Source: a virus
Direction: 5' to 3' (one strand)
Length of the DNA: 64,000 nucleotides
Virus record (IMG/VR): IMGVR_UViG_3300028025_002503
Span: 6,522-70,521 of that record
The notes beneath the pieces are model-generated. The model searched no databases and was not told the origin of the DNA. It saw only the letters and a list, made by a program, of their open reading frames with translations. Made by a program: the position numbers and the translations under genes. Of this stretch, positions 1-64,000 are shown in pieces (the first letter of the stretch is position 1; every line of letters begins with the position of its first letter).

Positions 1-579
1 ACTAAGATGGTTCCATACACAGTTGTAGAGTATTACGGAACACTTACAAACTTTGATTCTACAGGAGCAGGAACTGGTAATTGGGTTAATATTTATCTGT
101 GTAATGGTCAGAATGGTACACCAGATAAACGTGGTAGAGTTCCTGTTGGAGCAATTCAACTTGTTCCTGGAGGTGCTCTAAATGCTGCAGTTAACCCTGC
201 AACACCAGGTAATCCTAACTATGCTGTTCTTGATACAATGTATGGAGCTAATACAATTACACTTGATGCTACACAGATTCCTTCACATACGCACACTCCC
301 ACTGTCACAGATACACACTTCCACTACCAGTATGCTAATACTGTTAACACTACAGATATTGTTGTAGATTCAGTTAGTCAGGTTGCAAGAGCTCTTAATT
401 TAGCTTCTCCAACTGAATTGGAATATACTATGAACGCTAGCCCATTCCCTTCCACTGTTGGTAAAACTGGAGGCACTCAAGGAACAATTGCTGTTACTAA
501 TGCTAATACTGGTGGAGGATTGGCTCATAGTAATATTCAACCTACTCTTGCTTGTTACTATATTATGTACATCCCATAA
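1..579 (+). CDS. Tail-collar-domain fibre/baseplate-type protein, 5'-truncated by the window edge
   Basis: Frame is open from base 1. Motifs LCNGQNGTPDKRGRVPVG, TITLDATQIPSHTH and GGGLAHSNIQPTLACYYIM are typical of phage tail-collar proteins. Confidence 0.75.
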   Translation, partial: TKMVPYTVVEYYGTLTNFDSTGAGTGNWVNIYLCNGQNGTPDKRGRVPVGAIQLVPGGALNAAVNPATPGNPNYAVLDTMYGANTITLDATQIPSHTHTPTVTDTHFHYQYANTVNTTDIVVDSVSQVARALNLASPTELEYTMNASPFPSTVGKTGGTQGTIAVTNANTGGGLAHSNIQPTLACYYIMYIP

Positions 580-589
580 ACTTATTCAT

Positions 590-874
590 ATGTCGTGTGT
601 TCCTGGAATGCCTTGTTATGAGAATACAGTAACTGTGTACACTACGTATCCTTCTGGATGTGGTCCTGTTACAACAATTGGTTCTGATCATATTATATAC
701 ACAGGTCCAAACCTTCCTTGTTCAGGTGTTTCAAATAATGATTGTCTTACAACTGCTCTTCAAAAAATAGACACTAAGATTTGTCCTGCACAACTTGTAG
801 ACACAATCCTCACTGTACTAGAAACTGATGCAGTTGCTCGTGCTAGATTTTGTGCAATCGTGAGTGATTGTTAA
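590..874 (+). CDS. Small Cys-rich virion-associated protein (94 aa)
   Basis: ATG at 590, just after the upstream stop. Its YTGPNL..GVSNND...ALQKID motif recurs at the N-terminus of the 38148 fibre. Confidence 0.6.
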   Translation: MSCVPGMPCYENTVTVYTTYPSGCGPVTTIGSDHIIYTGPNLPCSGVSNNDCLTTALQKIDTKICPAQLVDTILTVLETDAVARARFCAIVSDC

Positions 875-917
875 AAATATTAAAAAACCCTGTTTTGTTG
901 GTTTTACAGGGTGGCTT

Positions 918-947
918 CCCCTGCCCTTTCTAGGGTGGGGGTTTTTT
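918..947 (+). terminator. Rho-independent terminator
   Basis: Stem CCCCTGCCCT/AGGGTGGGGG (two G-U pairs), loop TTCT, then T6. Confidence 0.8.
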
Positions 948-989
948 AATTATACCAGTTAACCAATATAACCACCCACGTTAAAATAA

Positions 990-1021
990 TTTGGTATATT
1001 TCAAATTTGTTCCTATCTTTA
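990..1021 (+). promoter_or_regulatory. Bacteroidota primary-sigma promoter (-33/-7)
   Basis: TTTG(990-993)-N20-TATCTTTA(1014-1021), one mismatch to TAnnTTTG, upstream of ATG 1048. Confidence 0.6.
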
Positions 1022-1047
1022 CCTCAATTTAACCAAAGTTTTTATAA

Positions 1048-2301
1048 ATGGCTGATAATCAATATCTTCTCAACCAGTTACAACAATTATTGAGTTGGAA
1101 AAAGAGCAAGAAGTTTTATGCAGAAAAGCTTGGAATAGGAGAAGAAGAAGTAGAGAGTCTGCTTAGAGAAATTAAAGAGTCAAAAGAAGCTATTAGAACT
1201 GAAGCAGAAACATCTGATTATATTGGTCTTCTTGAAGATGCTGTGGTTAAATATGAAGAAGATCTTGCTAGAGGTGTAGGAGAAGTGATTTTCAATTCTG
1301 CTGAAGAAATTAAATCTCTTGATGAGCTTATTGTAAAATCAAAGATTGATACAGAGAAGTGGGAAATAACTAAATATGTTCAGAACTATTGGGGAAATAG
1401 TAAAACTCCTCATTGGCAGGTTAAAGCTTGGATGGCTAAGAAATCCACTGAGCAACTATTCCAAGACTCATTCATTGAGTTTCTCAAAGAATACCAACCC
1501 ACATCTAAAGAAATACCAACTCCTAGACAAAACACTGAAAAGCCTTTAGCATCTTTAATTATTAATAAACAAGACTCTCATCTAAATAAGTTTGACATAG
1601 ATGGGAACAATAATATAAACAAAAGGTTCTCTAATATTCTACAGAAGGTGGAAGTTATTGTAGACCAAGCCAGTTTATCAAATCATGTAGACACAGTGTA
1701 TTATATCATTGGGTCTGATGAATTTAATAGCGAGTTCACAGGAACTACAACTAAAGGAACTCCACAACAGAACATTCTCACCTATCATGATTCTTTTGAG
1801 AAGATTTGTAATCATGAGATAGAAATGATCACAATGCTTCTTGAGAAAGCATTTAATGTAGATGTTATTTATGTAGCTGGAAACCATGATGAGTTTGTAG
1901 GATGGCATATGATCAATTGGTTAAATGCATACTTCAAAAGTAATCTGAGAGTTACATTTGATTGTTCTCCTAAATACAGAAAGTATATAAGTTATGGAGA
2001 AACAGCAATGATGTTCAATCATGGAGATGCTATGAAGCCTGCAAAGCTTGCTAGCATATTTCCAATAGAATATAGAGAAGAATGGTCAAACAACAAGAAC
2101 TTCTACATATTCACTGGAGACAAGCATCATGAAATAAGCATTGACTTTGGTGGAATTAAGTTTTATCAAATACCTGCCTTTTCAAATGCTAAGAGCTCTT
2201 GGGATGAGAAGAATGGTTACACGGGCGTAAGAGCTGAGGTTACAGGATTCCTTATAGACTTTGAACAAGGAATGACTAACATATTCAAACAATATTTATA
2301 A
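1048..2301 (+). CDS. Calcineurin-like metallophosphoesterase with N-terminal HTH-like region
   Basis: Metal-binding motifs DSH, GSD, GNHD, HGD and GDKHH in the canonical order. Confidence 0.8.
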   Translation: MADNQYLLNQLQQLLSWKKSKKFYAEKLGIGEEEVESLLREIKESKEAIRTEAETSDYIGLLEDAVVKYEEDLARGVGEVIFNSAEEIKSLDELIVKSKIDTEKWEITKYVQNYWGNSKTPHWQVKAWMAKKSTEQLFQDSFIEFLKEYQPTSKEIPTPRQNTEKPLASLIINKQDSHLNKFDIDGNNNINKRFSNILQKVEVIVDQASLSNHVDTVYYIIGSDEFNSEFTGTTTKGTPQQNILTYHDSFEKICNHEIEMITMLLEKAFNVDVIYVAGNHDEFVGWHMINWLNAYFKSNLRVTFDCSPKYRKYISYGETAMMFNHGDAMKPAKLASIFPIEYREEWSNNKNFYIFTGDKHHEISIDFGGIKFYQIPAFSNAKSSWDEKNGYTGVRAEVTGFLIDFEQGMTNIFKQYL

Positions 2302-3026
2302 TGTCAACTTTAAGAAAATTAGTTTCAGATGTACGTGGTATGCACAAGTTGCTTTCCACTGACTCTCTCATTACTGACAGGGTGATAGCATCTGAAGTTA
2401 AAAATAATTCACTTCTTCTTATCAAGAGAGAAACTAATCTCAGAAAGCTCTGGGCTACGGACACTCTTTTTACAACATTGCCATGTCTTGAAATGATACA
2501 AGTTCCTATTTCAGAATGTTGTGATTATGTAGATCCTTGTTCAGTTTCAAGAAGTAGGTATAAACTGCCTCGTATATCTGAAGGAAACTATCAATATATT
2601 ATTCAGGGTGTTTATTCTATAAACGCAATGAGTGGTCAAGGAAAGAAACTCAAAGAGATTACAATCAATAGATATATAAATCTCCTGAAGCTTCCTATCA
2701 TCAAGAATGAAGAATACTATTGGATTCAGAATGGTTATCTATATGTAAACAATCAATATCTGAGAGCAATCAGAATATCTGCATTGTTTGAAACAGATGT
2801 TCCAAATGAGCTTCTTTATCCAGAATGTTGTTGCGGTGAGGACATTATTGTAGAAGACTTCTGCAAGAACCCCCTTGACAAACCATATGGTCTTCCTGGA
2901 TATTTACAATCACAAGTGCTAGAGCTCACTACCAAAAAACTATTGTCTACTTATTTCTCAATTAAAACAGATCTTGCAGATGATGGTTTGGACGGACAAG
3001 CTCCAAACGTTAAACCAACTAGTTAA
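2301..3026 (+). CDS. Putative crAss-like tail ring/structural protein
   Basis: 241 aa, TAATG-coupled, immediately before the IHF-like/tail-tube/muzzle block. Assignment is mainly by synteny. Confidence 0.5.
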   Translation: MSTLRKLVSDVRGMHKLLSTDSLITDRVIASEVKNNSLLLIKRETNLRKLWATDTLFTTLPCLEMIQVPISECCDYVDPCSVSRSRYKLPRISEGNYQYIIQGVYSINAMSGQGKKLKEITINRYINLLKLPIIKNEEYYWIQNGYLYVNNQYLRAIRISALFETDVPNELLYPECCCGEDIIVEDFCKNPLDKPYGLPGYLQSQVLELTTKKLLSTYFSIKTDLADDGLDGQAPNVKPTS

Positions 3027-3499
3027 TGAGGACAAAGATAGACTGGAGGTCAGCAAGCAAAGAAAACTACAATAACTTCTGCAAGAAGCATCCAGAGATC
3101 AAACTAAGTTTTGATGATTGGAAAGATATAATATACACATTTAACGAAGCATTTAGAAATTACATTCTTGAGACAGGAAATAGAGAAAAGCTCCCATATG
3201 GATTTGGAGAGTTCTCTATTGTAAAGAAGAAAAGAAGAAAGAAAAAAGGACTCAATGATGAGTTTGTTAATCTTCCTGTAGACTGGCAAAAGACAAAAGC
3301 TAAAGGAAAAATCATCTACAATTTCAACTACCACACAGAAGGATACTTTTTTGGATGGATGTGGTTCAAAGAAACAGTGAGAATTAAAGGTACAGACTTT
3401 TGGTATTTTAAACCATCAAGAGTTACATCAAGAATGCTTGCGCACTACATCAAAGCTGATGAAAAATATCAGCACATCTATAGAGAATGGCAAAAATAA
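3026..3499 (+). CDS. IHF/HU-like DNA-binding protein of the crAss-like conserved block
   Basis: Helical N-terminus followed by LPYGFGEFSIVKKKR (HU/IHF-like GFGxF strand); position matches crAss gene order. Confidence 0.6.
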   Translation: MRTKIDWRSASKENYNNFCKKHPEIKLSFDDWKDIIYTFNEAFRNYILETGNREKLPYGFGEFSIVKKKRRKKKGLNDEFVNLPVDWQKTKAKGKIIYNFNYHTEGYFFGWMWFKETVRIKGTDFWYFKPSRVTSRMLAHYIKADEKYQHIYREWQK

Positions 3500-3503
3500 A
3501 CAA

Positions 3504-4436
3504 ATGAGCTACTATTACAAATATAACTTCGTAAGTCCTGAACCTGTTTTCTCTATCATTAAAGAGGAACTTAAATCCTATTTTGATACAGGAGCAGTAG
3601 ATGATTTGTTGTTTCCTACATACACAGATAAATGTCTTAGAAAACTTGGAAGATCATCATATGAAATTCAAGAAACCTATCTTGATGTAGAAGATTTTCA
3701 AGCAAGGCTCCCAGATAACTTTTTTGCTGTAAGAGAAGCATGGATGTGTACATCTGTAGATGCACGACCATACCAATCAGCAAACTCTTTTTATTCTCAA
3801 GCTGCATCAGAGACAACAATTCAAGTGAGTCCTGTTATATCTGGAGGAACTCCATGTAATAATGCAGGATGTACAGATCCTCAATGTGATGGTCACAGTT
3901 GCCTACCCTTGTTAATTCAAGCTGTCTACAAAACAAACAATGCAATTAATCGTTCTGTACAAAGGCAATATCTACTTAAACCAGGAAACATTTCTGTAAA
4001 AGCACATTGTTCTTTGGATTGTGCAAATCTTGGTAGTTCTTCTGCTGATAGCTTTGACATTAGGGATAACAAGTTTGTTACAAACTTTAGGAATGGTGTT
4101 GTTCATTTGGTGTTCTATGCATACGAATATGACAATGCTGGCAATCAAATGATTCCAGATAACTATCGTATTAGAGAATTCATCGAAGCATTTATTAAAT
4201 ATAAAGTGTTTGAAACTCTGACAAATCAGATTAACGATGAGACATTTAACCAGATTCAACAGAAGATGGTTAACTATAAACAACTTGCTGATGAGGCATT
4301 CATCATGGCTGATATTGAAGTTAAGAAGCAAGATGTATATGCTAAACAAAGAAGAATAGTTCAAGATTTGAACAGGTTCAATATGTACGAGTTACCTAAT
4401 AGAACTAACAGGTACGGTTGGAGAAGAAACGGATAA
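3504..4436 (+). CDS. Putative tail tubular/ring protein (P22 gp4-like adaptor)
   Basis: ATG 3504. LPDNF and IPDN..IREFIEAFIKYK segments; located between the IHF-like and muzzle genes. Confidence 0.55.
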   Translation: MSYYYKYNFVSPEPVFSIIKEELKSYFDTGAVDDLLFPTYTDKCLRKLGRSSYEIQETYLDVEDFQARLPDNFFAVREAWMCTSVDARPYQSANSFYSQAASETTIQVSPVISGGTPCNNAGCTDPQCDGHSCLPLLIQAVYKTNNAINRSVQRQYLLKPGNISVKAHCSLDCANLGSSSADSFDIRDNKFVTNFRNGVVHLVFYAYEYDNAGNQMIPDNYRIREFIEAFIKYKVFETLTNQINDETFNQIQQKMVNYKQLADEAFIMADIEVKKQDVYAKQRRIVQDLNRFNMYELPNRTNRYGWRRNG

Positions 4437-4451
4437 CTTATATAAATTACA

Positions 4452-7400
4452 ATGGCTGATCAACAACAATCAAATATAATTCAGGAGAACAATGTTGCTC
4501 GAACTGGACTCAATATGGACCAAACGGTCAATCAAATTGAGAAAGGTAAACTTACGTATGCCCTGAATGCTGCTGTAGAAAACTTTGATGCTAGCTCTGT
4601 TAACTATCAGAATGAGCCAGGTAATGAACTATGTCTGAACTTTCCCCAAGAGTATCATTTAATTGGTACACACCATATTGTTGAACAAGCCAAACATATA
4701 TTCTTTCTCACCAATCCTAACACAGGAGCTTCTGAGATTGGGTATATGGATAATAACGATTGTGTTTACAAAACACTAATCAGCGCATTATGTCTTAATT
4801 TTAACATCAACCATCCAATCCACAAGTCTGTACACAAGATAACTAATTGCTCTACAGAAGTGTATTGGACAGATGGATTTAATTCTAGGAGATATATCGA
4901 TCTTGATAATCTACCTTACAAAATTCAACCAGGCACTGATGTTTGTGAAAATCAAACAACCACTGAAATAGATTGTAACAAACTAAACATTCAGCCAGAC
5001 TTTAATATTCCTGAGCTTGAAGTTGTAGATGTTATCAATGGAGGAAATCTAATTGCAGGAACATATCAGTTTGCTATTCAATATTGTGATGCTAGTGGTG
5101 GTGCTTATACATCCTATTATTCTGTAACCAATCCTACACCAATTGCAAATCCTCAGTTTACCACTGCTGATTTTAACTATCCTGTAGGAAGGTCTATTGT
5201 ATTGAACATTAGTAATATAGATGTAACTGGTTACTACCAATATTACAACCTTGCAGTGATAAAAACTGTAAACGCTATTACATCTGTTGAGCTTGTCGGA
5301 ACATATTTCATAGATGATTCTAGTAATCAAATAACATACACTGGTCAGAACGTAACACAAATCAGACTGACAATTAATGATATATTTGAGAAGTTTCCAT
5401 ATTACGAGATTGCACAAGACTTAACAGCTGTTCAAGATGTTCTTGTTTGGGACAATCTTACATCTGTAGATAGAACAAACTATCAACAGATTGCTAATCA
5501 AATAGATCTTAAATGGCAAACTTATAAACTCCCTGCAAATGAAGATTATGCAGATGAGTTAAATGCAACCAATCTCAGAGGCTATCTCAGAGATGAAGTG
5601 TATGCATTTGAAATTGTGTTCCTGCTTAGGAACGGTAAACAGACAGATGGTTTTCATATTCCTGGTAGAGAAATATCTTTCACTGAGCTTATTCAACCAG
5701 AGGTGCATAGTACCAATCCTGACTTTATTGGAGAAGGTACAAGTGCTCCTTATTGGAAAATATACAACACAGCTTCTGTAATTGGACCAGCTATAGGAGA
5801 TAATATTGGAAATGCTACACCATACCAATATGGTGAATTTGCATATTGGGAATCTACAGAAGTTTATCCATGTAATGAGAATGTTTGGGGCACTCTTGCG
5901 AACCAACCTATTAGACATCATAAGTTTCCTGATGTTCTTGTAAGTCCTATATTTGAAAGTGGTACACCTACAATTGAACTTAATGGCACATACAGCCAAC
6001 TAAAAATTGAAGATAGGGCTATATTCCCAATAGGTGTTAGAGTGGACGCACAACAAATTGCGCAGTTTATTTCTACATCTAGTTTGACACAAGATCAGAA
6101 AGATGCAATTGTTGGATTTAAGATTGTTCGTGGTGACAGGAATACAAACAAGTCTATTGTAGCAAAAGGTATTCTTAGGAACGTAGGTAAGTATACACGA
6201 GAGGAAACAGATTACTATTTTCCCAACTATCCATATAACGACCTAAGAGAAGACCCATTTCTTCTTCAGAAGAACAATGCATACAATCAAGAATGTATTA
6301 CGTGGGTGTTTACGTGTGCTACAGATGGTCTTTTTGAATATACAGATTGTTATGTAAATAATACGGTGAGTGAAACAATGATTGCTGGAAGAGAGTATAC
6401 AGTTTGTTCTCTCGTTAGACCTGTTGCTGTTTCTGGAACATTTACAGGAACGCCAAATTCAGTTCAATATGATACATGGTTTATTAAATGTGATGGTATT
6501 ATTGTTAAGTTTGGTTATGTTGATCCTATTACATTAGATACAGAATACATAACTCTAATCACTGCTCAATCTAGAACAATACAAGTTGAAGTTGGAACTG
6601 AACCAACTGTATCTTTTCGTATTGGTGGATACACTAGAACACTTGTAGCTGTAAGTGGTGATGGACCAAATGAGTTTTGTTATCCTGATAACCTTGACGC
6701 ATTTAATAATGACGAATCTGCATATCGACATGTGTTCAATTCTCCAGAGACATCATTTGGACAACCGTTCCTTGGAAACATATTAAAGCTTGAAAATGCA
6801 ATTTATGGTAAAGGAGATGCGCATTTTGTACAAGTTAGAAAGAATGCAACTTATAAATTAATAACTAAGCAGGCACAACAAGATGCCTTGTCATCTAGTG
6901 AGGCAATTGCTGATATTACAGGTACATTTGATTCAGGAGCGATGTTCACTGCATATCAAACATATCTACAGATATACATCAATGGCATCACTAGAAGGAA
7001 TTATGCCTATTCATATAATTCCATAGCTGATTATGATTATTCAGCTAACATTAATAATAACTTAGGAGTTAAACAAAGAACTCTTGATATATCACAATAC
7101 CTTATTCCTGGAGTTCAATCTGCAGGAGATAACTACAATATAAATAACTTTGAAAGAGAATCATCTGTTTATTTGAGAACAGATGAAGATAAGACAGCTC
7201 TCCCTTTCCCAAGTAAAACTCCAAACTTACTCACACCAACTGGAGACAGTGCTATTGAAGATAAGTCTAGGTATGTTGCTTCTAACACTCCAGAAACTGA
7301 CAACTGTTCAAAACCTGAGAATGTTTTTGGAATCACAACTGTTTGTTACTACGGATCAATAAAGAATGTATTCATTAATCAGTGGGGACAAATTTATTCT

Positions 7401-9368
7401 TACGAAACTATTGATACAGGATTCCAAAGGATGTTGAATTCAAATACAGATCCTACACAAACATTATTTGGTGGTGACACATTTATTAACAAGTTCTCTT
7501 TTAAAACTAAACTTCCATTCTTTATTGACAATAGGGTGGGGGCTCCTGATGATTCAGATGTGTTCTATGATGAAATAGGTAATGTTGCCTATCCAGAATA
7601 CTGGCATTCATCTAGATCTATTCTTTATGATTATCCTGCAAGTTCTACACCATCTCCTATAACATTCAAGAATATAATATCAATCAAGGCTCATTACTTT
7701 GATTGTCCAAATAGTCAACTACCTGCTCCTCCAGAACCTAATCCTGGAAGGACATATTATGATGGTAAGTTCTATTTGTTTGCTTATGGTATTCCTACAT
7801 TTTACTGTGAGTCGACAGTGAATGTAGACCTTAGGCAAGCATTTAATAATAGGGAGGGTGAATTCTACCCACACGTGAGCACAGGTATTCCTGATGAATG
7901 GTTGCAGGAAAGCTTTGTAACTATTGCTCAAGACAATACATATTATTACAATCCAACGTTCTCTAAACAGAACAAGGAGAACTTTTTTTCTCATCTTCCT
8001 ATTAATTGGACTGAGGACGTGTGTTTGACAAACTATCCATTTAGAGCAATCTATTCAGATAGACAAGAGAATTATGTTGACAGTGATGCAAACAATTGGC
8101 TCATCTACAGACCAGTATCATCATTTGACTTTCCACAGAACTACGGAAAACTTACTTCTCTTGATGGTATTCAGAATAGAGCTGTACTTGCTAGATTTGA
8201 AAACAAGAGCTTGTTGTACAACACAATGTTGACAATTAATACAAGCAATCCTCAAGCTGCTTATTTAGGAAATGATTCATTGTTTAGGAGTGCTCCTCCA
8301 ATTGATTTTGCAGAAACAGATCTAGGATATGTAGGAAGCCAGAACAAGATGCTTCTAAAGATACCACAAGGACAAATAACTGTAGATGCTAAAAGAGGAC
8401 AAGTGTTCTTGATAACAGGTAACCAAGCTATGGATTTAACAGCATTTGGTTCTGGAGTGAACAGGTTCTTTACAGACCATTTGGCTTTTGAGATTCTTAG
8501 ATATTTCCCCACTGTAAACACAGACAATCATTTCAATGGAGTTGGTTTACATGGCGTTTATGACAGTAAGTATGATAGGGTTATTATATCTAAACTAGAT
8601 TATATTCCTCTGTCAAATAATATTAAATATGATGCTGCTCTACAGAAGTTCTATATAAATGAGCTTTTTGGTAACATCACTGTAAAAACATTTGTTGATC
8701 TCACCGATGTTACTTATTTTTGTAACAAGTCTTGGACACTGTCCTATAACGTAAATACACAAAGCTGGGTAAGTTTCCACAGTTACATTCCCAATTGGTA
8801 CATCGCTGAGAACAACTTCTTCTATTCTGGATTAAATGACAGTTGCGACCTTGAAGCAATTGCTGCTGAAGAAGTTCCAGTTGTTTATGATTGTACTCTT
8901 GCTGGAGAAATAGATGTTCTTAATTGCAATCTTGCTGGAACTATTGTTCCTCTAGTAGAATTCACTGTAGGAGCTCCTTCAGGTGTATTTAGTGCCAATT
9001 GTCCTGATAGTTTAATTGGATGGTCAGTTGACACATGGTTTGAGGTTAATGGAACTATATATTCTTTTGGAAGTACAGAAACATTTAATCTTCCACACGG
9101 AACAGTTGTTACAATAAAATCTATAGTGAAGGATGATTACTACATCTACAACCCAGGAGCTAGTTTCCAATACTGTGCTAAACAGTATGAACCGTACATT
9201 GATGCAACGATTAATAGTGTAACAACTACATACACAGATCAAATAATAAATCAAGGACTTACAGAAGGAACAGGTACACCTAGTCCTGCAATAGTAACTT
9301 ATACATTTACATTAACATATGGCAACACATATGCTTTCATAGCTTATGTAACTGACGTAACTCCATAA
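4452..9368 (+). CDS. Tail stabilization/muzzle protein (P22 gp10-like), N-terminal part with a variable C-terminal extension
   Basis: GLNMD..YALNA..NEPGN start, YWTDGFN, GTYQFAIQY, GYLRDEVYAF, FGGDTFI and SWTLSY..WVSFHSYIP motifs as recalled for crAss-like muzzle proteins. Confidence 0.75.
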   Translation: MADQQQSNIIQENNVARTGLNMDQTVNQIEKGKLTYALNAAVENFDASSVNYQNEPGNELCLNFPQEYHLIGTHHIVEQAKHIFFLTNPNTGASEIGYMDNNDCVYKTLISALCLNFNINHPIHKSVHKITNCSTEVYWTDGFNSRRYIDLDNLPYKIQPGTDVCENQTTTEIDCNKLNIQPDFNIPELEVVDVINGGNLIAGTYQFAIQYCDASGGAYTSYYSVTNPTPIANPQFTTADFNYPVGRSIVLNISNIDVTGYYQYYNLAVIKTVNAITSVELVGTYFIDDSSNQITYTGQNVTQIRLTINDIFEKFPYYEIAQDLTAVQDVLVWDNLTSVDRTNYQQIANQIDLKWQTYKLPANEDYADELNATNLRGYLRDEVYAFEIVFLLRNGKQTDGFHIPGREISFTELIQPEVHSTNPDFIGEGTSAPYWKIYNTASVIGPAIGDNIGNATPYQYGEFAYWESTEVYPCNENVWGTLANQPIRHHKFPDVLVSPIFESGTPTIELNGTYSQLKIEDRAIFPIGVRVDAQQIAQFISTSSLTQDQKDAIVGFKIVRGDRNTNKSIVAKGILRNVGKYTREETDYYFPNYPYNDLREDPFLLQKNNAYNQECITWVFTCATDGLFEYTDCYVNNTVSETMIAGREYTVCSLVRPVAVSGTFTGTPNSVQYDTWFIKCDGIIVKFGYVDPITLDTEYITLITAQSRTIQVEVGTEPTVSFRIGGYTRTLVAVSGDGPNEFCYPDNLDAFNNDESAYRHVFNSPETSFGQPFLGNILKLENAIYGKGDAHFVQVRKNATYKLITKQAQQDALSSSEAIADITGTFDSGAMFTAYQTYLQIYINGITRRNYAYSYNSIADYDYSANINNNLGVKQRTLDISQYLIPGVQSAGDNYNINNFERESSVYLRTDEDKTALPFPSKTPNLLTPTGDSAIEDKSRYVASNTPETDNCSKPENVFGITTVCYYGSIKNVFINQWGQIYSYETIDTGFQRMLNSNTDPTQTLFGGDTFINKFSFKTKLPFFIDNRVGAPDDSDVFYDEIGNVAYPEYWHSSRSILYDYPASSTPSPITFKNIISIKAHYFDCPNSQLPAPPEPNPGRTYYDGKFYLFAYGIPTFYCESTVNVDLRQAFNNREGEFYPHVSTGIPDEWLQESFVTIAQDNTYYYNPTFSKQNKENFFSHLPINWTEDVCLTNYPFRAIYSDRQENYVDSDANNWLIYRPVSSFDFPQNYGKLTSLDGIQNRAVLARFENKSLLYNTMLTINTSNPQAAYLGNDSLFRSAPPIDFAETDLGYVGSQNKMLLKIPQGQITVDAKRGQVFLITGNQAMDLTAFGSGVNRFFTDHLAFEILRYFPTVNTDNHFNGVGLHGVYDSKYDRVIISKLDYIPLSNNIKYDAALQKFYINELFGNITVKTFVDLTDVTYFCNKSWTLSYNVNTQSWVSFHSYIPNWYIAENNFFYSGLNDSCDLEAIAAEEVPVVYDCTLAGEIDVLNCNLAGTIVPLVEFTVGAPSGVFSANCPDSLIGWSVDTWFEVNGTIYSFGSTETFNLPHGTVVTIKSIVKDDYYIYNPGASFQYCAKQYEPYIDATINSVTTTYTDQIINQGLTEGTGTPSPAIVTYTFTLTYGNTYAFIAYVTDVTP

Positions 9369-9379
9369 AATAAAATCAC

Positions 9380-9607
9380 ATGGCAATTTCAGCAAACATA
9401 ACATTAACAACAGCAGGAGCAGATACAGGTCCTTTTAATTTGTATACAAACATAGATGGATATGTAACTCCTTTTCAAACAGGAATTAGTAAATCAGCTT
9501 TGCAAGCTGGTTATTTATCAACAGTTATTCCTGATACTACCACTATTGTTAGAGTTAAATCGACAAGTTTGTTTTGTACAAATTACATTGATTTATCACT
9601 ACCGTAA
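9380..9607 (+). CDS. Small beta-rich virion protein, paralogous to the N-terminus of the next gene
   Basis: 75 aa; aligns by eye with aa 1-63 of the 9618 ORF. Confidence 0.65.
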   Translation: MAISANITLTTAGADTGPFNLYTNIDGYVTPFQTGISKSALQAGYLSTVIPDTTTIVRVKSTSLFCTNYIDLSLP

Positions 9608-9617
9608 ATAAACAACT

Positions 9618-10487
9618 ATGGCTAAGACAATCATCATAAAGTTAAAAAAGGCTGGCAAAAGAGTGACTATGTTTTCCATATCTGACGATAGAGGAAACAT
9701 ACTTGCTACTGATGTCCCTAAGAGCACTCTGATATCAGGGCTTGCTCTTAGTGTTGATGATTCTGTGAGAGTGGTTGTTCTTACATCAACAGGACTTAAT
9801 TGTTGTGGTAGCGTATGGAACCTTTCTGTTACAACAATAACTAAACCTGAACTAGCAGCTATTAAGTTTCAAGAAGTTAACACAGCATCCATCTGGAAAC
9901 ATCTTGCTAATCCTGTTATATACAACACTTATTACGGATGCATCAGACCATACATTATTGAATATCCTTTTGCATATCAATACAATGATGAGATTCTGCA
10001 GAACGTAAAAGACTATACAAAAGCATACACCTATCTATCTTCAGATGATGGTGTATTTAATGACAACAGGAGAATATCCATCAATGGATACTTTAATAAA
10101 GCAATTCTTTATAATGATCAACAGAGTACAGGTGTGCTTGAACTTGTTGCTAAACCCATGAACAACCTGAAAGAATACTTGAAATACCCTTTATACAACA
10201 CTGATAGTAAGACAATTACGTATACAAAGAGTGATAACTTCTATCAATATAATACGTTCTGGGGACTGGTGAAAGATAAATCCCTACCTTTGTTTACAAA
10301 AACTTGTGAGTCTATGTCCATAGACAAGATTGTAAACCAAGCTAATATGGACTATTCCAAACGTAGTTTCAAAAAAGAACCTCTAAGAGCTAAAGATTTA
10401 AAGGTGAGACACATCCTAGATGACAAATCTAATGTCCACCTAACAAGCCAATTTATCATTACACCAAGCCAAATCTCTTACAAATAA
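9618..10487 (+). CDS. Probable C-terminal portion of the muzzle protein fused to a small N-terminal domain
   Basis: IWKH..YNTYYG..PYIIEY and FNKAILYNDQQSTG resemble the C-terminal region of crAss-like muzzle proteins. Confidence 0.55.
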   Translation: MAKTIIIKLKKAGKRVTMFSISDDRGNILATDVPKSTLISGLALSVDDSVRVVVLTSTGLNCCGSVWNLSVTTITKPELAAIKFQEVNTASIWKHLANPVIYNTYYGCIRPYIIEYPFAYQYNDEILQNVKDYTKAYTYLSSDDGVFNDNRRISINGYFNKAILYNDQQSTGVLELVAKPMNNLKEYLKYPLYNTDSKTITYTKSDNFYQYNTFWGLVKDKSLPLFTKTCESMSIDKIVNQANMDYSKRSFKKEPLRAKDLKVRHILDDKSNVHLTSQFIITPSQISYK

Positions 10488-13330
10488 TGGCAAAGAAGAA
10501 AACACAAGGGTGGTTAGATGCCTATGATGATGAGTTACAATTAGGTGGATATGTCTACCCAGTTAACTATGTGCCACAAGCAGAGAATGGTATTGAGGGA
10601 ACAATGGGTGGATTGACAGATCAAGGCTTTGATTACAATGGTGCATGGGGTGGTCCTTCTATGCAATTTGGTGGTAATCTTGCAGGAGCAGTGGGTTCTA
10701 TGTACGCACGTGTAGGTGCGCCTAGTAATGGTCCTTATGCAAAGAAAACATTAGCAAGTGCACAGAAAGGTGCATCTGTTTCAGATAATACAAGGGTTAA
10801 ACCAGTTATCACTGAAAAACCAATGACTCGTGAAACTGTTAAATCTATAGAGAACCAGTCTTATAGAATGTCTCCTCAGGAAGCATTATTAAATAAATTA
10901 AAAGGAGTAAAGTTAAAAGAAAGTCAAGACAGACTTGATAAAACTGCAGAAAAAATTACAGCAGTTGGTTCTTTCTCTCCAAACCCTTTCATAAGCATAC
11001 CCTCAGCTATTGCTAATTTTACACTAGGAACAACAGGAGCACCTACAGCAGAAGATGCAGGTCTTGATCTTATGGGAGTACTTGGTTCTGTTGGTACTCC
11101 AGAATATGCAAAGAATCTTAGAAAGGTAGCAAGAAGAGTTCCCTTTTTTAAAGGATTAAGTTTTGTTGATGCTGCTTCTGACATATTTGAATTTACACCA
11201 AGTGAAGACTTGTCAAAGAAACAGAACGGTGGAGAAATGAAATTCTACCAAGAAGGACTAGATTGGACTCCTAAAAATATTAGTATGAACGGAAGTAAAA
11301 CACCAAAAGCCCAAGCAGGATGGCAAGAAAAACTTGCTAAAGAAACTGCTAAACTTGATAACCCATTGTCAACATTCCAACTTCTAAAGAAGGGATATTC
11401 AAAGGATGAGATAAAAACAATACAAGACGCTACAGGCAAAGAAAGACCTAAAGTAGGAACTCCTAAAGGAAAACAATTAAGTAAAGAAGAAATTCTTGAA
11501 AGAAACAAAGCGTACGAGGAAGCTAGAAATGTAGAAAGAGGTACAGAAACTCTATCGAATGTTGCAGATTACGCAATGAGTGTTCCTGGAAAACTTTTAC
11601 AAAGTGCATATAAACCAGGATATACAGCAACAGATGCTTTGCTTAATAAACCTAGCGAAGCAGGATTCTTAGAAGAAATGATTGCTGATCCATCAAACTT
11701 AGCATCATTTGGTTTAAAGGGTTTGGCAAAAGGCGTATTAAAAGGACTAGGAAAAAAAGCAGCTACTAAAGGATTGTTGAGCTCTGCAATATTGCCTTTT
11801 TATAAATCAACTCAACGAGATCCTGGTTCAGTTTCTAGTTTTTTATCTAAACTGGATGAAGTAAAAAGTTTATTAACAGAACCAGAGGCTAAAGAGGCTT
11901 TCAGAAGAGTGGGTGATGTTGTAACTTCAAATACCAATAGATCAATAATTGATCCAAGATACGCAGAAGCAATTTCTGATCCTAATCTTCCTTTAAATGC
12001 AATTGATAGATATGCAAAATCGATTACATCAATAGATCCTACAGACAATGCTCTGACTTCTGAACAAATTAAATATCTTAATAATATAACTGGTCTTCAG
12101 ACAAATTATGGTTTGTTAGATCAATCTATTCCATTTCAAGATAGAATGGGATTTGTAATTGAGAATGCCAAGAACATAGCTCCAAGAGATCTTCTTCCTT
12201 ACATGTATGATCTTGATGCTAGGATGTTACCAAATGCTGAAAGAGATAAATTATTAGAAAAACTTTACAAATCATATGGTGGACAGAGCGTAGATAATCC
12301 TATGGCTGAATTCACTGCAGCCACTGATCTTTTTTCATTAGCAGATACATATGCAAATCCATCCTCTAAGCTATCTGATAATATTAAAACAAAGATTAAA
12401 GAGTTATCAACTCTTGGTGAACAAGCTAGGCCCACTGTTGTCATAGATGCTCCTTATTATGACGATAAGTGGTATAACTGGAATTCAAAGAATGCCATTG
12501 ACATGATGGCAAGAAGATGGAATCCAGACAAACGTAGAATAGAACCATATCTATCAATTCCTGATATAACAGAATTGAACAGAGAGTCACGTACACAAGG
12601 AAAAAACATTATAGACGCTGTAAAAAATGTATTTAGTGATCCTGCAAATAAAGGAGAGTTTTATACAGGATCACATAGTTTAAGTACAGATAGTTATCCG
12701 TTAACTCTATCACTGCTTGCTAGAAATAAAGATCTTGTAGATTTTGTTCCAGTTCATGAAGGAGCACCTTTTAAAATAGGAACTGAAACTAATTCATTAG
12801 GTGGACTTAGTAATTATGCTATAAATAGAAGACAATATTTAAATGAAATAAAACCAATATTTGATAACAGGTTTGGCAACATTCCAATTCCACAACAATC
12901 ACGTTATAGTACACCGAGGTCTACAGCTGCCACTAAACAGCTACAAAACCAATTGTTAGAATCTGCACTACTAAACCATCATATCGATGCGTTTAATAAG
13001 AAGATAGGAACTAATATGCCTAGTGCGTATTATTCTGGTTACCACAATGATGTACAAAGACCGAATGTTGGAGCAGTTGTTAAAAAAGATGGAGGTCCTG
13101 TTAAAGATGACATGGGATATTGGAATCCAGAAAACTGGGGAAAGCCTGTAGAAATAAACTCTAATGAAATAACAATGCAAGGAGTTGATCAAGACCTCAT
13201 AGGTGTTTCTGATGCAGGAGATGTAAAACACATGAAGGCTAATAGTCCTAATAATTATAAATTCAAGGGCAAGAAAGTTACAGAATATCCTGTTAAGAAA
13301 AATGGTGGTTGGTTAGATAAATACAATTAA
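10487..13330 (+). CDS. Virion cargo/internal protein with repeated xxxGG motifs
   Basis: 947 aa after the muzzle. LQLGG, MQFGG, KQNGG, KKDGG, KKNGG; GWLDxY at both termini. Confidence 0.6.
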   Translation: MAKKKTQGWLDAYDDELQLGGYVYPVNYVPQAENGIEGTMGGLTDQGFDYNGAWGGPSMQFGGNLAGAVGSMYARVGAPSNGPYAKKTLASAQKGASVSDNTRVKPVITEKPMTRETVKSIENQSYRMSPQEALLNKLKGVKLKESQDRLDKTAEKITAVGSFSPNPFISIPSAIANFTLGTTGAPTAEDAGLDLMGVLGSVGTPEYAKNLRKVARRVPFFKGLSFVDAASDIFEFTPSEDLSKKQNGGEMKFYQEGLDWTPKNISMNGSKTPKAQAGWQEKLAKETAKLDNPLSTFQLLKKGYSKDEIKTIQDATGKERPKVGTPKGKQLSKEEILERNKAYEEARNVERGTETLSNVADYAMSVPGKLLQSAYKPGYTATDALLNKPSEAGFLEEMIADPSNLASFGLKGLAKGVLKGLGKKAATKGLLSSAILPFYKSTQRDPGSVSSFLSKLDEVKSLLTEPEAKEAFRRVGDVVTSNTNRSIIDPRYAEAISDPNLPLNAIDRYAKSITSIDPTDNALTSEQIKYLNNITGLQTNYGLLDQSIPFQDRMGFVIENAKNIAPRDLLPYMYDLDARMLPNAERDKLLEKLYKSYGGQSVDNPMAEFTAATDLFSLADTYANPSSKLSDNIKTKIKELSTLGEQARPTVVIDAPYYDDKWYNWNSKNAIDMMARRWNPDKRRIEPYLSIPDITELNRESRTQGKNIIDAVKNVFSDPANKGEFYTGSHSLSTDSYPLTLSLLARNKDLVDFVPVHEGAPFKIGTETNSLGGLSNYAINRRQYLNEIKPIFDNRFGNIPIPQQSRYSTPRSTAATKQLQNQLLESALLNHHIDAFNKKIGTNMPSAYYSGYHNDVQRPNVGAVVKKDGGPVKDDMGYWNPENWGKPVEINSNEITMQGVDQDLIGVSDAGDVKHMKANSPNNYKFKGKKVTEYPVKKNGGWLDKYN

Positions 13331-13351
13331 AAACCTGTACAACAAAATATT

Positions 13352-16300
13352 ATGAAGAAAGACATTTTAAAAATTGCTGGTGTTAAATCTGAGAAAGAGT
13401 TTTACTATCTCTATCCTACAGAAGAAGCATTCAAGAGAGCTTTTCCAAAAGAGTTCAAAAAAGCTAAGATGGGTGCTGCCATGGTTAAGAAACAATTAAC
13501 CCAGCTTACAGATTTCTCTAATCCTCCACAGGCAGAGATGGGAAGCTATATTGGCGGTGATTCTACAGGATATCAAAATATTAATTTTGGTAAAGTTTAT
13601 GGTGACATTGATTCATCAATTGGTGTACGCAGCCAAATGGAAGAAATGCAGGATAAGATTGATTATCTAAAAGAACAAGATCAAGGTCCAATAGCATCAG
13701 CTCCTCAACAAGGAGGAGGTAATAATGACATGATGCAAAAAGCTGGACAAGCAATTAAGATGGCAGCAATGCTTAAAGGAGTTCCAGTTAATAAACGTGG
13801 TGGTAAGGTTCCTAAATATCAAAATGGTCCAACTGGACAACCATTGATATCTATGCCTTCTGCAGGTCAATTTGCACAATCAGATTATGATATTACAAAT
13901 CAGTTTAATCAAAGTAATCCTGGAGCAAATATTGATGCTGGTGTAAATCCTAACTATGGTCAACAACCTGCTCAACAACCACAACAAAAACAACCTACTT
14001 CTTTAGCCACTACATCAGGAGGAAGACTTATTGATAAAGCTGTAAAACTAACAGGTCCTTTTGCTAAACCTATTGGTAAGGTTATAAATGCTGGTAGGCA
14101 GATTAAACAATCAATTGATCAAGCTGCCCAAGCTAGACAATCTGGTGCTCTTAGTAAGCTTGCACTACAAGCTTCTTCTATGAGACCAGAAGAAACTAAA
14201 CGTAGGTACACTCGTCCTGAAGATGCAATGATTGATCCTAATCAAGTTTCTTCTTCTTATGGAACAGGATATAGCCCAATGCAAGCAACTGCTCAATATG
14301 GTGCAAGTATTGGTGGTAATCCAACAGAGATACAAAATATGTACAATCCTGGAGACATGTATATGGATCTTGGATATGCACCATTGAACGATAATGATAA
14401 AGTGAAACAATATAGGAAAGGTGGTAATATTCTAAAAGCATTACCAGGAGCAGCTGTTGTGGCTTTTGCAAATAAAGTGGGAGATGCAGCACAAGTGGCT
14501 GGTGATGTTGGTAGTGGACTTATAGATATGGGCACTGAGAGGCGTATGAAACAGAATCAACAGATGCTTGGACAAACTGCTTTCCAGTCAGCTACACAAG
14601 GAATGCAAAATCAAAATGCTGCATTCATGGAAGATGGTGGATGGGTTAGTCACGATTGGCAACCACAAGTGATTACACAATTTGGCGGCTACAATCTCAA
14701 AGATCTTCTTAAACCTGACCCAACTATGGACACTCTTAGAGCTGGTGGACATTTAAAGAATTACGCTCCTCCTAGCGCACAAGCTATGTCTACAGAAAGA
14801 ATGGCTATGGGTGGTCAACTTAAAACTACATGGGGTGGATATGCTGAACCTATTTCTTATAATCCACATCTCCCAGGATCTGGAGAAACTGTAATGTTCA
14901 GGGGTAAGTCACATGAAGAAAGTGATGGAAATGGACATACAGGAATTGGTGTTAAGTATGGTAGTGGTGGTCACGATAGCTACACTGATTATGCTGAATA
15001 TGGAACAGAACAAGCTGATGCTGATGTTGAAGTGGAAAGAGGTGAACCAGCTACAGAACTTATGGATAGAGCCACTGGGGAAACTAGTATGATTGTTTAT
15101 GGTGATATGAAGATTCCTTCTTATGGTGTAAGTGAACTTAAAGATCCAAAAGCAAAAGGTAAGAAGTTTAAGAACTATGCAAACGATCTTAGTAAGATAG
15201 AAAAAAGACAAGTGTCTATTCTAGAGAAAGCTATTGATAAATTATCAAAACTTGATCCAACAACACCATTTGAGAAACTAGAATTTGACAGCTTGTCTAA
15301 AGTTGCAGATGGTGCAAATATGAAACTCAAAGGACTTGCTGCTCAAAAAGAACTTCTTGCAGGAATCCAAAATGCAATTCTAGATACATCAAAAGAATTT
15401 GGATTGAAGAGTGCTGAACTTGCCAAGGGTAAGATTAAACAAGAAGAAGATCCAGAAATGGCTAAGTTTGGTGGTAAGTTTACACAAGCTCAAAAGGGTA
15501 AGAAAGTTGAAAAGAAGCTTACTAAAGCTGAACTTGCAGCATTGGCTAAGCTTGCTAAAACTATGAAATATACACCACCTACAGCAGCAGAATTAGCAGC
15601 TGAACAAGAACAGCTTTACAAAGACCGTCCTGAGTTTAGACCTCAAGAATATAAAAATCTTACAGAAAAAGAACAAAATGCACTTCATCGCAAACGATCT
15701 ATAGAACTTGGACCTAGATTAGACCCTATGGATTTACAAAAGCTCACTGGTATACCCAATGCTGTTGAGTTAGCTGCAATGGATGCTAAATGGAGAACCA
15801 ACTCAGGTGGACAAGATGGTGACTTGATGAATCTATGGAGAGAAGTTCAACCCTACTTAACTCCTAGTAATCAAGAACCATTTGATGCTAGTCAAATTTC
15901 ACCAGAAATAATGGCTCTTGCTACTAATCAACTAGAACCTGTACAAGCACAAACATTCAAACCTCAGCTAGAAACACCATATAGTGTATCTATGCAAGAT
16001 CAACTGAATGCTAACCAAGCTGACTTCAATGCTCTACAGAGGCAAATGGGATATAACCCAGCAGCTGCAGCAGCTCTTGCTGCACAGAAATATGCAGCCA
16101 ATTCTGCTATTCTTGCACAACAACTTAGAGCTAACCAAGAAATGCAAATGGGAATGTTCAATAGAAACATAGGAGTGCTTAATGATGCCACTCTTAAGAA
16201 CCTTTCTATTCTAGATCAACAGCAACAAAAACAATCTCAAGCTAGATCAGCTACAAAAGCACAAGGTCAAGCAGCTCTTAGTTCTATAGCAGACAAAATA

Positions 16301-16546
16301 GCTAAACATAAACTAGAGAACAGAACATTGGGAGTTTATGAGAATATGTACAATTATAGGTTTGGTCCTAATGGAAAGGCTATTAATGTAAATGCTCCTT
16401 ATGAGTTCAATCTTGATGTAGCCAGCTTAACTCCTGAAGAATTAGAAACTGCTAGAAAATATAGAGATATTCAAGAAAAGAAAGGAAACAAAAGACAATT
16501 AACTGGTAAAAATGGTTCTCTTGTAAAAGCTATCAAAAATCTCTAA
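13352..16546 (+). CDS. Virion cargo protein (crAss-like C1-type), Gln/Met/Gly-rich
   Basis: 1064 aa; many xxxGG motifs, GKSHEE and EVERGE segments, Gln/Ala-rich helical C-terminus. Confidence 0.6.
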   Translation: MKKDILKIAGVKSEKEFYYLYPTEEAFKRAFPKEFKKAKMGAAMVKKQLTQLTDFSNPPQAEMGSYIGGDSTGYQNINFGKVYGDIDSSIGVRSQMEEMQDKIDYLKEQDQGPIASAPQQGGGNNDMMQKAGQAIKMAAMLKGVPVNKRGGKVPKYQNGPTGQPLISMPSAGQFAQSDYDITNQFNQSNPGANIDAGVNPNYGQQPAQQPQQKQPTSLATTSGGRLIDKAVKLTGPFAKPIGKVINAGRQIKQSIDQAAQARQSGALSKLALQASSMRPEETKRRYTRPEDAMIDPNQVSSSYGTGYSPMQATAQYGASIGGNPTEIQNMYNPGDMYMDLGYAPLNDNDKVKQYRKGGNILKALPGAAVVAFANKVGDAAQVAGDVGSGLIDMGTERRMKQNQQMLGQTAFQSATQGMQNQNAAFMEDGGWVSHDWQPQVITQFGGYNLKDLLKPDPTMDTLRAGGHLKNYAPPSAQAMSTERMAMGGQLKTTWGGYAEPISYNPHLPGSGETVMFRGKSHEESDGNGHTGIGVKYGSGGHDSYTDYAEYGTEQADADVEVERGEPATELMDRATGETSMIVYGDMKIPSYGVSELKDPKAKGKKFKNYANDLSKIEKRQVSILEKAIDKLSKLDPTTPFEKLEFDSLSKVADGANMKLKGLAAQKELLAGIQNAILDTSKEFGLKSAELAKGKIKQEEDPEMAKFGGKFTQAQKGKKVEKKLTKAELAALAKLAKTMKYTPPTAAELAAEQEQLYKDRPEFRPQEYKNLTEKEQNALHRKRSIELGPRLDPMDLQKLTGIPNAVELAAMDAKWRTNSGGQDGDLMNLWREVQPYLTPSNQEPFDASQISPEIMALATNQLEPVQAQTFKPQLETPYSVSMQDQLNANQADFNALQRQMGYNPAAAAALAAQKYAANSAILAQQLRANQEMQMGMFNRNIGVLNDATLKNLSILDQQQQKQSQARSATKAQGQAALSSIADKIAKHKLENRTLGVYENMYNYRFGPNGKAINVNAPYEFNLDVASLTPEELETARKYRDIQEKKGNKRQLTGKNGSLVKAIKNL

Positions 16547-16588
16547 CTCATTCAGTTATACCAAGTTACCAAGTTTCGTTAGGATGTC

Positions 16589-16619
16589 TTGGTTTATATA
16601 ATATATTAAATTACATTTG
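16589..16619 (+). promoter_or_regulatory. Bacteroidota -33/-7 promoter
   Basis: TTG(16589-91)-N20-TACATTTG(16612-19), upstream of ATG 16635. Confidence 0.75.
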
Positions 16620-16634
16620 CTAACTTAATCAGAC

Positions 16635-19463
16635 ATGGCTTCATATACAGACGCAATATCACAATTTAACCCCTACGTTCAACAGCTTCCAGTAGAAGCC
16701 ATGTTGAAAGTTGGTACGTACAAGCAAGAGAAGTATGAAGAAGGGGTACAAAGAATCCAAGGTCAAATAGACAAAGTTGCTGGTTTGGACATTATTAAAG
16801 ATGCAGATAAACAATATCTTCAATCTAAACTTAATGAACTAGGAAGCAAGTTAAAAACTGTAGCTGCTGGTGACTTCTCAAACTTCCAATTAGTCAACTC
16901 TGTAGGAGGAATGGCTAGTCAAATTGGTAAAGATAATAAGGTGGTGAATGCTGTAAGTTCTACAGCATGGTATAGAAAACAGAGAGAAAAAATACAAAAA
17001 GATACAGATGAAGGAAAATCAGATCCTTCAAATATTTATGCTTTTGATAAAAGAGCAGCAGATTGGTTAAATAATGATGAGGCAGGTCAAAAATTTTCAG
17101 CTGATTATGTTCCTCATTTTGACATATTCAAGTTTGCAAAAGAAACCTTTGATGCTGTAGAACCAGACGGATATTCCTTTGATCAGATTTATCAACTTGG
17201 AGAAGATGGTAAACCCATGACCATTGAATCTAAAGATCCAAGAACTGGAAAAGTTACTAAAAGCCTTGTGTACTCTCCAACAATGACAAGACTTGAGAAA
17301 GAAGGAAGACTTCCTAAAAAGGTTCAAGAAACCATATCTCAAATATTTTCTGATCCTAGAGTGAGTCGTCAATTAGGTATTACAGGTGAATATAACTATA
17401 GAGGATATGACGAAACTGGACTTGCAGATAAAGTGATTGCTCAGAGAGATGATTTGATAGATGACTATAATGACACTCTTGCTGATTTAAATATTAAAAA
17501 GACTTCAGGAGAAGATGTACAAGACCAGATAGATGCTGTTGAACAAAGACTTGCCACTGTAAAATCTAACTACGATAAATACTTAGAAACTGTAAAAGAT
17601 AATCCTGATGCAATTAGAGGAAAGTTGTATGAGGATGATGTGTATTCCAGATATTCCACAATGTTTGGAAAGATTAAGACAAAGACACAGATAATGGAGA
17701 ATCCTGCATGGAGAGCTCAATTTGATGTGCAGAAAGAAGCAAACGCACAATCTAGGTGGGCTCAAACAGAAGCTAGACAAAGATTGGAGTTTAAAGAAAC
17801 AAAAGAACTTGAAAGAGAAAAATTATCCCAAGCATGGAATATTGCTGTATTAAACGCTTCTACAAAAGGTAAAAAGAATGCTGCCAAAGGATTCGGTACT
17901 CCTGAAGATACTAGTGGATTTACACAAGGTCAGCAGTTTAGTGATACAGATGTTATCTTTTTAGCTGATAAAGATTATAGAACTGCCGCTGACACTTTCT
18001 CAAAAAGTTCAACAAACTTAGTTTGGGATCAAGCATGTGCTGGTATTGTATCAAATGAAAAAAGACTTTCTGATTTAGTAAAAAGTGGCAAGTCACCAGA
18101 AGAAGCTAAGTATACAATATTAAAAGAAATAGCTGATAGGCGTGGTGTTCCATTGGAAGAGTTTATGACAGGTTACACTCAAAAGATAATAACCAATTAT
18201 AACAATCTCACTCCTGAACAAAAAGAAAAGAACCCTCTTCTTGTAGATCAATATAATGTATATAAAAAATCATTAAGGGGATTCCAAACTCAGAAAGATA
18301 TTAGAAATGATATAGATGCTCAAACAGAAGCTCTATATGGAAAAACCATATCTAGAGAAATTGCGCTAAAAGATATTAAAGATCAAAAGATCAAATTGCG
18401 TGGTGTAGAATATGATATGACTAAAGATGATATATACGATTTGTCTGTATATCTAAAAGGTAGATTGTCTGTACTAGGTACAGCTGGTGGTGTAGATGAG
18501 GGTGTAAGAAAAGCTTCTACAGCAGCATTAGGTAGGCTTAGAGCAAGAGGTAAAGAAGAATTAGCAGATGCACTTATTGAAGATAATCTTGGAAGAAGAG
18601 CATATAGGGGTGGTCCTATTTCGTTCATGACAGATTTTACAAAAGGTTTATTTGGATTGAAAGATGCTTACAGACTAATTAGGTATAGTGACGATACAAC
18701 TGATCCATTCTCTCAAATTGAAAAAGTATTTAAGGTTATTGATAATGATCAATTTGCAGGTGGTTTAAAAGCAAAAGCTGATGTAATTAGAAAAAATTAC
18801 AACATACAACCTAATATGCGTTCAGAATTATTCACTGGTGATAGTGAAACTGACAAGAATCTTTTGTACATGGTGAAAGGGTTTACAGGTGGTTATGGTA
18901 CAAAAAGTGGCGGAAGAATAAATGCTTCTGGTGATTTTGCTGATTTTGCTAAAACAATTGCAGGTGCTGATGCTCCTGATAAAATTTCATTAGATGTACA
19001 ACCTACAATAGGAGCTGATGGAAACGTAAGTGTAGAGATAGTTGCTTACAATAAAGATGATATGAGTAGGGCAGGTGGGATGACACTGCAGCCTGATGAA
19101 GCTGCTAAACTTGGTACAGATGTAAACACTTTGTATGAAACAAGAGAAGTGGCTGCTTTAAGAAACAAACTAAACTTCAATCAAGGAAGTAGCTCTGCAG
19201 CTAGTCCAGCAGAAAAATCTACATATATTCAAGGAGACGCATATTTTGATGCTGAAGACTTTGGACAATTAAAGAATTCAGGATTTAGTGCAAAAGGCAA
19301 CATTATAAAAAATGGTGGAATATATTATCCATACATATATGTTACAGATGGTCAAAATGAAAAAGTTAGACAGTTAGTAGGTAGCCCAAGTCTTGGCGCT
19401 GCTGTAGGTGCTTTGTTAAGCACAAATTCAACATATGCTAAAATGATTTTAACTGAAAAATAA
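16635..19463 (+). CDS. Putative ejection/cargo protein preceding the virion RNAP
   Basis: 942 aa helical protein starting with FNPYVQQLP; TAATG-coupled to the giant ORF, as in crAss gene order. Confidence 0.55.
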   Translation: MASYTDAISQFNPYVQQLPVEAMLKVGTYKQEKYEEGVQRIQGQIDKVAGLDIIKDADKQYLQSKLNELGSKLKTVAAGDFSNFQLVNSVGGMASQIGKDNKVVNAVSSTAWYRKQREKIQKDTDEGKSDPSNIYAFDKRAADWLNNDEAGQKFSADYVPHFDIFKFAKETFDAVEPDGYSFDQIYQLGEDGKPMTIESKDPRTGKVTKSLVYSPTMTRLEKEGRLPKKVQETISQIFSDPRVSRQLGITGEYNYRGYDETGLADKVIAQRDDLIDDYNDTLADLNIKKTSGEDVQDQIDAVEQRLATVKSNYDKYLETVKDNPDAIRGKLYEDDVYSRYSTMFGKIKTKTQIMENPAWRAQFDVQKEANAQSRWAQTEARQRLEFKETKELEREKLSQAWNIAVLNASTKGKKNAAKGFGTPEDTSGFTQGQQFSDTDVIFLADKDYRTAADTFSKSSTNLVWDQACAGIVSNEKRLSDLVKSGKSPEEAKYTILKEIADRRGVPLEEFMTGYTQKIITNYNNLTPEQKEKNPLLVDQYNVYKKSLRGFQTQKDIRNDIDAQTEALYGKTISREIALKDIKDQKIKLRGVEYDMTKDDIYDLSVYLKGRLSVLGTAGGVDEGVRKASTAALGRLRARGKEELADALIEDNLGRRAYRGGPISFMTDFTKGLFGLKDAYRLIRYSDDTTDPFSQIEKVFKVIDNDQFAGGLKAKADVIRKNYNIQPNMRSELFTGDSETDKNLLYMVKGFTGGYGTKSGGRINASGDFADFAKTIAGADAPDKISLDVQPTIGADGNVSVEIVAYNKDDMSRAGGMTLQPDEAAKLGTDVNTLYETREVAALRNKLNFNQGSSSAASPAEKSTYIQGDAYFDAEDFGQLKNSGFSAKGNIIKNGGIYYPYIYVTDGQNEKVRQLVGSPSLGAAVGALLSTNSTYAKMILTEK

Positions 19464-22400
19464 TGCCAGATCAAGAAAATCTCATAAACAGAAAAGGTGT
19501 AGCGTTAAATCTTCCAAAGACACCAATCGTTCCTTTTTTTCCATCTGCTCCAGCAGCAGAAGATGGATTACCAGGAATGTCAGTGAATGATTATTTTTCA
19601 GCAAAACTGAATGCTCAAAAGCCAGCAATTGAAGATATTCCTGTGTCTTCATTTTATATTGGAGACAGGTATCCAGAAACTAGACCTGGTACTGATTATG
19701 AGGAAATGGCTGGTCAACAGCAATCATCATTAGATAAGTTGGCAAATGGTACAGTTAAGATGTTAGGTAGTGCAACCACCTCTTTTGCATCTGGTACTGT
19801 TGGTTTATTGTATGGAACTCTAGCTTCTGTATTTGAACAAAGGTTGGCATCATTAATTGATAATGATGTTACTAGGCAGATGGATAACATGTCCAAGAAA
19901 TTGGAAGATGTTCTTCCAAACTATTATACGAAAGCGGAAACAAATGCTGAATGGTATTCTCCAAACAACGTTCTCACTGCAAACTTTTGGTCAGATAAGA
20001 TTATTAAAAACCTTGGATTTTCTTTAGGTGCAATTGCAGGTGGTGCAGCTTGGTCTTCTGTATTTAAAAGTATAGGACTTACAAATGCATTGGTAAAAGC
20101 AGGTGCAGGAATGGAAGCTGCTACAGCTGTAGAGGCTGCAATGACACAGTCTCCTAATCTTCAGAAATATAATGCAATTGAATCTGCACTAGGTTCTCTT
20201 TCACAAAAATATATAAGAACTCCTGCCTCCTCATTATTAAAAAATTCAGACAGAATCCTTACGTCTGCAATGGGAACCTTTGGAGAAGCATCTATAGAAG
20301 GTTTGCAAAATTTAAATGAGTTTAGAAACAAAGCAATTAATGAGTATAGGGATTTGTATGGTAAAACTCCAGAAGGCAAAGATCTCGAAGATATAAATAA
20401 ATTTGCTGATAAAATAGGTATGTACACATGGGGCTTTAACACAATGTTGCTTACAGGTACAAACTACATTCAACTTCCTAAAATCTTAGGATCTTCAAGA
20501 AGAGCTGATAAGGCAATGATCAATGAAATTGGTCAGGAAGCTATTGGTGGTGATTTTACAAAAACTGTTGCAAGAACAAGATTTGGAAAACTAGTTGATG
20601 GTGCACGAGGTGTAGGATCTTTGATATTTGCTCCATCAGAAGCATTTGAAGAAGGTGCTCAGTTTGCTGTTCAAACAGGTGTAGATAATTATTTTGAAAG
20701 AGCATATAAAAATAAAGAAGGCGTAAAATCATTCTTTCAGTCAATGAATGAGGTGGGAAAGAATGTATTTGGTGAGGGAGTAGAAGAAACTCTTGGTACA
20801 AAAGAGGGCTTGGAGAACATCCTTATTGGTGGACTATCGGGTGGACTTCAGCAATCTGGAATTGTAGGAACATATACAGATGAAGAAACTGGTAAGACAG
20901 GTATAGGGTTTGGTAAATCTGGAACACTTGGAGAACAAGGACTGTTTGGTCTTGGTGGTGAAAAAGGAAAGAACACAGATCTTGCTGTAGTTGCGCTTAA
21001 TAAAACTAAGCTTCCTCAACTATTTAAAGATGGTGCAAAGTATTTTGGAATAGGTATGGGTTCTCAACAAATGAGACAAGATGCTATTGCCAATAATGAT
21101 AAACTTTCTGAAAAAGATTATGAGGCAGATTACATGTTCTCATATCTTATGCCAAGAGTTAAGTATGGTAAGCTAGCGTCTGTTGATGGTGAGCTTGCTG
21201 CTTATGAAAGTCAGGCAATGACAGTTGATGGTTTCAATGAGTTAAAAACTAGTGGCATTGTAAACAAAGAAGAATCAAGAGAACAGTTTCTTGAAAGAAT
21301 CAACCATGTTAGAGAGACAGCTAAAGACATGGACAGGTTATATTCAACTATCAGAGACAAGTATGAGACTGTATACGATGATGACAATAAGAGAAAGTAC
21401 TCAGATGCAGTTTTGGATAAGCTTGTATACGCTGCGTCAAAGATTAAAAATTACGACAGTAGGATTCCTAGCTTAAATGAAAAATTAGTTATATCAGGAG
21501 TGGATGCTCAATCTATAATTGATGATGTTGTTAAGACAGGAAACCTATCTGAAGAAAGTGTAAAAGATGTAGCTGACCAAATTAATAAGCTTAATGGTAC
21601 TGATGATCAAATAGAAGATAGTGTTCAGAATGTAAAAGACCTTGCAGAACTTGCATTAAGGAGAAAAAAGTTTATTGATGACTACAATGCAATAAAAGCC
21701 AATCCTAAAAACTTTGAAGATGTTCCAGATGTTCCCAAAGCTCCTGAAGGTGCTGAGGTTTCCGAAAAACGTACAATTAAACTAAAGACAAAGATTGGAG
21801 AAAAGGATTTTGAAATAGGTACAGAGTATTTTCTTGGAAAAAGAATTTATAAGACCAAAGAAGGATATGAAGTTTATAGGTTTCCAAAACTCACTATTCT
21901 TGGAGAGAATGAGGATGGTACAATTAAAATCAAAGATAGTGATGGGGGAGTGAGGGATGTTTCTAAAGCTGTATTGGCTGAATACAGACTTCATAAAGTG
22001 AGTGATGTTGCTACAAATGAAAATGCAAATTTTTATTTAAGGAACATGAATAATATAGTGTACTGGAATAGAGGAAAGGATAAAGGGGGTGAGGTTCCTG
22101 GTAGACTTGTATATGATGATAATGGTAAACTCTATTTTGTATATAAGAACAAAAAAGGAGAGATTAAAGAAACAGAAGTTGGACTTGATTCATTTAAACC
22201 TAAGAAGGGATATTTGAATGGAGTGTTTAGGTTTGGGCAAACTCTTACTAAAGAAGATATTGCTGATATTGAAAAAAGAGAAGCATCTGGAAAAACAAAA
22301 GAAGACGTAGAATCAAGAAGGGCTAATAGATTAAAAATACTTAGTGATCTATTTGATGAGGTTTCAGATAAACTAACATCTACTAACAATCTCATTCAGC

Positions 22401-25400
22401 AGAAGTATGCTCAGTTTGAAAAGATTGTAAACGATCTTACAAAACTGCAGGAGAAGATTAAAGTTGGTGAACTTACTAAGACTAATACATTTAAGAAGAC
22501 AACCAATAATACAATCAAGGCTGCAAACAAACTTTCAAGAATGCAAGAAGACTTGCGTCTTGAAATTGAAAAGCTTGAAGCAGAAAAAGAACAGCTTGAA
22601 ATAAACCAAGCTTATATATTTGATCTTTCTGAGGGGTTGGACGAACTTCCTTCAGACAGCAGGGAGTTCTTAAAAGAACTTCAGAATGAGAAAGATGCTA
22701 TCACTGATCTAGTTGTTGAATCTGGACTTGCTATTAATTCTCTTTCTAAATTACTTGATAATGTAGAAGGTGCATTAAAGACAGCTGTTGATTTTGCACT
22801 TGATCTCATTAGAAAGTTTGAAGCTAAATACCCCAATCTTCCATACACACCACTTGGACTTCGTGAGTTCTTGAATAAAGACCTTGAGTTTAAAGGTGTC
22901 TATCCAGATTATCAATCCTATCTACAGGCTAATCCAAATCTATTAGCTGATCTTACAGAGTTCGAAAGAGACATTGCTGAAATAGATGACCTTGATGTTG
23001 TTCCTAACGAACGTTCTGTTGCTGAACTTAAATCAGAAATAGAAAAGCTCTATGAACAAATCAGTGAAGCAGAAAAACAATTAAGAGCAAAGAGTCTTGT
23101 ATTAGATAGGTTTAGTGATATTGCTGCTGCTTATAAAAAACAACAAGAAGAAGAAAAAGCTTTTGCTAAAGATAATAAGTTAAGAGAAGAATTCATTGGT
23201 ACTAACACAGATGATGTAGAAACTCTTATAGCTGAGGATCTTCAGAATTATGAAGCGGCTGCTAAGAAAGGGGACTATGGTGTTGTAGGTGGCACAATGC
23301 CTATTGATGATGGTAAAGCTCATCAAAAAAGAGCAAACAATTTTGGTTTCAGATTACCAAAGATTGATCCAAATGGAGATGAGATATTTGGTATTGTTGT
23401 AACACAAAAGACAGAAGATAAACTTGGACTTAAGGGATTGATGAATCATCTCTATCCAACAGATCCTGGTACAGTGATTGCTCTTGTAATGGTTAGAAAA
23501 GATGAGTATGGTACATATTCTCTTGTAGATGAATTTGGTGAAGTGATCCCTGCAGGATCTGACATGATTAACAACGCCATCTATCAGGTGTTCCCTGAGA
23601 AGAAACTTACAGCCACATACAACGGTAAGGTGGAAAGTATGTTTAGGGATGCAACCTCTGAAACAAGGCAACCTATTATAAAAGCTCTCACAGAACAATA
23701 TTCTGCCTGGAGAGATGCACGACTTGCTGAAACAACACTTGGTAAACCTAGAAGTGTAGGTGCTTCGTTTGGTGTACCAGAATACGTTAAACAACTTAAA
23801 CCTGACGGTACAGAAGGTCCTATAGATTATGCTGCAAGAACTTCTGCTACAGAATCTGGTCTTATATCTGAAGCAGATTTATCAAATGGTAGAGTGTTAT
23901 TGTTCTCTACAACAAACGATGCTGTTGCTAATGGATCTGTAGTGTTTAACACTCCTCTTGGTAGAGTGTTCTTAAAAGTTCCTGGTGGATTGGTTAAATT
24001 GTTCAACAGAAGGTTTAATAAAAAAGAAGCCACTACATTGTTTGATGTAATATATCAAGCTACTAAAAATGCTGTTGAAGATAAAACATTAAAAACAGAA
24101 AGAACACAATTGTTGTTCAACTGGTTAAAGTCTGTAACTTATTGGGGTATTGCAAAGAATACACAAACAAAGGTAAGGAAAGATAAAGCTGGATATAATA
24201 ATATATGGTTTGAAGATGTAGCAGATGATAAAGGTGCAACAACAACCAGGTTGTTTATATCTGGAAAAGGTAAGTCATACGCATTCACACCAAGTTCTCT
24301 TGAAGCTAACAGAGATGAGATAATCAGTTTGTTACAGAATTTGTATTTTAATGCTAATGCTACAATGTCCAATAAGGATGCATACAATAAAAAATACAAA
24401 GAGATAACTGGTATTGATAAAGATGGTAATCCTCAATTTACCACTTGGGATAACTACCAAACATTCCTTCTGTCTTCTAAAGGTAGGAAGAAGGATGAAG
24501 TTCCTTTTACAACAGTGTTGAAACCACAAACTGATCCAGATGCTGTAAATAGGAAAGATATTTATTTTAAAATTAGAGATATAGCTGATGACTATGTTAT
24601 TCCTGAACCTGTTCCTGTTGTAACACAGTCACCTGTAGCACCAGCCTCTACAGTAACACCAGGTGCACCATCTGCTGACAACTTAGCTAAGATAGCCAAG
24701 CTTAAAGAAGTTAAAGAACTTATTGCTAATACAGATGACATCAATTTTAAAATGGATGAAATCTTTGCAGTGGTTGATGAGGCAGCTTATGAAGCATGGA
24801 TGCCAGGTGCTGTAGAAGCTAACATAGCTGAAATAAGACCATTGATTGCAGATGCAAATGATGAATTAGATGCTGCAAACATTTCTGGAAAATATCTAAT
24901 TCCTAAATTCATTGATGCAGAAATAGCTAAATTAGAAAAAGCACCAGCTGCACCAGCAGCTTCAACCACCACCACCACTGCAACAACTCCAGGAGTTTAT
25001 ATTTTAGATGGTGTGCAAAAGAATACTTATTATTTAAAAGATGGTAAAGGTGCAATCTATTTTACAGCTGATATAAAGAAGTACAATCCAGCAGATGGAA
25101 CAATGCCATTAAGTTTTGAAGCAGCTGATGAAGCAACTGCTCAATGGTTAACAGATACATTTAAGACAGAAGCTGTTATAAAACAAAAAGTTGCTGGTTC
25201 AATAATGCTTGCATTAAAACCACAAATTGATGCATACGTTGCTCCTGTAGCTCCTGCTGAAGTTCCTTTTGTTCCTATGCAAACAGCTCCTGTTGTTACA
25301 GATACTAAAGATGATGTAAAAAGAAGAAGGCAAGAAGATAATAACTCTCCTGCTAGACAGTCTGTAAAATATAAACTTCAAAATAAAATAGCAGGTATAG

Positions 25401-28400
25401 ACAATCCTAGTCTAGGAAATGAAGTAGTTAATTTATCAGAAGCTATAAAAATTGCAGGTTTCAAAATATCTACTCCTATAAAAATTACCGAAGGAGAGAT
25501 TACCCATGTAGTTTTCGACCAAGAGGAATCTATGTTTAGATTTACTTATAAGGGAAAACAATTTGCTGCTTTTTATACAGCTAATGCAAGAGGAAATGTT
25601 AGATGGGAAGTAACAAAGATTAATGACCAAACAGGTACTTATCAAGTTGTTAATATAGATGAACTAAAAAATATTATTGAAAAATATGGTTCTCAAAGAG
25701 ACTTGCTACTGAGTTTAGGAGCTAAAAATTTAGTTGAGGATATTGAAAATTTTGAAAAGGTAGAATATTCTACTGAAGATAAATCTTCTGGAAATGGTAT
25801 TATTCCTTTAGAGAATACAGTTTCTGCAGAACAAGTAAGGCTTGCAAAGAAATATGGAGTAACATATACTCTTGAAGATTTCTTAAAACAATATGATGCA
25901 GAACTAGCTGCTTTAGAAGGAGCTAAACCTACTGTTGATACATCTGCACCATTTGATTCAGATGGTTGGGATGATGAACCAATTGTAAGACCTGATGACA
26001 GAGCTCATCGTATAATGCTAGCAAATCAAATTAATAACTACATAAGTGAAGATTGGAATAAGTTGGAAGCATGGTTAAAAGCCAATTTCTTCAATATTCC
26101 TTTCTACAGATTGAAGAATGTTATTCAAGCTACAAATGGTAGGCAAGCTTGGGGTATGTTTCATAAAGGAGCAGTTTACGTTTATGAGAATGCTGAAGTG
26201 GGCACTGCCTATCATGAAGTGTTTGAAGCTGTATGGAAAATGTTCACTGATCCAAAAGAACAAAAAGCAATCCTTGATGAGTTCAAGAAGAGGAGAGGAA
26301 CATTTGTAGATAGGGAAACTCAAAAAACAGTTAACTATAAAGATGCCACTCCTTATCAAATCAAGGAACAATTAGCTGAAGAGTTTAGAGACTTTGTTCT
26401 TACAAACAAAAATGTTGGTAAACCTACGTATGGTAAATCACTTATCAGTAGAATGTTTACTGAGCTTGTTAACTTTATCAGAGAATTGTTTTATGGTCCA
26501 AAGGCTCAGACTAATACAGCAAACTTGTTTGCAAAAATAGGTAATGGGTATTATAAAAACTATGTACCTTATGAGTCTTCTCTAGGATTTGCACAAAATG
26601 GTATAATTGATATTGATCAAGCTGAAGGTGATGAAAGTTCTGAATTTAGATTAGACAACATCCCTGCTGTACAACAACATGAGATTATACAAAACATGAC
26701 GTACAGCACATTGTCTACACTATCTAGGACTAATAAAGATTTATTTAGTACAGGTTCTTTGAATAAAGCAGAACTTTACGACAGACTTAAGAAAGAAACA
26801 AAACAGCTTATTCGTTGGCAAGGATCACAGATTGAACAAAATATTAAAGATGGTTTGATTAATGCATCAGCTTTACCAAAAGCTCAAGCTGACATTAATG
26901 CTTTGAGATTCTTGTATACAAATGTTGAAGCAGATTGGGCTGCTATTATTGAGAAACACCAAGAGCATTTAAAAACTTTCTCTGTTGAGTTTGATGAGAA
27001 CGATCAGATAGAAATTAAAGATGAAGATAAAGGTAAGGACACTCCTTATGGAGATTCTAGGAAAATAGATGGATTTAGAAAAGCAAACTCTGCAATTAAA
27101 CTTATTATAGGAACACTTCCAGTTATGGAAATGACTGCTGAAGGTCCTAGAATTAAGCGTACAAGCATAGGTGGTGCTATGTTGTTGCCTTCTGACAAAG
27201 TGTTTATTACAGTGATGAGTAAGCTTCATGATGCTGTCAACATTGATGACATGTTGAACAAGTTGAGGATTCTTGCTGAAGGTAATCCAGACTATAGGTC
27301 TTTGTATGAACGTATCGCAAGACGACCTTTTGATCAACCTGGTATTGATTATTCACAGATGCAAAATGACTATGACTTACAATTAATCACATCATTCTGG
27401 AGAACATTTAAAAAACAGAATGCTGATGTAAGAATAGTGTTCGTTCTTCCTTCAGGAGATGTAGTTATTGGTGATTCTACATTAGCAAGTGCTGCTAAGC
27501 AAGCTAGAGTTGAGATGACCAACTCAATGGTTAAATCAATAAAAGCCAATCCTATTTATTTGAAATATGATGAGAAGGCAAAGCTCTATCAACCTCAGGA
27601 TGCTATCAATCAAGTTAAGTTAAACCCTGCAGTTTTAAGCACTTACACAAAGTTTCTAGCAAATATAGGTATAGAATTTGATCCAGCCAGAGTGGCAAAA
27701 ATGACTGACAAGCAACAGCTTGCATTCAGAGATGCTGTTCAAGGAATTCGTACCAGTTTAATTGAAGCAACTAATGTTGGATCACTTAATTCTAAAAGTC
27801 TTAGTATAGATGGTCAGCTTTTAAATCTTGGTGCAATCAAAGCTGTTTTAGAAAATCCTGAATTCGAAAGTACGTATTTCAATCTTAATGGCGAGCGTGC
27901 TCAAACATTTATTGGTACAAACGCTGTTAGTGATTTGTATGATGTTCTGTTTAAAATACGTAGTATTAATGAACTAAAGACAAACACTAGTTATTTACAA
28001 TATAAATATCTCACTACAGACAGTTTTGCAAAGGGAAGCAACTTGTTAAACAGAATGTTTAATTTAAATGATCCAAGAGGTTCTCGTAGAGATGAAACTC
28101 AAGATCTTCTCAAAACTGCTTATGTTGATGGTACAGTTAATGAAGAAAATGGTAAGAAGAAAGAATCATCAAAGCTTACTCTAAAAGAACGTATCATTCA
28201 AGAGATGAATTTGAACTTGGATGGATATTACATGCACCTTGTTCCTGGTGATGCGTCTATTGAGTGGATGTCTAAATTAGGAAATGCCATCAGTGAAGAC
28301 ATGTTGGCTGGAGATAACTACGAGGATGTATATGAAATATTCAAAGAATACTTCATGTCAGAAGTTGAGCTATCTAGAGAAAATAGACCAATTGTGCAGG

Positions 28401-31400
28401 ATGAGGGTAAGACTAGAAACTCTAGAGATCTTCGTTTCTTTAAGAGTATTCTTGATAATGACAAACTTCACAAGTCCATCATAGCTAAAACAAATGACAG
28501 TCTCACTCCTGCTGAAGTTTATAAAAAATATAAGCCTGATATTGAGAGAGCTGTTAAAGCGTTTATTGAAGCAGAAACTAAAAAAACAGAAACCAATCTT
28601 AGACAATACGGTATTATTTTTGAAACAGAAGAAGGAACAAGTGTAGAAAACCTAGCGTTCTCTAAAGAAGAAACAATCTCTCAAGAAGACTTGATGAGAA
28701 ATCTCAAAGCTCTGACAATCAATTACATGATTTCCAACATAGAGCTTCATAAACTTGTATACTCAGATCCATATCAATACAAGGATGAATTGAAACGTAT
28801 TAAGAACTTCCTTTCTCCACGTACACCACTGATAGCTGATTCTCAAGCAATCAATGAAGCTCTTGATAATACATACAATAAAGATTTTCAAGATAAAGAT
28901 GATATTGGTCGTACAGATTTTGTAAGAGATTATTTTAGATCAATCACTCTTGCTGATGTAGTGGCTGTTAGTGATCTTCCTGGATATGTTCCATATAAAG
29001 ACACAGATGGTGGTGGTTTAATTACATTTAAAGCTAATCGTAACTTTAGACTTCGTGCTGGACAATGGAATTCTGATGAAGAGAAGCAATATAAGTTTGA
29101 TGTTAAGTTTGAAAAGCTTGTAAAATCTGGAGCAAGCAAAGAAGAAATTAAAAAGTTTCTTAAAGGTAATCCAGGAATCATGAGTGCTTATACTCCACTT
29201 AAACCTATTGTTTCTGGTAATAAAAGAAATGGTAGAACATATAATGATATTCTTCTAGATAAGTTTGCACTTGTTCCACAATCATTCAGGATATTGTACG
29301 AAATCAATCCAGAATCTAATGCTCTTAAGTTGTACAACAAGATGCAAGAAGAGGATATTGACTATGCTGTATTTGCTTCAGGTAGAAAGGTTGGTGCTGA
29401 AAAGATACATAGTGTATACAATGGAGACAAATTTAATGATGCTCCTTTTGAAACACCAAATGAGAAACTTACACCAGATCAACCCCAGGGAGTTACATTT
29501 GTTCCATACAGTATTGTAAGTGTACAGGCTGAAGTTCCATCTAAAGAAGCAGCTTATGTAACACAGGGATCTCAGATAACTAAGCTTGCTACAATGGACT
29601 TCATGGAAGCAGGTGTACCAATTGATTTTGAACCTACACTTGATTTTGATGATCGTTTTATAAAATGGATGGGACTTAGTGAAGATGAGAAAATGAAGTC
29701 TGAGCTTTATAAAGAGATTAAAAACAATCAGTCACTTCTACAAGCTAAGATTGAGGAAGGATTTAACACTCTCATTAAAGATCTTGGAATCAAACAAACT
29801 GAAACAACTGTTGTAGATCCTGAAACAAATGAGAAAAAAGTTGTTAAGTCCTTTGTTATAGAAGATAAAGATAAATTATCAAACACTCTTAAAGAAGAAG
29901 TTCTTAAAAGGGAAGTTAATGATAACATCATTGAAGCATTCAATGGATTTAAGAAAGGAGATATTGTACTTGAAGCAACACCTGCTTACCAACAAATCAA
30001 AAACGTTCTTTATTCAATAGCTGATAAAAGAGTTATTTCTCCAAAGATTTCTGGTGGACAGAAGGTACAGATACCATCATCTTTCCTAGAGAGCAACAGA
30101 ATATTTAAGACTGAGAAAGGTGGATATCAATCTGACTTTCTTAAGTTTTATGAAAAAGATGGTGAGCGTGTGTGTGAAATTATGGTGGGCAGATGGTTTA
30201 AGAGTAATTTATCAGATGAAGCTCTTCTTAAATATCTAAACACAGATGAAGGTAAGAAGATTTTGTCTGGTATAGGATTTCGTATTCCTACACAGAAACA
30301 AAACTCAATTGATTCATTTGTAATCAAAGGATTTCTTCCTGCAGAATTTGGTGACTCAGTTGTAATCCCTTCTGAATTGGTTCAGAAGTCTGGATCTGAC
30401 TTTGATATAGATAAGCTCAGCTTGTATTTTAAGAATATATTCAAGGATTCAAAAGGTAATATCAATCTTGTTGAAAGAAAAGGATCTAGAGAAGAAACTA
30501 TAGCTTACTACAGTAAGGTGTTTGATGAAATTCTTGAGGGTTCAAAAATTAAGAAAGCTGAACTTTTTGAAGCCATAGATATTATCAATTATGGTTTAGA
30601 AGATCCTAAAAAGCTTGAAGAAAAATATGGTGACATATTAAATTCAATGTTGGAAGATTATGCAGAATACGAAGATCTTTCAGGTGCGTTGATGAGAGAA
30701 CTAGAAAAGCTAGGAGATGCAAATCTTCAAGCAGAGCTTAGAGAAAAGTATGCAACTCAGATGTACAAGAAAGCTTTAGAGAATGAATACATTCAGTCTC
30801 TTCAGAACCTCGTATCACATCCTGCAAACTTTGACAACCTAATCAAACCAAACTCTGCAGAACAATTACAAGACCTGGCTAAAGATGTTAATGAAAAACT
30901 TGGTAGACCAGAGACTGACTATTCTTCTCCAGGAAACATGTTGAGCAGAACATTTATGACAGATCTTAGACAAGCGTTCGTAAGTGGTAAGTATGCAATT
31001 GGTATTGCTGCAACAGCTCAAACACTACAAGCTCAGTTCCAACGCTTCTCTGGATATGTAGACTATGATAAGTTAGAAGGAGTTACTGAGGCTGATAAAA
31101 AATGGCTTGGTGATGGTAAAGTGAAGTTTGCTGAATTCAACACTGTTAATGTTCCTGGAAAAGGAGTGATGCCGTCTTTGTCAATGATCAATAATGCTGA
31201 AAGAAGTGAAAAGTATCCTAAAGGACAAACTATTACTGACATCATTGCTCAGTTCATTGATGGATATGTGGATATTGCAAAAGGTCCTTGGATTATGCAA
31301 CTTGGTGCTACACCAAACGTAGCTTCTACATGGTTGTTCCTTGCAAAGATTGGTGTACCTATTAAGACTGTGGCTTATTTCATGAACCAACCAATTGTTC

Positions 31401-33208
31401 GTGATTACCTAAGAGCAATAGAAAGTAATGGTTATTCATACATGTTCATTGATCGATTCTTTAATGAACAACAGGAGATGTATAAACCAAGTGAAGAAAT
31501 AACTATTACAGAACTGCCAAATGAGACAGCTCTTGGAAAGATGGTTGGTAAATCATGGGAAAACATGACACCAGTTGAGAAAGCACAACAACAATTTATT
31601 CTTCAAGAGTTTGTTAAATATGGTAAGCTTGCTGAACATTTGTTCCACGTAACACAGGGATCAAACTTTGACACAGCTGTAATGAATGATCCTTTCTTGG
31701 TGTTCAAGAAGATGATGCAATTGGTAAAAGCAAGGAAAACAATGATCTCTTCTGTAGATGATGTTTTAGATAACTCATTTGTAGGGGTTCTTAAAGATGC
31801 AATATTTGATGTAAGGGATGCATTCTCTACTATATTGATGTCAGATAAGAAGTCTGTAAGAAATGTTCTTGAAGCTTCTCTCCTTCCATTTATAGAATTG
31901 AATGATAAAGATTTTATCAAGGTGTCACAGAAAATGGTTAACGATCTGTTTGACTGGGCTGTACAAACTGATAGATCATTTAATTCACAAGTTGAAGAAA
32001 TTCTATTAGGTAAGGGTGATGTAAAAAGTGCATCAGCTCAAGTGATAGAATTTCAAAAGAAAGTACTTGCTGATAAGGAACATCCTTTGTTTAACAACAT
32101 GATTATCAACTCAATAAGAGAGAAACCAGGAGAGAAAAAAGGTGCTCCAAACAATCTGTTCATTGCAGGAAAGGGTAACAAAGTGTATGATCAAAACTTA
32201 ATGATATACAGCTTTAGAGAACTAAAGAAACATCTTGGAGCTGAGGGTAACGATCTGTATAAAAAACTTGTTAGACTTGCTGTAATACAGTCTGGATTAA
32301 CGAATTCTCCAATAGCATTTACATCTCTTCTTCCATACGAAGATTTTAAAGAAGAATATAACGAAACTATATCTAAGTTAGATAATATGCCTAACTTAGC
32401 AGAGTTTTACAACCTTGATGTGTTCCAAAGAAACAACTGGAACAATAATTCAATAGTTGCTTCTGGAAAAGCTAAATGGAAAAAGAGTAAAAAGGGCAAG
32501 TGGTACTCTACACCAACTAGACCTTCAGAGATAACATTTGTTGATAAGAAGCTTAAGAATGCAATTGCTAAAGGTGTTATTCCTCAATTGCTCAACTTCT
32601 CAACAATGTCTGCAGAAGGTAGATCTGAATTTATTACGTTCTCTTGGGAAAAAGGTAACTACACCAAGGAACAGAAAAAACAAATGAGAAAGAAAGGTGA
32701 CTACTCATACATAGAGAAAGGATTGTTTAAAAAGGTTTATAACTCAGACGGTACACCATTCATACAAACTTCTGAAAACAAAGATGGTAGCATTTATGAA
32801 AGTTTTGTTTATAAAGCAATCAACGCCTGGGGGGATTCTTTCAGAGCTAACGAATTCTATCTAGATAGAGTGCCTTCCAAATTAGAAAATGGATTTATGA
32901 AAGTTGAGGCTAAGAATGAAACAATTACAATTCCTGGAACCAGTTCAACTTACCAAAAGCTAAGTAGTGCTGAAGTTAGTGATGATTTAATTGTTGATAT
33001 ATACAATGGTGGAGTGATAATTGAACAAGAAATTGCTCCTACAGTTGCAGAGTCTGAAAAGGCTATAAGCAACATAGATATGAACAGAAGAGTTATAAAA
33101 CTGAAAGATGGTATAACTTATAGTTTTAATATGGTGAAAGCTCCTATGTTAAATACAATGGGATATAACGCTGAAGAAATTAATGAAATTTTAAAATCAA
33201 TCTGTTAA
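19463..33208 (+). CDS. Giant virion polyprotein containing a crAss-type virion RNA polymerase
   Basis: 4581 aa. Catalytic GSDFDIDK (DFDID at 30398-30412) preceded by RIPTQ; zincin-like HEVFE at 26213-26227; hydrophobic Gly/Ala helices and coiled coil in the N-terminal part. Confidence 0.85.
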   Translation: MPDQENLINRKGVALNLPKTPIVPFFPSAPAAEDGLPGMSVNDYFSAKLNAQKPAIEDIPVSSFYIGDRYPETRPGTDYEEMAGQQQSSLDKLANGTVKMLGSATTSFASGTVGLLYGTLASVFEQRLASLIDNDVTRQMDNMSKKLEDVLPNYYTKAETNAEWYSPNNVLTANFWSDKIIKNLGFSLGAIAGGAAWSSVFKSIGLTNALVKAGAGMEAATAVEAAMTQSPNLQKYNAIESALGSLSQKYIRTPASSLLKNSDRILTSAMGTFGEASIEGLQNLNEFRNKAINEYRDLYGKTPEGKDLEDINKFADKIGMYTWGFNTMLLTGTNYIQLPKILGSSRRADKAMINEIGQEAIGGDFTKTVARTRFGKLVDGARGVGSLIFAPSEAFEEGAQFAVQTGVDNYFERAYKNKEGVKSFFQSMNEVGKNVFGEGVEETLGTKEGLENILIGGLSGGLQQSGIVGTYTDEETGKTGIGFGKSGTLGEQGLFGLGGEKGKNTDLAVVALNKTKLPQLFKDGAKYFGIGMGSQQMRQDAIANNDKLSEKDYEADYMFSYLMPRVKYGKLASVDGELAAYESQAMTVDGFNELKTSGIVNKEESREQFLERINHVRETAKDMDRLYSTIRDKYETVYDDDNKRKYSDAVLDKLVYAASKIKNYDSRIPSLNEKLVISGVDAQSIIDDVVKTGNLSEESVKDVADQINKLNGTDDQIEDSVQNVKDLAELALRRKKFIDDYNAIKANPKNFEDVPDVPKAPEGAEVSEKRTIKLKTKIGEKDFEIGTEYFLGKRIYKTKEGYEVYRFPKLTILGENEDGTIKIKDSDGGVRDVSKAVLAEYRLHKVSDVATNENANFYLRNMNNIVYWNRGKDKGGEVPGRLVYDDNGKLYFVYKNKKGEIKETEVGLDSFKPKKGYLNGVFRFGQTLTKEDIADIEKREASGKTKEDVESRRANRLKILSDLFDEVSDKLTSTNNLIQQKYAQFEKIVNDLTKLQEKIKVGELTKTNTFKKTTNNTIKAANKLSRMQEDLRLEIEKLEAEKEQLEINQAYIFDLSEGLDELPSDSREFLKELQNEKDAITDLVVESGLAINSLSKLLDNVEGALKTAVDFALDLIRKFEAKYPNLPYTPLGLREFLNKDLEFKGVYPDYQSYLQANPNLLADLTEFERDIAEIDDLDVVPNERSVAELKSEIEKLYEQISEAEKQLRAKSLVLDRFSDIAAAYKKQQEEEKAFAKDNKLREEFIGTNTDDVETLIAEDLQNYEAAAKKGDYGVVGGTMPIDDGKAHQKRANNFGFRLPKIDPNGDEIFGIVVTQKTEDKLGLKGLMNHLYPTDPGTVIALVMVRKDEYGTYSLVDEFGEVIPAGSDMINNAIYQVFPEKKLTATYNGKVESMFRDATSETRQPIIKALTEQYSAWRDARLAETTLGKPRSVGASFGVPEYVKQLKPDGTEGPIDYAARTSATESGLISEADLSNGRVLLFSTTNDAVANGSVVFNTPLGRVFLKVPGGLVKLFNRRFNKKEATTLFDVIYQATKNAVEDKTLKTERTQLLFNWLKSVTYWGIAKNTQTKVRKDKAGYNNIWFEDVADDKGATTTRLFISGKGKSYAFTPSSLEANRDEIISLLQNLYFNANATMSNKDAYNKKYKEITGIDKDGNPQFTTWDNYQTFLLSSKGRKKDEVPFTTVLKPQTDPDAVNRKDIYFKIRDIADDYVIPEPVPVVTQSPVAPASTVTPGAPSADNLAKIAKLKEVKELIANTDDINFKMDEIFAVVDEAAYEAWMPGAVEANIAEIRPLIADANDELDAANISGKYLIPKFIDAEIAKLEKAPAAPAASTTTTTATTPGVYILDGVQKNTYYLKDGKGAIYFTADIKKYNPADGTMPLSFEAADEATAQWLTDTFKTEAVIKQKVAGSIMLALKPQIDAYVAPVAPAEVPFVPMQTAPVVTDTKDDVKRRRQEDNNSPARQSVKYKLQNKIAGIDNPSLGNEVVNLSEAIKIAGFKISTPIKITEGEITHVVFDQEESMFRFTYKGKQFAAFYTANARGNVRWEVTKINDQTGTYQVVNIDELKNIIEKYGSQRDLLLSLGAKNLVEDIENFEKVEYSTEDKSSGNGIIPLENTVSAEQVRLAKKYGVTYTLEDFLKQYDAELAALEGAKPTVDTSAPFDSDGWDDEPIVRPDDRAHRIMLANQINNYISEDWNKLEAWLKANFFNIPFYRLKNVIQATNGRQAWGMFHKGAVYVYENAEVGTAYHEVFEAVWKMFTDPKEQKAILDEFKKRRGTFVDRETQKTVNYKDATPYQIKEQLAEEFRDFVLTNKNVGKPTYGKSLISRMFTELVNFIRELFYGPKAQTNTANLFAKIGNGYYKNYVPYESSLGFAQNGIIDIDQAEGDESSEFRLDNIPAVQQHEIIQNMTYSTLSTLSRTNKDLFSTGSLNKAELYDRLKKETKQLIRWQGSQIEQNIKDGLINASALPKAQADINALRFLYTNVEADWAAIIEKHQEHLKTFSVEFDENDQIEIKDEDKGKDTPYGDSRKIDGFRKANSAIKLIIGTLPVMEMTAEGPRIKRTSIGGAMLLPSDKVFITVMSKLHDAVNIDDMLNKLRILAEGNPDYRSLYERIARRPFDQPGIDYSQMQNDYDLQLITSFWRTFKKQNADVRIVFVLPSGDVVIGDSTLASAAKQARVEMTNSMVKSIKANPIYLKYDEKAKLYQPQDAINQVKLNPAVLSTYTKFLANIGIEFDPARVAKMTDKQQLAFRDAVQGIRTSLIEATNVGSLNSKSLSIDGQLLNLGAIKAVLENPEFESTYFNLNGERAQTFIGTNAVSDLYDVLFKIRSINELKTNTSYLQYKYLTTDSFAKGSNLLNRMFNLNDPRGSRRDETQDLLKTAYVDGTVNEENGKKKESSKLTLKERIIQEMNLNLDGYYMHLVPGDASIEWMSKLGNAISEDMLAGDNYEDVYEIFKEYFMSEVELSRENRPIVQDEGKTRNSRDLRFFKSILDNDKLHKSIIAKTNDSLTPAEVYKKYKPDIERAVKAFIEAETKKTETNLRQYGIIFETEEGTSVENLAFSKEETISQEDLMRNLKALTINYMISNIELHKLVYSDPYQYKDELKRIKNFLSPRTPLIADSQAINEALDNTYNKDFQDKDDIGRTDFVRDYFRSITLADVVAVSDLPGYVPYKDTDGGGLITFKANRNFRLRAGQWNSDEEKQYKFDVKFEKLVKSGASKEEIKKFLKGNPGIMSAYTPLKPIVSGNKRNGRTYNDILLDKFALVPQSFRILYEINPESNALKLYNKMQEEDIDYAVFASGRKVGAEKIHSVYNGDKFNDAPFETPNEKLTPDQPQGVTFVPYSIVSVQAEVPSKEAAYVTQGSQITKLATMDFMEAGVPIDFEPTLDFDDRFIKWMGLSEDEKMKSELYKEIKNNQSLLQAKIEEGFNTLIKDLGIKQTETTVVDPETNEKKVVKSFVIEDKDKLSNTLKEEVLKREVNDNIIEAFNGFKKGDIVLEATPAYQQIKNVLYSIADKRVISPKISGGQKVQIPSSFLESNRIFKTEKGGYQSDFLKFYEKDGERVCEIMVGRWFKSNLSDEALLKYLNTDEGKKILSGIGFRIPTQKQNSIDSFVIKGFLPAEFGDSVVIPSELVQKSGSDFDIDKLSLYFKNIFKDSKGNINLVERKGSREETIAYYSKVFDEILEGSKIKKAELFEAIDIINYGLEDPKKLEEKYGDILNSMLEDYAEYEDLSGALMRELEKLGDANLQAELREKYATQMYKKALENEYIQSLQNLVSHPANFDNLIKPNSAEQLQDLAKDVNEKLGRPETDYSSPGNMLSRTFMTDLRQAFVSGKYAIGIAATAQTLQAQFQRFSGYVDYDKLEGVTEADKKWLGDGKVKFAEFNTVNVPGKGVMPSLSMINNAERSEKYPKGQTITDIIAQFIDGYVDIAKGPWIMQLGATPNVASTWLFLAKIGVPIKTVAYFMNQPIVRDYLRAIESNGYSYMFIDRFFNEQQEMYKPSEEITITELPNETALGKMVGKSWENMTPVEKAQQQFILQEFVKYGKLAEHLFHVTQGSNFDTAVMNDPFLVFKKMMQLVKARKTMISSVDDVLDNSFVGVLKDAIFDVRDAFSTILMSDKKSVRNVLEASLLPFIELNDKDFIKVSQKMVNDLFDWAVQTDRSFNSQVEEILLGKGDVKSASAQVIEFQKKVLADKEHPLFNNMIINSIREKPGEKKGAPNNLFIAGKGNKVYDQNLMIYSFRELKKHLGAEGNDLYKKLVRLAVIQSGLTNSPIAFTSLLPYEDFKEEYNETISKLDNMPNLAEFYNLDVFQRNNWNNNSIVASGKAKWKKSKKGKWYSTPTRPSEITFVDKKLKNAIAKGVIPQLLNFSTMSAEGRSEFITFSWEKGNYTKEQKKQMRKKGDYSYIEKGLFKKVYNSDGTPFIQTSENKDGSIYESFVYKAINAWGDSFRANEFYLDRVPSKLENGFMKVEAKNETITIPGTSSTYQKLSSAEVSDDLIVDIYNGGVIIEQEIAPTVAESEKAISNIDMNRRVIKLKDGITYSFNMVKAPMLNTMGYNAEEINEILKSIC

Positions 33209-33209
33209 T

Positions 33210-36200
33210 ATGGCAACTTGTCCTAATAAAAATCTAGATTCTTGGAAACGTCTTGTAGCTGCTAGAGAAAACGTTGCATACTACCTGTGGGACTTGTATG
33301 AAGGAAATGTTCCTGAGAACGAGATGCAAGCTGTTCTTCTTCAAACAGATGACATGCCTGCATCCAAAGCGTCTAAAGAAACACTTGAGAAAGTTGAGAA
33401 GGTGGCTAAAGACATGGGTGTTAGCATTATGGAACTGTCTGCCTATCTTAAAGGTAATCCTAATGTAGATGCCAAGGGTGTTTCTGGTCTTGCTGATCTT
33501 GTTAAAGGTGTAATAGCCATTGCTCAAGGAAGAGAAAATGTGGCAACTACAGAGGAGCTTGTTCACATAGCAACAGCTATTCTTGAACAAACCAACCCTG
33601 AATTGATTACAGCTCTCATATCTAGAATAGGAGAATATAAGATTTACAAACAAACATTAGAAACTTATGGTAAGAAAAAAGCTTACCAACTACCTAATGG
33701 TAAACCAGACATTCGTAAAATAAAGAAAGAAGCTGTAGATAAACTCATAGCTGAATATATTGTTCTCAACAGTGAGGGATCTACAGAATTTCCTGAGCTT
33801 AGAGATAAAGAGAAAAGGAATGTCGTACAGAGAATGTGGGACACCATTCTAGAAGCAATCAGAAACCTATATGGAAAAACTAAGGTGGATCTTTTCCAAG
33901 AAACTGCTGCTAAAATATTAGAAGGTGGTGTGGCTGGTACAGTTGCTGATATTGTAAACGATGGTATATTCTTTCAAATAGAAAAGAATGAGCTTGTTGA
34001 TAAAGTGTTTAGCACTATTAATATGGAAGCTAGTAAGATAGTGGGACCTGTTCCTGCTACATACGATGCTTCTGGTAAGTTGATAAAGAAAAGACATTAT
34101 CTATACGATGGTAAAGAAGTTGATACCACTGTAACTGAAATGCTTGATAGAGATGAGAACATGCCTGAGCGTTCTGAGTTCAATAAAGTTGAAGATGAAC
34201 AGAAGAGACTTTGGGGAACTGAAGGACATGACTTTATAGATAGGTTTATTTCTGTTAACTTGATAGATAAAGATGGTTACAAAAGAGCCAACTTTGATAA
34301 AGTTGATATTGAAACAAAACTTGATGGTGCAATTAAAGAAAGATTACAAAACTTTGCCATAGAACTTATAAACTCTTACCCAGAAGGAACACGTTTCTTA
34401 TTGGAGAAAAGAGCTGTTAATATGAAGGGTAAAGAAACAATAGCTTCTACAATTGACTTTATTGCAATTCAACCTATTGTTAAGAAAAATGGTGAGAAGG
34501 ATGTTAAGGTGGATGTTCTTGACTGGAAGTTTGTAAACTTAGATAAAAGAAAAACAGGAGATATTCCTTGGTATAAAATAGGAAAGTGGAGAGGTCAAAT
34601 GAGTGAGTATGTCAAAATGATGTACAACTATGGAGTTAAGGCTAATCAGCTTGGTAAAACAAGGATGATTCCATTTGTTTCAAATTATAGCTACTCTGTA
34701 GCAGGAGATAAGAAGAGCCCATTAAAGCTAACATCTTTAGAAATAGGTAAGGTGGATAATGCTAAAGAAACCACTCTCTATTTATTACAGGTTCCTCTTG
34801 CATCAGAAACAACCGACAATTCACAAATTGATGAACTTCTTAAATCATTAGATCAACAATACGATAAGCTCTATCGTAAATCAGCTTCTCCAGAAGAAAA
34901 GTTTGCAAAGAATATACAACTAGAGGAACTATCAAAAGCAATTCGTCATCTGCATATAAAACTTGACTTTGAACCACTTGTAGGTGTTGGTACAACATTC
35001 TTAAACAATGCTGCGAAAGCATTTAAAGGTTTTGATAATATTGATTATACAAAACTTACAAAAGAAGATATTAGAATCAAGTTACAAGATTTGATGGAGT
35101 ATAAAAAGAGTGCTCTTAAATTCTCTCAACTAGACGATGTATTCTTAACCAAGTTCCCAACTAAAAATCTCAGTGCAGAAGATAAGAAAACTCTTGCTTC
35201 TCTTGAGCACATTGCTTCTTCTACAGGAAGGATGTTGGACAAGATAAAAGAGATTGAGAATCAATTTGCTGTACAGACAGCTCTCAAAGAAGAATTTACA
35301 ACAGTAGAAGCTGAAAAAGAAGAGAATAAAGAACTTGGACAAAGTGTTCTTACACCAGAGAAAGCAATAGACACTCTATCAAAAACTTTCCTAGAAGCAT
35401 CCAAACTTGGTTCAAAGATTATCAATCTTGCAGCAAACTTAATAATGAACGCAGCAAGTCTTGTTAATCTAAAAGCAAATGAGAAAATTGATGAATATAG
35501 TAAACTACTTTTACCATTAGAAAGAGAAGCAAAGGCTATGGGTAAGAGTGCTTTTGACATGATTGGTAAAGTGGAAGGTGGTAAACTTGAACTTATTAAT
35601 AAGGTTGATAAAAAGTTTGAAGATGCTTTTGAAGAAGCAAAGAGAGAGGGTGATAAACAGTTTATTCTAGACAATCTATATGTTGATGAATATATGAAAC
35701 TTGCTGAAGCCGCTATTCAAAGAGGTGAGGAAGAGATCAACAACACAGTGTTTTCAACAGATGAAGATGAGAACTTCTTAAGAAGAGAGAATAGGGTAAG
35801 GAAACTAAAAGATGAATTAGATATAACTAGAGATACATTCAATGGTTATTCTGGATATCAGTTTAATTATTTGTTCGGTAAGACAATGAACGAAGAAAAA
35901 AACCTTTCTCCAGAGTACAAGAACATGGTTCATAGTGATGCTGCTTTTAAAATGTGGCAATTCATGACTTCATTGAACCAGAAAGCAATTGATATGGGCT
36001 ACATTGGAAATAGGGGAATATCATTTTTCCCTCTTATGGAAGCTTCGTTGTTGCAAAAAGTTTCTAATTCAGGAGATGTTTTAAAAGAAAGTAAAGACTT
36101 CTTTGGAGATATGTTCACTACAAAAGTGGATGAAGAACAGAAGTTCTCAAAGCTTGATCCTGAAACAAACCAGATAAGAAAGAAGATACCTACGTATTTT

Positions 36201-38006
36201 ACAAGAACAAATAAAGAAGTTAATCAGCTATCTAAAGACATGGCTAAGATTGGTCCTCTTTGGATTAAAGCTCTTATGCAATACGAGAGTGCTAAAGATC
36301 TTGAGTTTACACTTCTTACATTACACTCTGTAGAAAAGAATAAAGGTACAGTTATAGTAGATGAGAATGGAAGAATTGTATGGGAAAATGGTGCGCCTAA
36401 AGTTGATAAGTCTGGAAGTAAAAATGCTGATCAACTTCAAATCATTATTGATGATGCCATTTACCAACTTGGTGAAAATCTAGATAGCTTTGGTAATGTA
36501 AACATAGGTAAAATATCAGAAAAGTTTGGTAAAGATGATGAGGCAAAAGAGAATAAGAAAATGTCCATCAAGAAAGGATTGGAAAGTTCTAATAAACTTG
36601 TACAATCACTAGCTGTAGGTTTAAGTCCTTTAGTTTCTATTGCCAACTATTTTGGATATAACTTTCAAGCATTCATCACTGCTGGAAGAATGATAACTTA
36701 TGGAGAGTTTGTAAAGAACAATGCAAGTGTCACAACTGGTATAGGAATGACAACTTTGGATCTTGGACTACTTGATCTTATTGTTCCACTGAATGAAGAT
36801 ATCTCCAAAGAAAAAATGAGAGAAATTGCTCTTAAACAGGGATATATGAACTTCCTAAGCACTTGGACATTTACTGATGTTATGATGGTGACTAACTCAT
36901 TCCCTGAGAAAAGATTACAACTTGCTACAGCTAAAACATTGAATGAAAACTCAATGGTTGTAGATGGTAAGATTGTAAACATTAGACAATACGTTACAGC
37001 TCAAGATAGAGCTAGGTATAAAACAATGGCTGAGGGAGAAAGAAGAGCATTTGAAAAAACATATGAAGAACGAGTTGCTAAACTCAAAGAAGAAAAAGCC
37101 CTTGACAAGATAGCAAAGATTGAGAATGACAGAGTGGTCATCCCTGGTGTATCTATAGAAGAACTTGCAAAATATAGAACATCAGTTGTTGAATATGTCA
37201 GGACTCTGAATGGTCAAATGAGTGCTGATAACAAAGCTGACTATAGAAGAGATACAATATTTAGGTCATTCATGATGTTTAAGAACTGGATACCTAAACT
37301 AGTAAGTCAGCGTACATCTGATATTAAGAAGAACAAAGAACTTAACCAATGGGAATATGGTAGAGGTAGATTGTTCTTAAAAACATGGTCTCATCTTGGA
37401 GCTACCAATATATTTAAAATGAGACAGATTATTCAGGGAACTGATGAAGGTCTTGCTATTTTAGATGAAATGCTAGAAAGAAAGAAAGAAGACTACTATA
37501 GAAAGACTGGAAAAGTTTTAGAGATTACCCAAGAGGAATTCTATGATCTTGTTAGATCAGAACTATCAAATCAATTTAAAGAACTAGCTGTTTTACTTGG
37601 TACATTAGCTGTAATGATTGGTGCAAAACTTGCAATACCACCAGAAGAAGAAGAGGATCCAGCAACCAGAAACAGATATAAGTATATTCTAAAAGGAATT
37701 AACAAAGTGACAGATGAGATTGGGTTCTACTATAATCCCCTATCTACAGAAGCAATGACTAGAGGTAGTATCATTCCTGCTCTTGGATTGTTGAGTAAAT
37801 CTGAAAAGATTATAGAGCATGTATTCAGAGAAGGAATTGGAATGGCAACTGATAATCAAAAGACTATAGATAAAGCTCATCCAACAAAATACTTCCTTAA
37901 CATTATTCCTGGAGCATATCAATTCCAAAGAGATGTACTTCCACTAATTAACCCTGAACTTGCCAGAGAAATGGGAATAGTAGTGAGTGTTGAGTCTAGA
38001 AGATAG
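33210..38006 (+). CDS. Large virion ejection protein with degenerate zincin-like and PD-(D/E)xK-like domains
   Basis: 1598 aa. MATCPN start, EELVH, GTEGH...E...TIDF...DWK...QM pattern, and a hydrophobic helix LAVLLGTLAVMIGA near the C-terminus. Confidence 0.6.
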   Translation: MATCPNKNLDSWKRLVAARENVAYYLWDLYEGNVPENEMQAVLLQTDDMPASKASKETLEKVEKVAKDMGVSIMELSAYLKGNPNVDAKGVSGLADLVKGVIAIAQGRENVATTEELVHIATAILEQTNPELITALISRIGEYKIYKQTLETYGKKKAYQLPNGKPDIRKIKKEAVDKLIAEYIVLNSEGSTEFPELRDKEKRNVVQRMWDTILEAIRNLYGKTKVDLFQETAAKILEGGVAGTVADIVNDGIFFQIEKNELVDKVFSTINMEASKIVGPVPATYDASGKLIKKRHYLYDGKEVDTTVTEMLDRDENMPERSEFNKVEDEQKRLWGTEGHDFIDRFISVNLIDKDGYKRANFDKVDIETKLDGAIKERLQNFAIELINSYPEGTRFLLEKRAVNMKGKETIASTIDFIAIQPIVKKNGEKDVKVDVLDWKFVNLDKRKTGDIPWYKIGKWRGQMSEYVKMMYNYGVKANQLGKTRMIPFVSNYSYSVAGDKKSPLKLTSLEIGKVDNAKETTLYLLQVPLASETTDNSQIDELLKSLDQQYDKLYRKSASPEEKFAKNIQLEELSKAIRHLHIKLDFEPLVGVGTTFLNNAAKAFKGFDNIDYTKLTKEDIRIKLQDLMEYKKSALKFSQLDDVFLTKFPTKNLSAEDKKTLASLEHIASSTGRMLDKIKEIENQFAVQTALKEEFTTVEAEKEENKELGQSVLTPEKAIDTLSKTFLEASKLGSKIINLAANLIMNAASLVNLKANEKIDEYSKLLLPLEREAKAMGKSAFDMIGKVEGGKLELINKVDKKFEDAFEEAKREGDKQFILDNLYVDEYMKLAEAAIQRGEEEINNTVFSTDEDENFLRRENRVRKLKDELDITRDTFNGYSGYQFNYLFGKTMNEEKNLSPEYKNMVHSDAAFKMWQFMTSLNQKAIDMGYIGNRGISFFPLMEASLLQKVSNSGDVLKESKDFFGDMFTTKVDEEQKFSKLDPETNQIRKKIPTYFTRTNKEVNQLSKDMAKIGPLWIKALMQYESAKDLEFTLLTLHSVEKNKGTVIVDENGRIVWENGAPKVDKSGSKNADQLQIIIDDAIYQLGENLDSFGNVNIGKISEKFGKDDEAKENKKMSIKKGLESSNKLVQSLAVGLSPLVSIANYFGYNFQAFITAGRMITYGEFVKNNASVTTGIGMTTLDLGLLDLIVPLNEDISKEKMREIALKQGYMNFLSTWTFTDVMMVTNSFPEKRLQLATAKTLNENSMVVDGKIVNIRQYVTAQDRARYKTMAEGERRAFEKTYEERVAKLKEEKALDKIAKIENDRVVIPGVSIEELAKYRTSVVEYVRTLNGQMSADNKADYRRDTIFRSFMMFKNWIPKLVSQRTSDIKKNKELNQWEYGRGRLFLKTWSHLGATNIFKMRQIIQGTDEGLAILDEMLERKKEDYYRKTGKVLEITQEEFYDLVRSELSNQFKELAVLLGTLAVMIGAKLAIPPEEEEDPATRNRYKYILKGINKVTDEIGFYYNPLSTEAMTRGSIIPALGLLSKSEKIIEHVFREGIGMATDNQKTIDKAHPTKYFLNIIPGAYQFQRDVLPLINPELAREMGIVVSVESRR

Positions 38007-38043
38007 CAATATATGATAGCTATATTATGCCAATTAAATTTAT

Positions 38044-38109
38044 ACAGGACATTGTAGATGCTGGAGATTGACTAAATTTGCCCAATCTCTCTCGTGTAGA
38101 ATGTCCTGT
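38044..38109 (+). promoter_or_regulatory. Promoter embedded in a 66-bp imperfect palindrome
   Basis: Arms ACAGGACATT/AATGTCCTGT and GAGATTG/CAATCTC; TTG(38052-54)-N18-TAAATTTG(38073-80). Confidence 0.6.
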
Positions 38110-38147
38110 TCTACGTAACTAATTCTAATCATTTATATACATATAAT

Positions 38148-41100
38148 ATGAACGTTCTTTGTTCTGCCACAGCATGCCCTGTCCTATTGAGCACCACCTG
38201 CGTATTTTACGAAGGGGAAAATTTAATATATACAGGCATCAATACAAACGATAGTGTTCAAGAGGCTCTACAGAAGATAGATGAAGCATTTTCAAATAAC
38301 ATTCTCAGTATAAATGCCATTCTCCCAATAAGCATTACATCAGGTCCAAACCCTACAATAAGCATTTCACAGGCATCAGCAACATCAAATGGTTACATTA
38401 GCTCTGTAGATTGGAATATATTTAATAACAAGGTTCCTTCAACACGCACATTAACCATCAATGGCACTACATACGACCTCAGTGCTAATAGGTCATGGAC
38501 TATTCCTTCTGATAATATATACAATAGTGATGGAACTCTTACAGGGAACAGAACCGTAAGTAGTGGTGGTTTTAGCCTTACATTGAATCCAAATACTAAT
38601 CTAGCAGGTAATTTATTTGGTAATACGCTAAGAACTAGGAATTCATTTTCAGGTTCTTATACACAACCTGCTACTGTATTTTCAAATGCATCAGAAACAT
38701 TTGATGGCCTAACCTTTACAGGTAACACCCTTTATATGGGGCAGTCAAATGTAGAAGTTACGGGAGGTTCTTCTGTGGTTCAATCTCAGGGAATTGATAT
38801 TGAGCAAAACATTAAACTATCTGGTGCAAGTTCAAGGATATCTGCACAAAATTATTTAATACAATACAGAGGTTATGCAGGAGATATAAGCACCAATGCC
38901 AATAATTTTATGGCAGGTTTATATGTTATTACTGGTCATGCAAAGTTTGACACAACAACTAATATTGTTACAGGAAATGCATATGGATATAGAAGTCTTA
39001 TTAATAATTATGGAGGAACTATAACCAACGCATATGGATATGATTCAAATTTTCAATCTAGTACGTTTACAACGGCAAAGAACTCGACTATTACTAATTA
39101 TTATGCATTTAGGTCTACATCTGCTATAGGAACTTCTTCAGGACCAACTGCTACAATTACAAATTATTACGGACTATTTTTAAATACACCTACAGTTAAT
39201 ACAACAGGAACAATCACCAACAGATGGGGATTGTACGCTCCTGATGTAGCAATGAACCATTATATAAATGGTACATTTCTAATAGGAACAACAACTCCTT
39301 CAACATTTAAACTAGATGTGAATGGAACAGCTAGAGTGAGTGGTGCATTAAAATTATTTAGTGGAGGTACAGCACCAGCAAATAATTACCCATTAAATGC
39401 TTATGTATCAAGTGGAGGTATTGCTTCATTTGAATATGGTACAGATGGATTTATTCAATTTGTAAGAGCAGGAGCTTCAGCAGCTATAATTAGAAGTAGT
39501 TATGCTGAAACTTATGATTTGGTAATCAATGCAGGTAATTCAGGAACATTTTTAGGAATGTGTTTAAGACCTGATGGTATAGGTGTTAAAATAGGAGGAG
39601 ACCCGACAACAATCACTCATGTAAACTCAGCACAATTAAATGTAGAATCTACCACAAAAGGCTTCCTACAACCACGACTCACCACAGTTCAGCGTGATGC
39701 TATAGCTTCACCTGCAACAGGACTACAAGTCTATAACTCAACCACTAACACTAATGACTATTATAATGGAACATCTTGGTTAAGTGAGGGTAATGTAAGT
39801 GGAAGTGGTGTTGCAGGACAAGTTGCATACTGGAATGGAACGAGTTCGCAGACGGGTTCAAATAATTTATTTTGGGATGCTGCTAATGCGAGGTTGGGGA
39901 TTGGGACTAATGCACCAACGGCAAATTTAAGTGTAGTAAAAAATATTAATGGGGATAATGCATTTTATGTATTAAATAATTCAAATGGCACTTCGGCAAG
40001 AAATTTATTTTTGTTTGGCGAGGCTTCAAGTGGTGGTACTTATGGAACATTGCAATACATTAATTCAGGATATAGTTCATCGGGATTAGTAACCGCAAAC
40101 ACAACCATATTATCAGGTCATGCAACGGGAGGTGTAACAATAGCAGCATTTGATGCTACGGGTACAATAAAATTTGGAGCAGGAAATTCATCAAGTGCAT
40201 TGATGACATTAACCGCTACGGGTGCTTTGAGATTCAATAGTCCTTCGGGTAGCAATAATACATATTTAGAAGGTGTTAATTCTTCAGGAACTTTAGTTTC
40301 AAGAATATCAGAAGCAAGTACAGTCGGGTCGGGTGGGTTATATTTTCAAGGGGCAAGAGTAGATGCAACAAGTGGCGGTGCTATGCTATTTGCAGGATAT
40401 GTTGGTTCATCGGGAAATACTTCAGCATTTGAGTTTAGGGGAGTTGGTGGAACTATTTCTACTATTGCTGATTTGCCTTCAGCAATACCGATTGCAATAT
40501 TCTCAAAGAGGTCAGGTGGTGCTACTGTTAATCAAATGATGCTTTTCCAAACGGGTAATCTATTAATCCAAAACGGAGGCACATTCACCGATGGCGGTCA
40601 GCGTTTGCAGGTGCAGGGCGATGCGTTTATAAAGGGGAGTGGAGCAACTGATGCAACAATTGCATTGCAAGTTCAGAATAGTTCAAGTACTAATTTGTTG
40701 AGAGTTAGAAACGATTCAGTTTTATTGACACCTCACATTATTTATGTAGGACAAAACACTACAAATACTTTAATTTATGCTTTTGATGGAAATGCGAATA
40801 CATCCCCATCAGCAAGTGGTAGAAACTTTGGTATTTTCAATAGCAATACAACACAAACGGGCGACCAATCACATTTTGCATTAGTAGGAAATAGTTTAAG
40901 TCCTACAAGCGGAGATACAAATGGTGTGTTATTTCAAAGGACATTTGCACCTACAAGTGGAACTGCTACCTTTAAGGCATTCAACATAAATCCCACCATC
41001 AACCAAACAGGCGGTGCAAACGGCATCACTCGTGGACTATACGTTAACCCAACCTTAACCGCAGCCGCTGATTGGCGTAGTATAGAATGGTCAAACAATA

Positions 41101-43448
41101 GCGGTTGGGGATTGTATGGAGCAGGGACTGCGAATAATTATTTGAATGGGAGGTTAGGAATTGGCAATACGAATCCAACATATATTTTAGATATTCTTGT
41201 AAATGCAAATAATGCTCAACTTGCATCATTTAAAAATAGTTCAGCAGGAATAGATGCTTTTGGTGGTTTTGTTGCAACTAATAATAACAATCAAACGGGT
41301 GGATTTGCAGTTTATTCTTCAGCATTCAGTAACACAATATTTGCAAATAATTTAGCACTTGTACATAACAGAAGTATAGTTATTGGAACTGACTCAAATG
41401 TAGCAAGTGGAGGTACTTCTAAAATTTCATTCCAAACGGGCGGGTATAGCGTAACCCCACAAATGACCCTCACCTCCGCAGGGCGATTGCTTTTGGGAAC
41501 AACATCAGAGGATATATTCTTGCTCGATGTTAATGGAGCTGCAAGGCTTGGTAATACTAACTATTATGCTACATTAACAAATGGAGGTTCTGAAGGAGGT
41601 ATTTTAAGAGTAGGTGGGCCAAGTTATGGTCAAATAGAATTAAAGTCATATGCTATAACTTTAAATGGTGGACATTTTATCTATGGAACAGGCGGAACAG
41701 CTGAATTTGGCATAACAAGTCAAGTTTCGCCAGCTGGTGCTAATTCAGGTGGTAGATCAGCAATGATGTTTACGGCAGATAATCCTGGTTCTGGAGGTGG
41801 AATATGGCCAGCATATCCAAATGCAGCAGCATTTCATTTTAGAAAAAAAGAATTAGATGGTACTTATACATCACTTTTAGTGATGAATGGTTCCTCAAAT
41901 AATATTGGTATTGGAACTACAACACCTGCCTCATCATATAAACTTGATGTTGTTGGTGCAATAAGAGCATCAACTTATTTATTTTCGCCTGCTTTATATG
42001 CTCCTACAGATTTATTTTTTGGAATTAGTGGAGGCACTTCTGCAATGCGTATTACCACAAATAGGAATGTACAAATATTTGATGGAGCAACTCCTGCTGA
42101 CAACGGAAATCGTTTGCAAGTTACAGGAACTTCTTTTTTAAATGGTAATTCAACAGTACAGGGTAGTTTTGTTGTACAATCATCTAGTACAAATTTTACT
42201 ATAATTAGCAATCCTACTAATGCAGCTAAATTATTTCAATTATATTGGGGTGGTTCTGTTACTTACGGATTAGATATTCAAACAAATCTTACAACTCAAC
42301 TATCTGTCGGCAATGGTTTTGGTGTTAGAATAAATAATTTATTTGCTGCACAATATACTACAGGAGCATATAGTGAATTATCTGTAGGCACTGTTTTTAA
42401 TCCTTCCAGCGGAACTGGTACATATACTAATTTAAGGTTAGGATCTGCTGTTAGTCAAAGTGGTGGAGCTAATGGTATAACAAGAGGTATATTGATTGAT
42501 CCCACTTTATCATCAGCAGCTGACTGGAGAAGCATAGAGTGGAGCAATAATACAGGATGGGGGTTATACGGTGCAGGAACTGCTTTGAATTATCTTGGTG
42601 GTACATTAGGCATCAAAACCACTTCTCCTTACGCACCTTCAACTTTCTCACTTGATGTTAATGGTGGTTTATTGGTTAAAAATACCGCTGGAACAACTGC
42701 CCAAATTACACTGATCAATGCTGATCCTTCAATAGGTGGAAACAATGGTTTTTTAGTTGCTTCAGTTGGTGGTACTTCAGGTGGTTCTTATGTTGATCTT
42801 CAAGGGTATTATGGTACTTCAATAGTAGGTTCAACTGCATTAAGGCTTAATCCAGCTGGTGGTGCAGTGATTGTCAATAGCACTACAAATAGTGGTGAAC
42901 AGTTTCAGGTGACAGGTGATGCTAGAATTACAGGAACCATCTATCAAGATGGTGCAGCTGATGCATTATTTAATTTCCAGAACGCTGGAGCAAATAAATG
43001 GAGAATTGGTAATGCGTTTGTTTCTGGTTCCAACTACTTCCAATTGTATGACAGTGTAAGTAATCTTGAAAGGATCAGATGGAACAACAATAGCACAGCT
43101 ACATTCACTAGTGATATTACGTTTATTGGTGGTTCAAATGCTGTAGCTACATTCCAGAGCACACAACCTGATGTAAAAATACAAGCATCAGGAGCATCAA
43201 ACGCTGTTTCTTTGTCACTTGTTCCATCTAATGGATTTGAAGGTGTTATTCAAAACAACGTAACAAATGGTTTCATTCAAGTGAAAACAGCATCCACTAC
43301 GAGAGTCACCTTTAAGAATGGAGGACAGGTGAACTTCCAACCTCTTGCTGCTGATCCAGCTGGTGCAGGTGCAGGAGATGTATATTATAATTCAGGAACA
43401 AATAAGCTTCGTTTATACGATGGAACAAGCTGGGTAGATTTAAACTAG
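38148..43448 (+). CDS. Long mosaic tail fibre / receptor-binding protein
   Basis: 1766 aa, G/T/N/S-rich; repeated IGTTTP..LDVNG and KGFLQPRLTT motifs; C-terminal GDVYYNSGTNKLRLYDGTSW. Confidence 0.85.
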   Translation: MNVLCSATACPVLLSTTCVFYEGENLIYTGINTNDSVQEALQKIDEAFSNNILSINAILPISITSGPNPTISISQASATSNGYISSVDWNIFNNKVPSTRTLTINGTTYDLSANRSWTIPSDNIYNSDGTLTGNRTVSSGGFSLTLNPNTNLAGNLFGNTLRTRNSFSGSYTQPATVFSNASETFDGLTFTGNTLYMGQSNVEVTGGSSVVQSQGIDIEQNIKLSGASSRISAQNYLIQYRGYAGDISTNANNFMAGLYVITGHAKFDTTTNIVTGNAYGYRSLINNYGGTITNAYGYDSNFQSSTFTTAKNSTITNYYAFRSTSAIGTSSGPTATITNYYGLFLNTPTVNTTGTITNRWGLYAPDVAMNHYINGTFLIGTTTPSTFKLDVNGTARVSGALKLFSGGTAPANNYPLNAYVSSGGIASFEYGTDGFIQFVRAGASAAIIRSSYAETYDLVINAGNSGTFLGMCLRPDGIGVKIGGDPTTITHVNSAQLNVESTTKGFLQPRLTTVQRDAIASPATGLQVYNSTTNTNDYYNGTSWLSEGNVSGSGVAGQVAYWNGTSSQTGSNNLFWDAANARLGIGTNAPTANLSVVKNINGDNAFYVLNNSNGTSARNLFLFGEASSGGTYGTLQYINSGYSSSGLVTANTTILSGHATGGVTIAAFDATGTIKFGAGNSSSALMTLTATGALRFNSPSGSNNTYLEGVNSSGTLVSRISEASTVGSGGLYFQGARVDATSGGAMLFAGYVGSSGNTSAFEFRGVGGTISTIADLPSAIPIAIFSKRSGGATVNQMMLFQTGNLLIQNGGTFTDGGQRLQVQGDAFIKGSGATDATIALQVQNSSSTNLLRVRNDSVLLTPHIIYVGQNTTNTLIYAFDGNANTSPSASGRNFGIFNSNTTQTGDQSHFALVGNSLSPTSGDTNGVLFQRTFAPTSGTATFKAFNINPTINQTGGANGITRGLYVNPTLTAAADWRSIEWSNNSGWGLYGAGTANNYLNGRLGIGNTNPTYILDILVNANNAQLASFKNSSAGIDAFGGFVATNNNNQTGGFAVYSSAFSNTIFANNLALVHNRSIVIGTDSNVASGGTSKISFQTGGYSVTPQMTLTSAGRLLLGTTSEDIFLLDVNGAARLGNTNYYATLTNGGSEGGILRVGGPSYGQIELKSYAITLNGGHFIYGTGGTAEFGITSQVSPAGANSGGRSAMMFTADNPGSGGGIWPAYPNAAAFHFRKKELDGTYTSLLVMNGSSNNIGIGTTTPASSYKLDVVGAIRASTYLFSPALYAPTDLFFGISGGTSAMRITTNRNVQIFDGATPADNGNRLQVTGTSFLNGNSTVQGSFVVQSSSTNFTIISNPTNAAKLFQLYWGGSVTYGLDIQTNLTTQLSVGNGFGVRINNLFAAQYTTGAYSELSVGTVFNPSSGTGTYTNLRLGSAVSQSGGANGITRGILIDPTLSSAADWRSIEWSNNTGWGLYGAGTALNYLGGTLGIKTTSPYAPSTFSLDVNGGLLVKNTAGTTAQITLINADPSIGGNNGFLVASVGGTSGGSYVDLQGYYGTSIVGSTALRLNPAGGAVIVNSTTNSGEQFQVTGDARITGTIYQDGAADALFNFQNAGANKWRIGNAFVSGSNYFQLYDSVSNLERIRWNNNSTATFTSDITFIGGSNAVATFQSTQPDVKIQASGASNAVSLSLVPSNGFEGVIQNNVTNGFIQVKTASTTRVTFKNGGQVNFQPLAADPAGAGAGDVYYNSGTNKLRLYDGTSWVDLN
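40587..40648 (+). repeat. 62-bp fibre box (second copy 48193-48254)
   Basis: Shared GCGGTCAGCGTTTGCAGGT...GATGCGTTTATAAAGGG.AGTGGAGCAAC, encoding GQRLQVxGDAFIKGSGAT. Confidence 0.85.
40989..41144 (+). repeat. Conserved fibre box, copy A (copy B 48532-48687; diverged copy C ~42456-42597)
   Basis: Encodes PTINQTGGANGITRGLY.NPTL.AAADWRSIEWSNNSGWGLYGAGTANNYL; copies A and B are largely identical in DNA. Confidence 0.9.
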
Positions 43449-43462
43449 GTCTGTAAAATAAA

Positions 43463-43494
43463 TTTGGATAATTAAATTAATTACCCTATTTTTG
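43463..43494 (+). promoter_or_regulatory. Bacteroidota -33/-7 promoter
   Basis: TTTG(43463-66)-N20-TATTTTTG(43487-94), upstream of ATG 43510. Confidence 0.75.
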
Positions 43495-43509
43495 CGAAAA
43501 TCAATTTTT

Positions 43510-43890
43510 ATGACATATAAAGAACTAAATTTTTTAGTAAGGAACATTCAGGCTAGCGTAGGTGATCAAGAAACCAAGATCCAGAAGAAGCTCTTCAAGA
43601 TTTTTGAAAAGATTAAACCTATTCTTGAGGAATACAATGAGAAGGTTAATGAACTTAGGCTTGATAACGCTTCTGCAGATAGCGAAGGAATGCTTTTGGT
43701 AGATGAAAAAGGTGGTTACAAGTTCTCTAAAGAAGGAGTGAAGGTTCTTACAAAACAAATTTCTGACCTTGACAACAGTGAATTTCATTTTGAAAAGATC
43801 AATGTTGTAAATCCTCAAGGTCTTGAAGAGTTCATTTTCTTGAAAGATTGGGTTACTGGTGTGCCTTTTGAGGCTGACGAAGAGCTCTAG
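43510..43890 (+). CDS. Small acidic helical protein, possible fibre assembly chaperone
   Basis: 126 aa from ATG 43510, directly after the fibre gene. Confidence 0.5.
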   Translation: MTYKELNFLVRNIQASVGDQETKIQKKLFKIFEKIKPILEEYNEKVNELRLDNASADSEGMLLVDEKGGYKFSKEGVKVLTKQISDLDNSEFHFEKINVVNPQGLEEFIFLKDWVTGVPFEADEEL

Positions 43891-43912
43891 TCTTTAACAA
43901 AAATACAAAACT

Positions 43913-43955
43913 AAATAGCATACACTTTCCTGTAAATGGGAGGGGTATGCTATTT
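43913..43955 (+). terminator. Stem-loop before the lysis cassette (terminator or attenuator)
   Basis: AAATAGCATAC/GTATGCTATTT outer stem with inner CTTTCC/GGGAGG pairing; weak U-tract. Confidence 0.55.
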
Positions 43956-43971
43956 CTATTAACAACCAATA

Positions 43972-44577
43972 ATGAAACTTAACTATCTAATCAATATTGC
44001 ATTAGCCTTATTTGCATTAATTGTTCTATATAAAGCAGAATGTGGTAAGCCTGTAGTTCCAGGAGAAACAGTTAGTGTTGGTGGAAAAAAGTATGAAGTG
44101 ATCAAGCAAGTGATTGACACTCAATACATTAAGGTGAAAGAAATTAAATACAAGAAAGGAGAGGACATCTATCATGATACTACTATTTATATTTCTGTGC
44201 CTGTGCTTGACACTACACAGATGCAAGAGGTCCTATTGAAATATTACGCAAAAAACATCTTCCAAGACACCTTGAAGGTGAGTAAGTTTGGAAACATATA
44301 TATTAATGATACGGTTCAGTATAACAAACTAGCAGGCAGATCAATGTCTGCAGATTTAATGTTTCCATCAATAACCAACACAACTATTGTAAAGGAGAAA
44401 CCAAAAGCACAATTGTTCTTAGGTGCTACAGTGGATTACCTACAAGGAAGCAATTTCCAAAACTTAAGTGTTGGACTTATGCTGAAAACTAAACGTGATA
44501 GGTTATATGGAATTTCTGCAGGTGTATCACCTAATGGAAAACCTGTATATGGAGCTAGTTTTTATATTAAACCCTAA
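43972..44577 (+). CDS. Membrane-anchored lysis-cassette protein
   Basis: N-terminal hydrophobic helix, DT-repeat stalk and C-terminal amphipathic beta strands. Confidence 0.5.
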   Translation: MKLNYLINIALALFALIVLYKAECGKPVVPGETVSVGGKKYEVIKQVIDTQYIKVKEIKYKKGEDIYHDTTIYISVPVLDTTQMQEVLLKYYAKNIFQDTLKVSKFGNIYINDTVQYNKLAGRSMSADLMFPSITNTTIVKEKPKAQLFLGATVDYLQGSNFQNLSVGLMLKTKRDRLYGISAGVSPNGKPVYGASFYIKP

Positions 44578-44582
44578 ATAAA

Positions 44583-44861
44583 ATGCAAAAAAAGAACTCA
44601 CTCGTCCCTTCATTTAGCTTTGACCAGTTCACAAAAGAACCAGTGAAAGCGTTCCTTCTCATCACCCTTGCTGCAATTGGCTATCTCTATGTGGATTCCA
44701 AAGTGCAATATGGTGAACTCATTGAAAAGCAAAGTGCTAAAATTGAAAAGTTAGAATTGAAAATTGACGAGCTCACCTCTCAGTTGAAAAAATCAGATAG
44801 CATTGCTGCTGCCACCACTTCTAAACTTATTCTTTTACAAGAACTTGGGAAAATCAAATGA
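44583..44861 (+). CDS. Inner-membrane protein with coiled coil (i-spanin-like)
   Basis: One TM helix (AFLLITLAAIGYLYV) followed by heptad repeats; overlaps the next gene by ATGA. Confidence 0.5.
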   Translation: MQKKNSLVPSFSFDQFTKEPVKAFLLITLAAIGYLYVDSKVQYGELIEKQSAKIEKLELKIDELTSQLKKSDSIAAATTSKLILLQELGKIK

Positions 44862-45235
44862 AACATAATTACATTATAATAATTGCTTTTCTCTTCACCT
44901 CTTGCATGGCAAAGGTTATTGAGAAAAAAGAAGAGGCTCAACCATCTTACGATAGCGTTTTAGCTGCCTCTCACAAATTGCATGATTCTATTCTTGTGTA
45001 CATTCCAAAGGTGGATAAGAAAATAGAGAAGCTTGAGAAAGGAATAATAAATAATGTAGAAGAACTTAAGAAAGAGAATCAGTCTCTAAAGAAAGACGCA
45101 ATGGTTGTAAAAACCATTACAGTTAGAGACACTGTGTATATTAAAGAAAAGACAAACTTCTGGGGTAAGAAGAAAGTTACCACAGACAGTGCTCAATCTG
45201 TAGATTCAACAGTAGTAGAACATGAAAATGATTAA
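44858..45235 (+). CDS. Lipoprotein with coiled coil (o-spanin-like)
   Basis: Signal peptide with lipobox FLFTS-C. Confidence 0.55.
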   Translation: MKHNYIIIIAFLFTSCMAKVIEKKEEAQPSYDSVLAASHKLHDSILVYIPKVDKKIEKLEKGIINNVEELKKENQSLKKDAMVVKTITVRDTVYIKEKTNFWGKKKVTTDSAQSVDSTVVEHEND

Positions 45236-45458
45236 GAACTTTTTTTGGAGCCTCTTTTCAGAGGATGGAAAGATTAGTAGCAAGAGATTCTTTGGTGGTA
45301 TGGCTGCTACATCTCTTTGTGTTACATTAATAGCTAATAGTTTTTCTCATGGAGAGATTAAACCGTCTGACATATTGGTTGAGGCAACAGCTGCATTTGC
45401 TGCGCTGTCTCTTGGAATTTCCGCTTGGCAAACCGTTAAAAAAGGAAACAATGATTAG
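45222..45458 (+). CDS. Putative holin
   Basis: 78 aa, two hydrophobic helices after SSKRF, basic C-terminus, directly before the endolysin. Confidence 0.65.
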   Translation: MKMIKNFFWSLFSEDGKISSKRFFGGMAATSLCVTLIANSFSHGEIKPSDILVEATAAFAALSLGISAWQTVKKGNND

Positions 45459-46053
45459 TACATCAAAACTTTCTACAAAAGTTCCAGCTCCTGTAATGCT
45501 GGAGATCACCTCTATAATTGATAGATTTAATATGACAAATCCTCTAAGGCTTTCCCACTTTCTTGCACAAGCTGCACATGAATCTGGGAACTTTAAGTTT
45601 CTAAAGGAGAATCTAAACTATTCAGCTGATAGCTTATTGAAGGTGTTCCCTAAGTATTTTAAAGACAAGGCTACAGCAGACAAGTATGCACGTAATCCAG
45701 AGATGATTGCAAACAGGGTGTATGCTTCAAGGATGGGCAATGGTGATGAGGCTTCTGGAGATGGATTCAAGTTCAGAGGAAGAGGTTATATTCAGCTTAC
45801 TGGCAAGGATAATTACAAGGCATTCTCTAACTTTATTGGAGAGGATTGCGTAGCTAATCCAGACCTTGTATCAGATAAGTATCCACTTGTAAGTGCATCA
45901 TGGTTCTTCGACAAGAACAACCTTTGGACTATTTGTGACAAGGGAGCAACAGATGATGTTGTAACAGCTGTTACTAAAAGAGTTAATGGCGGTACACATG
46001 GACTTGCTGACCGCATATCTAAGTTCAAACTGTTCAATTCTGAACTAGCATAA
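45451..46053 (+). CDS. Endolysin, glycoside hydrolase family 19
   Basis: HFLAQAAHESGNF, ENLNYS, RGRGYIQLTGKDNY and TKRVNGG motifs; ATG at 45451. Confidence 0.92.
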   Translation: MISTSKLSTKVPAPVMLEITSIIDRFNMTNPLRLSHFLAQAAHESGNFKFLKENLNYSADSLLKVFPKYFKDKATADKYARNPEMIANRVYASRMGNGDEASGDGFKFRGRGYIQLTGKDNYKAFSNFIGEDCVANPDLVSDKYPLVSASWFFDKNNLWTICDKGATDDVVTAVTKRVNGGTHGLADRISKFKLFNSELA

Positions 46054-46071
46054 AATAAAAACCTGATCATA

Positions 46072-46200
46072 ATGGCAAAAGGAAAAGGTTCCTCAGACGC
46101 AAGGAAGGTTAACTTTGGAAAGAAGAAGAAAGGAAAGGCTAAAAGAGCTTTCAATAAACACGATCGTTCTGAAAAGAACTACCGTGGACAAGGTAAATAA
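46072..46200 (+). CDS. Small basic protein ending YRGQGK (42 aa, not in the ORF track)
   Basis: Manual translation: MAKGKGSSDARKVNFGKKKKGKAKRAFNKHDRSEKNYRGQGK. Confidence 0.7.
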   Translation: MAKGKGSSDARKVNFGKKKKGKAKRAFNKHDRSEKNYRGQGK

Positions 46201-46248
46201 TTTAACTAGTTAGAATTAATCTAATTAGTTAACTTAAATTATTCGTAG

Positions 46249-46282
46249 CTCATTGATTATCAATGAGAGTTACATAAATTTG
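46249..46282 (+). promoter_or_regulatory. Promoter overlapped by a perfect palindrome
   Basis: CTCATTGAT-T-ATCAATGAG (46249-67) covers TTG(46253-55); N19; TAAATTTG (46275-82). Confidence 0.65.
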
Positions 46283-46288
46283 TATATT

Positions 46289-47638
46289 ATGGCTATTTTA
46301 TCTAAACAGATAGGATATAGTCAAGAGTCAACCCTCTTGTACGAACTTCTTAGGGAGCTCACTAGGCTTTCTGCAATTACGTCTAAACTAGATAATATTA
46401 ACGTAATTGTTGACGATGGTATCACTTATGCTGATAGTACAGGACTAGATGCTTTTGCTAGACTTAGAACATCTACACCATTCACTCTTGGAGACTACAA
46501 ACATATCTATGGACTAAATATAAACTTTATAGACAAGTTGACAAATGGTGGAACTGTTACATTTCAACCAGATCAGGCAAGTGCTTTGTTAGCTACAACA
46601 TCAAATCCTGCAAGCAGTGCTGTTCATCAGACAAAAATCTATCACAACTATATTCCTGGAAAGAGTCAATTGATATTTTCAACTATTTGTTTTAAAGCTC
46701 CTGTTGTTAATGTTACAAAGAGAACAGGGTATTTTGATGAGAATGATGGTATCTATTTTGAGCAAAATGGTGCTGGTGTCTTAAGTTTTTGTGTAAGAAC
46801 AAGTACTAGCGGAACACCAAGTGATGCTTCTAAAGTGGCACAATCCTCTTGGAACACAGATAAGTGTGATGGTACAGGACCTTCAGGATACAATTTAGAT
46901 ATAACCAAAACACAGTTCTTTTATACAGACTTCACATGGTTAGGTCTTGGTAGAGTGAGATGTGGGTTCTTAGTTAATGGACAATTTATAATAGCTCATG
47001 AGTTTAGAACATCTAACACAATCGATGTTCCTTACATGGCTAATCCAAATCTACCTGTAAGATGCGAGATATTTAATACAGGAGCTACAACAGGTGGATC
47101 ATTCAATCAGATATGTTCAACAGTTATGAGTGAAGGTGGGGATGCTGATGCTGGTCAAGACTGGTCAACATTAAACACAACATTAAGATCTGTTGCTGCA
47201 GGAGCTACGCTTCCTTTGTTAGCAATTAGACTAACTAACACATTCCAAACCTATCCAAATAGAGTGTTTGCTCGTCTCCAAGAGTTCAGTCTTTATTCAG
47301 TGAAAGAACCTCTTACGTATATAGTGATAAAACTTCCAGATTCTTCTTTCTTAACTGGGGAAACATGGAATCCTGTAGACGCAAGATCTGCTGTAGAATT
47401 TAGTGTAAATGCTACAGCTTACACAGATGGACTTGTATTTGCTTCAGGATATGTTTCTGCAGCTGTTGGGAACAGAGGGTCTGTAAATTCTGATCCAAGT
47501 GCATCAAATGCAAGACAAAATTACATTTCACAAAATTACGATTCTACAGATTCAGAAATCTACATAATTGCTGTTACCAATCTTGGAACAACAACAACAA
47601 CAGCAGGAGCATCTATTCAGTGGAGAGAAGTATATTAA
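46289..47638 (+). CDS. Virion surface protein: QIG-adaptor plus beta-sandwich (lectin-like) domain
   Basis: ATG 46289; N-terminal KQIGYSQESTLLYEL; DAFARLR, GYFDENDGIYFE and WLGLGRVRCGF segments. Confidence 0.6.
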   Translation: MAILSKQIGYSQESTLLYELLRELTRLSAITSKLDNINVIVDDGITYADSTGLDAFARLRTSTPFTLGDYKHIYGLNINFIDKLTNGGTVTFQPDQASALLATTSNPASSAVHQTKIYHNYIPGKSQLIFSTICFKAPVVNVTKRTGYFDENDGIYFEQNGAGVLSFCVRTSTSGTPSDASKVAQSSWNTDKCDGTGPSGYNLDITKTQFFYTDFTWLGLGRVRCGFLVNGQFIIAHEFRTSNTIDVPYMANPNLPVRCEIFNTGATTGGSFNQICSTVMSEGGDADAGQDWSTLNTTLRSVAAGATLPLLAIRLTNTFQTYPNRVFARLQEFSLYSVKEPLTYIVIKLPDSSFLTGETWNPVDARSAVEFSVNATAYTDGLVFASGYVSAAVGNRGSVNSDPSASNARQNYISQNYDSTDSEIYIIAVTNLGTTTTTAGASIQWREVY

Positions 47639-47649
47639 AATAAAAAGAA

Positions 47650-49962
47650 ATGGCTAACAGACAAATAGGTTGGAGTACAGAGTCTAATTTGCTTTGGCAA
47701 ATAGGCAACCAGATTGATAGAATGACAGGTGTCATTGGGTCAACTCTGTCTACATTTGTTCCTCAATCAAGAACATTAACAATAAATGGTGTAACATACG
47801 ATTTGTCTGCTAATAGGTCTTGGACTGTAGCAACAGGATTATCAGGAACTATTGCCACTGGTCAAGTTGCTTTTGGATCTGCAACGAATACCATTTCAGG
47901 AACTAATAATTTGTTTTGGGATGCTGCGAATAGTGGTTTAGTAGTTGGCAACAATGTATTGAGTTCATTTTTTAGATTAGGAGTAAATGGTAATATAGTT
48001 GTATCGGGAACATCTCCTTATATTACTTTTAACACCGCAACAAATAGTGGAAGCACTCCTGCATACATTCAATTCACAAATGCTACAAGTAAATTTGACA
48101 TAGTTTCAACGGGTGCAATTGAGTTCTTCTCAAATGCAAATGCACGAATGAGGTTGTTTGGTACGGGTAACTTGGGAATCAATACGGGTTCAACCGACAG
48201 CGGTCAGCGTTTGCAGGTTAATGGTGATGCGTTTATAAAGGGAAGTGGAGCAACGAGTGCGACAAATGCTTTGTTGGTGCAGAATACAAATGGAACTCTT
48301 ATATTTAGTAATGACAATAGTGGAACAACAACTGTACAGGGTATTACAAATAATGATAGTTCAGTTTTATTCAGGGTTCGTCAACAAAACACTAACACAA
48401 GATTTTCAGTAAACGCATTAGGACAAACATTTATTGGTGGTGATGCAAATGCTGCAACCGATACACTTTTGAGAATTGAAAGGAATTTTAACCCAACAAG
48501 TGGAACGGCAACACATATAACAACATTAATAATCCCGACCATCAACCAAACAGGTGGTGCAAACGGCATCACAAGAGGTTTATATATTAATCCTACATTA
48601 ATTGCTGCTGCCGATTGGCGTAGTATTGAATGGTCAAACAATAGCGGTTGGGGATTGTATGGGGCAGGGACTGCGAATAATTATTTGGGGGGTGCATTAG
48701 CAATCGGAACATCAACATTGACGGGGTATAATTTAAGAATAAGCAAAAATATCACTGGAGCAACAACTGGTGTTGGTGTGGCAGTTGATGGAATTATTTT
48801 ATCAGATGTAACCTCTGTGGTAGCATCATATTTAAGCAGACCTTCAACAAATGATTCATCATTTAATTTAGGTACATTAATACACTTTTCAGTAGGACAA
48901 GGTACATTTCGTTCACCCTCATCCGTATCAGACCAATATGGATTTCTTGTTAATAATGAATTAATAGGTGCAACAAATAATTACGCATTCTTTGGGAACA
49001 TTCCAAGCGGCACAAATCGTTGGAATCTATACATGAACGGAACTGCTGATAATTACCTTCGTGGAAAATTATTGATAAATACCACAACAGTTGGAACTTT
49101 TCTACTTGATGTCAACGGAACGGCAAGGGTGAGTGGTTCGTTAATAGGAGCAGGAGCATTATCAGCAGGTAGTGGAAGTATTGCTTTTTTAACCGCAGCA
49201 ACAACGAGTGGGAATGTTCATTCTGCTGCTATTGGTTATAATGCAATTTCATCAAATGCTCATGCATTCGCTTTTGGTTATAATTCATCGGCATCAGCAA
49301 ACCCATCATTTGCTTTTGGTTATGATGCACAAGCGAGTGGTTCCCAATCAACTGCTTTTTCTAATGGTAGAGCAGTTGGCATATATAGTATTGCTGGGGG
49401 TTATAGAGGTAGTGCAGTTGCTTCACATTCAGTTGCTTTTGGATATCAAAGTAGAGCCTATTTAAATGGTCAGTTTGCAATTTCTGGTGGTAATATGGAC
49501 TACAATGGAGATTCGCAATATTCAGTTTATACGGGGAGTTTAAATACAGGAGCAGTTGGTAGCGGTGGAACATATAGTTTCACGGGTGTTAGACCTTCAA
49601 ATGGAACATTTGGTAGTGGTGTATCTCAAATATGGTTTGTTGAAGCAAAAATTGTTTTTGCAGTTAAGGGGAAAAATACAAGTGTAACTGAATTTAATTT
49701 GGATGATACATACACTTGCGTTTATAGGCTTGCAGTAAAAAGTAATTTCGGTACCGGAACATCAATAATTGGAACACCAACATTAAGCATTGCGTTTAAT
49801 GATACAAACATGGCAACAACATCGGTTTCATTTACTATTGTAAGCAATAACCTTGTTGCAAATGTAACACCACCAACGTGGGCAAGTGCTGGTCAAGTTA
49901 TATTTAGAGGTACATTATCTTATGAATTAACTGAATTAGGTAACTACGCACAAATATTTTAA
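47650..49962 (+). CDS. Second tail fibre: QIG-adaptor, shared fibre boxes, YadA-head-like repeats
   Basis: RQIGWSTESNLLW start; boxes shared with 38148; ~14-aa AxGYxAxA repeats at ~49220-49460. Confidence 0.8.
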   Translation: MANRQIGWSTESNLLWQIGNQIDRMTGVIGSTLSTFVPQSRTLTINGVTYDLSANRSWTVATGLSGTIATGQVAFGSATNTISGTNNLFWDAANSGLVVGNNVLSSFFRLGVNGNIVVSGTSPYITFNTATNSGSTPAYIQFTNATSKFDIVSTGAIEFFSNANARMRLFGTGNLGINTGSTDSGQRLQVNGDAFIKGSGATSATNALLVQNTNGTLIFSNDNSGTTTVQGITNNDSSVLFRVRQQNTNTRFSVNALGQTFIGGDANAATDTLLRIERNFNPTSGTATHITTLIIPTINQTGGANGITRGLYINPTLIAAADWRSIEWSNNSGWGLYGAGTANNYLGGALAIGTSTLTGYNLRISKNITGATTGVGVAVDGIILSDVTSVVASYLSRPSTNDSSFNLGTLIHFSVGQGTFRSPSSVSDQYGFLVNNELIGATNNYAFFGNIPSGTNRWNLYMNGTADNYLRGKLLINTTTVGTFLLDVNGTARVSGSLIGAGALSAGSGSIAFLTAATTSGNVHSAAIGYNAISSNAHAFAFGYNSSASANPSFAFGYDAQASGSQSTAFSNGRAVGIYSIAGGYRGSAVASHSVAFGYQSRAYLNGQFAISGGNMDYNGDSQYSVYTGSLNTGAVGSGGTYSFTGVRPSNGTFGSGVSQIWFVEAKIVFAVKGKNTSVTEFNLDDTYTCVYRLAVKSNFGTGTSIIGTPTLSIAFNDTNMATTSVSFTIVSNNLVANVTPPTWASAGQVIFRGTLSYELTELGNYAQIF

Positions 49963-49979
49963 TATCTAAACAAATAAAA

Positions 49980-50294
49980 ATGGCAAAACAAATTGAACCT
50001 ATCAATGTATGGGTAAATGGCGAAAGCAAACAAGCGGAGTATTTTCAAGTTACTTGCATCAATGACAACTATGAAAATTCAGCAACGAATTATTGGCAGT
50101 TGTTCACCAAGGTTATACAAATGAATGGTATTGATGAAGATTTACCCGTTGAAGTACCAGGCGAACAAGTTGCTCAAGGCAATCTAACGATTAGCGGACA
50201 GGACTACATCAATTGGGGAGACCAACCTGCAATGGCAATCAATGCTTGGATCTATGATTGGAGCGCTGAGCAACTTAACTTGACAATTATTTAG
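49980..50294 (+). CDS. Small acidic protein following the fibre (chaperone-like)
   Basis: 104 aa; assignment by position only. Confidence 0.45.
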   Translation: MAKQIEPINVWVNGESKQAEYFQVTCINDNYENSATNYWQLFTKVIQMNGIDEDLPVEVPGEQVAQGNLTISGQDYINWGDQPAMAINAWIYDWSAEQLNLTII

Positions 50295-50310
50295 TCTAAA
50301 ACATTTAGAC

Positions 50311-50952
50311 ATGATGAACAAACAAATTGGTTGGAGTAATGAGTCTAATCTCTTATGGGAGATTGGTAAGAAGCTAGAAAGGCTCATACAAGTGGTTGGA
50401 CCAGCTCCTGGTCCACCACCTCCACCACCACCAGCATTAAAATTAACATTTGGATTAGGTTTTCCTGTTGGTGATGCTACTGATGTTTCACTATGGAATA
50501 CACTACTTGGTTCATCATTTACAACATCTACAGTAGATGGACTTACTGCTAGTCTTACTGGTGGTTCTGGTTTTACTTTATTAACTTATTGTTTATATGA
50601 CGCAGGACTTGTTAGTATTATAGATGAAGCAAGTTTTGTACTTGGTGGAGAAGATTCTTGTCTTGCATACAATGCTACTTTAACAACAGTGAATCTTCCA
50701 GCGGCAGTAAATTTCTCAGGAACTCGTAATTTTGAAAATGCAGGATTTATTATTAGTAATATTACATTCAATCTTTCAGCTTGTACTCAATTGGGAAATA
50801 CAGTAGGAAATAATAATGTATTTAATGGAGTAGCAGGAAAAAATATAACTCTTACTATTCCTGCTAGTCTAATGACTTGTAATAGTGGAAATCCAGATGG
50901 AGACATTCAAAACCTACAGGCTAACAATACAGTGACAATAGTTACAACTTAA
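50311..50952 (+). CDS. QIG-adaptor protein with polyproline linker and LRR/BspA-like domain
   Basis: KQIGWSNESNLLWEI, then PAPGPPPPPPPA, then LTTVNLPAA-type strands. Confidence 0.6.
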   Translation: MMNKQIGWSNESNLLWEIGKKLERLIQVVGPAPGPPPPPPPALKLTFGLGFPVGDATDVSLWNTLLGSSFTTSTVDGLTASLTGGSGFTLLTYCLYDAGLVSIIDEASFVLGGEDSCLAYNATLTTVNLPAAVNFSGTRNFENAGFIISNITFNLSACTQLGNTVGNNNVFNGVAGKNITLTIPASLMTCNSGNPDGDIQNLQANNTVTIVTT

Positions 50953-50963
50953 AAACAAAAATA

Positions 50964-51374
50964 ATGAGCAACAAACGCTTTTTAAAAGCATACGCAAGAT
51001 TTGATGGTTCAGGAAGGATCGTTCCTTCTTCCACCATCCTTAGAAAGAATAAGCCCAAGGTGGGTGATTGGAAAGAAGTGCAAACATATTTGTGTTGCAA
51101 TGGAACAGAATTGTTTTACACTCCATCTCTTCCAATTATCAATCTTCAGCTTGCTATTGAATGTAATGGTTCAGTTGTTCACTCTGAATTCATCTTTGGT
51201 GAATGGTTCACTCTAAATGAATTAGTGGATGCTATGAATGCTGATCCTCTTACAAGTGCAATTGGGTATTTTGTTGCTCAGTCTGACGGATCTATAAAAC
51301 TTACAGTTCCAGATGCTGTAAAACAAGAATATTGTCCAACAGGAATAATGTCATTTCAGGCTGTAGCTTCTTAA
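50964..51374 (+). CDS. LKAY-YxCC family protein 1
   Basis: Shared N-terminal ~45-aa module. Confidence 0.7.
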   Translation: MSNKRFLKAYARFDGSGRIVPSSTILRKNKPKVGDWKEVQTYLCCNGTELFYTPSLPIINLQLAIECNGSVVHSEFIFGEWFTLNELVDAMNADPLTSAIGYFVAQSDGSIKLTVPDAVKQEYCPTGIMSFQAVAS

Positions 51375-51384
51375 ATTCTAAACA

Positions 51385-51810
51385 ATGGCTAGTAATCAAA
51401 GATTACTGAAAGCATATCTTCGTTATGATGACACTGGTAGGATAAGTCCTGGCAGTCTTGTCCTTAGAGGAAATATGCCCAAAGGAAGAGGATGGGTAGA
51501 AGTTCCAGCATATGAATGCTGTAATCCTTTTGTTTCAATCTCTAATACAATAATTCCAGGAGGAACACCAGGAACAATTTGTGTGTATGCATTTGAAATA
51601 TATTGTGATGAAGTTGGTGTCCTTGGTGTAGCTATGGATTTTGGTAACACACTTACAAGTGTATTAGCTGGATTAAATTCTACATATGGATTTCTTGGAC
51701 AATGGATAGCTCCTAATAGTGAAACTATTCAACTTAATTTAAAACAAGATGTTGCAAATAATTTGTGTCCTAATGGAACATTAACAATTGCATTTTTCTG
51801 TGGAGGATAA
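51385..51810 (+). CDS. LKAY-YxCC family protein 2
   Basis: Shared N-terminal module; C-terminal part also resembles protein 1 (CPxG). Confidence 0.7.
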   Translation: MASNQRLLKAYLRYDDTGRISPGSLVLRGNMPKGRGWVEVPAYECCNPFVSISNTIIPGGTPGTICVYAFEIYCDEVGVLGVAMDFGNTLTSVLAGLNSTYGFLGQWIAPNSETIQLNLKQDVANNLCPNGTLTIAFFCGG

Positions 51811-51826
51811 TATAAAACAATAAACA

Positions 51827-52681
51827 ATGGGTAATAAAAGAATTTTAAAGGCTTACGAACGTTACGATTATAATGGAAAAGTGGTTCCTGGTAGCCTAGT
51901 TCTCAGGGATAGGATTCCTAAGAATGGTAAATGGAAAGAACTTACAGGATACCAATGTTGTAATGATATAATACCAGTATCACTTCTAGGATTTAAAATG
52001 TTTGTCACTACAGTTGATAGTAGTAGTCTTTTTGAATTTACTTTGACAGCTTCGGAATCTGGATCTATTAATTTTATTTTAGACTGGGGAGATGGTAGTT
52101 CTTTCCAACCAGTAACTATTGCATCAGGAGCTAGTCAAGTTTTAAATCATGAATATGCTGACGCAAACGAGTATACAGTGACATTAGGTTTTACTAATAC
52201 TTCTTATGAGAATATATCTGGTTTAGAAGCCTCGCAATTTGTTCTTAAAGGAATAGACAATGTTTCTTATATATCAAGTGTTGTAAATTTAAATCTTACA
52301 AATAGTGGAATTACAACACTTAATTTAGGAACTATGCCTAATCTGTTTGAGATATATTTAACAGATTGTAGTTCATTAACAGGATCATTGTTTACAGGCT
52401 CAACTCTTCCAGCTCTTTCTCTTGTGTATGCTAATAACACATCAATAAGTAATGTTGACATAACAGCTACACCAGATTTGTATGTTCTCTATTCATCAGG
52501 CACTGCAATAACAAACAGTACAAATATAGATAACATCTTCATTAACATTCTTGCTAACGATAGAACAGGTGGTGTAATTGTTCTAACTGGAGGAACTAAC
52601 GCTGCTCCAACAGCTGCTAGTGCTGCTGCTAGAGCCACTCTTGCAAGTCTTACGTATGATTATTATTTAGCTTATAATTAA
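51827..52681 (+). CDS. LKAY-YxCC family protein 3 with PKD-like and LRR domains
   Basis: Shared N-terminal module, then DWGDG (PKD-like) and LxxLxL-type repeats. Confidence 0.7.
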   Translation: MGNKRILKAYERYDYNGKVVPGSLVLRDRIPKNGKWKELTGYQCCNDIIPVSLLGFKMFVTTVDSSSLFEFTLTASESGSINFILDWGDGSSFQPVTIASGASQVLNHEYADANEYTVTLGFTNTSYENISGLEASQFVLKGIDNVSYISSVVNLNLTNSGITTLNLGTMPNLFEIYLTDCSSLTGSLFTGSTLPALSLVYANNTSISNVDITATPDLYVLYSSGTAITNSTNIDNIFINILANDRTGGVIVLTGGTNAAPTAASAAARATLASLTYDYYLAYN

Positions 52682-52694
52682 AAACTAACATAAA

Positions 52695-53105
52695 ATGGCA
52701 AAATCCCTATTTCCAGAAGACATGATGTCAAAGTCTGGAGGAGCTATGACTCTTGAAACCATCGCAGCAAAGCTCACGTATTTCCATGAACAGTTGCATT
52801 TATTGCATTGGCAGACAAGCTCTTATGCTGAACATCAAGCTCTTGGAGGATTGTACGATTATTTACATGATTTCAAAGATGGATTGATTGAAAAGATTAT
52901 GGGATATACAGGGAAACGTCCTGGTGTTTATAAAATTGATGCTCTTACATCAACACCTGCTGCTTCTGTAGTTAGTGAACTGATGTCATTTGCTTCTAGC
53001 CTGAAAGATTATGGTGAAGCAAATTCATATCACGATGTATGTAATCTTGCTGATTCTCTTTCTGGAGAAGCAGCTAAAACAAAATATCTGCTAACTCTGA
53101 GTTAA
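52695..53105 (+). CDS. Ferritin/Dps-like four-helix protein (DUF5856-like)
   Basis: HLLHWQTSSYAEHQALGGLYD...DGLIEKIMG and C-terminal KYLLTL. Confidence 0.75.
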   Translation: MAKSLFPEDMMSKSGGAMTLETIAAKLTYFHEQLHLLHWQTSSYAEHQALGGLYDYLHDFKDGLIEKIMGYTGKRPGVYKIDALTSTPAASVVSELMSFASSLKDYGEANSYHDVCNLADSLSGEAAKTKYLLTLS

Positions 53106-53386
53106 TGCAAATACAAACAAAATTCTTCCCACAGGTGATGCCAGATAATGAATTAGCTTATCTGGCACATCTTCAGGGAATCATTGATTCTGTAGATGAG
53201 CTTTCTACATTAGAGATAACAAAGAATCCTAATTCTTACCACTTTAGACTAGCTCCTTCTCTCCCCATGTACAATGACATGTTATTGGAAGAGCTATTAA
53301 AGTTCCACAATATGCTCCAAATACAACTGGATCTCTCCAAGAGTATAAAAAGCAGTGCAACAATAGTCTTTAACATATCGATATAA
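53105..53386 (+). CDS. Hypothetical protein
   Basis: 93 aa, TAATG-coupled. Confidence 0.6.
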   Translation: MQIQTKFFPQVMPDNELAYLAHLQGIIDSVDELSTLEITKNPNSYHFRLAPSLPMYNDMLLEELLKFHNMLQIQLDLSKSIKSSATIVFNISI

Positions 53387-53388
53387 AA

Positions 53389-53426
53389 AATAAATTTGGC
53401 AATTCCAAATTTATTATCTATATTCG
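53389..53426 (+). promoter_or_regulatory. Promoter with an 11-bp inverted repeat over the -33 box
   Basis: AATAAATTTGG-N5-CCAAATTTATT (53389-53415); TTTG-N20-TATATTCG (53419-26). Confidence 0.6.
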
Positions 53427-53450
53427 CCCCTAAAACCAAAAATTAAATAT

Positions 53451-53690
53451 ATGTCACAAACTTACGACAGGAATAAAGCCTATAAATGGACACCAAATGA
53501 TGAATTCCTTCTTTCTGGAGCAGAATTTGGTACAATATTAAACGCTTTCCGTGCTGTTCTTTCTACACCAGAAGCTCAAAAAATCATAATGGTTGAAAGA
53601 GCTAATGAAGCAATTGAAAGTGTTTTAGCTAGAGCAGTGGAATCAGGTCAAGTTGTGGAATCTATAGAAGATAATCCATCATCACTATAA
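53451..53690 (+). CDS. Hypothetical protein
   Basis: 79 aa, directly after the promoter. Confidence 0.65.
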   Translation: MSQTYDRNKAYKWTPNDEFLLSGAEFGTILNAFRAVLSTPEAQKIIMVERANEAIESVLARAVESGQVVESIEDNPSSL

Positions 53691-53692
53691 AC

Positions 53693-53773
53693 ATGAACCT
53701 CTGCGGTATACATATAAAAGAATTAGATAAAGACGGACTATGTTCAATTTGCTTGATAGAATCTCAAAAATAA
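53693..53773 (+). CDS. 26-aa CxxH...CxxC micro zinc-finger protein (not in the ORF track)
   Basis: MNLCGIHIKELDKDGLCSICLIESQK; fills the gap exactly and is TAATG-coupled to the next gene. Confidence 0.6.
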   Translation: MNLCGIHIKELDKDGLCSICLIESQK

Positions 53774-54129
53774 TGGCTACAATTAAAAAACTATTGCAAT
53801 CTTCTCCAAAGATGCGTAATGTAACACCTGTTCCGAATGGTCCCTTGGTTAAGAAAAAAGGACCATACAAAGGATCTACTCTCAAAGATGGTGGAAAGGT
53901 TAACGTTGAAGCTGGTGGAGAGAAGCATGTAGTTTATAAAGCTGCTAAAAAGAGTAATAAAGCTACCAAAGGAGACATAATTGTAAACCATCCTACAAAA
54001 GACAAGGGTCAATGGGACACAATCAATCTCACCAAAAAGGGCAAAGCTAAAACTGTTAAAGAAGGTGTGGCTGCTACAAAGAAATGGCACAAAGACAATC
54101 CTGATTACAAATATAAAAAGTCTAAATAA
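53773..54129 (+). CDS. Lys-rich small protein
   Basis: ATG 53773; contains LKDGG. Confidence 0.7.
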   Translation: MATIKKLLQSSPKMRNVTPVPNGPLVKKKGPYKGSTLKDGGKVNVEAGGEKHVVYKAAKKSNKATKGDIIVNHPTKDKGQWDTINLTKKGKAKTVKEGVAATKKWHKDNPDYKYKKSK

Positions 54130-54281
54130 TGGCAAAAGCAATGTCAAAAGCTAAAAACATCTCTGCAGGTGTTGGTGGCAAAGGAAAGAAAGCTCCTATG
54201 GTAGATCCTAAAGGTGCTTGGACAAAGATTCAAGAACGCACACTTGGTGCTAAGGGTAAGAAATCATCTAAAAAGAAATAA
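54129..54281 (+). CDS. Lys-rich 50-aa protein
   Basis: MAKAMSKAKNISAGVGGKGKKAPMVDPKGAW...; TAATG-coupled. Confidence 0.65.
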   Translation: MAKAMSKAKNISAGVGGKGKKAPMVDPKGAWTKIQERTLGAKGKKSSKKK

Positions 54282-54282
54282 A

Positions 54283-54546
54283 ATGGCAGCTGCTAAGAAA
54301 ATTAAGAAGGCACAAGTTGGTGGCAAGTATCAGTCTATGGGAGATGCTACTAAAGTTAGTGCTAAAAAATCCAAATATGTTTCTGAAGACGGAAACTATA
54401 AAATGAAATTTAAAGGTGGGGATGATAATTCTGCACCTACCAGTGCTGTTCAAAGAAGAACAGTAAAAGGATTTTTAAAAGGAGCACCAAAAGCTGCTGG
54501 TAAAATGACTTTGAAATCTGGTGGTAAAGTTTCTAAAAAGAAATAA
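54283..54546 (+). CDS. Lys-rich protein with KAQVGG and LKSGG motifs
   Basis: 87 aa from ATG 54283. Confidence 0.7.
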   Translation: MAAAKKIKKAQVGGKYQSMGDATKVSAKKSKYVSEDGNYKMKFKGGDDNSAPTSAVQRRTVKGFLKGAPKAAGKMTLKSGGKVSKKK

Positions 54547-54548
54547 CC

Positions 54549-54710
54549 ATGGCTACAGATAAAAAGTGGATGCAAAAAGCTTCTGCTTCTATTAAACGTA
54601 GAGGTACAGAAGGTAAATGCACTCCCATCACCAAACCTGGATGTACAGGTAAAGCTAAAGCCCTAGCTAAGACATTCAAAAAGATTGCTAAAGCTCGTAA
54701 AGGTAAATAA
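54549..54710 (+). CDS. Lys-rich 53-aa protein
   Basis: MATDKKWMQKASASIKRRGTEGKCTPITKPGCTGKAKALAKTFKK... Confidence 0.7.
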   Translation: MATDKKWMQKASASIKRRGTEGKCTPITKPGCTGKAKALAKTFKKIAKARKGK

Positions 54711-54711
54711 G

Positions 54712-55062
54712 ATGGCTAGAATACCTAAGAACAAAGTGTATAATCCACAGAAAGCAGAAGCTTATGTAGGAAAAGATGTTCTTAAGAATGGTGGTAAAAC
54801 ACCTGCTTGGACACGTTCTGAAGGAAAAGATCCAAAAGGTGGACTCAACCGTAAAGGTGTTGCTAGCTATAGAGCTGCTAATCCTGGATCTAAACTTAAG
54901 ATGGCAGTAACCACTCCTCCTTCAAAATTAAAGAAGGGTAGTAAGGCTGCTAATAGAAGAAAGAGTTTCTGTGCAAGGATGTCAGGGGTTAAAGGACCTA
55001 TGACAAAACCTAACGGTAAACCTACAAGAAAATCACTGGCACTTAAAAAATGGAATTGTTGA
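54712..55062 (+). CDS. Basic phage protein, DUF6321-like
   Basis: AWTRSEGKDPKGGLN...RRKSFCARM...KKWNC. Confidence 0.7.
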   Translation: MARIPKNKVYNPQKAEAYVGKDVLKNGGKTPAWTRSEGKDPKGGLNRKGVASYRAANPGSKLKMAVTTPPSKLKKGSKAANRRKSFCARMSGVKGPMTKPNGKPTRKSLALKKWNC

Positions 55063-55063
55063 T

Positions 55064-55213
55064 ATGAAAAAGATGATTAAACGTAAAGATGGATCTGTAT
55101 CACAACATGGTTTGTGGGATTCTATTCGTGAGAACAAAGGATCTGGAAAGAAACCTACAGCACAAATGTTAAAGCAAGAAAAGAAGATTAAGTCACAAAC
55201 TAAAAAGAAATAA
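55064..55213 (+). CDS. Lys-rich 49-aa protein
   Basis: MKKMIKRKDGSVSQHGLWDSIRENKGSGKKPTAQMLKQEKKIK... Confidence 0.7.
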   Translation: MKKMIKRKDGSVSQHGLWDSIRENKGSGKKPTAQMLKQEKKIKSQTKKK

Positions 55214-55215
55214 TT

Positions 55216-55869
55216 ATGGCAACTGTTAAGAAAATTAGAAGAGCTCAAGATGGTGAAGATGTACCATGTCCTCCAGGTGGGGGTGGAAAATGTAGACCAT
55301 CTGGTTCTCCCAGATTTTCTATAGGTGCTAGTACTTCAGGAGGAAAAGGAAGAAGTTATAAAATAACTAAAGAAGATGAGGAAGAGGGTAGAATAAAAAG
55401 GATTGGTGAAAGAATAAAGACTAGTGCTAAGAACTCTGTTCCACAATCAACTGCTCCTGGTGTAAGAGGTGAAAAGAAAGGAAAAGAAAGTTTTTTTGGT
55501 GGTGATAAAGATATTAACGAAGCTAAATACGGAAAGAAAATGACAAAGATTAAAAAAGCTCAAGTAGGTAAACTTGTAACTAAGAAGAAAGCTGCTGTAG
55601 ATTCAGTTGAAAGTGAAATGTATCCTGGTAAGATGATTCCTAAATCTTCTGTAACCAAAGGACCATACATCACTCCTAAGAAATCTACTCCTAAGAAGAA
55701 AATGAAATCTGGTGGATCGTTCCCTGACCTTAATAAGGATGGTAAGATCACTAAGGCTGACATTCTTAAAGGACGTGGAGTTATTAAGAATGGTGGTAAG
55801 ATGGCAAAGAAAGCCAAGTCTGGAATGAAAATGATGAGTGGTGGTAAATGTAAATATGGTTGTAAATAA
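55216..55869 (+). CDS. Lys-rich protein with multiple xxxG(G) motifs and an EF-hand-like loop
   Basis: RAQDG, AKYG, KAQVG, MKSGG, IKNGG, MMSGG; DLNKDGKITKAD. Confidence 0.7.
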   Translation: MATVKKIRRAQDGEDVPCPPGGGGKCRPSGSPRFSIGASTSGGKGRSYKITKEDEEEGRIKRIGERIKTSAKNSVPQSTAPGVRGEKKGKESFFGGDKDINEAKYGKKMTKIKKAQVGKLVTKKKAAVDSVESEMYPGKMIPKSSVTKGPYITPKKSTPKKKMKSGGSFPDLNKDGKITKADILKGRGVIKNGGKMAKKAKSGMKMMSGGKCKYGCK

Positions 55870-56024
55870 TGACATCAGGTAAAGCTAAGAAATCAGGCAA
55901 ACCTAAAAAGGCTCCTAAAGTTCCTAACTCTAGACCTAAGGATAATTATATGAAGGAAGCTGACACAAAGCTTCGTCTTAAGAGTCCTCAGTGGCCTATG
56001 AAACAAAAGCGTTTATCAAAATAA
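55869..56024 (+). CDS. Lys/Pro-rich 51-aa protein
   Basis: MTSGKAKKSGKPKKAPKVPNSRPK...; TAATG-coupled; ends at the terminator. Confidence 0.65.
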   Translation: MTSGKAKKSGKPKKAPKVPNSRPKDNYMKEADTKLRLKSPQWPMKQKRLSK

Positions 56025-56057
56025 TAAAAGCCCCTTTTTACAGGGGCTTTTTTATTA
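56022..56057. terminator. Bidirectional terminator between the convergent genome arms
   Basis: TAATAAAAGCCCCT-loop-AGGGGCTTTTTTATTA. Confidence 0.9.
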
Positions 56058-56354
56058 CAGCGATGTCAGCTCATAGAACCTTATTGCATCTTCTGGTTCT
56101 AAATAGATTTCTGTCTGATAGGTGTTGCGCTCACGCTTGTATCCCTTCATTTTATTTGTCTTAGGATCTACATCAGGAACCTGTTGAGCTCTTTCATGTA
56201 TATCATCCAACAATACAAGCATCCTACCATCTTCCATAGACACTGCTCTAATCACTTTCTCAATGTTAAAGCTGTCTTTGAATAACTTAAACTCAGGTGC
56301 TTCAGGAGTTCCACCTGCCACTTCTTTGCGTGTAAACACGAATTGATTTTTCAT
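56055..56354 (-). CDS. Hypothetical protein
   Basis: Likely start MKNQFVF at 56354. Confidence 0.65.
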   Translation of the reverse strand: MKNQFVFTRKEVAGGTPEAPEFKLFKDSFNIEKVIRAVSMEDGRMLVLLDDIHERAQQVPDVDPKTNKMKGYKRERNTYQTEIYLEPEDAIRFYELTSL

Positions 56355-56364
56355 TTTGTTTGTT

Positions 56365-57018
56365 TTATTTACCGTATTCATAATCTAAAATCTTACCAAC
56401 AATGTCACTCCTGTGATTCTCTTTGAGCTTGATGTATTGTATCTCTTCTATTCTCTTAGAGAGCTCAATAGCATATGCTAATCCATTCATTCCATTGTCT
56501 CTGATGTCTGTTTGTTCCAGATCACCATTAATGATAATCTTTCCTGTCTTACCTATTCTTGTGAGAATAGCAAGCATTTGAGCCTTTGTCAAGTTCTGAG
56601 CTTCTTCTACAATCAATAGGTCATCAATGGTCTTACCCCTGATGAATTGTACAGGATAGGTGAGAATCTTCTTTTGCTCAAGTAGTTCTGTTATCTTTAG
56701 ATGATCGTAGCACTTAAGCAGATTCTCTTGGAATGCTTCTAGATAGGGATTAAATTTATCTTCTATCGCTCCAGGAAGAAATCCTAGACTGTTCCCCACT
56801 TCAATTGTAGCTCTTGTAACAAACACCTTTTCACATTGCTTCTTAAAGAGGAAATCTAAAGCACACTGTGCTCCAACTAATGACTTACCAGATCCAGCTC
56901 TACCAGTGATGATAACAATTTGATTATTAATAATCAATCGTTTAGCTTCGATCTGTTCTTCATTTAAAGAAATCTTGTATGATATTTCTCCTTTCCTTAC
57001 TCTATTCGGTTCCTTCAT
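56365..57018 (-). CDS. phoH: PhoH family ATPase
   Basis: GRAGSGKS, LGFLPG, IRGKT, EEAQN, TRIG, GDLEQTD and HRS motifs. Confidence 0.92.
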   Translation of the reverse strand: MKEPNRVRKGEISYKISLNEEQIEAKRLIINNQIVIITGRAGSGKSLVGAQCALDFLFKKQCEKVFVTRATIEVGNSLGFLPGAIEDKFNPYLEAFQENLLKCYDHLKITELLEQKKILTYPVQFIRGKTIDDLLIVEEAQNLTKAQMLAILTRIGKTGKIIINGDLEQTDIRDNGMNGLAYAIELSKRIEEIQYIKLKENHRSDIVGKILDYEYGK

Positions 57019-57679
57019 AAAATCTTAAATTTGTTTGATTGTATTTAGCTAAAGTTAATTTATAACGTAACGTGTTAACGTTCATGTTAATAGATTCTGC
57101 TGCATCTTTAATAGAGTTAAACACTTCTTCTGTAACAATGTTTTTTATCTTTTTAGATCTAGCATGATTTAACGATTTTAAATGTTTAGTAACTTCACTT
57201 TGAGATTTGTTAAACATAGGATTTTTTTCTCCTAATTTACTTTCTCTATATTTTATTTTAGAAAGATCAGATCTAATCGTACCTGTTAAAGAGTTGCTAA
57301 TTTTTTGCTTAGTTTCACAAGTATGTCTAAAAAGTCCTTTTTTATTTTTATTATAAGGAACATTTCCTTTTCCTACACCTTCTCCACCAAATGAACAATT
57401 TAAACCTCGTTTAAATGAGTTATATTTATTTATATAAAATATCTCTAAATTTGATAACTCTTGTTTTGAATTTGCAGAATCTATTACTTCCCATGTATGA
57501 GAAATCCACCCATACTTTTGAATAGACCTACATATTTTTATTTGAGTTTTAACATTTCCATTTTTATATTTTTTAAATCGTTCTTTTACATTAATTGATT
57601 TACCAATATAAATCAGTCCTGATGGAGAAGTTATTTTATAAATGTGTCCATATAAAACAGTACTATTTAAGTTTTTCAT
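57002..57679 (-). CDS. GIY-YIG homing endonuclease with NUMOD-type DNA-binding repeats
   Basis: HIYKITSPSGLIYIGKS...R...E...N; HTCETKQKIS, GEKNPMF and FNSIKDAAE motifs; AT-rich. Confidence 0.88.
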   Translation of the reverse strand: MKNLNSTVLYGHIYKITSPSGLIYIGKSINVKERFKKYKNGNVKTQIKICRSIQKYGWISHTWEVIDSANSKQELSNLEIFYINKYNSFKRGLNCSFGGEGVGKGNVPYNKNKKGLFRHTCETKQKISNSLTGTIRSDLSKIKYRESKLGEKNPMFNKSQSEVTKHLKSLNHARSKKIKNIVTEEVFNSIKDAAESINMNVNTLRYKLTLAKYNQTNLRFYEGTE

Positions 57680-58055
57680 ACTTAATTTTTAGTTGTTCAC
57701 GTCTGTTATTCACTTCTTCATATCTGTATATGTCTATTTCAACTTGATCATGTTCTTCCCATGTAAGGAATATGATGTTCTCTGGATCATATGCAGCTTC
57801 TGGATACTTTTCTTTTGGAAGTATATGATGAAAGAATATTGTCAATGGCTCACTGCCTAATCTAACCCCACTCACCTCAGAGAAATGTCTTCGTTGGTTC
57901 CATAGTTCATTAAAGAAATCTTTCATTTCTCTTCTTTGGATTCCACATTTTCCACTGGTGCATGTCCATTTTCTGGTCTTTGGCATAGATTTTCTAGGCT
58001 TGTGGGCAAAACAATATTCGCTTTCAGCGTTCTTCCCACATGTTTTACATTTCAT
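57663..58055 (-). CDS. HNH/NinG-like nuclease with N-terminal Zn knuckle
   Basis: CKTC...CFAH; HHILPK..YP...ENIIFLTWEEH. Confidence 0.6.
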   Translation of the reverse strand: MKCKTCGKNAESEYCFAHKPRKSMPKTRKWTCTSGKCGIQRREMKDFFNELWNQRRHFSEVSGVRLGSEPLTIFFHHILPKEKYPEAAYDPENIIFLTWEEHDQVEIDIYRYEEVNNRREQLKIKYEKLK

Positions 58056-58286
58056 TTACACCTTGTTGTAGGTTTTGAATTTAGACCTAGAATTGTACAT
58101 ATCAATTAGAAAGTTAATCTTCTCTTTCCAATCATTGTGAACTTTCTTCTTACGCTTATCTATCTTCTCTCCTTCTTGAAACAGTTTTTCGATTTCTTCA
58201 TGTAAGTCTACAAGACTTATATATTGTTTCTCAAACAATTTTAAGTCATAATCATCAATATGAAGTATTAAATTACTCTTCGCCAT
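58056..58286 (-). CDS. Hypothetical protein
   Basis: 76 aa, in operon. Confidence 0.6.
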   Translation of the reverse strand: MAKSNLILHIDDYDLKLFEKQYISLVDLHEEIEKLFQEGEKIDKRKKKVHNDWKEKINFLIDMYNSRSKFKTYNKV

Positions 58287-58665
58287 ACATTCTATATTGT
58301 TTTTCCATTAGAAATAATATCAGATAAACATCGTTCATTTTTGCCACTTGTCTATCAGAAGGAATGTAATATAGGAGAATAGCTTCTAACCAGTCATCAG
58401 GAATATCTTTAAGAAGAACATATTCTCCAATAACACCATTCCATCTATAGAAGTATTGTCTGATAAGGGAGAATGGATGGTCTTCTATATACATACTAAA
58501 ATCAATCACACTCCCTTCTTCACTCCATCCCCATCTAGAATAATCTAGTCCTCCATCCACCATGGCATTACCACACTTACAGTGTTTGTAGTCATGCCTA
58601 TGGTAGCTTTGTATAGTGTCATCACATAGATTACAATATACAGCGTTATAGAATAGAGTTTTCAT
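58273..58665 (-). CDS. Zn-binding phage protein
   Basis: CNLCDDTIQSYHRHDYKHCKCG..VDGG motif. Confidence 0.65.
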   Translation of the reverse strand: MKTLFYNAVYCNLCDDTIQSYHRHDYKHCKCGNAMVDGGLDYSRWGWSEEGSVIDFSMYIEDHPFSLIRQYFYRWNGVIGEYVLLKDIPDDWLEAILLYYIPSDRQVAKMNDVYLILFLMEKQYRMYGEE

Positions 58666-58670
58666 AAGAA

Positions 58671-58805
58671 TTAGTTAAGTGACATTAGCCAAGTTTTGGC
58701 AGCTTTAATGGTCATAAAGTTTTTACTAATCCTTACACCATTAACGTATTTCCTAGCTCTGTAGGTTCCATTGTCTGTCTTGTAGACGTTGTTTGTCTTT
58801 TTCAT
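58671..58805 (-). CDS. 44-aa AP2/integrase-arm-like DNA-binding mini-protein (not in the ORF track)
   Basis: MKKTNNVYKTDNGTYRARKYVNGVRISKNFMTIKAAKTWLMSLN. Confidence 0.55.
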   Translation of the reverse strand: MKKTNNVYKTDNGTYRARKYVNGVRISKNFMTIKAAKTWLMSLN

Positions 58806-58816
58806 ATTTGTTTGTT

Positions 58817-59257
58817 TTAATTTAAACCCGTACTGCCGAATGCCCCAGTTCCTCTATCAGAACTATCTAGAGAATCAACTTCTAACAATTCAACTTCCTG
58901 CACCTTATCAAAGAATATTTGAGCTACACGATCTCCCACTTGATAAGGGAATCCAAAGTTATTACCTATAGGAGAAAATACTGCCATCCATTCTCCTCTG
59001 TAGTCACTATCAATTACACCAAATGAGTTGTTTAAAACCCATGTGTATTTAGTTAGATTACTACGAGGTACAATGATGCCCTTCCATCCAACAGGAATCT
59101 CTGTAGCAAAGCCCAGACCCACCTTGATTTTACCATCATTCATATTGCTCACACTGTGAGCATATACATCATAACAAGCAGCGTGAGAGCTCCCCTTAAT
59201 AGGGAGCTTCACATCTGCATGAAGTTTCTTAAATTTCACTGTCAACATCAGCTTCAA
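58817..59257 (-). CDS. dut: Trimeric dUTPase
   Basis: ACYDV, PRS, GVIDSDYRGE, GDRVAQ and RGTGAFGSTG motifs; start may be 59248. Confidence 0.95.
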   Translation of the reverse strand: MKLMLTVKFKKLHADVKLPIKGSSHAACYDVYAHSVSNMNDGKIKVGLGFATEIPVGWKGIIVPRSNLTKYTWVLNNSFGVIDSDYRGEWMAVFSPIGNNFGFPYQVGDRVAQIFFDKVQEVELLEVDSLDSSDRGTGAFGSTGLN

Positions 59258-60257
59258 TTTTGATTTCTGTTTGTTTAATCTTAGTTTTAATCTTCTCCTT
59301 AATATCGTTATAGAACTCTTCGTTGTCTAACAATAGTGCACTAAATTGCTCAATATCATACTTAGTTTCACCAAAGGTAATAGTTTTTCCCCATTTCTTG
59401 AAAATTTCGTAATCATTTCCAAGTTCCATGATTTCCTTCACCTTATCAATACCAAGACCATAAACAATCTCAAATTGATGAAGTCTATAGGGAGGAGACA
59501 TTTTGTTCTTAGTAGCTTTCACCTTGGTCAGATTTGCATAATTCACATCACCTTCTTTCAGCAAGCTTTTGCTCACCTCAATACGACAATCTGAATAGTA
59601 TTTCAGCGCATGCCCACCTTGTGTAGTGGTAGGATTACCAAACATAACGCCAATCTTCTCACGATATTGACTAATTACAATTACACAAACATTGTGTTCA
59701 GATAGGGCAGATTTCATCTTTGGATAGGCAGAACTATTGAGTAGAGCTTTTTTACCAATAGACGAATCACCCACCTCACCATCTAACACCTTCTTAGGAA
59801 TTAAACTTGAATCACTGTCAATAATAACAAGATCAATAGTGCCAGTGTTTATCATCTCCATAGCAATGTTAAATCCTTCCTCACCACATGATGGTTGAGC
59901 AATTAACATCTTTGTTGTGTCAACACCTATTTGCTGAAAATAACTTTTATCTACAGCATGCTCACCGTCTATATAGAGCACTGTTCCACCTTTCTTCTGA
60001 CATTCTGCTACAACATGTCCACAGATGGTAGATTTACCTGTACCCTCCCATCCCATGAGTTCATACATCCTACCCTTAACAAATCCACCAACTCCTAGTG
60101 TAATCCAATCAAAACCTACACTTCCTGTACTAATAACATCGTGTTCTCCACCTGACTTACTATCTAATGTAAGCACTGTGCCTACACCATACGTCTTATT
60201 TAACTTGTCTAACGCTTCTTGAAACTTACTTCCTGATGATTCCTTTGCTTTTGCCAT
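59229..60257 (-). CDS. recA: RecA recombinase
   Basis: Walker A GWEGTGKST, YIDGEHA, QPSCGE, IIDS, QYREKIGVMFGNPTTTQGGHALKYY and KNK motifs. Confidence 0.95.
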   Translation of the reverse strand: MAKAKESSGSKFQEALDKLNKTYGVGTVLTLDSKSGGEHDVISTGSVGFDWITLGVGGFVKGRMYELMGWEGTGKSTICGHVVAECQKKGGTVLYIDGEHAVDKSYFQQIGVDTTKMLIAQPSCGEEGFNIAMEMINTGTIDLVIIDSDSSLIPKKVLDGEVGDSSIGKKALLNSSAYPKMKSALSEHNVCVIVISQYREKIGVMFGNPTTTQGGHALKYYSDCRIEVSKSLLKEGDVNYANLTKVKATKNKMSPPYRLHQFEIVYGLGIDKVKEIMELGNDYEIFKKWGKTITFGETKYDIEQFSALLLDNEEFYNDIKEKIKTKIKQTEIKIEADVDSEI

Positions 60258-60271
60258 AATTTTTCTTTTAC

Positions 60272-60303
60272 CAAATATACAAAATATAATTAAACGGGCC
60301 AAA
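60272..60303 (-). promoter_or_regulatory. Bacteroidota promoter for recA
   Basis: Minus strand TTTG-N20-TATATTTG. Confidence 0.75.
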
Positions 60304-60304
60304 T

Positions 60305-60325
60305 AAAAAGCCCCAGGATAGGGGC
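60305..60325 (-). terminator. Terminator after the HNH gene
   Basis: Minus strand GCCCC-TATCCT-GGGGC-TTTTT. Confidence 0.7.
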
Positions 60326-60326
60326 A

Positions 60327-60731
60327 CTACTTACAGTTTTGAATTAGCAGATTTATAAAATCTGCTAATGGTATCTCTTTATTATCTTCATAAAGTTTAA
60401 GTATTTTTTTCCTTGATACAACAGTACCATTTTTAGTAATTTGTTTAGAGTGTTTAAGATTTTCTTCTTGTGAACACCATTGAAGATTATTTAAATTGTT
60501 ATTGAAAGGATTACCATCTATATGATTTACAACATATTGATCAGGATTTGGTATAGAGTCAAAAGTCATTAATACTAATCTATGAAGTAGAAATGAAAAC
60601 TTTCTATGTCTTATGCGTACTCTTACATAACCTTTTGATATATGAGGTTTTATTTTAGACTTAGTAACTTTATTTCTAACTTCTCCATAATCAGATACTT
60701 CATATCCTGATATAAACTCTTTCCATTTCAT
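60327..60731 (-). CDS. NUMOD4-HNH homing endonuclease
   Basis: WKE..GYEVSDYGEVR, HRLV, VNHIDGNPFNNNLNNLQWCSQEEN. Confidence 0.9.
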   Translation of the reverse strand: MKWKEFISGYEVSDYGEVRNKVTKSKIKPHISKGYVRVRIRHRKFSFLLHRLVLMTFDSIPNPDQYVVNHIDGNPFNNNLNNLQWCSQEENLKHSKQITKNGTVVSRKKILKLYEDNKEIPLADFINLLIQNCK

Positions 60732-60743
60732 AATCTTAAATTT

Positions 60744-60777
60744 AAAAAAAAGCCCCAAAGGATAGAAATCCTAGGGC
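60744..60777 (-). terminator. Terminator after the nrdJ operon
   Basis: Minus strand GCCCTAGGAT-TTCT-ATCCTTTGGGGC-T8. Confidence 0.75.
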
Positions 60778-60800
60778 GTATAAATCGAAAAACAACAACA

Positions 60801-60977
60801 CTATATCTTTTTTGATTTCTCCAGTTCTTTATTACCCTTTACAGCAGGTTTTGTGTATGGGCAATGTCTGCATTTGTTCCCACAACAATATCCACGCTGT
60901 AAAAAATAAGCTTCTGTAAAAACAACTTTATCTCCATCGAGATAATAATGAACGTCTTTTATAAATTCTTGTTTCAT
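60801..60977 (-). CDS. Small Cys-rich protein (DUF5522-like)
   Basis: RGYCCGNKCRHCPY; TAATG-coupled to nrdJ. Confidence 0.75.
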   Translation of the reverse strand: MKQEFIKDVHYYLDGDKVVFTEAYFLQRGYCCGNKCRHCPYTKPAVKGNKELEKSKKI

Positions 60978-62887
60978 TAGATGTTGATTTCGCACTGGGA
61001 TCCACTACATGCACTCACTTGACCAAAATCCACTGAATCATCCATTTCAGTCACCTTAGTTAAATCAATAGATGTCAATGAGGTGATACGTTTGTTGTAT
61101 TCCTCTTCAGTGATGTCCTCGAAAGGTGCTTGGGCATAACTGCCTCCAAAATAGGGGAGCACACTCAAACCATTATAAACTTCACGATTGTTCCACATCC
61201 ATTCTCCTACAACTTCCCATTCATTTCTACCTCCTACAACAACTTCTTGATAACCATCTGGTGTAGTTACATAACCTCTTGCAGAATCAATAGAAATTGT
61301 AGCACTTACGTTATGTGTATTATCACCATTAATATGTCCTGGTTTAATCCATTCTAGAGAGAACTTCTTAACACGTTCTAATGTGTCAATAGCTGTCTCT
61401 GTACGGAAAATAGATCCTTCAGGAGCTTTAACAGGAATACGTACACATACAGTGTCTGTAGGACGAAGAACATCATCTTCACAGAGCTCTGGATGATTAA
61501 CCATCAAATAGGCTGCCATGTCCTCATTCTTATTAAACCTCATAGTCCTGAGGTAATAAGGAGCATGCCATGCATGAATTCCACTAGCTGTACCTAACAC
61601 CAGACTGGTTGTACCACTAGGCTTAATACATGTAATCCTAGCTGCTTCATTGGTTCCTATTACAGAGCTAATCATGCTGTTCATCACCTTGGCTACATGA
61701 GCAGCAATGTCAAGATTGTAGTTAAGAATCTCACCACTTCCTATTCCTGTCATACCAATTCCCAATAGAGCATCCTTTTGTGTTGTCTTAGCCCAAATAG
61801 GTCTCAGATAGTGGAAGTTAGAGAATCCAGCCTGAAGTGTTCCAAAGAACGCAGCAATAGCTACACGCTCATTAAGATCATCTTGGCTAGTTACATCACT
61901 TACATTCACCTCACAAAGATTACAGAACTGATAGGGTCTGAGAGCAATTTCACAACATGGATTAGTTCCCCAATCTTTATTGTTAGTCCAATAGATCCCT
62001 GGCTCACCAGATCCACTTGCCTCAATCCTCTTCCATAGACTAAAGAATTCTTCTTCTCCTACAACTCCCCTTTCAAGTACAGCACTGTTATTAGCCCTAC
62101 CACGCTGCTCATTCAATTCATACCATGTTCCGTACTTACATGTAATCATCTCCTCATCATTGTGACTAAACAGAGCAATCATAGCACTCCTACGAATACC
62201 ACCTGCAAGAACACTGTTAGCAATGTGACAAAGAATATCATGACACTCTAGAGGCGTAAGCTTATCTCCTTCTTGTTTCCTATCAAGAATAGCTTGTACA
62301 TGTGACAAACAAATCTTAAGAGGTTCAGGACCAGGAGCTTTACCACCAGCTGTAATCAATCTAGCACCCTTCTGACGGATGGATCTAAAATCAAACTTAG
62401 GCATAAATCCACCTTCGAGATAGGCTTTCATTAACACCTTTACAGCATCAGCCCATCCCATGATAGAATCTTCAATAAGATAGTTCCTAGCCTTACCTGG
62501 TTTTGTAATAGCAGGAAGTTGATCAATGTGATGTTTCTGTACAGAATAACCTACACCTGTTCCCCCTAATAGCAAAAACATAGTTTCACTGAAGCTATGT
62601 AAGCTATCAATTGGAAGAAAACAGCAGTTGTAAATTCTTGAATTGTTCACCTCAGCAGCTGGACCAGCAAATTGAAGAGCTCTCATAGATGGTAACACCT
62701 TCTTCTCTTTAATCATTTCCCCACTACTTATGATAGCCTCTTCTAATGTAGGATATTTCTTAATCATCATGTTCTGATACCTGTTTACAATCTCTTCCCA
62801 GGTCTCTCTACGTTTTTGTTCTGGCAAATACTTTGCGTATTTACTGAACACGGTTATTTTCGACAATGCGTCTAATCCTAAATCCAT
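60977..62887 (-). CDS. nrdJ: Class II (adenosylcobalamin-dependent) ribonucleotide reductase
   Basis: YNC, GGTGVG, GGIRRSA, TNPCCEI, CNL, KPSGT and C-terminal CSGSQC; no adjacent beta-subunit gene. Confidence 0.9.
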   Translation of the reverse strand: MDLGLDALSKITVFSKYAKYLPEQKRRETWEEIVNRYQNMMIKKYPTLEEAIISSGEMIKEKKVLPSMRALQFAGPAAEVNNSRIYNCCFLPIDSLHSFSETMFLLLGGTGVGYSVQKHHIDQLPAITKPGKARNYLIEDSIMGWADAVKVLMKAYLEGGFMPKFDFRSIRQKGARLITAGGKAPGPEPLKICLSHVQAILDRKQEGDKLTPLECHDILCHIANSVLAGGIRRSAMIALFSHNDEEMITCKYGTWYELNEQRGRANNSAVLERGVVGEEEFFSLWKRIEASGSGEPGIYWTNNKDWGTNPCCEIALRPYQFCNLCEVNVSDVTSQDDLNERVAIAAFFGTLQAGFSNFHYLRPIWAKTTQKDALLGIGMTGIGSGEILNYNLDIAAHVAKVMNSMISSVIGTNEAARITCIKPSGTTSLVLGTASGIHAWHAPYYLRTMRFNKNEDMAAYLMVNHPELCEDDVLRPTDTVCVRIPVKAPEGSIFRTETAIDTLERVKKFSLEWIKPGHINGDNTHNVSATISIDSARGYVTTPDGYQEVVVGGRNEWEVVGEWMWNNREVYNGLSVLPYFGGSYAQAPFEDITEEEYNKRITSLTSIDLTKVTEMDDSVDFGQVSACSGSQCEINI

Positions 62888-62906
62888 AATTTTTTGTTTA
62901 TTAGTT

Positions 62907-62952
62907 AAAAAAAGGGGATTGCAAACTTACTGCAATCCCCTCTAATAACCAA
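62907..62952 (-). promoter_or_regulatory. Overlapping terminator and nrdJ promoter
   Basis: 11-bp stem AGGGGATTGCA/TGCAATCCCCT plus T-run; TTG-N20-TAAGTTTG with the -7 box lying mostly in the loop. Confidence 0.7.
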
Positions 62953-62967
62953 GACATTTTGAAAATT

Positions 62968-63219
62968 CTATCTAACCATGTCTCTTATTTTTCTACCAAG
63001 ATCTGAATCATTAGGCGTATTTCTAACTATTTCAATCAACTCCTGATTTTGTGTCATGAGCTTCTCAATATAGTTACATCCATCCATTAATTCTTCTTGG
63101 AGATGTAGAAGATAGTTATCCTTGTTGTTTGCATGTAGGGTTGTTCCATACTTCCTAGCTCCTACTTCACTCCTACTTTTAAACTTGGCTATCACCTGGT
63201 CTACGATTGGGTCTGACAT
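62968..63219 (-). CDS. Small helical protein, possibly MazG-like/nucleotide pyrophosphohydrolase fold
   Basis: RSEVGARKYGTTL...HLQEELMDGCNY (EExxD). Confidence 0.5.
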   Translation of the reverse strand: MSDPIVDQVIAKFKSRSEVGARKYGTTLHANNKDNYLLHLQEELMDGCNYIEKLMTQNQELIEIVRNTPNDSDLGRKIRDMVR

Positions 63220-63572
63220 AGTCTTTCATTTAAGATTTTAAATGCTTCTGCTATAGCCTCTTGTTCAGCAGATTTTCTAAATAGATAGTCTTGACTATCC
63301 ACTTCTCCTTCTACGCTATACCTAAACACTCTATGTTCATGGTCAAATGTTATATTGATGAATATACCATTGTCATCAAACACATCAAACATGCTTCTTG
63401 GAGATCCATTGAGTATTCTAGCTATTTTATCATCATCTATTCCCATTTCTCTTACATGTTCTTTAAAGTCTTCAGGAAGAGAATCATCGTTCAATGTTGA
63501 TAGCATTACCTCCAAGTAGTAGGATTTAACCACCTTAGCTGCTTCTGGATACTTTTGTAATAGTTCTAGCAT
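63201..63572 (-). CDS. Hypothetical protein
   Basis: Likely start MLELLQKY at 63572. Confidence 0.6.
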   Translation of the reverse strand: MLELLQKYPEAAKVVKSYYLEVMLSTLNDDSLPEDFKEHVREMGIDDDKIARILNGSPRSMFDVFDDNGIFINITFDHEHRVFRYSVEGEVDSQDYLFRKSAEQEAIAEAFKILNERLCQTQS

Positions 63573-63573
63573 G

Positions 63574-63780
63574 TTATTGATTTTTAAGTTTTTCTGCACG
63601 CAGTGTCCACCATTGTCTTTCGTAATCACAGTCCATATACTGATCATACGGTAGAGTTTTCATGTATTTATATTCCCTTACAAGCAGATCGTTTCTTTCT
63701 GCTTCTAGTTCACAATAAATAAGAGCTGCCTCTCTACCTCTTTCTGTAATAATCTTCTGTACAAAGTCTTCGTTATACAT
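63574..63780 (-). CDS. Hypothetical protein
   Basis: 68 aa, tightly packed. Confidence 0.55.
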   Translation of the reverse strand: MYNEDFVQKIITERGREAALIYCELEAERNDLLVREYKYMKTLPYDQYMDCDYERQWWTLRAEKLKNQ

Positions 63781-63781
63781 G

Positions 63782-64000
63782 TTATTTTAAATTTTCAATA
63801 TTAAGAATCTCTTTGTCTTCTATCCATCCCTGCCAAACTTCCATGTCATTATCAAATACTATACCAATATTCTCTTCCCAATAAAGTTTTAAGTCTTCTG
63901 ATTTATTGAACACTCTAAATTGCAAACTTATCTCATCTTTAGATATTCCATTTTTCTTAACTTTAAGAATCTTTGGAAACAAATCTTGAAAATCTTTAGA
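63782..64000 (-). CDS. Hypothetical protein, 5'-truncated by the window edge
   Basis: Frame is open to base 64000. Confidence 0.55.
   Translation of the reverse strand, partial: SKDFQDLFPKILKVKKNGISKDEISLQFRVFNKSEDLKLYWEENIGIVFDNDMEVWQGWIEDKEILNIENLK

Follow-up and report, generated by a model that had tools for sequence, protein, structure and literature searches.

Conserved short motifs at module boundaries of two large proteins and a cluster of small basic proteins in an uncultured crAss-like phage

The window, a 64,000-nucleotide stretch of IMG/VR record IMGVR_UViG_3300028025_002503, is assigned to an uncultured crAss-like phage on Pfam matches of its virion module to Crass_capsid, CrAss_Ring_1, CrAss_Ring_2 and crAss_MUZ (capsid, ring 1, ring 2 and muzzle). 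The nearest capsid proteins of cultured phages are only 22-26% identical to its own, and its lineage is without a cultured member. The features that concern us first are these:

2301..9368, + strand: whole crAss-type tail barrel gene block (Pfam matches)
2301-3026, + strand: ring protein 2 of the crAss-type tail barrel (CrAss_Ring_2 at 2e-17)
3504-4436, + strand: ring protein 1 of the crAss-type tail barrel (CrAss_Ring_1 at 2e-14)
4452-9368, + strand: muzzle protein of the crAss-type tail barrel (crAss_MUZ at 3.5e-34)
10487..13330, + strand: 947-aa mosaic cargo-slot protein (p947), with block matches in 26 syntenic loci
10487..10801, + strand: its N-terminal conserved region, predicted disordered, with MAKKKTQGWLDAY, LQLGG, AENG, MQFGG and SAQKG
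11219..11320, + strand: its module KQNGG-EMKFYQEGLDWTPKNISMNG...KAQAG, residues 245-278
13082..13330, + strand: its KKDGG linker, M6 beta domain (KDDMGYWNP...KVTEYP) and C-terminal KKNGG-WLDKYN (alignment A1)
13352..16546, + strand: 1064-aa protein (p1064), from tblastn and a 14-row alignment

The order R2-R1-MUZ-p289-p947-p1064-p942-giant ORF is preserved in 26/26 loci, with rings and muzzle 56-100% identical and p947 a mosaic; the 1064-aa gene invariably lies directly after the 947-aa slot. To judge from gene order, the two large proteins occupy the position of the cargo protein genes of ΦcrAss001. A tblastn search of 50,697 phage records with p947, p1064 and a 129-aa protein from the small basic cluster described below gave no match.

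A sequence-only reading had listed 29 instances of a short, glycine-ended tag, and all 29 are present in the proteins named: nine in the 947-aa ORF (10487-13330), 11 in the 1064-aa ORF (13352-16546) and nine in small Lys-rich ORFs (53740-55869). They form at least three classes instead of the single genome-wide tag then proposed, namely [K/P/S]-A-Q-x-G, [K/Q/R]-x-G-G and (GG)WLDKY, the last confined to the 947-aa gene slot. Against shuffles that preserve the composition of each protein, and with patterns refined post hoc after inspection of the data, the two large proteins (2011 aa) hold 12 [KRQ].GG sites where 2.7 are expected (reached by 0/2000 shuffles) and four AQ.G where 1.1 are (43/2000). 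Four of the small ORFs (549 aa) hold three AQ.G against 0.10 expected and five [LIMV][KRQ].GG against 0.34 (0/2000 in each case). For the full set of eight small basic ORFs (752 aa) the values are three against 0.15 (1/5000) and five against 0.41 (0/5000), and the regular expression of the sequence-only reading, which alone has low information content, gives six against 1.2 (8/5000). The contig's 50 remaining ORFs, which total 20,064 aa and take in the replication genes, have no excess of either AQ.G (two, 4.1 expected) or [LIMV][KRQ].GG (four, 3.3 expected). The original observation holds in that the motifs are restricted to the large proteins and the distant cluster, with the same restriction in relatives. 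At the DNA level a KAQxG pattern has 13 matches in five records and its reversed control none; all five matches checked fall in genes for motif-bearing proteins. That a composition rich in Lys, Gly and Gln has produced the motifs by chance is disfavoured as very improbable. The looseness of the original expression would suit it, as would plain GG being only mildly raised (16 against 9.3, reached by 67/5000 shuffles) and a look-alike, MQGGLAQKG, in a 321-aa ORF after the capsid gene that is unconserved in relatives. Set against these are the shuffle tests, the invariance of alignment columns, the same distribution in relatives and family-wide terminal placement. Since the motifs are short and their carriers Lys/Gly-rich, the likeness of the large proteins to the small ones may nevertheless partly reflect shared composition, or the ancestry of shuffled modules, and not common function.

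In the 947-aa protein, conserved modules predicted to be disordered (residues 1-99 and 238-280) precede a variable payload (residues ~281-864), and residues 865-947 comprise the conserved beta domain M6 and the C-terminal KKNGGWLDKYN. All nine of its motifs fall within three blocks, which are all that is conserved across the 26 related loci; residues 510-800 are matched in none of the 26, and the KQNGG-to-KAQAG module is matched in 19, at 56-80% identity. Alignment A2 of the N-terminal region has 19 rows, 44-88% identical to the window row. AlphaFold2 gave the N-terminal 105 residues a mean pLDDT of 50 and a pTM of 0.13, with only a four-residue helix at WLDA, low pLDDT on such a 19-row alignment being a proxy for disorder only. 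At equal depth the GG motifs fall in low-confidence flanks of M6 and the N-terminal region is unstructured: pLDDT is 80-93 in the M6 core, below 50 in the KKDGG flank and 52-60 in the WLDKYN flank. No PDB fold match to the predicted M6 structure was found at E<=0.001, nor any match of the protein in Pfam, PHROG or PDB.

A search with the M6 region brought in at least 470 family proteins at E<=1e-3. Judged by sequence, the family is a mosaic: swappable payloads, whose types include SLT, ADP-ribosyltransferases, amidase and HExxH, sit between short conserved modules of predicted disorder. Among the 120 homologues listed, 32 have Pfam domains (SLT in 22, ART-PolyVal in four, ADPrib_exo_Tox in two, and also LysM/YkuD, LysM/Amidase_2, Glucosaminidase and His_Phos_1) and 37 have an HExxH module; in the window's own member no recognised effector or peptidase domain was found. 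A WLDKY-like motif is C-terminal in 118 of the 120, and 84 have one in their first 45 residues, with 274 sites overall against 4.0 expected in shuffles; GG is absent directly before 126 of the 274. Motif sites were inside one of ten Pfam domains examined and flanked the others. The codons of GGWLDKY vary synonymously, which places selection at the protein level.

The 1064-aa protein, without a match in Pfam or PDB, has tblastn matches in 23 of 29 loci. Across 14 aligned homologues of mean identity 39%, conserved motifs are KKA[KQ]xG, VKQYRKGG, EDGG-W, LRAGG-H, MxMGG-QL and AKFG(G)K...AQKG. YRKGG and LRAGG have an invariant GG (13/13), and MEDGG and MAMGG keep theirs in 12-13/13; KAKMG retains its K-A..G, and QAQKG its A-Q..G, in 11-13/13, and NKRGG and KYQNG are in a variable stretch and unconserved. 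All four inserts of at least 60 aa in homologues adjoin an xxGG motif, and three of the four start with their own xxGG within three residues. [quoted passage not shown] In locus L002, however, an N-terminal WLDAY is kept with the 1064-aa N-terminal domain gone, so the idea that WLDKY engages p1064 is not clean.

The distant cluster consists of eight ORFs, four of them shorter than 60 aa, with Lys+Arg at 25-33%:

53740..54129, + strand: 129-aa small basic ORF with LKDGG
54129..54281, + strand: 50-aa small basic ORF without AQxG or hKxGG
54283..54546, + strand: 87-aa small basic ORF with N-terminal MAAAKKIKKAQVGG and C-terminal LKSGGKVSKKK
54549..54710, + strand: 53-aa small basic ORF, motif-free
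54712..55062, + strand: 116-aa small basic ORF, an N-terminal piece ending VLKNGG and then a DUF6321 domain
55064..55213, + strand: 49-aa small basic ORF with a GLWDSIRENKGSGKKPT module, motif-free
55216..55869, + strand: 217-aa small basic ORF with N-terminal MATVKKIRRAQDG, MKSGG, IKNGG and MMSGG
55869..56024, + strand: 51-aa small basic ORF, motif-free, the last of the cluster

The 129-aa ORF, whose true start is probably the internal MATIKK, has a near-identical orthologue in locus L027; in L028 its module has a different N-terminal piece attached at the GG, and a module swap between the window phage and L028 is exactly at VLK[NR]GG. The 217-aa ORF has in addition an EF-hand-like loop, a C-terminal CKYGCK and an internal M-TKIKKAQVG that is a fused second gene. 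Its family numbers at least 1392 proteins at E<=1e-3, and among the 120 members listed the leader M-x-x-V-K-K-A-Q-x-G is at the N-terminus in 83 on a strict and 100 on a loose definition. A Met within six residues upstream of 12 of 14 internal KKAQxG copies points to fused genes.

SPKK is a DNA-binding motif, and SPKK-like stretches are present in members of the small basic family. It is possible, if improbable, that KKAQxG, KxGGK and KKAGKSPKK stretches are elements resembling histone H1 or protamine that bind the packaged DNA, in which case the large proteins would have comparable patches through their position against it. The high Lys+Arg content fits this, as does an Atlas model of the 217-aa protein, whose pLDDT of 0.47 agrees with a basic protein that is disordered. 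The 116-aa ORF matches Pfam DUF6321 over residues 38-114 (E 5e-23), a domain found in 528 phage records, cyanophages and pelagiphages predominating, with its genes in the structural regions of Syn19 and pelagiphage HTVC115P, a placement that also fits. The DNA-binding reading would leave unexplained WLDKY, the acidic and aromatic modules of the 947-aa protein and the strict N-terminal placement, and Pfam and PHROG yielded no match to a DNA-binding family.

Rather unlikely, too, is that the motifs are passive Gly hinges and evolutionary legacy, tolerant of domain insertion and devoid of recognition function, their likeness arising because modules and flanks are shuffled among these genes. Shuffling and insertion breakpoints do match motif sites, small genes fuse and split so that old N-termini come to be inside longer ORFs, and an FGG-x5/6-A[QK]xGKK stretch is common to the 1064-aa and 217-aa proteins. 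But the non-Gly residues (A-Q, K, W-L-D-K-Y) are invariant across homologues 30-50% identical, exceeding what a hinge needs, the synonymous codon variation speaks against simple recent copying, and the strict placement of KKAQxG (N-terminal) and WLDKY (N- and C-terminal) is left unexplained.

The main rival, doubtful as it is, is that these are maturation-cleavage sites of polyprotein or T4-leader type, with a virion protease cutting after ...AQxG or ...xGG, such that a leader of ~10 residues would be lost from the small basic proteins and the large ones split into modules. Conservation is mostly N-terminal of the site with a variable residue next, the motifs are in accessible low-confidence linkers between modules, inserted modules bring along their own xxGG, and in some homologues a Zn-ribbon leader precedes MKNGG-WLDKY where others begin directly with M-K-K-WLDKY. 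The HExxH module in part of the family is also pertinent, as zincin peptidase domains embedded in polyvalent proteins have been proposed, with citation of P1 DdrB, to process them (Iyer et al. 2017, PMC5512222). However, the two thirds of family members without HExxH conserve the motifs just as well, the window's cargo proteins have no HExxH or other peptidase signature, and a Pfam/PHROG scan of the scanned window and contig proteins matched no peptidase. Cutting at the GG ahead of a C-terminal WLDKY[NK] would free just a hexapeptide, and the many WLDKY sites that lack a preceding GG also count against it. The ΦcrAss001 paper (PMC10172136) contains no word starting 'cleav' or 'proteoly'.

Individual protease families were searched in five records each, two of the records being complete genomes with terminal repeats: C48, C39, S78 and C5 in five related records, S77 and ClpP in the window's own contig and four related ones. 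Nothing was above cut-off for Peptidase_C48, S78 or ClpP, and the one Peptidase_C39 match, at 13.5 bits, was below it. Peptidase_C5 and S77 likewise had no match above cut-off, a result that is uninformative since no control genome matched either. With no protease found in the window, sorting and cleavage alike stay putative.

The T4 capsid targeting sequence is carried by internal proteins IPI-III and Alt and cut by the gp21 prohead protease, which T4 encodes. This N-terminal leader of ~10 residues is found on internal proteins that are small and basic and also on a large ADP-ribosyltransferase that is injected; one short site recurs among the head proteins, and cleavage sites end in Glu (L/I-x-E). 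By analogy, the window's small basic proteins would carry a short N-terminal leader whose site is reused in a large protein; unlike T4, the motifs end in Gly and are also internal and C-terminal, and Peptidase_S77 is unmatched (in control genomes as well). The T4-style targeting suggested by the sequence-only reading thus fares well as regards AQxG at the extreme N-terminus, where a leader would sit (83-100 of the 120 listed), and poorly as regards a single tag. Adenain processes adenovirus core proteins at (M/I/L)-x-G-G|x, and double-glycine leaders are cut by C39 peptidases. Gly-Gly ends in small basic DNA-associated and larger virion proteins may be an analogous arrangement, but adenovirus and the window phage belong to separate virus realms, and no Peptidase_C5 or C39 match was above cut-off in the five related records (C5 control genomes being unmatched). 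Further, the hydrophobic residue is five, not four, positions ahead of the putative cut, a spacing unlike that of adenain, ubiquitin-type and double-glycine leader consensus sites.

Parallels are also offered by position and architecture. The ΦcrAss001 cargo proteins C1 (gp45) and C2 (gp46) belong to the same virion module of capsid, ring proteins and muzzle, are large and mostly unmodelled, and adjoin genes for giant RNA-polymerase-associated proteins; C1 is ordered only in short segments, at its contacts with portal, tail barrel and muzzle (Bayfield et al. 2023, PMC10172136). Such segments match the window's conserved modules in a disordered or variable chain, a likeness of position and architecture drawn apart from direct sequence comparison and from any Pfam family. 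The paper describes no terminal WLDKY, AQxG/xGG motifs or small basic cluster. [quoted passage not shown]

What was first read as one genome-wide tag is, then, a set of motifs that are real, conserved, restricted in distribution, placed at module boundaries and in predicted disorder. Most likely the modular proteins bearing them are carried inside the virion, their residence there, binding partners and sorting role being what we infer. More tentatively, and with rather less than even confidence, the motifs may serve virion cargo as joints and as handles for docking or packaging; that four of the eight small basic ORFs are motif-free, and that the L002 WLDAY persists without the 1064-aa N-terminal domain, tell against this. 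As handles and joints they would make the 947-aa protein a hypervariable 'polyvalent' carrier of payloads, encoded in a fixed slot 3' of the muzzle gene, its payload swapped freely among relatives while a few short modules persist ((GG)WLDKY at both ends, AQNG-IEGTMGG..., MQMGG..., EMKFYQEGLDW and the M6 beta domain). The constant disordered pieces would tether the chain to conserved partners, candidates being the adjacent 1064-aa protein, components of the tail barrel or portal, and packaged DNA, and would also allow it to exit module-wise by threading. The small basic proteins would be a tandem array of paralogues that fuse and split, in which the M-x-x-V-K-K-A-Q-x-G leader and [MI]-K-x-G-G joints may be the same type of handle, for co-packaging with DNA.

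Three kinds of short motif, [K/P/S]-A-Q-x-G, [K/Q/R]-x-G-G and (GG)WLDKY, recur in certain proteins of this uncultured crAss-like phage. They are genuine short linear motifs, selected at the level of the protein, and are found at termini and where modules meet, in stretches predicted to be disordered. Judged by position and payload, the proteins that bear them look like virion cargo. With regard to position, the contig (70,521 bases, GC about 35%, the window being its bases 6522-70521) has a major capsid gene 5′ of the window (Pfam Crass_capsid, E 7e-28, profile positions 15-489 of 496), and CrAss_Ring_1 (2e-14), CrAss_Ring_2 (2e-17) and crAss_MUZ (3.5e-34) are recognizable within the window, with capsid, rings and muzzle all above the Pfam curated cut-offs. 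The closest cultured capsid proteins are those of Leptolyngbya phage Lbo-JY46 (26% identity) and Flavobacterium psychrophilum phages (22%). 3′ of the muzzle gene come, in order, ORFs of 75, 289, 947, 1064, 942 and 4581 aa, the relevant ones being:

10487-13330, plus strand: 947-aa protein, a mosaic in a presumptive cargo slot
13352-16546, plus strand: 1064-aa protein, the next gene
19463-33208: 4581-aa ORF

In those parts of the ΦcrAss001 account drawn on here, gp45 and gp46 are cargo proteins 1 and 2, gp47, gp49 and gp50 are RNA-polymerase-associated cargo, and gp45 is ordered only in short segments that bind portal, tail barrel and muzzle (PMC10172136). The likeness of the 947-aa and 1064-aa proteins to gp45 and gp46 is one of gene position only, after the muzzle and before the giant ORF. 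Neither of them, nor a 129-aa protein, had a match in cultured phages by megablast or tblastn, and phmmer with both large proteins against PDB sequences gave nothing useful. The 4581-aa ORF occupies the position of the crassvirus RNA-polymerase-associated cargo; it has no Pfam match at E<=0.01 and no motif enrichment.

A sequence-only reading had proposed a shared xxxGG as capsid address or cleavage tag, and all 29 instances that it listed are present. In shuffle tests that keep each protein's composition, with patterns sharpened after the data had been seen, the two large proteins have 12 [KRQ].GG against 2.7 expected, a number reached in none of 2000 shuffles. For the eight small basic ORFs considered below (752 aa), the corresponding figures are 3 against 0.15 for AQ.G (1 of 5000 shuffles), 5 against 0.41 for [LIMV][KRQ].GG (0 of 5000) and 6 against 1.2 for the regular expression of the original reading (8 of 5000). 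Thirteen small basic ORFs of three relatives yield 6 AQ.G against 0.39 and 13 [LIMV][KRQ].GG against 1.0, with 0 of 2000 shuffles in either case. Plain GG is only mildly above shuffles, and four of the eight small basic ORFs lack the motif. An origin of the motifs by chance is very improbable. That the motif is not repeated in the replication genes is borne out by the remaining 50 ORFs (20,064 aa), which show no excess over shuffles. Among 312 ORFs taken from 29 loci, those with at least two [LIMVAKYF][KRQM].GG are 947-slot, 1064-slot or small basic, the exceptions being three fragments of giant ORFs with the lowest densities, and [KRP][AY][QKR].G falls within the N-terminal 20 residues of 11 of 368 ORFs, nine of them small basic and two 947-slot.

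At the DNA level, a K-A-Q-x-G pattern has 13 matches in five records and its reversed control none; the five matches located, three in the window's contig and two in a complete genome, G003, are all in motif-bearing genes. In four of five records the WLDKY pattern is confined to the 947 gene slot, and its codons vary synonymously. The reading as a DNA repeat or recombination site was rejected because motif codons vary in this way. A different type of case is a 321-aa ORF after the capsid gene (L032:2120-3085 in contig bases, 5′ of the window), with LQTMQGGLAQKG (MQGGLAQKG), both motif types adjacent, near its N-terminus. It was considered as a third tagged class and set aside for want of conservation: four relatives read MQGGLATKG or MDSGLSQKG at the same site, so the stretch is unlikely to be the same signal.

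The search with the 947-aa protein led to 26 viral-contig loci, all with the same gene order, in which rings and muzzle are 56-100% identical and the 947-aa slot is mosaic. Only its residues 1-99, 238-280 and 865-947 recur widely, residues 510-800 being matched in none of the 26, and all nine motifs listed for this protein in the sequence-only reading are within the three recurring blocks. (Directly upstream of the ring-protein genes, at 1048-2301, is a protein homologous to phrog_704 (‘DNA repair exonuclease’, E 9e-46), whose GNHDE and GDKHH motifs resemble those of metallophosphatases; 17 of the 26 related loci have it in this position, and several of the remainder end short of it.) The C-terminal 88 residues alone retrieve at least 470 proteins of 520-1658 aa at E<=1e-3 from 498 candidates, and the family statistics that follow are for the 120 matches listed. 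A WLDKY-like motif ends 118 of these, is within the first 45 residues of 84 and has 72 internal copies; there are 274 such sites in total, against 4.0 in shuffles, with GG preceding 148. In 24 of the listed members, a zinc-ribbon-like N-terminal leader precedes MKNGG-WLDKY.

The payloads between the motifs are diverse. Pfam domains are present in 32 of the 120 listed (SLT in 22, ART-PolyVal in 4, ADPrib_exo_Tox in 2, and LysM+YkuD, LysM+Amidase_2, Glucosaminidase and His_Phos_1), with the domain names confirmed on eight family proteins; of ten Pfam domains looked at, only one has motif sites inside it, the others having them alongside. A HExxH module, putatively a peptidase, is found in 37 of the 120. 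Multi-domain homologues, e.g. LysM+YkuD, LysM+Amidase_2 and SLT+HExxH, are comparable to the polyvalent proteins, characterized, in the portion of their description used here, by at least two unrelated effector or enzymatic domains per phage- or plasmid-borne polypeptide (Iyer et al. 2017, PMC5512222). Pfam and PHROG reveal no recognizable domain in the window's own 947-aa protein. An Atlas lead from it to LPD23 (0.79) is below the trusted level, and Atlas searches with the 217-aa (see below) and 947-aa proteins yielded only unnamed viral clusters. Full-text literature searches gave nothing relevant on WLDKY, DUF6321, or crAss-like cargo proteins with proteolysis.

The gene for the 1064-aa family is always directly after the 947 slot. 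Across an alignment of 14 rows, on average 39% identical to the window protein, YRKGG and LRAGG never lose their GG, that of MEDGG and MAMGG is kept in 12-13 of 13, and K-A..G (KAKMG), A-K-.-G (AKFGG) and A-Q-.-G (QAQKG) are kept in 11-13 of 13; NKRGG and KYQNG show no conservation. Each of the four inserts of at least 60 aa in its homologues (two in L008, one each in L014 and L018) lies next to an xxGG motif, and three of the four also bring one themselves, no more than three residues from their start. The smaller inserts of the C-terminal half show no such regularity.

Fusions are also pertinent. [quoted passage not shown] Of the 28 unfused, 27 end in a WLDKY-type motif (including P0247, whose variant NWFNKYE is outside the scripted pattern), P0261 being the exception. 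[quoted passage not shown] These sequences hint that WLDKY may dock on the 1064-aa N-terminal domain, but the hint is a weak one, since deletion at the junction would trivially give the same pattern.

Structure models from 19-row alignments give M6, the conserved beta domain near the C-terminus of the 947-aa protein, a confident fold (core pLDDT 80-93), flanked by the KKDGG stretch at below 50 and KKNGGWLDKYN at 52-60. The N-terminal 105 residues are as conserved as M6, and are modelled at pLDDT 50 and pTM 0.13 with a four-residue helix at WLDA as their only secondary structure. In Atlas models, pLDDT is 0.47 for the 217-aa protein and 0.34 for the 947-aa protein. The M6 fold had no PDB match at E<=0.001, the top-ranking structures, beta barrels of the cupin-like or PrfA kind, reaching a TM of about 0.3. 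That the motifs serve as passive hinges is an unlikely reading.

The distant motif-bearing genes form a cluster of eight tightly packed ORFs, each 25-33% Lys+Arg and each starting no more than a few bases from the preceding stop or with a 1-base overlap, most of them ending in Lys runs:

53740-56024: small basic cluster
54129-54281: ORF of <60 aa
54549-54710: ORF of <60 aa
54712-55062: 116-aa ORF with DUF6321 (PF19846, 81.9 bits against a cut-off of 28.5, residues 38-114)
55064-55213: ORF of <60 aa
55216-55869: 217-aa ORF
55869-56024: ORF of <60 aa

Given this basic character, a role for the motifs as DNA-binding patches may be thought of, and is judged improbable. Relatives retain the cluster with its pieces shuffled: one ending VLKNGG precedes DUF6321 in the window and another module in L028, and the 217-aa ORF corresponds to two ORFs of L027, its internal M-TKIKKAQVG being the start of the second. 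The 217-aa family has at least 1392 proteins at E<=1e-3. The leader M-x-x-V-K-K-A-Q-x-G starts 83 of 120 listed members by a strict pattern, 100 by a loose one, and two of the eight small basic ORFs of the window; internal KKAQxG copies among those listed have a Met no more than six residues upstream in 12 of 14, C-x-x-G-C is the terminus of 95, and the residues preceding GG are mostly [MI]-K-x. At residues ~168-179 the 217-aa protein, like most of its family, has SFPDLNKDGKITKADILKGRGV, similar in appearance to a calcium loop of the EF-hand or dockerin type; the match to Pfam Dockerin_1 is weak (E 0.033).

In the 116-aa ORF, LKNGG is immediately N-terminal to DUF6321, a domain found in 528 phage records, mostly of cyanophages and pelagiphages, its gene being among structural genes in Syn19 and HTVC115P. 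In Syn19 (L030, 99180-100343) it forms the C-terminal part of a Lys-rich protein of 387 aa, encoded beside the small terminase gene, that also has MKMKGGK and NAQGD stretches. Another cyanophage connection, and an unexpected crAss-like/T4-like one, is a 449-aa ‘virion structural protein’ at 46289-47638 (phrog_1645, E 9e-104), 48% identical to a cyanophage S-RIM32 protein and matched in 179 phage records, mostly cyanophages. In L027-L029, as in the window (52695-53105), the small basic cluster is directly preceded by a 136-aa DUF5856/phrog_858 protein, named ‘starvation-inducible transcriptional regulator’. In the replication block, 57002-57679 and 60327-60758 (minus strand) are, going by their sequence only, candidate homing-endonuclease-type ORFs with GIY-YIG-like and HNH-like motifs.

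The T4 targeting leader is address and cut site at once, and an N-terminal leader is likewise common to the small basic family here. Peptidase families had no match among the scanned window and contig proteins. The searches for C48, C39, S78 and C5 covered five related records, those for S77 and ClpP the window's contig plus four of these; two of the records, with terminal repeats, are complete genomes. C48, S78 and ClpP were found in none of five, as were C5 and S77, whose profiles lacked a match in any control genome and hence say little; C39 had one match, at 13.5 bits, below the cut-off. The prohead protease of T4-like systems (Peptidase_S77, S78 or ClpP-like) is without a counterpart in the five records searched for each family, with the S77 control uninformative, and the Gly-Gly-specific cysteine proteases (adenain C5, Ulp1-like C48, C39) are without an above-cut-off match, with the C5 control uninformative. 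HExxH, looked for as a sign of the zincin-like peptidase (MPTase) by which polyvalent proteins would process themselves, is absent from the window's 947-aa and 1064-aa proteins; its one occurrence in contig ORFs is in the DUF5856 protein. Two catalytic readings were tried and rejected: retropepsin-like for ‘ISDTGD’ of M6, where Asp is followed variously by T, A, E or Q and is itself missing from L023 and L024, and M23-like for ‘SHEESD’ of the 1064-aa protein, where the second Asp and HxH are not conserved. That the motifs are cleavage sites is a possibility to be taken seriously, if on the unlikely side.

The reading favored, tentatively, is that the motifs are handles and joints for docking and packaging. 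It is compatible with cleavage, hinge and DNA-binding roles, none of which need exclude another. A more ambitious proposal, speculative and unlikely, is that the lineage uses a small undescribed ‘cargo code’ marking proteins for incorporation into the particle, possibly cut by an unrecognized protease. H1-like basic proteins as well as large effector carriers would be labelled by x-G-G joints and by an N-terminal K-K-A-Q-x-G leader of about 10 residues, and any payload cassette between such motifs would be packaged and then injected.

Little is understood of how podovirus-like phages select, store and eject their internal proteins, and we know of only one crassvirus structure. In this large uncultured lineage, one gene slot stays in place and its effector payloads, including cell-wall hydrolases, ADP-ribosyltransferases and putative peptidases, are exchanged between invariant handles predicted to be disordered. 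If the motifs are signals for incorporation or processing, they would provide a sequence rule for spotting injected proteins in metagenomes, for mapping phage-host arms races and for loading foreign proteins into such particles. If joints only, they still show where the modules meet in a mosaic protein family so far undescribed.
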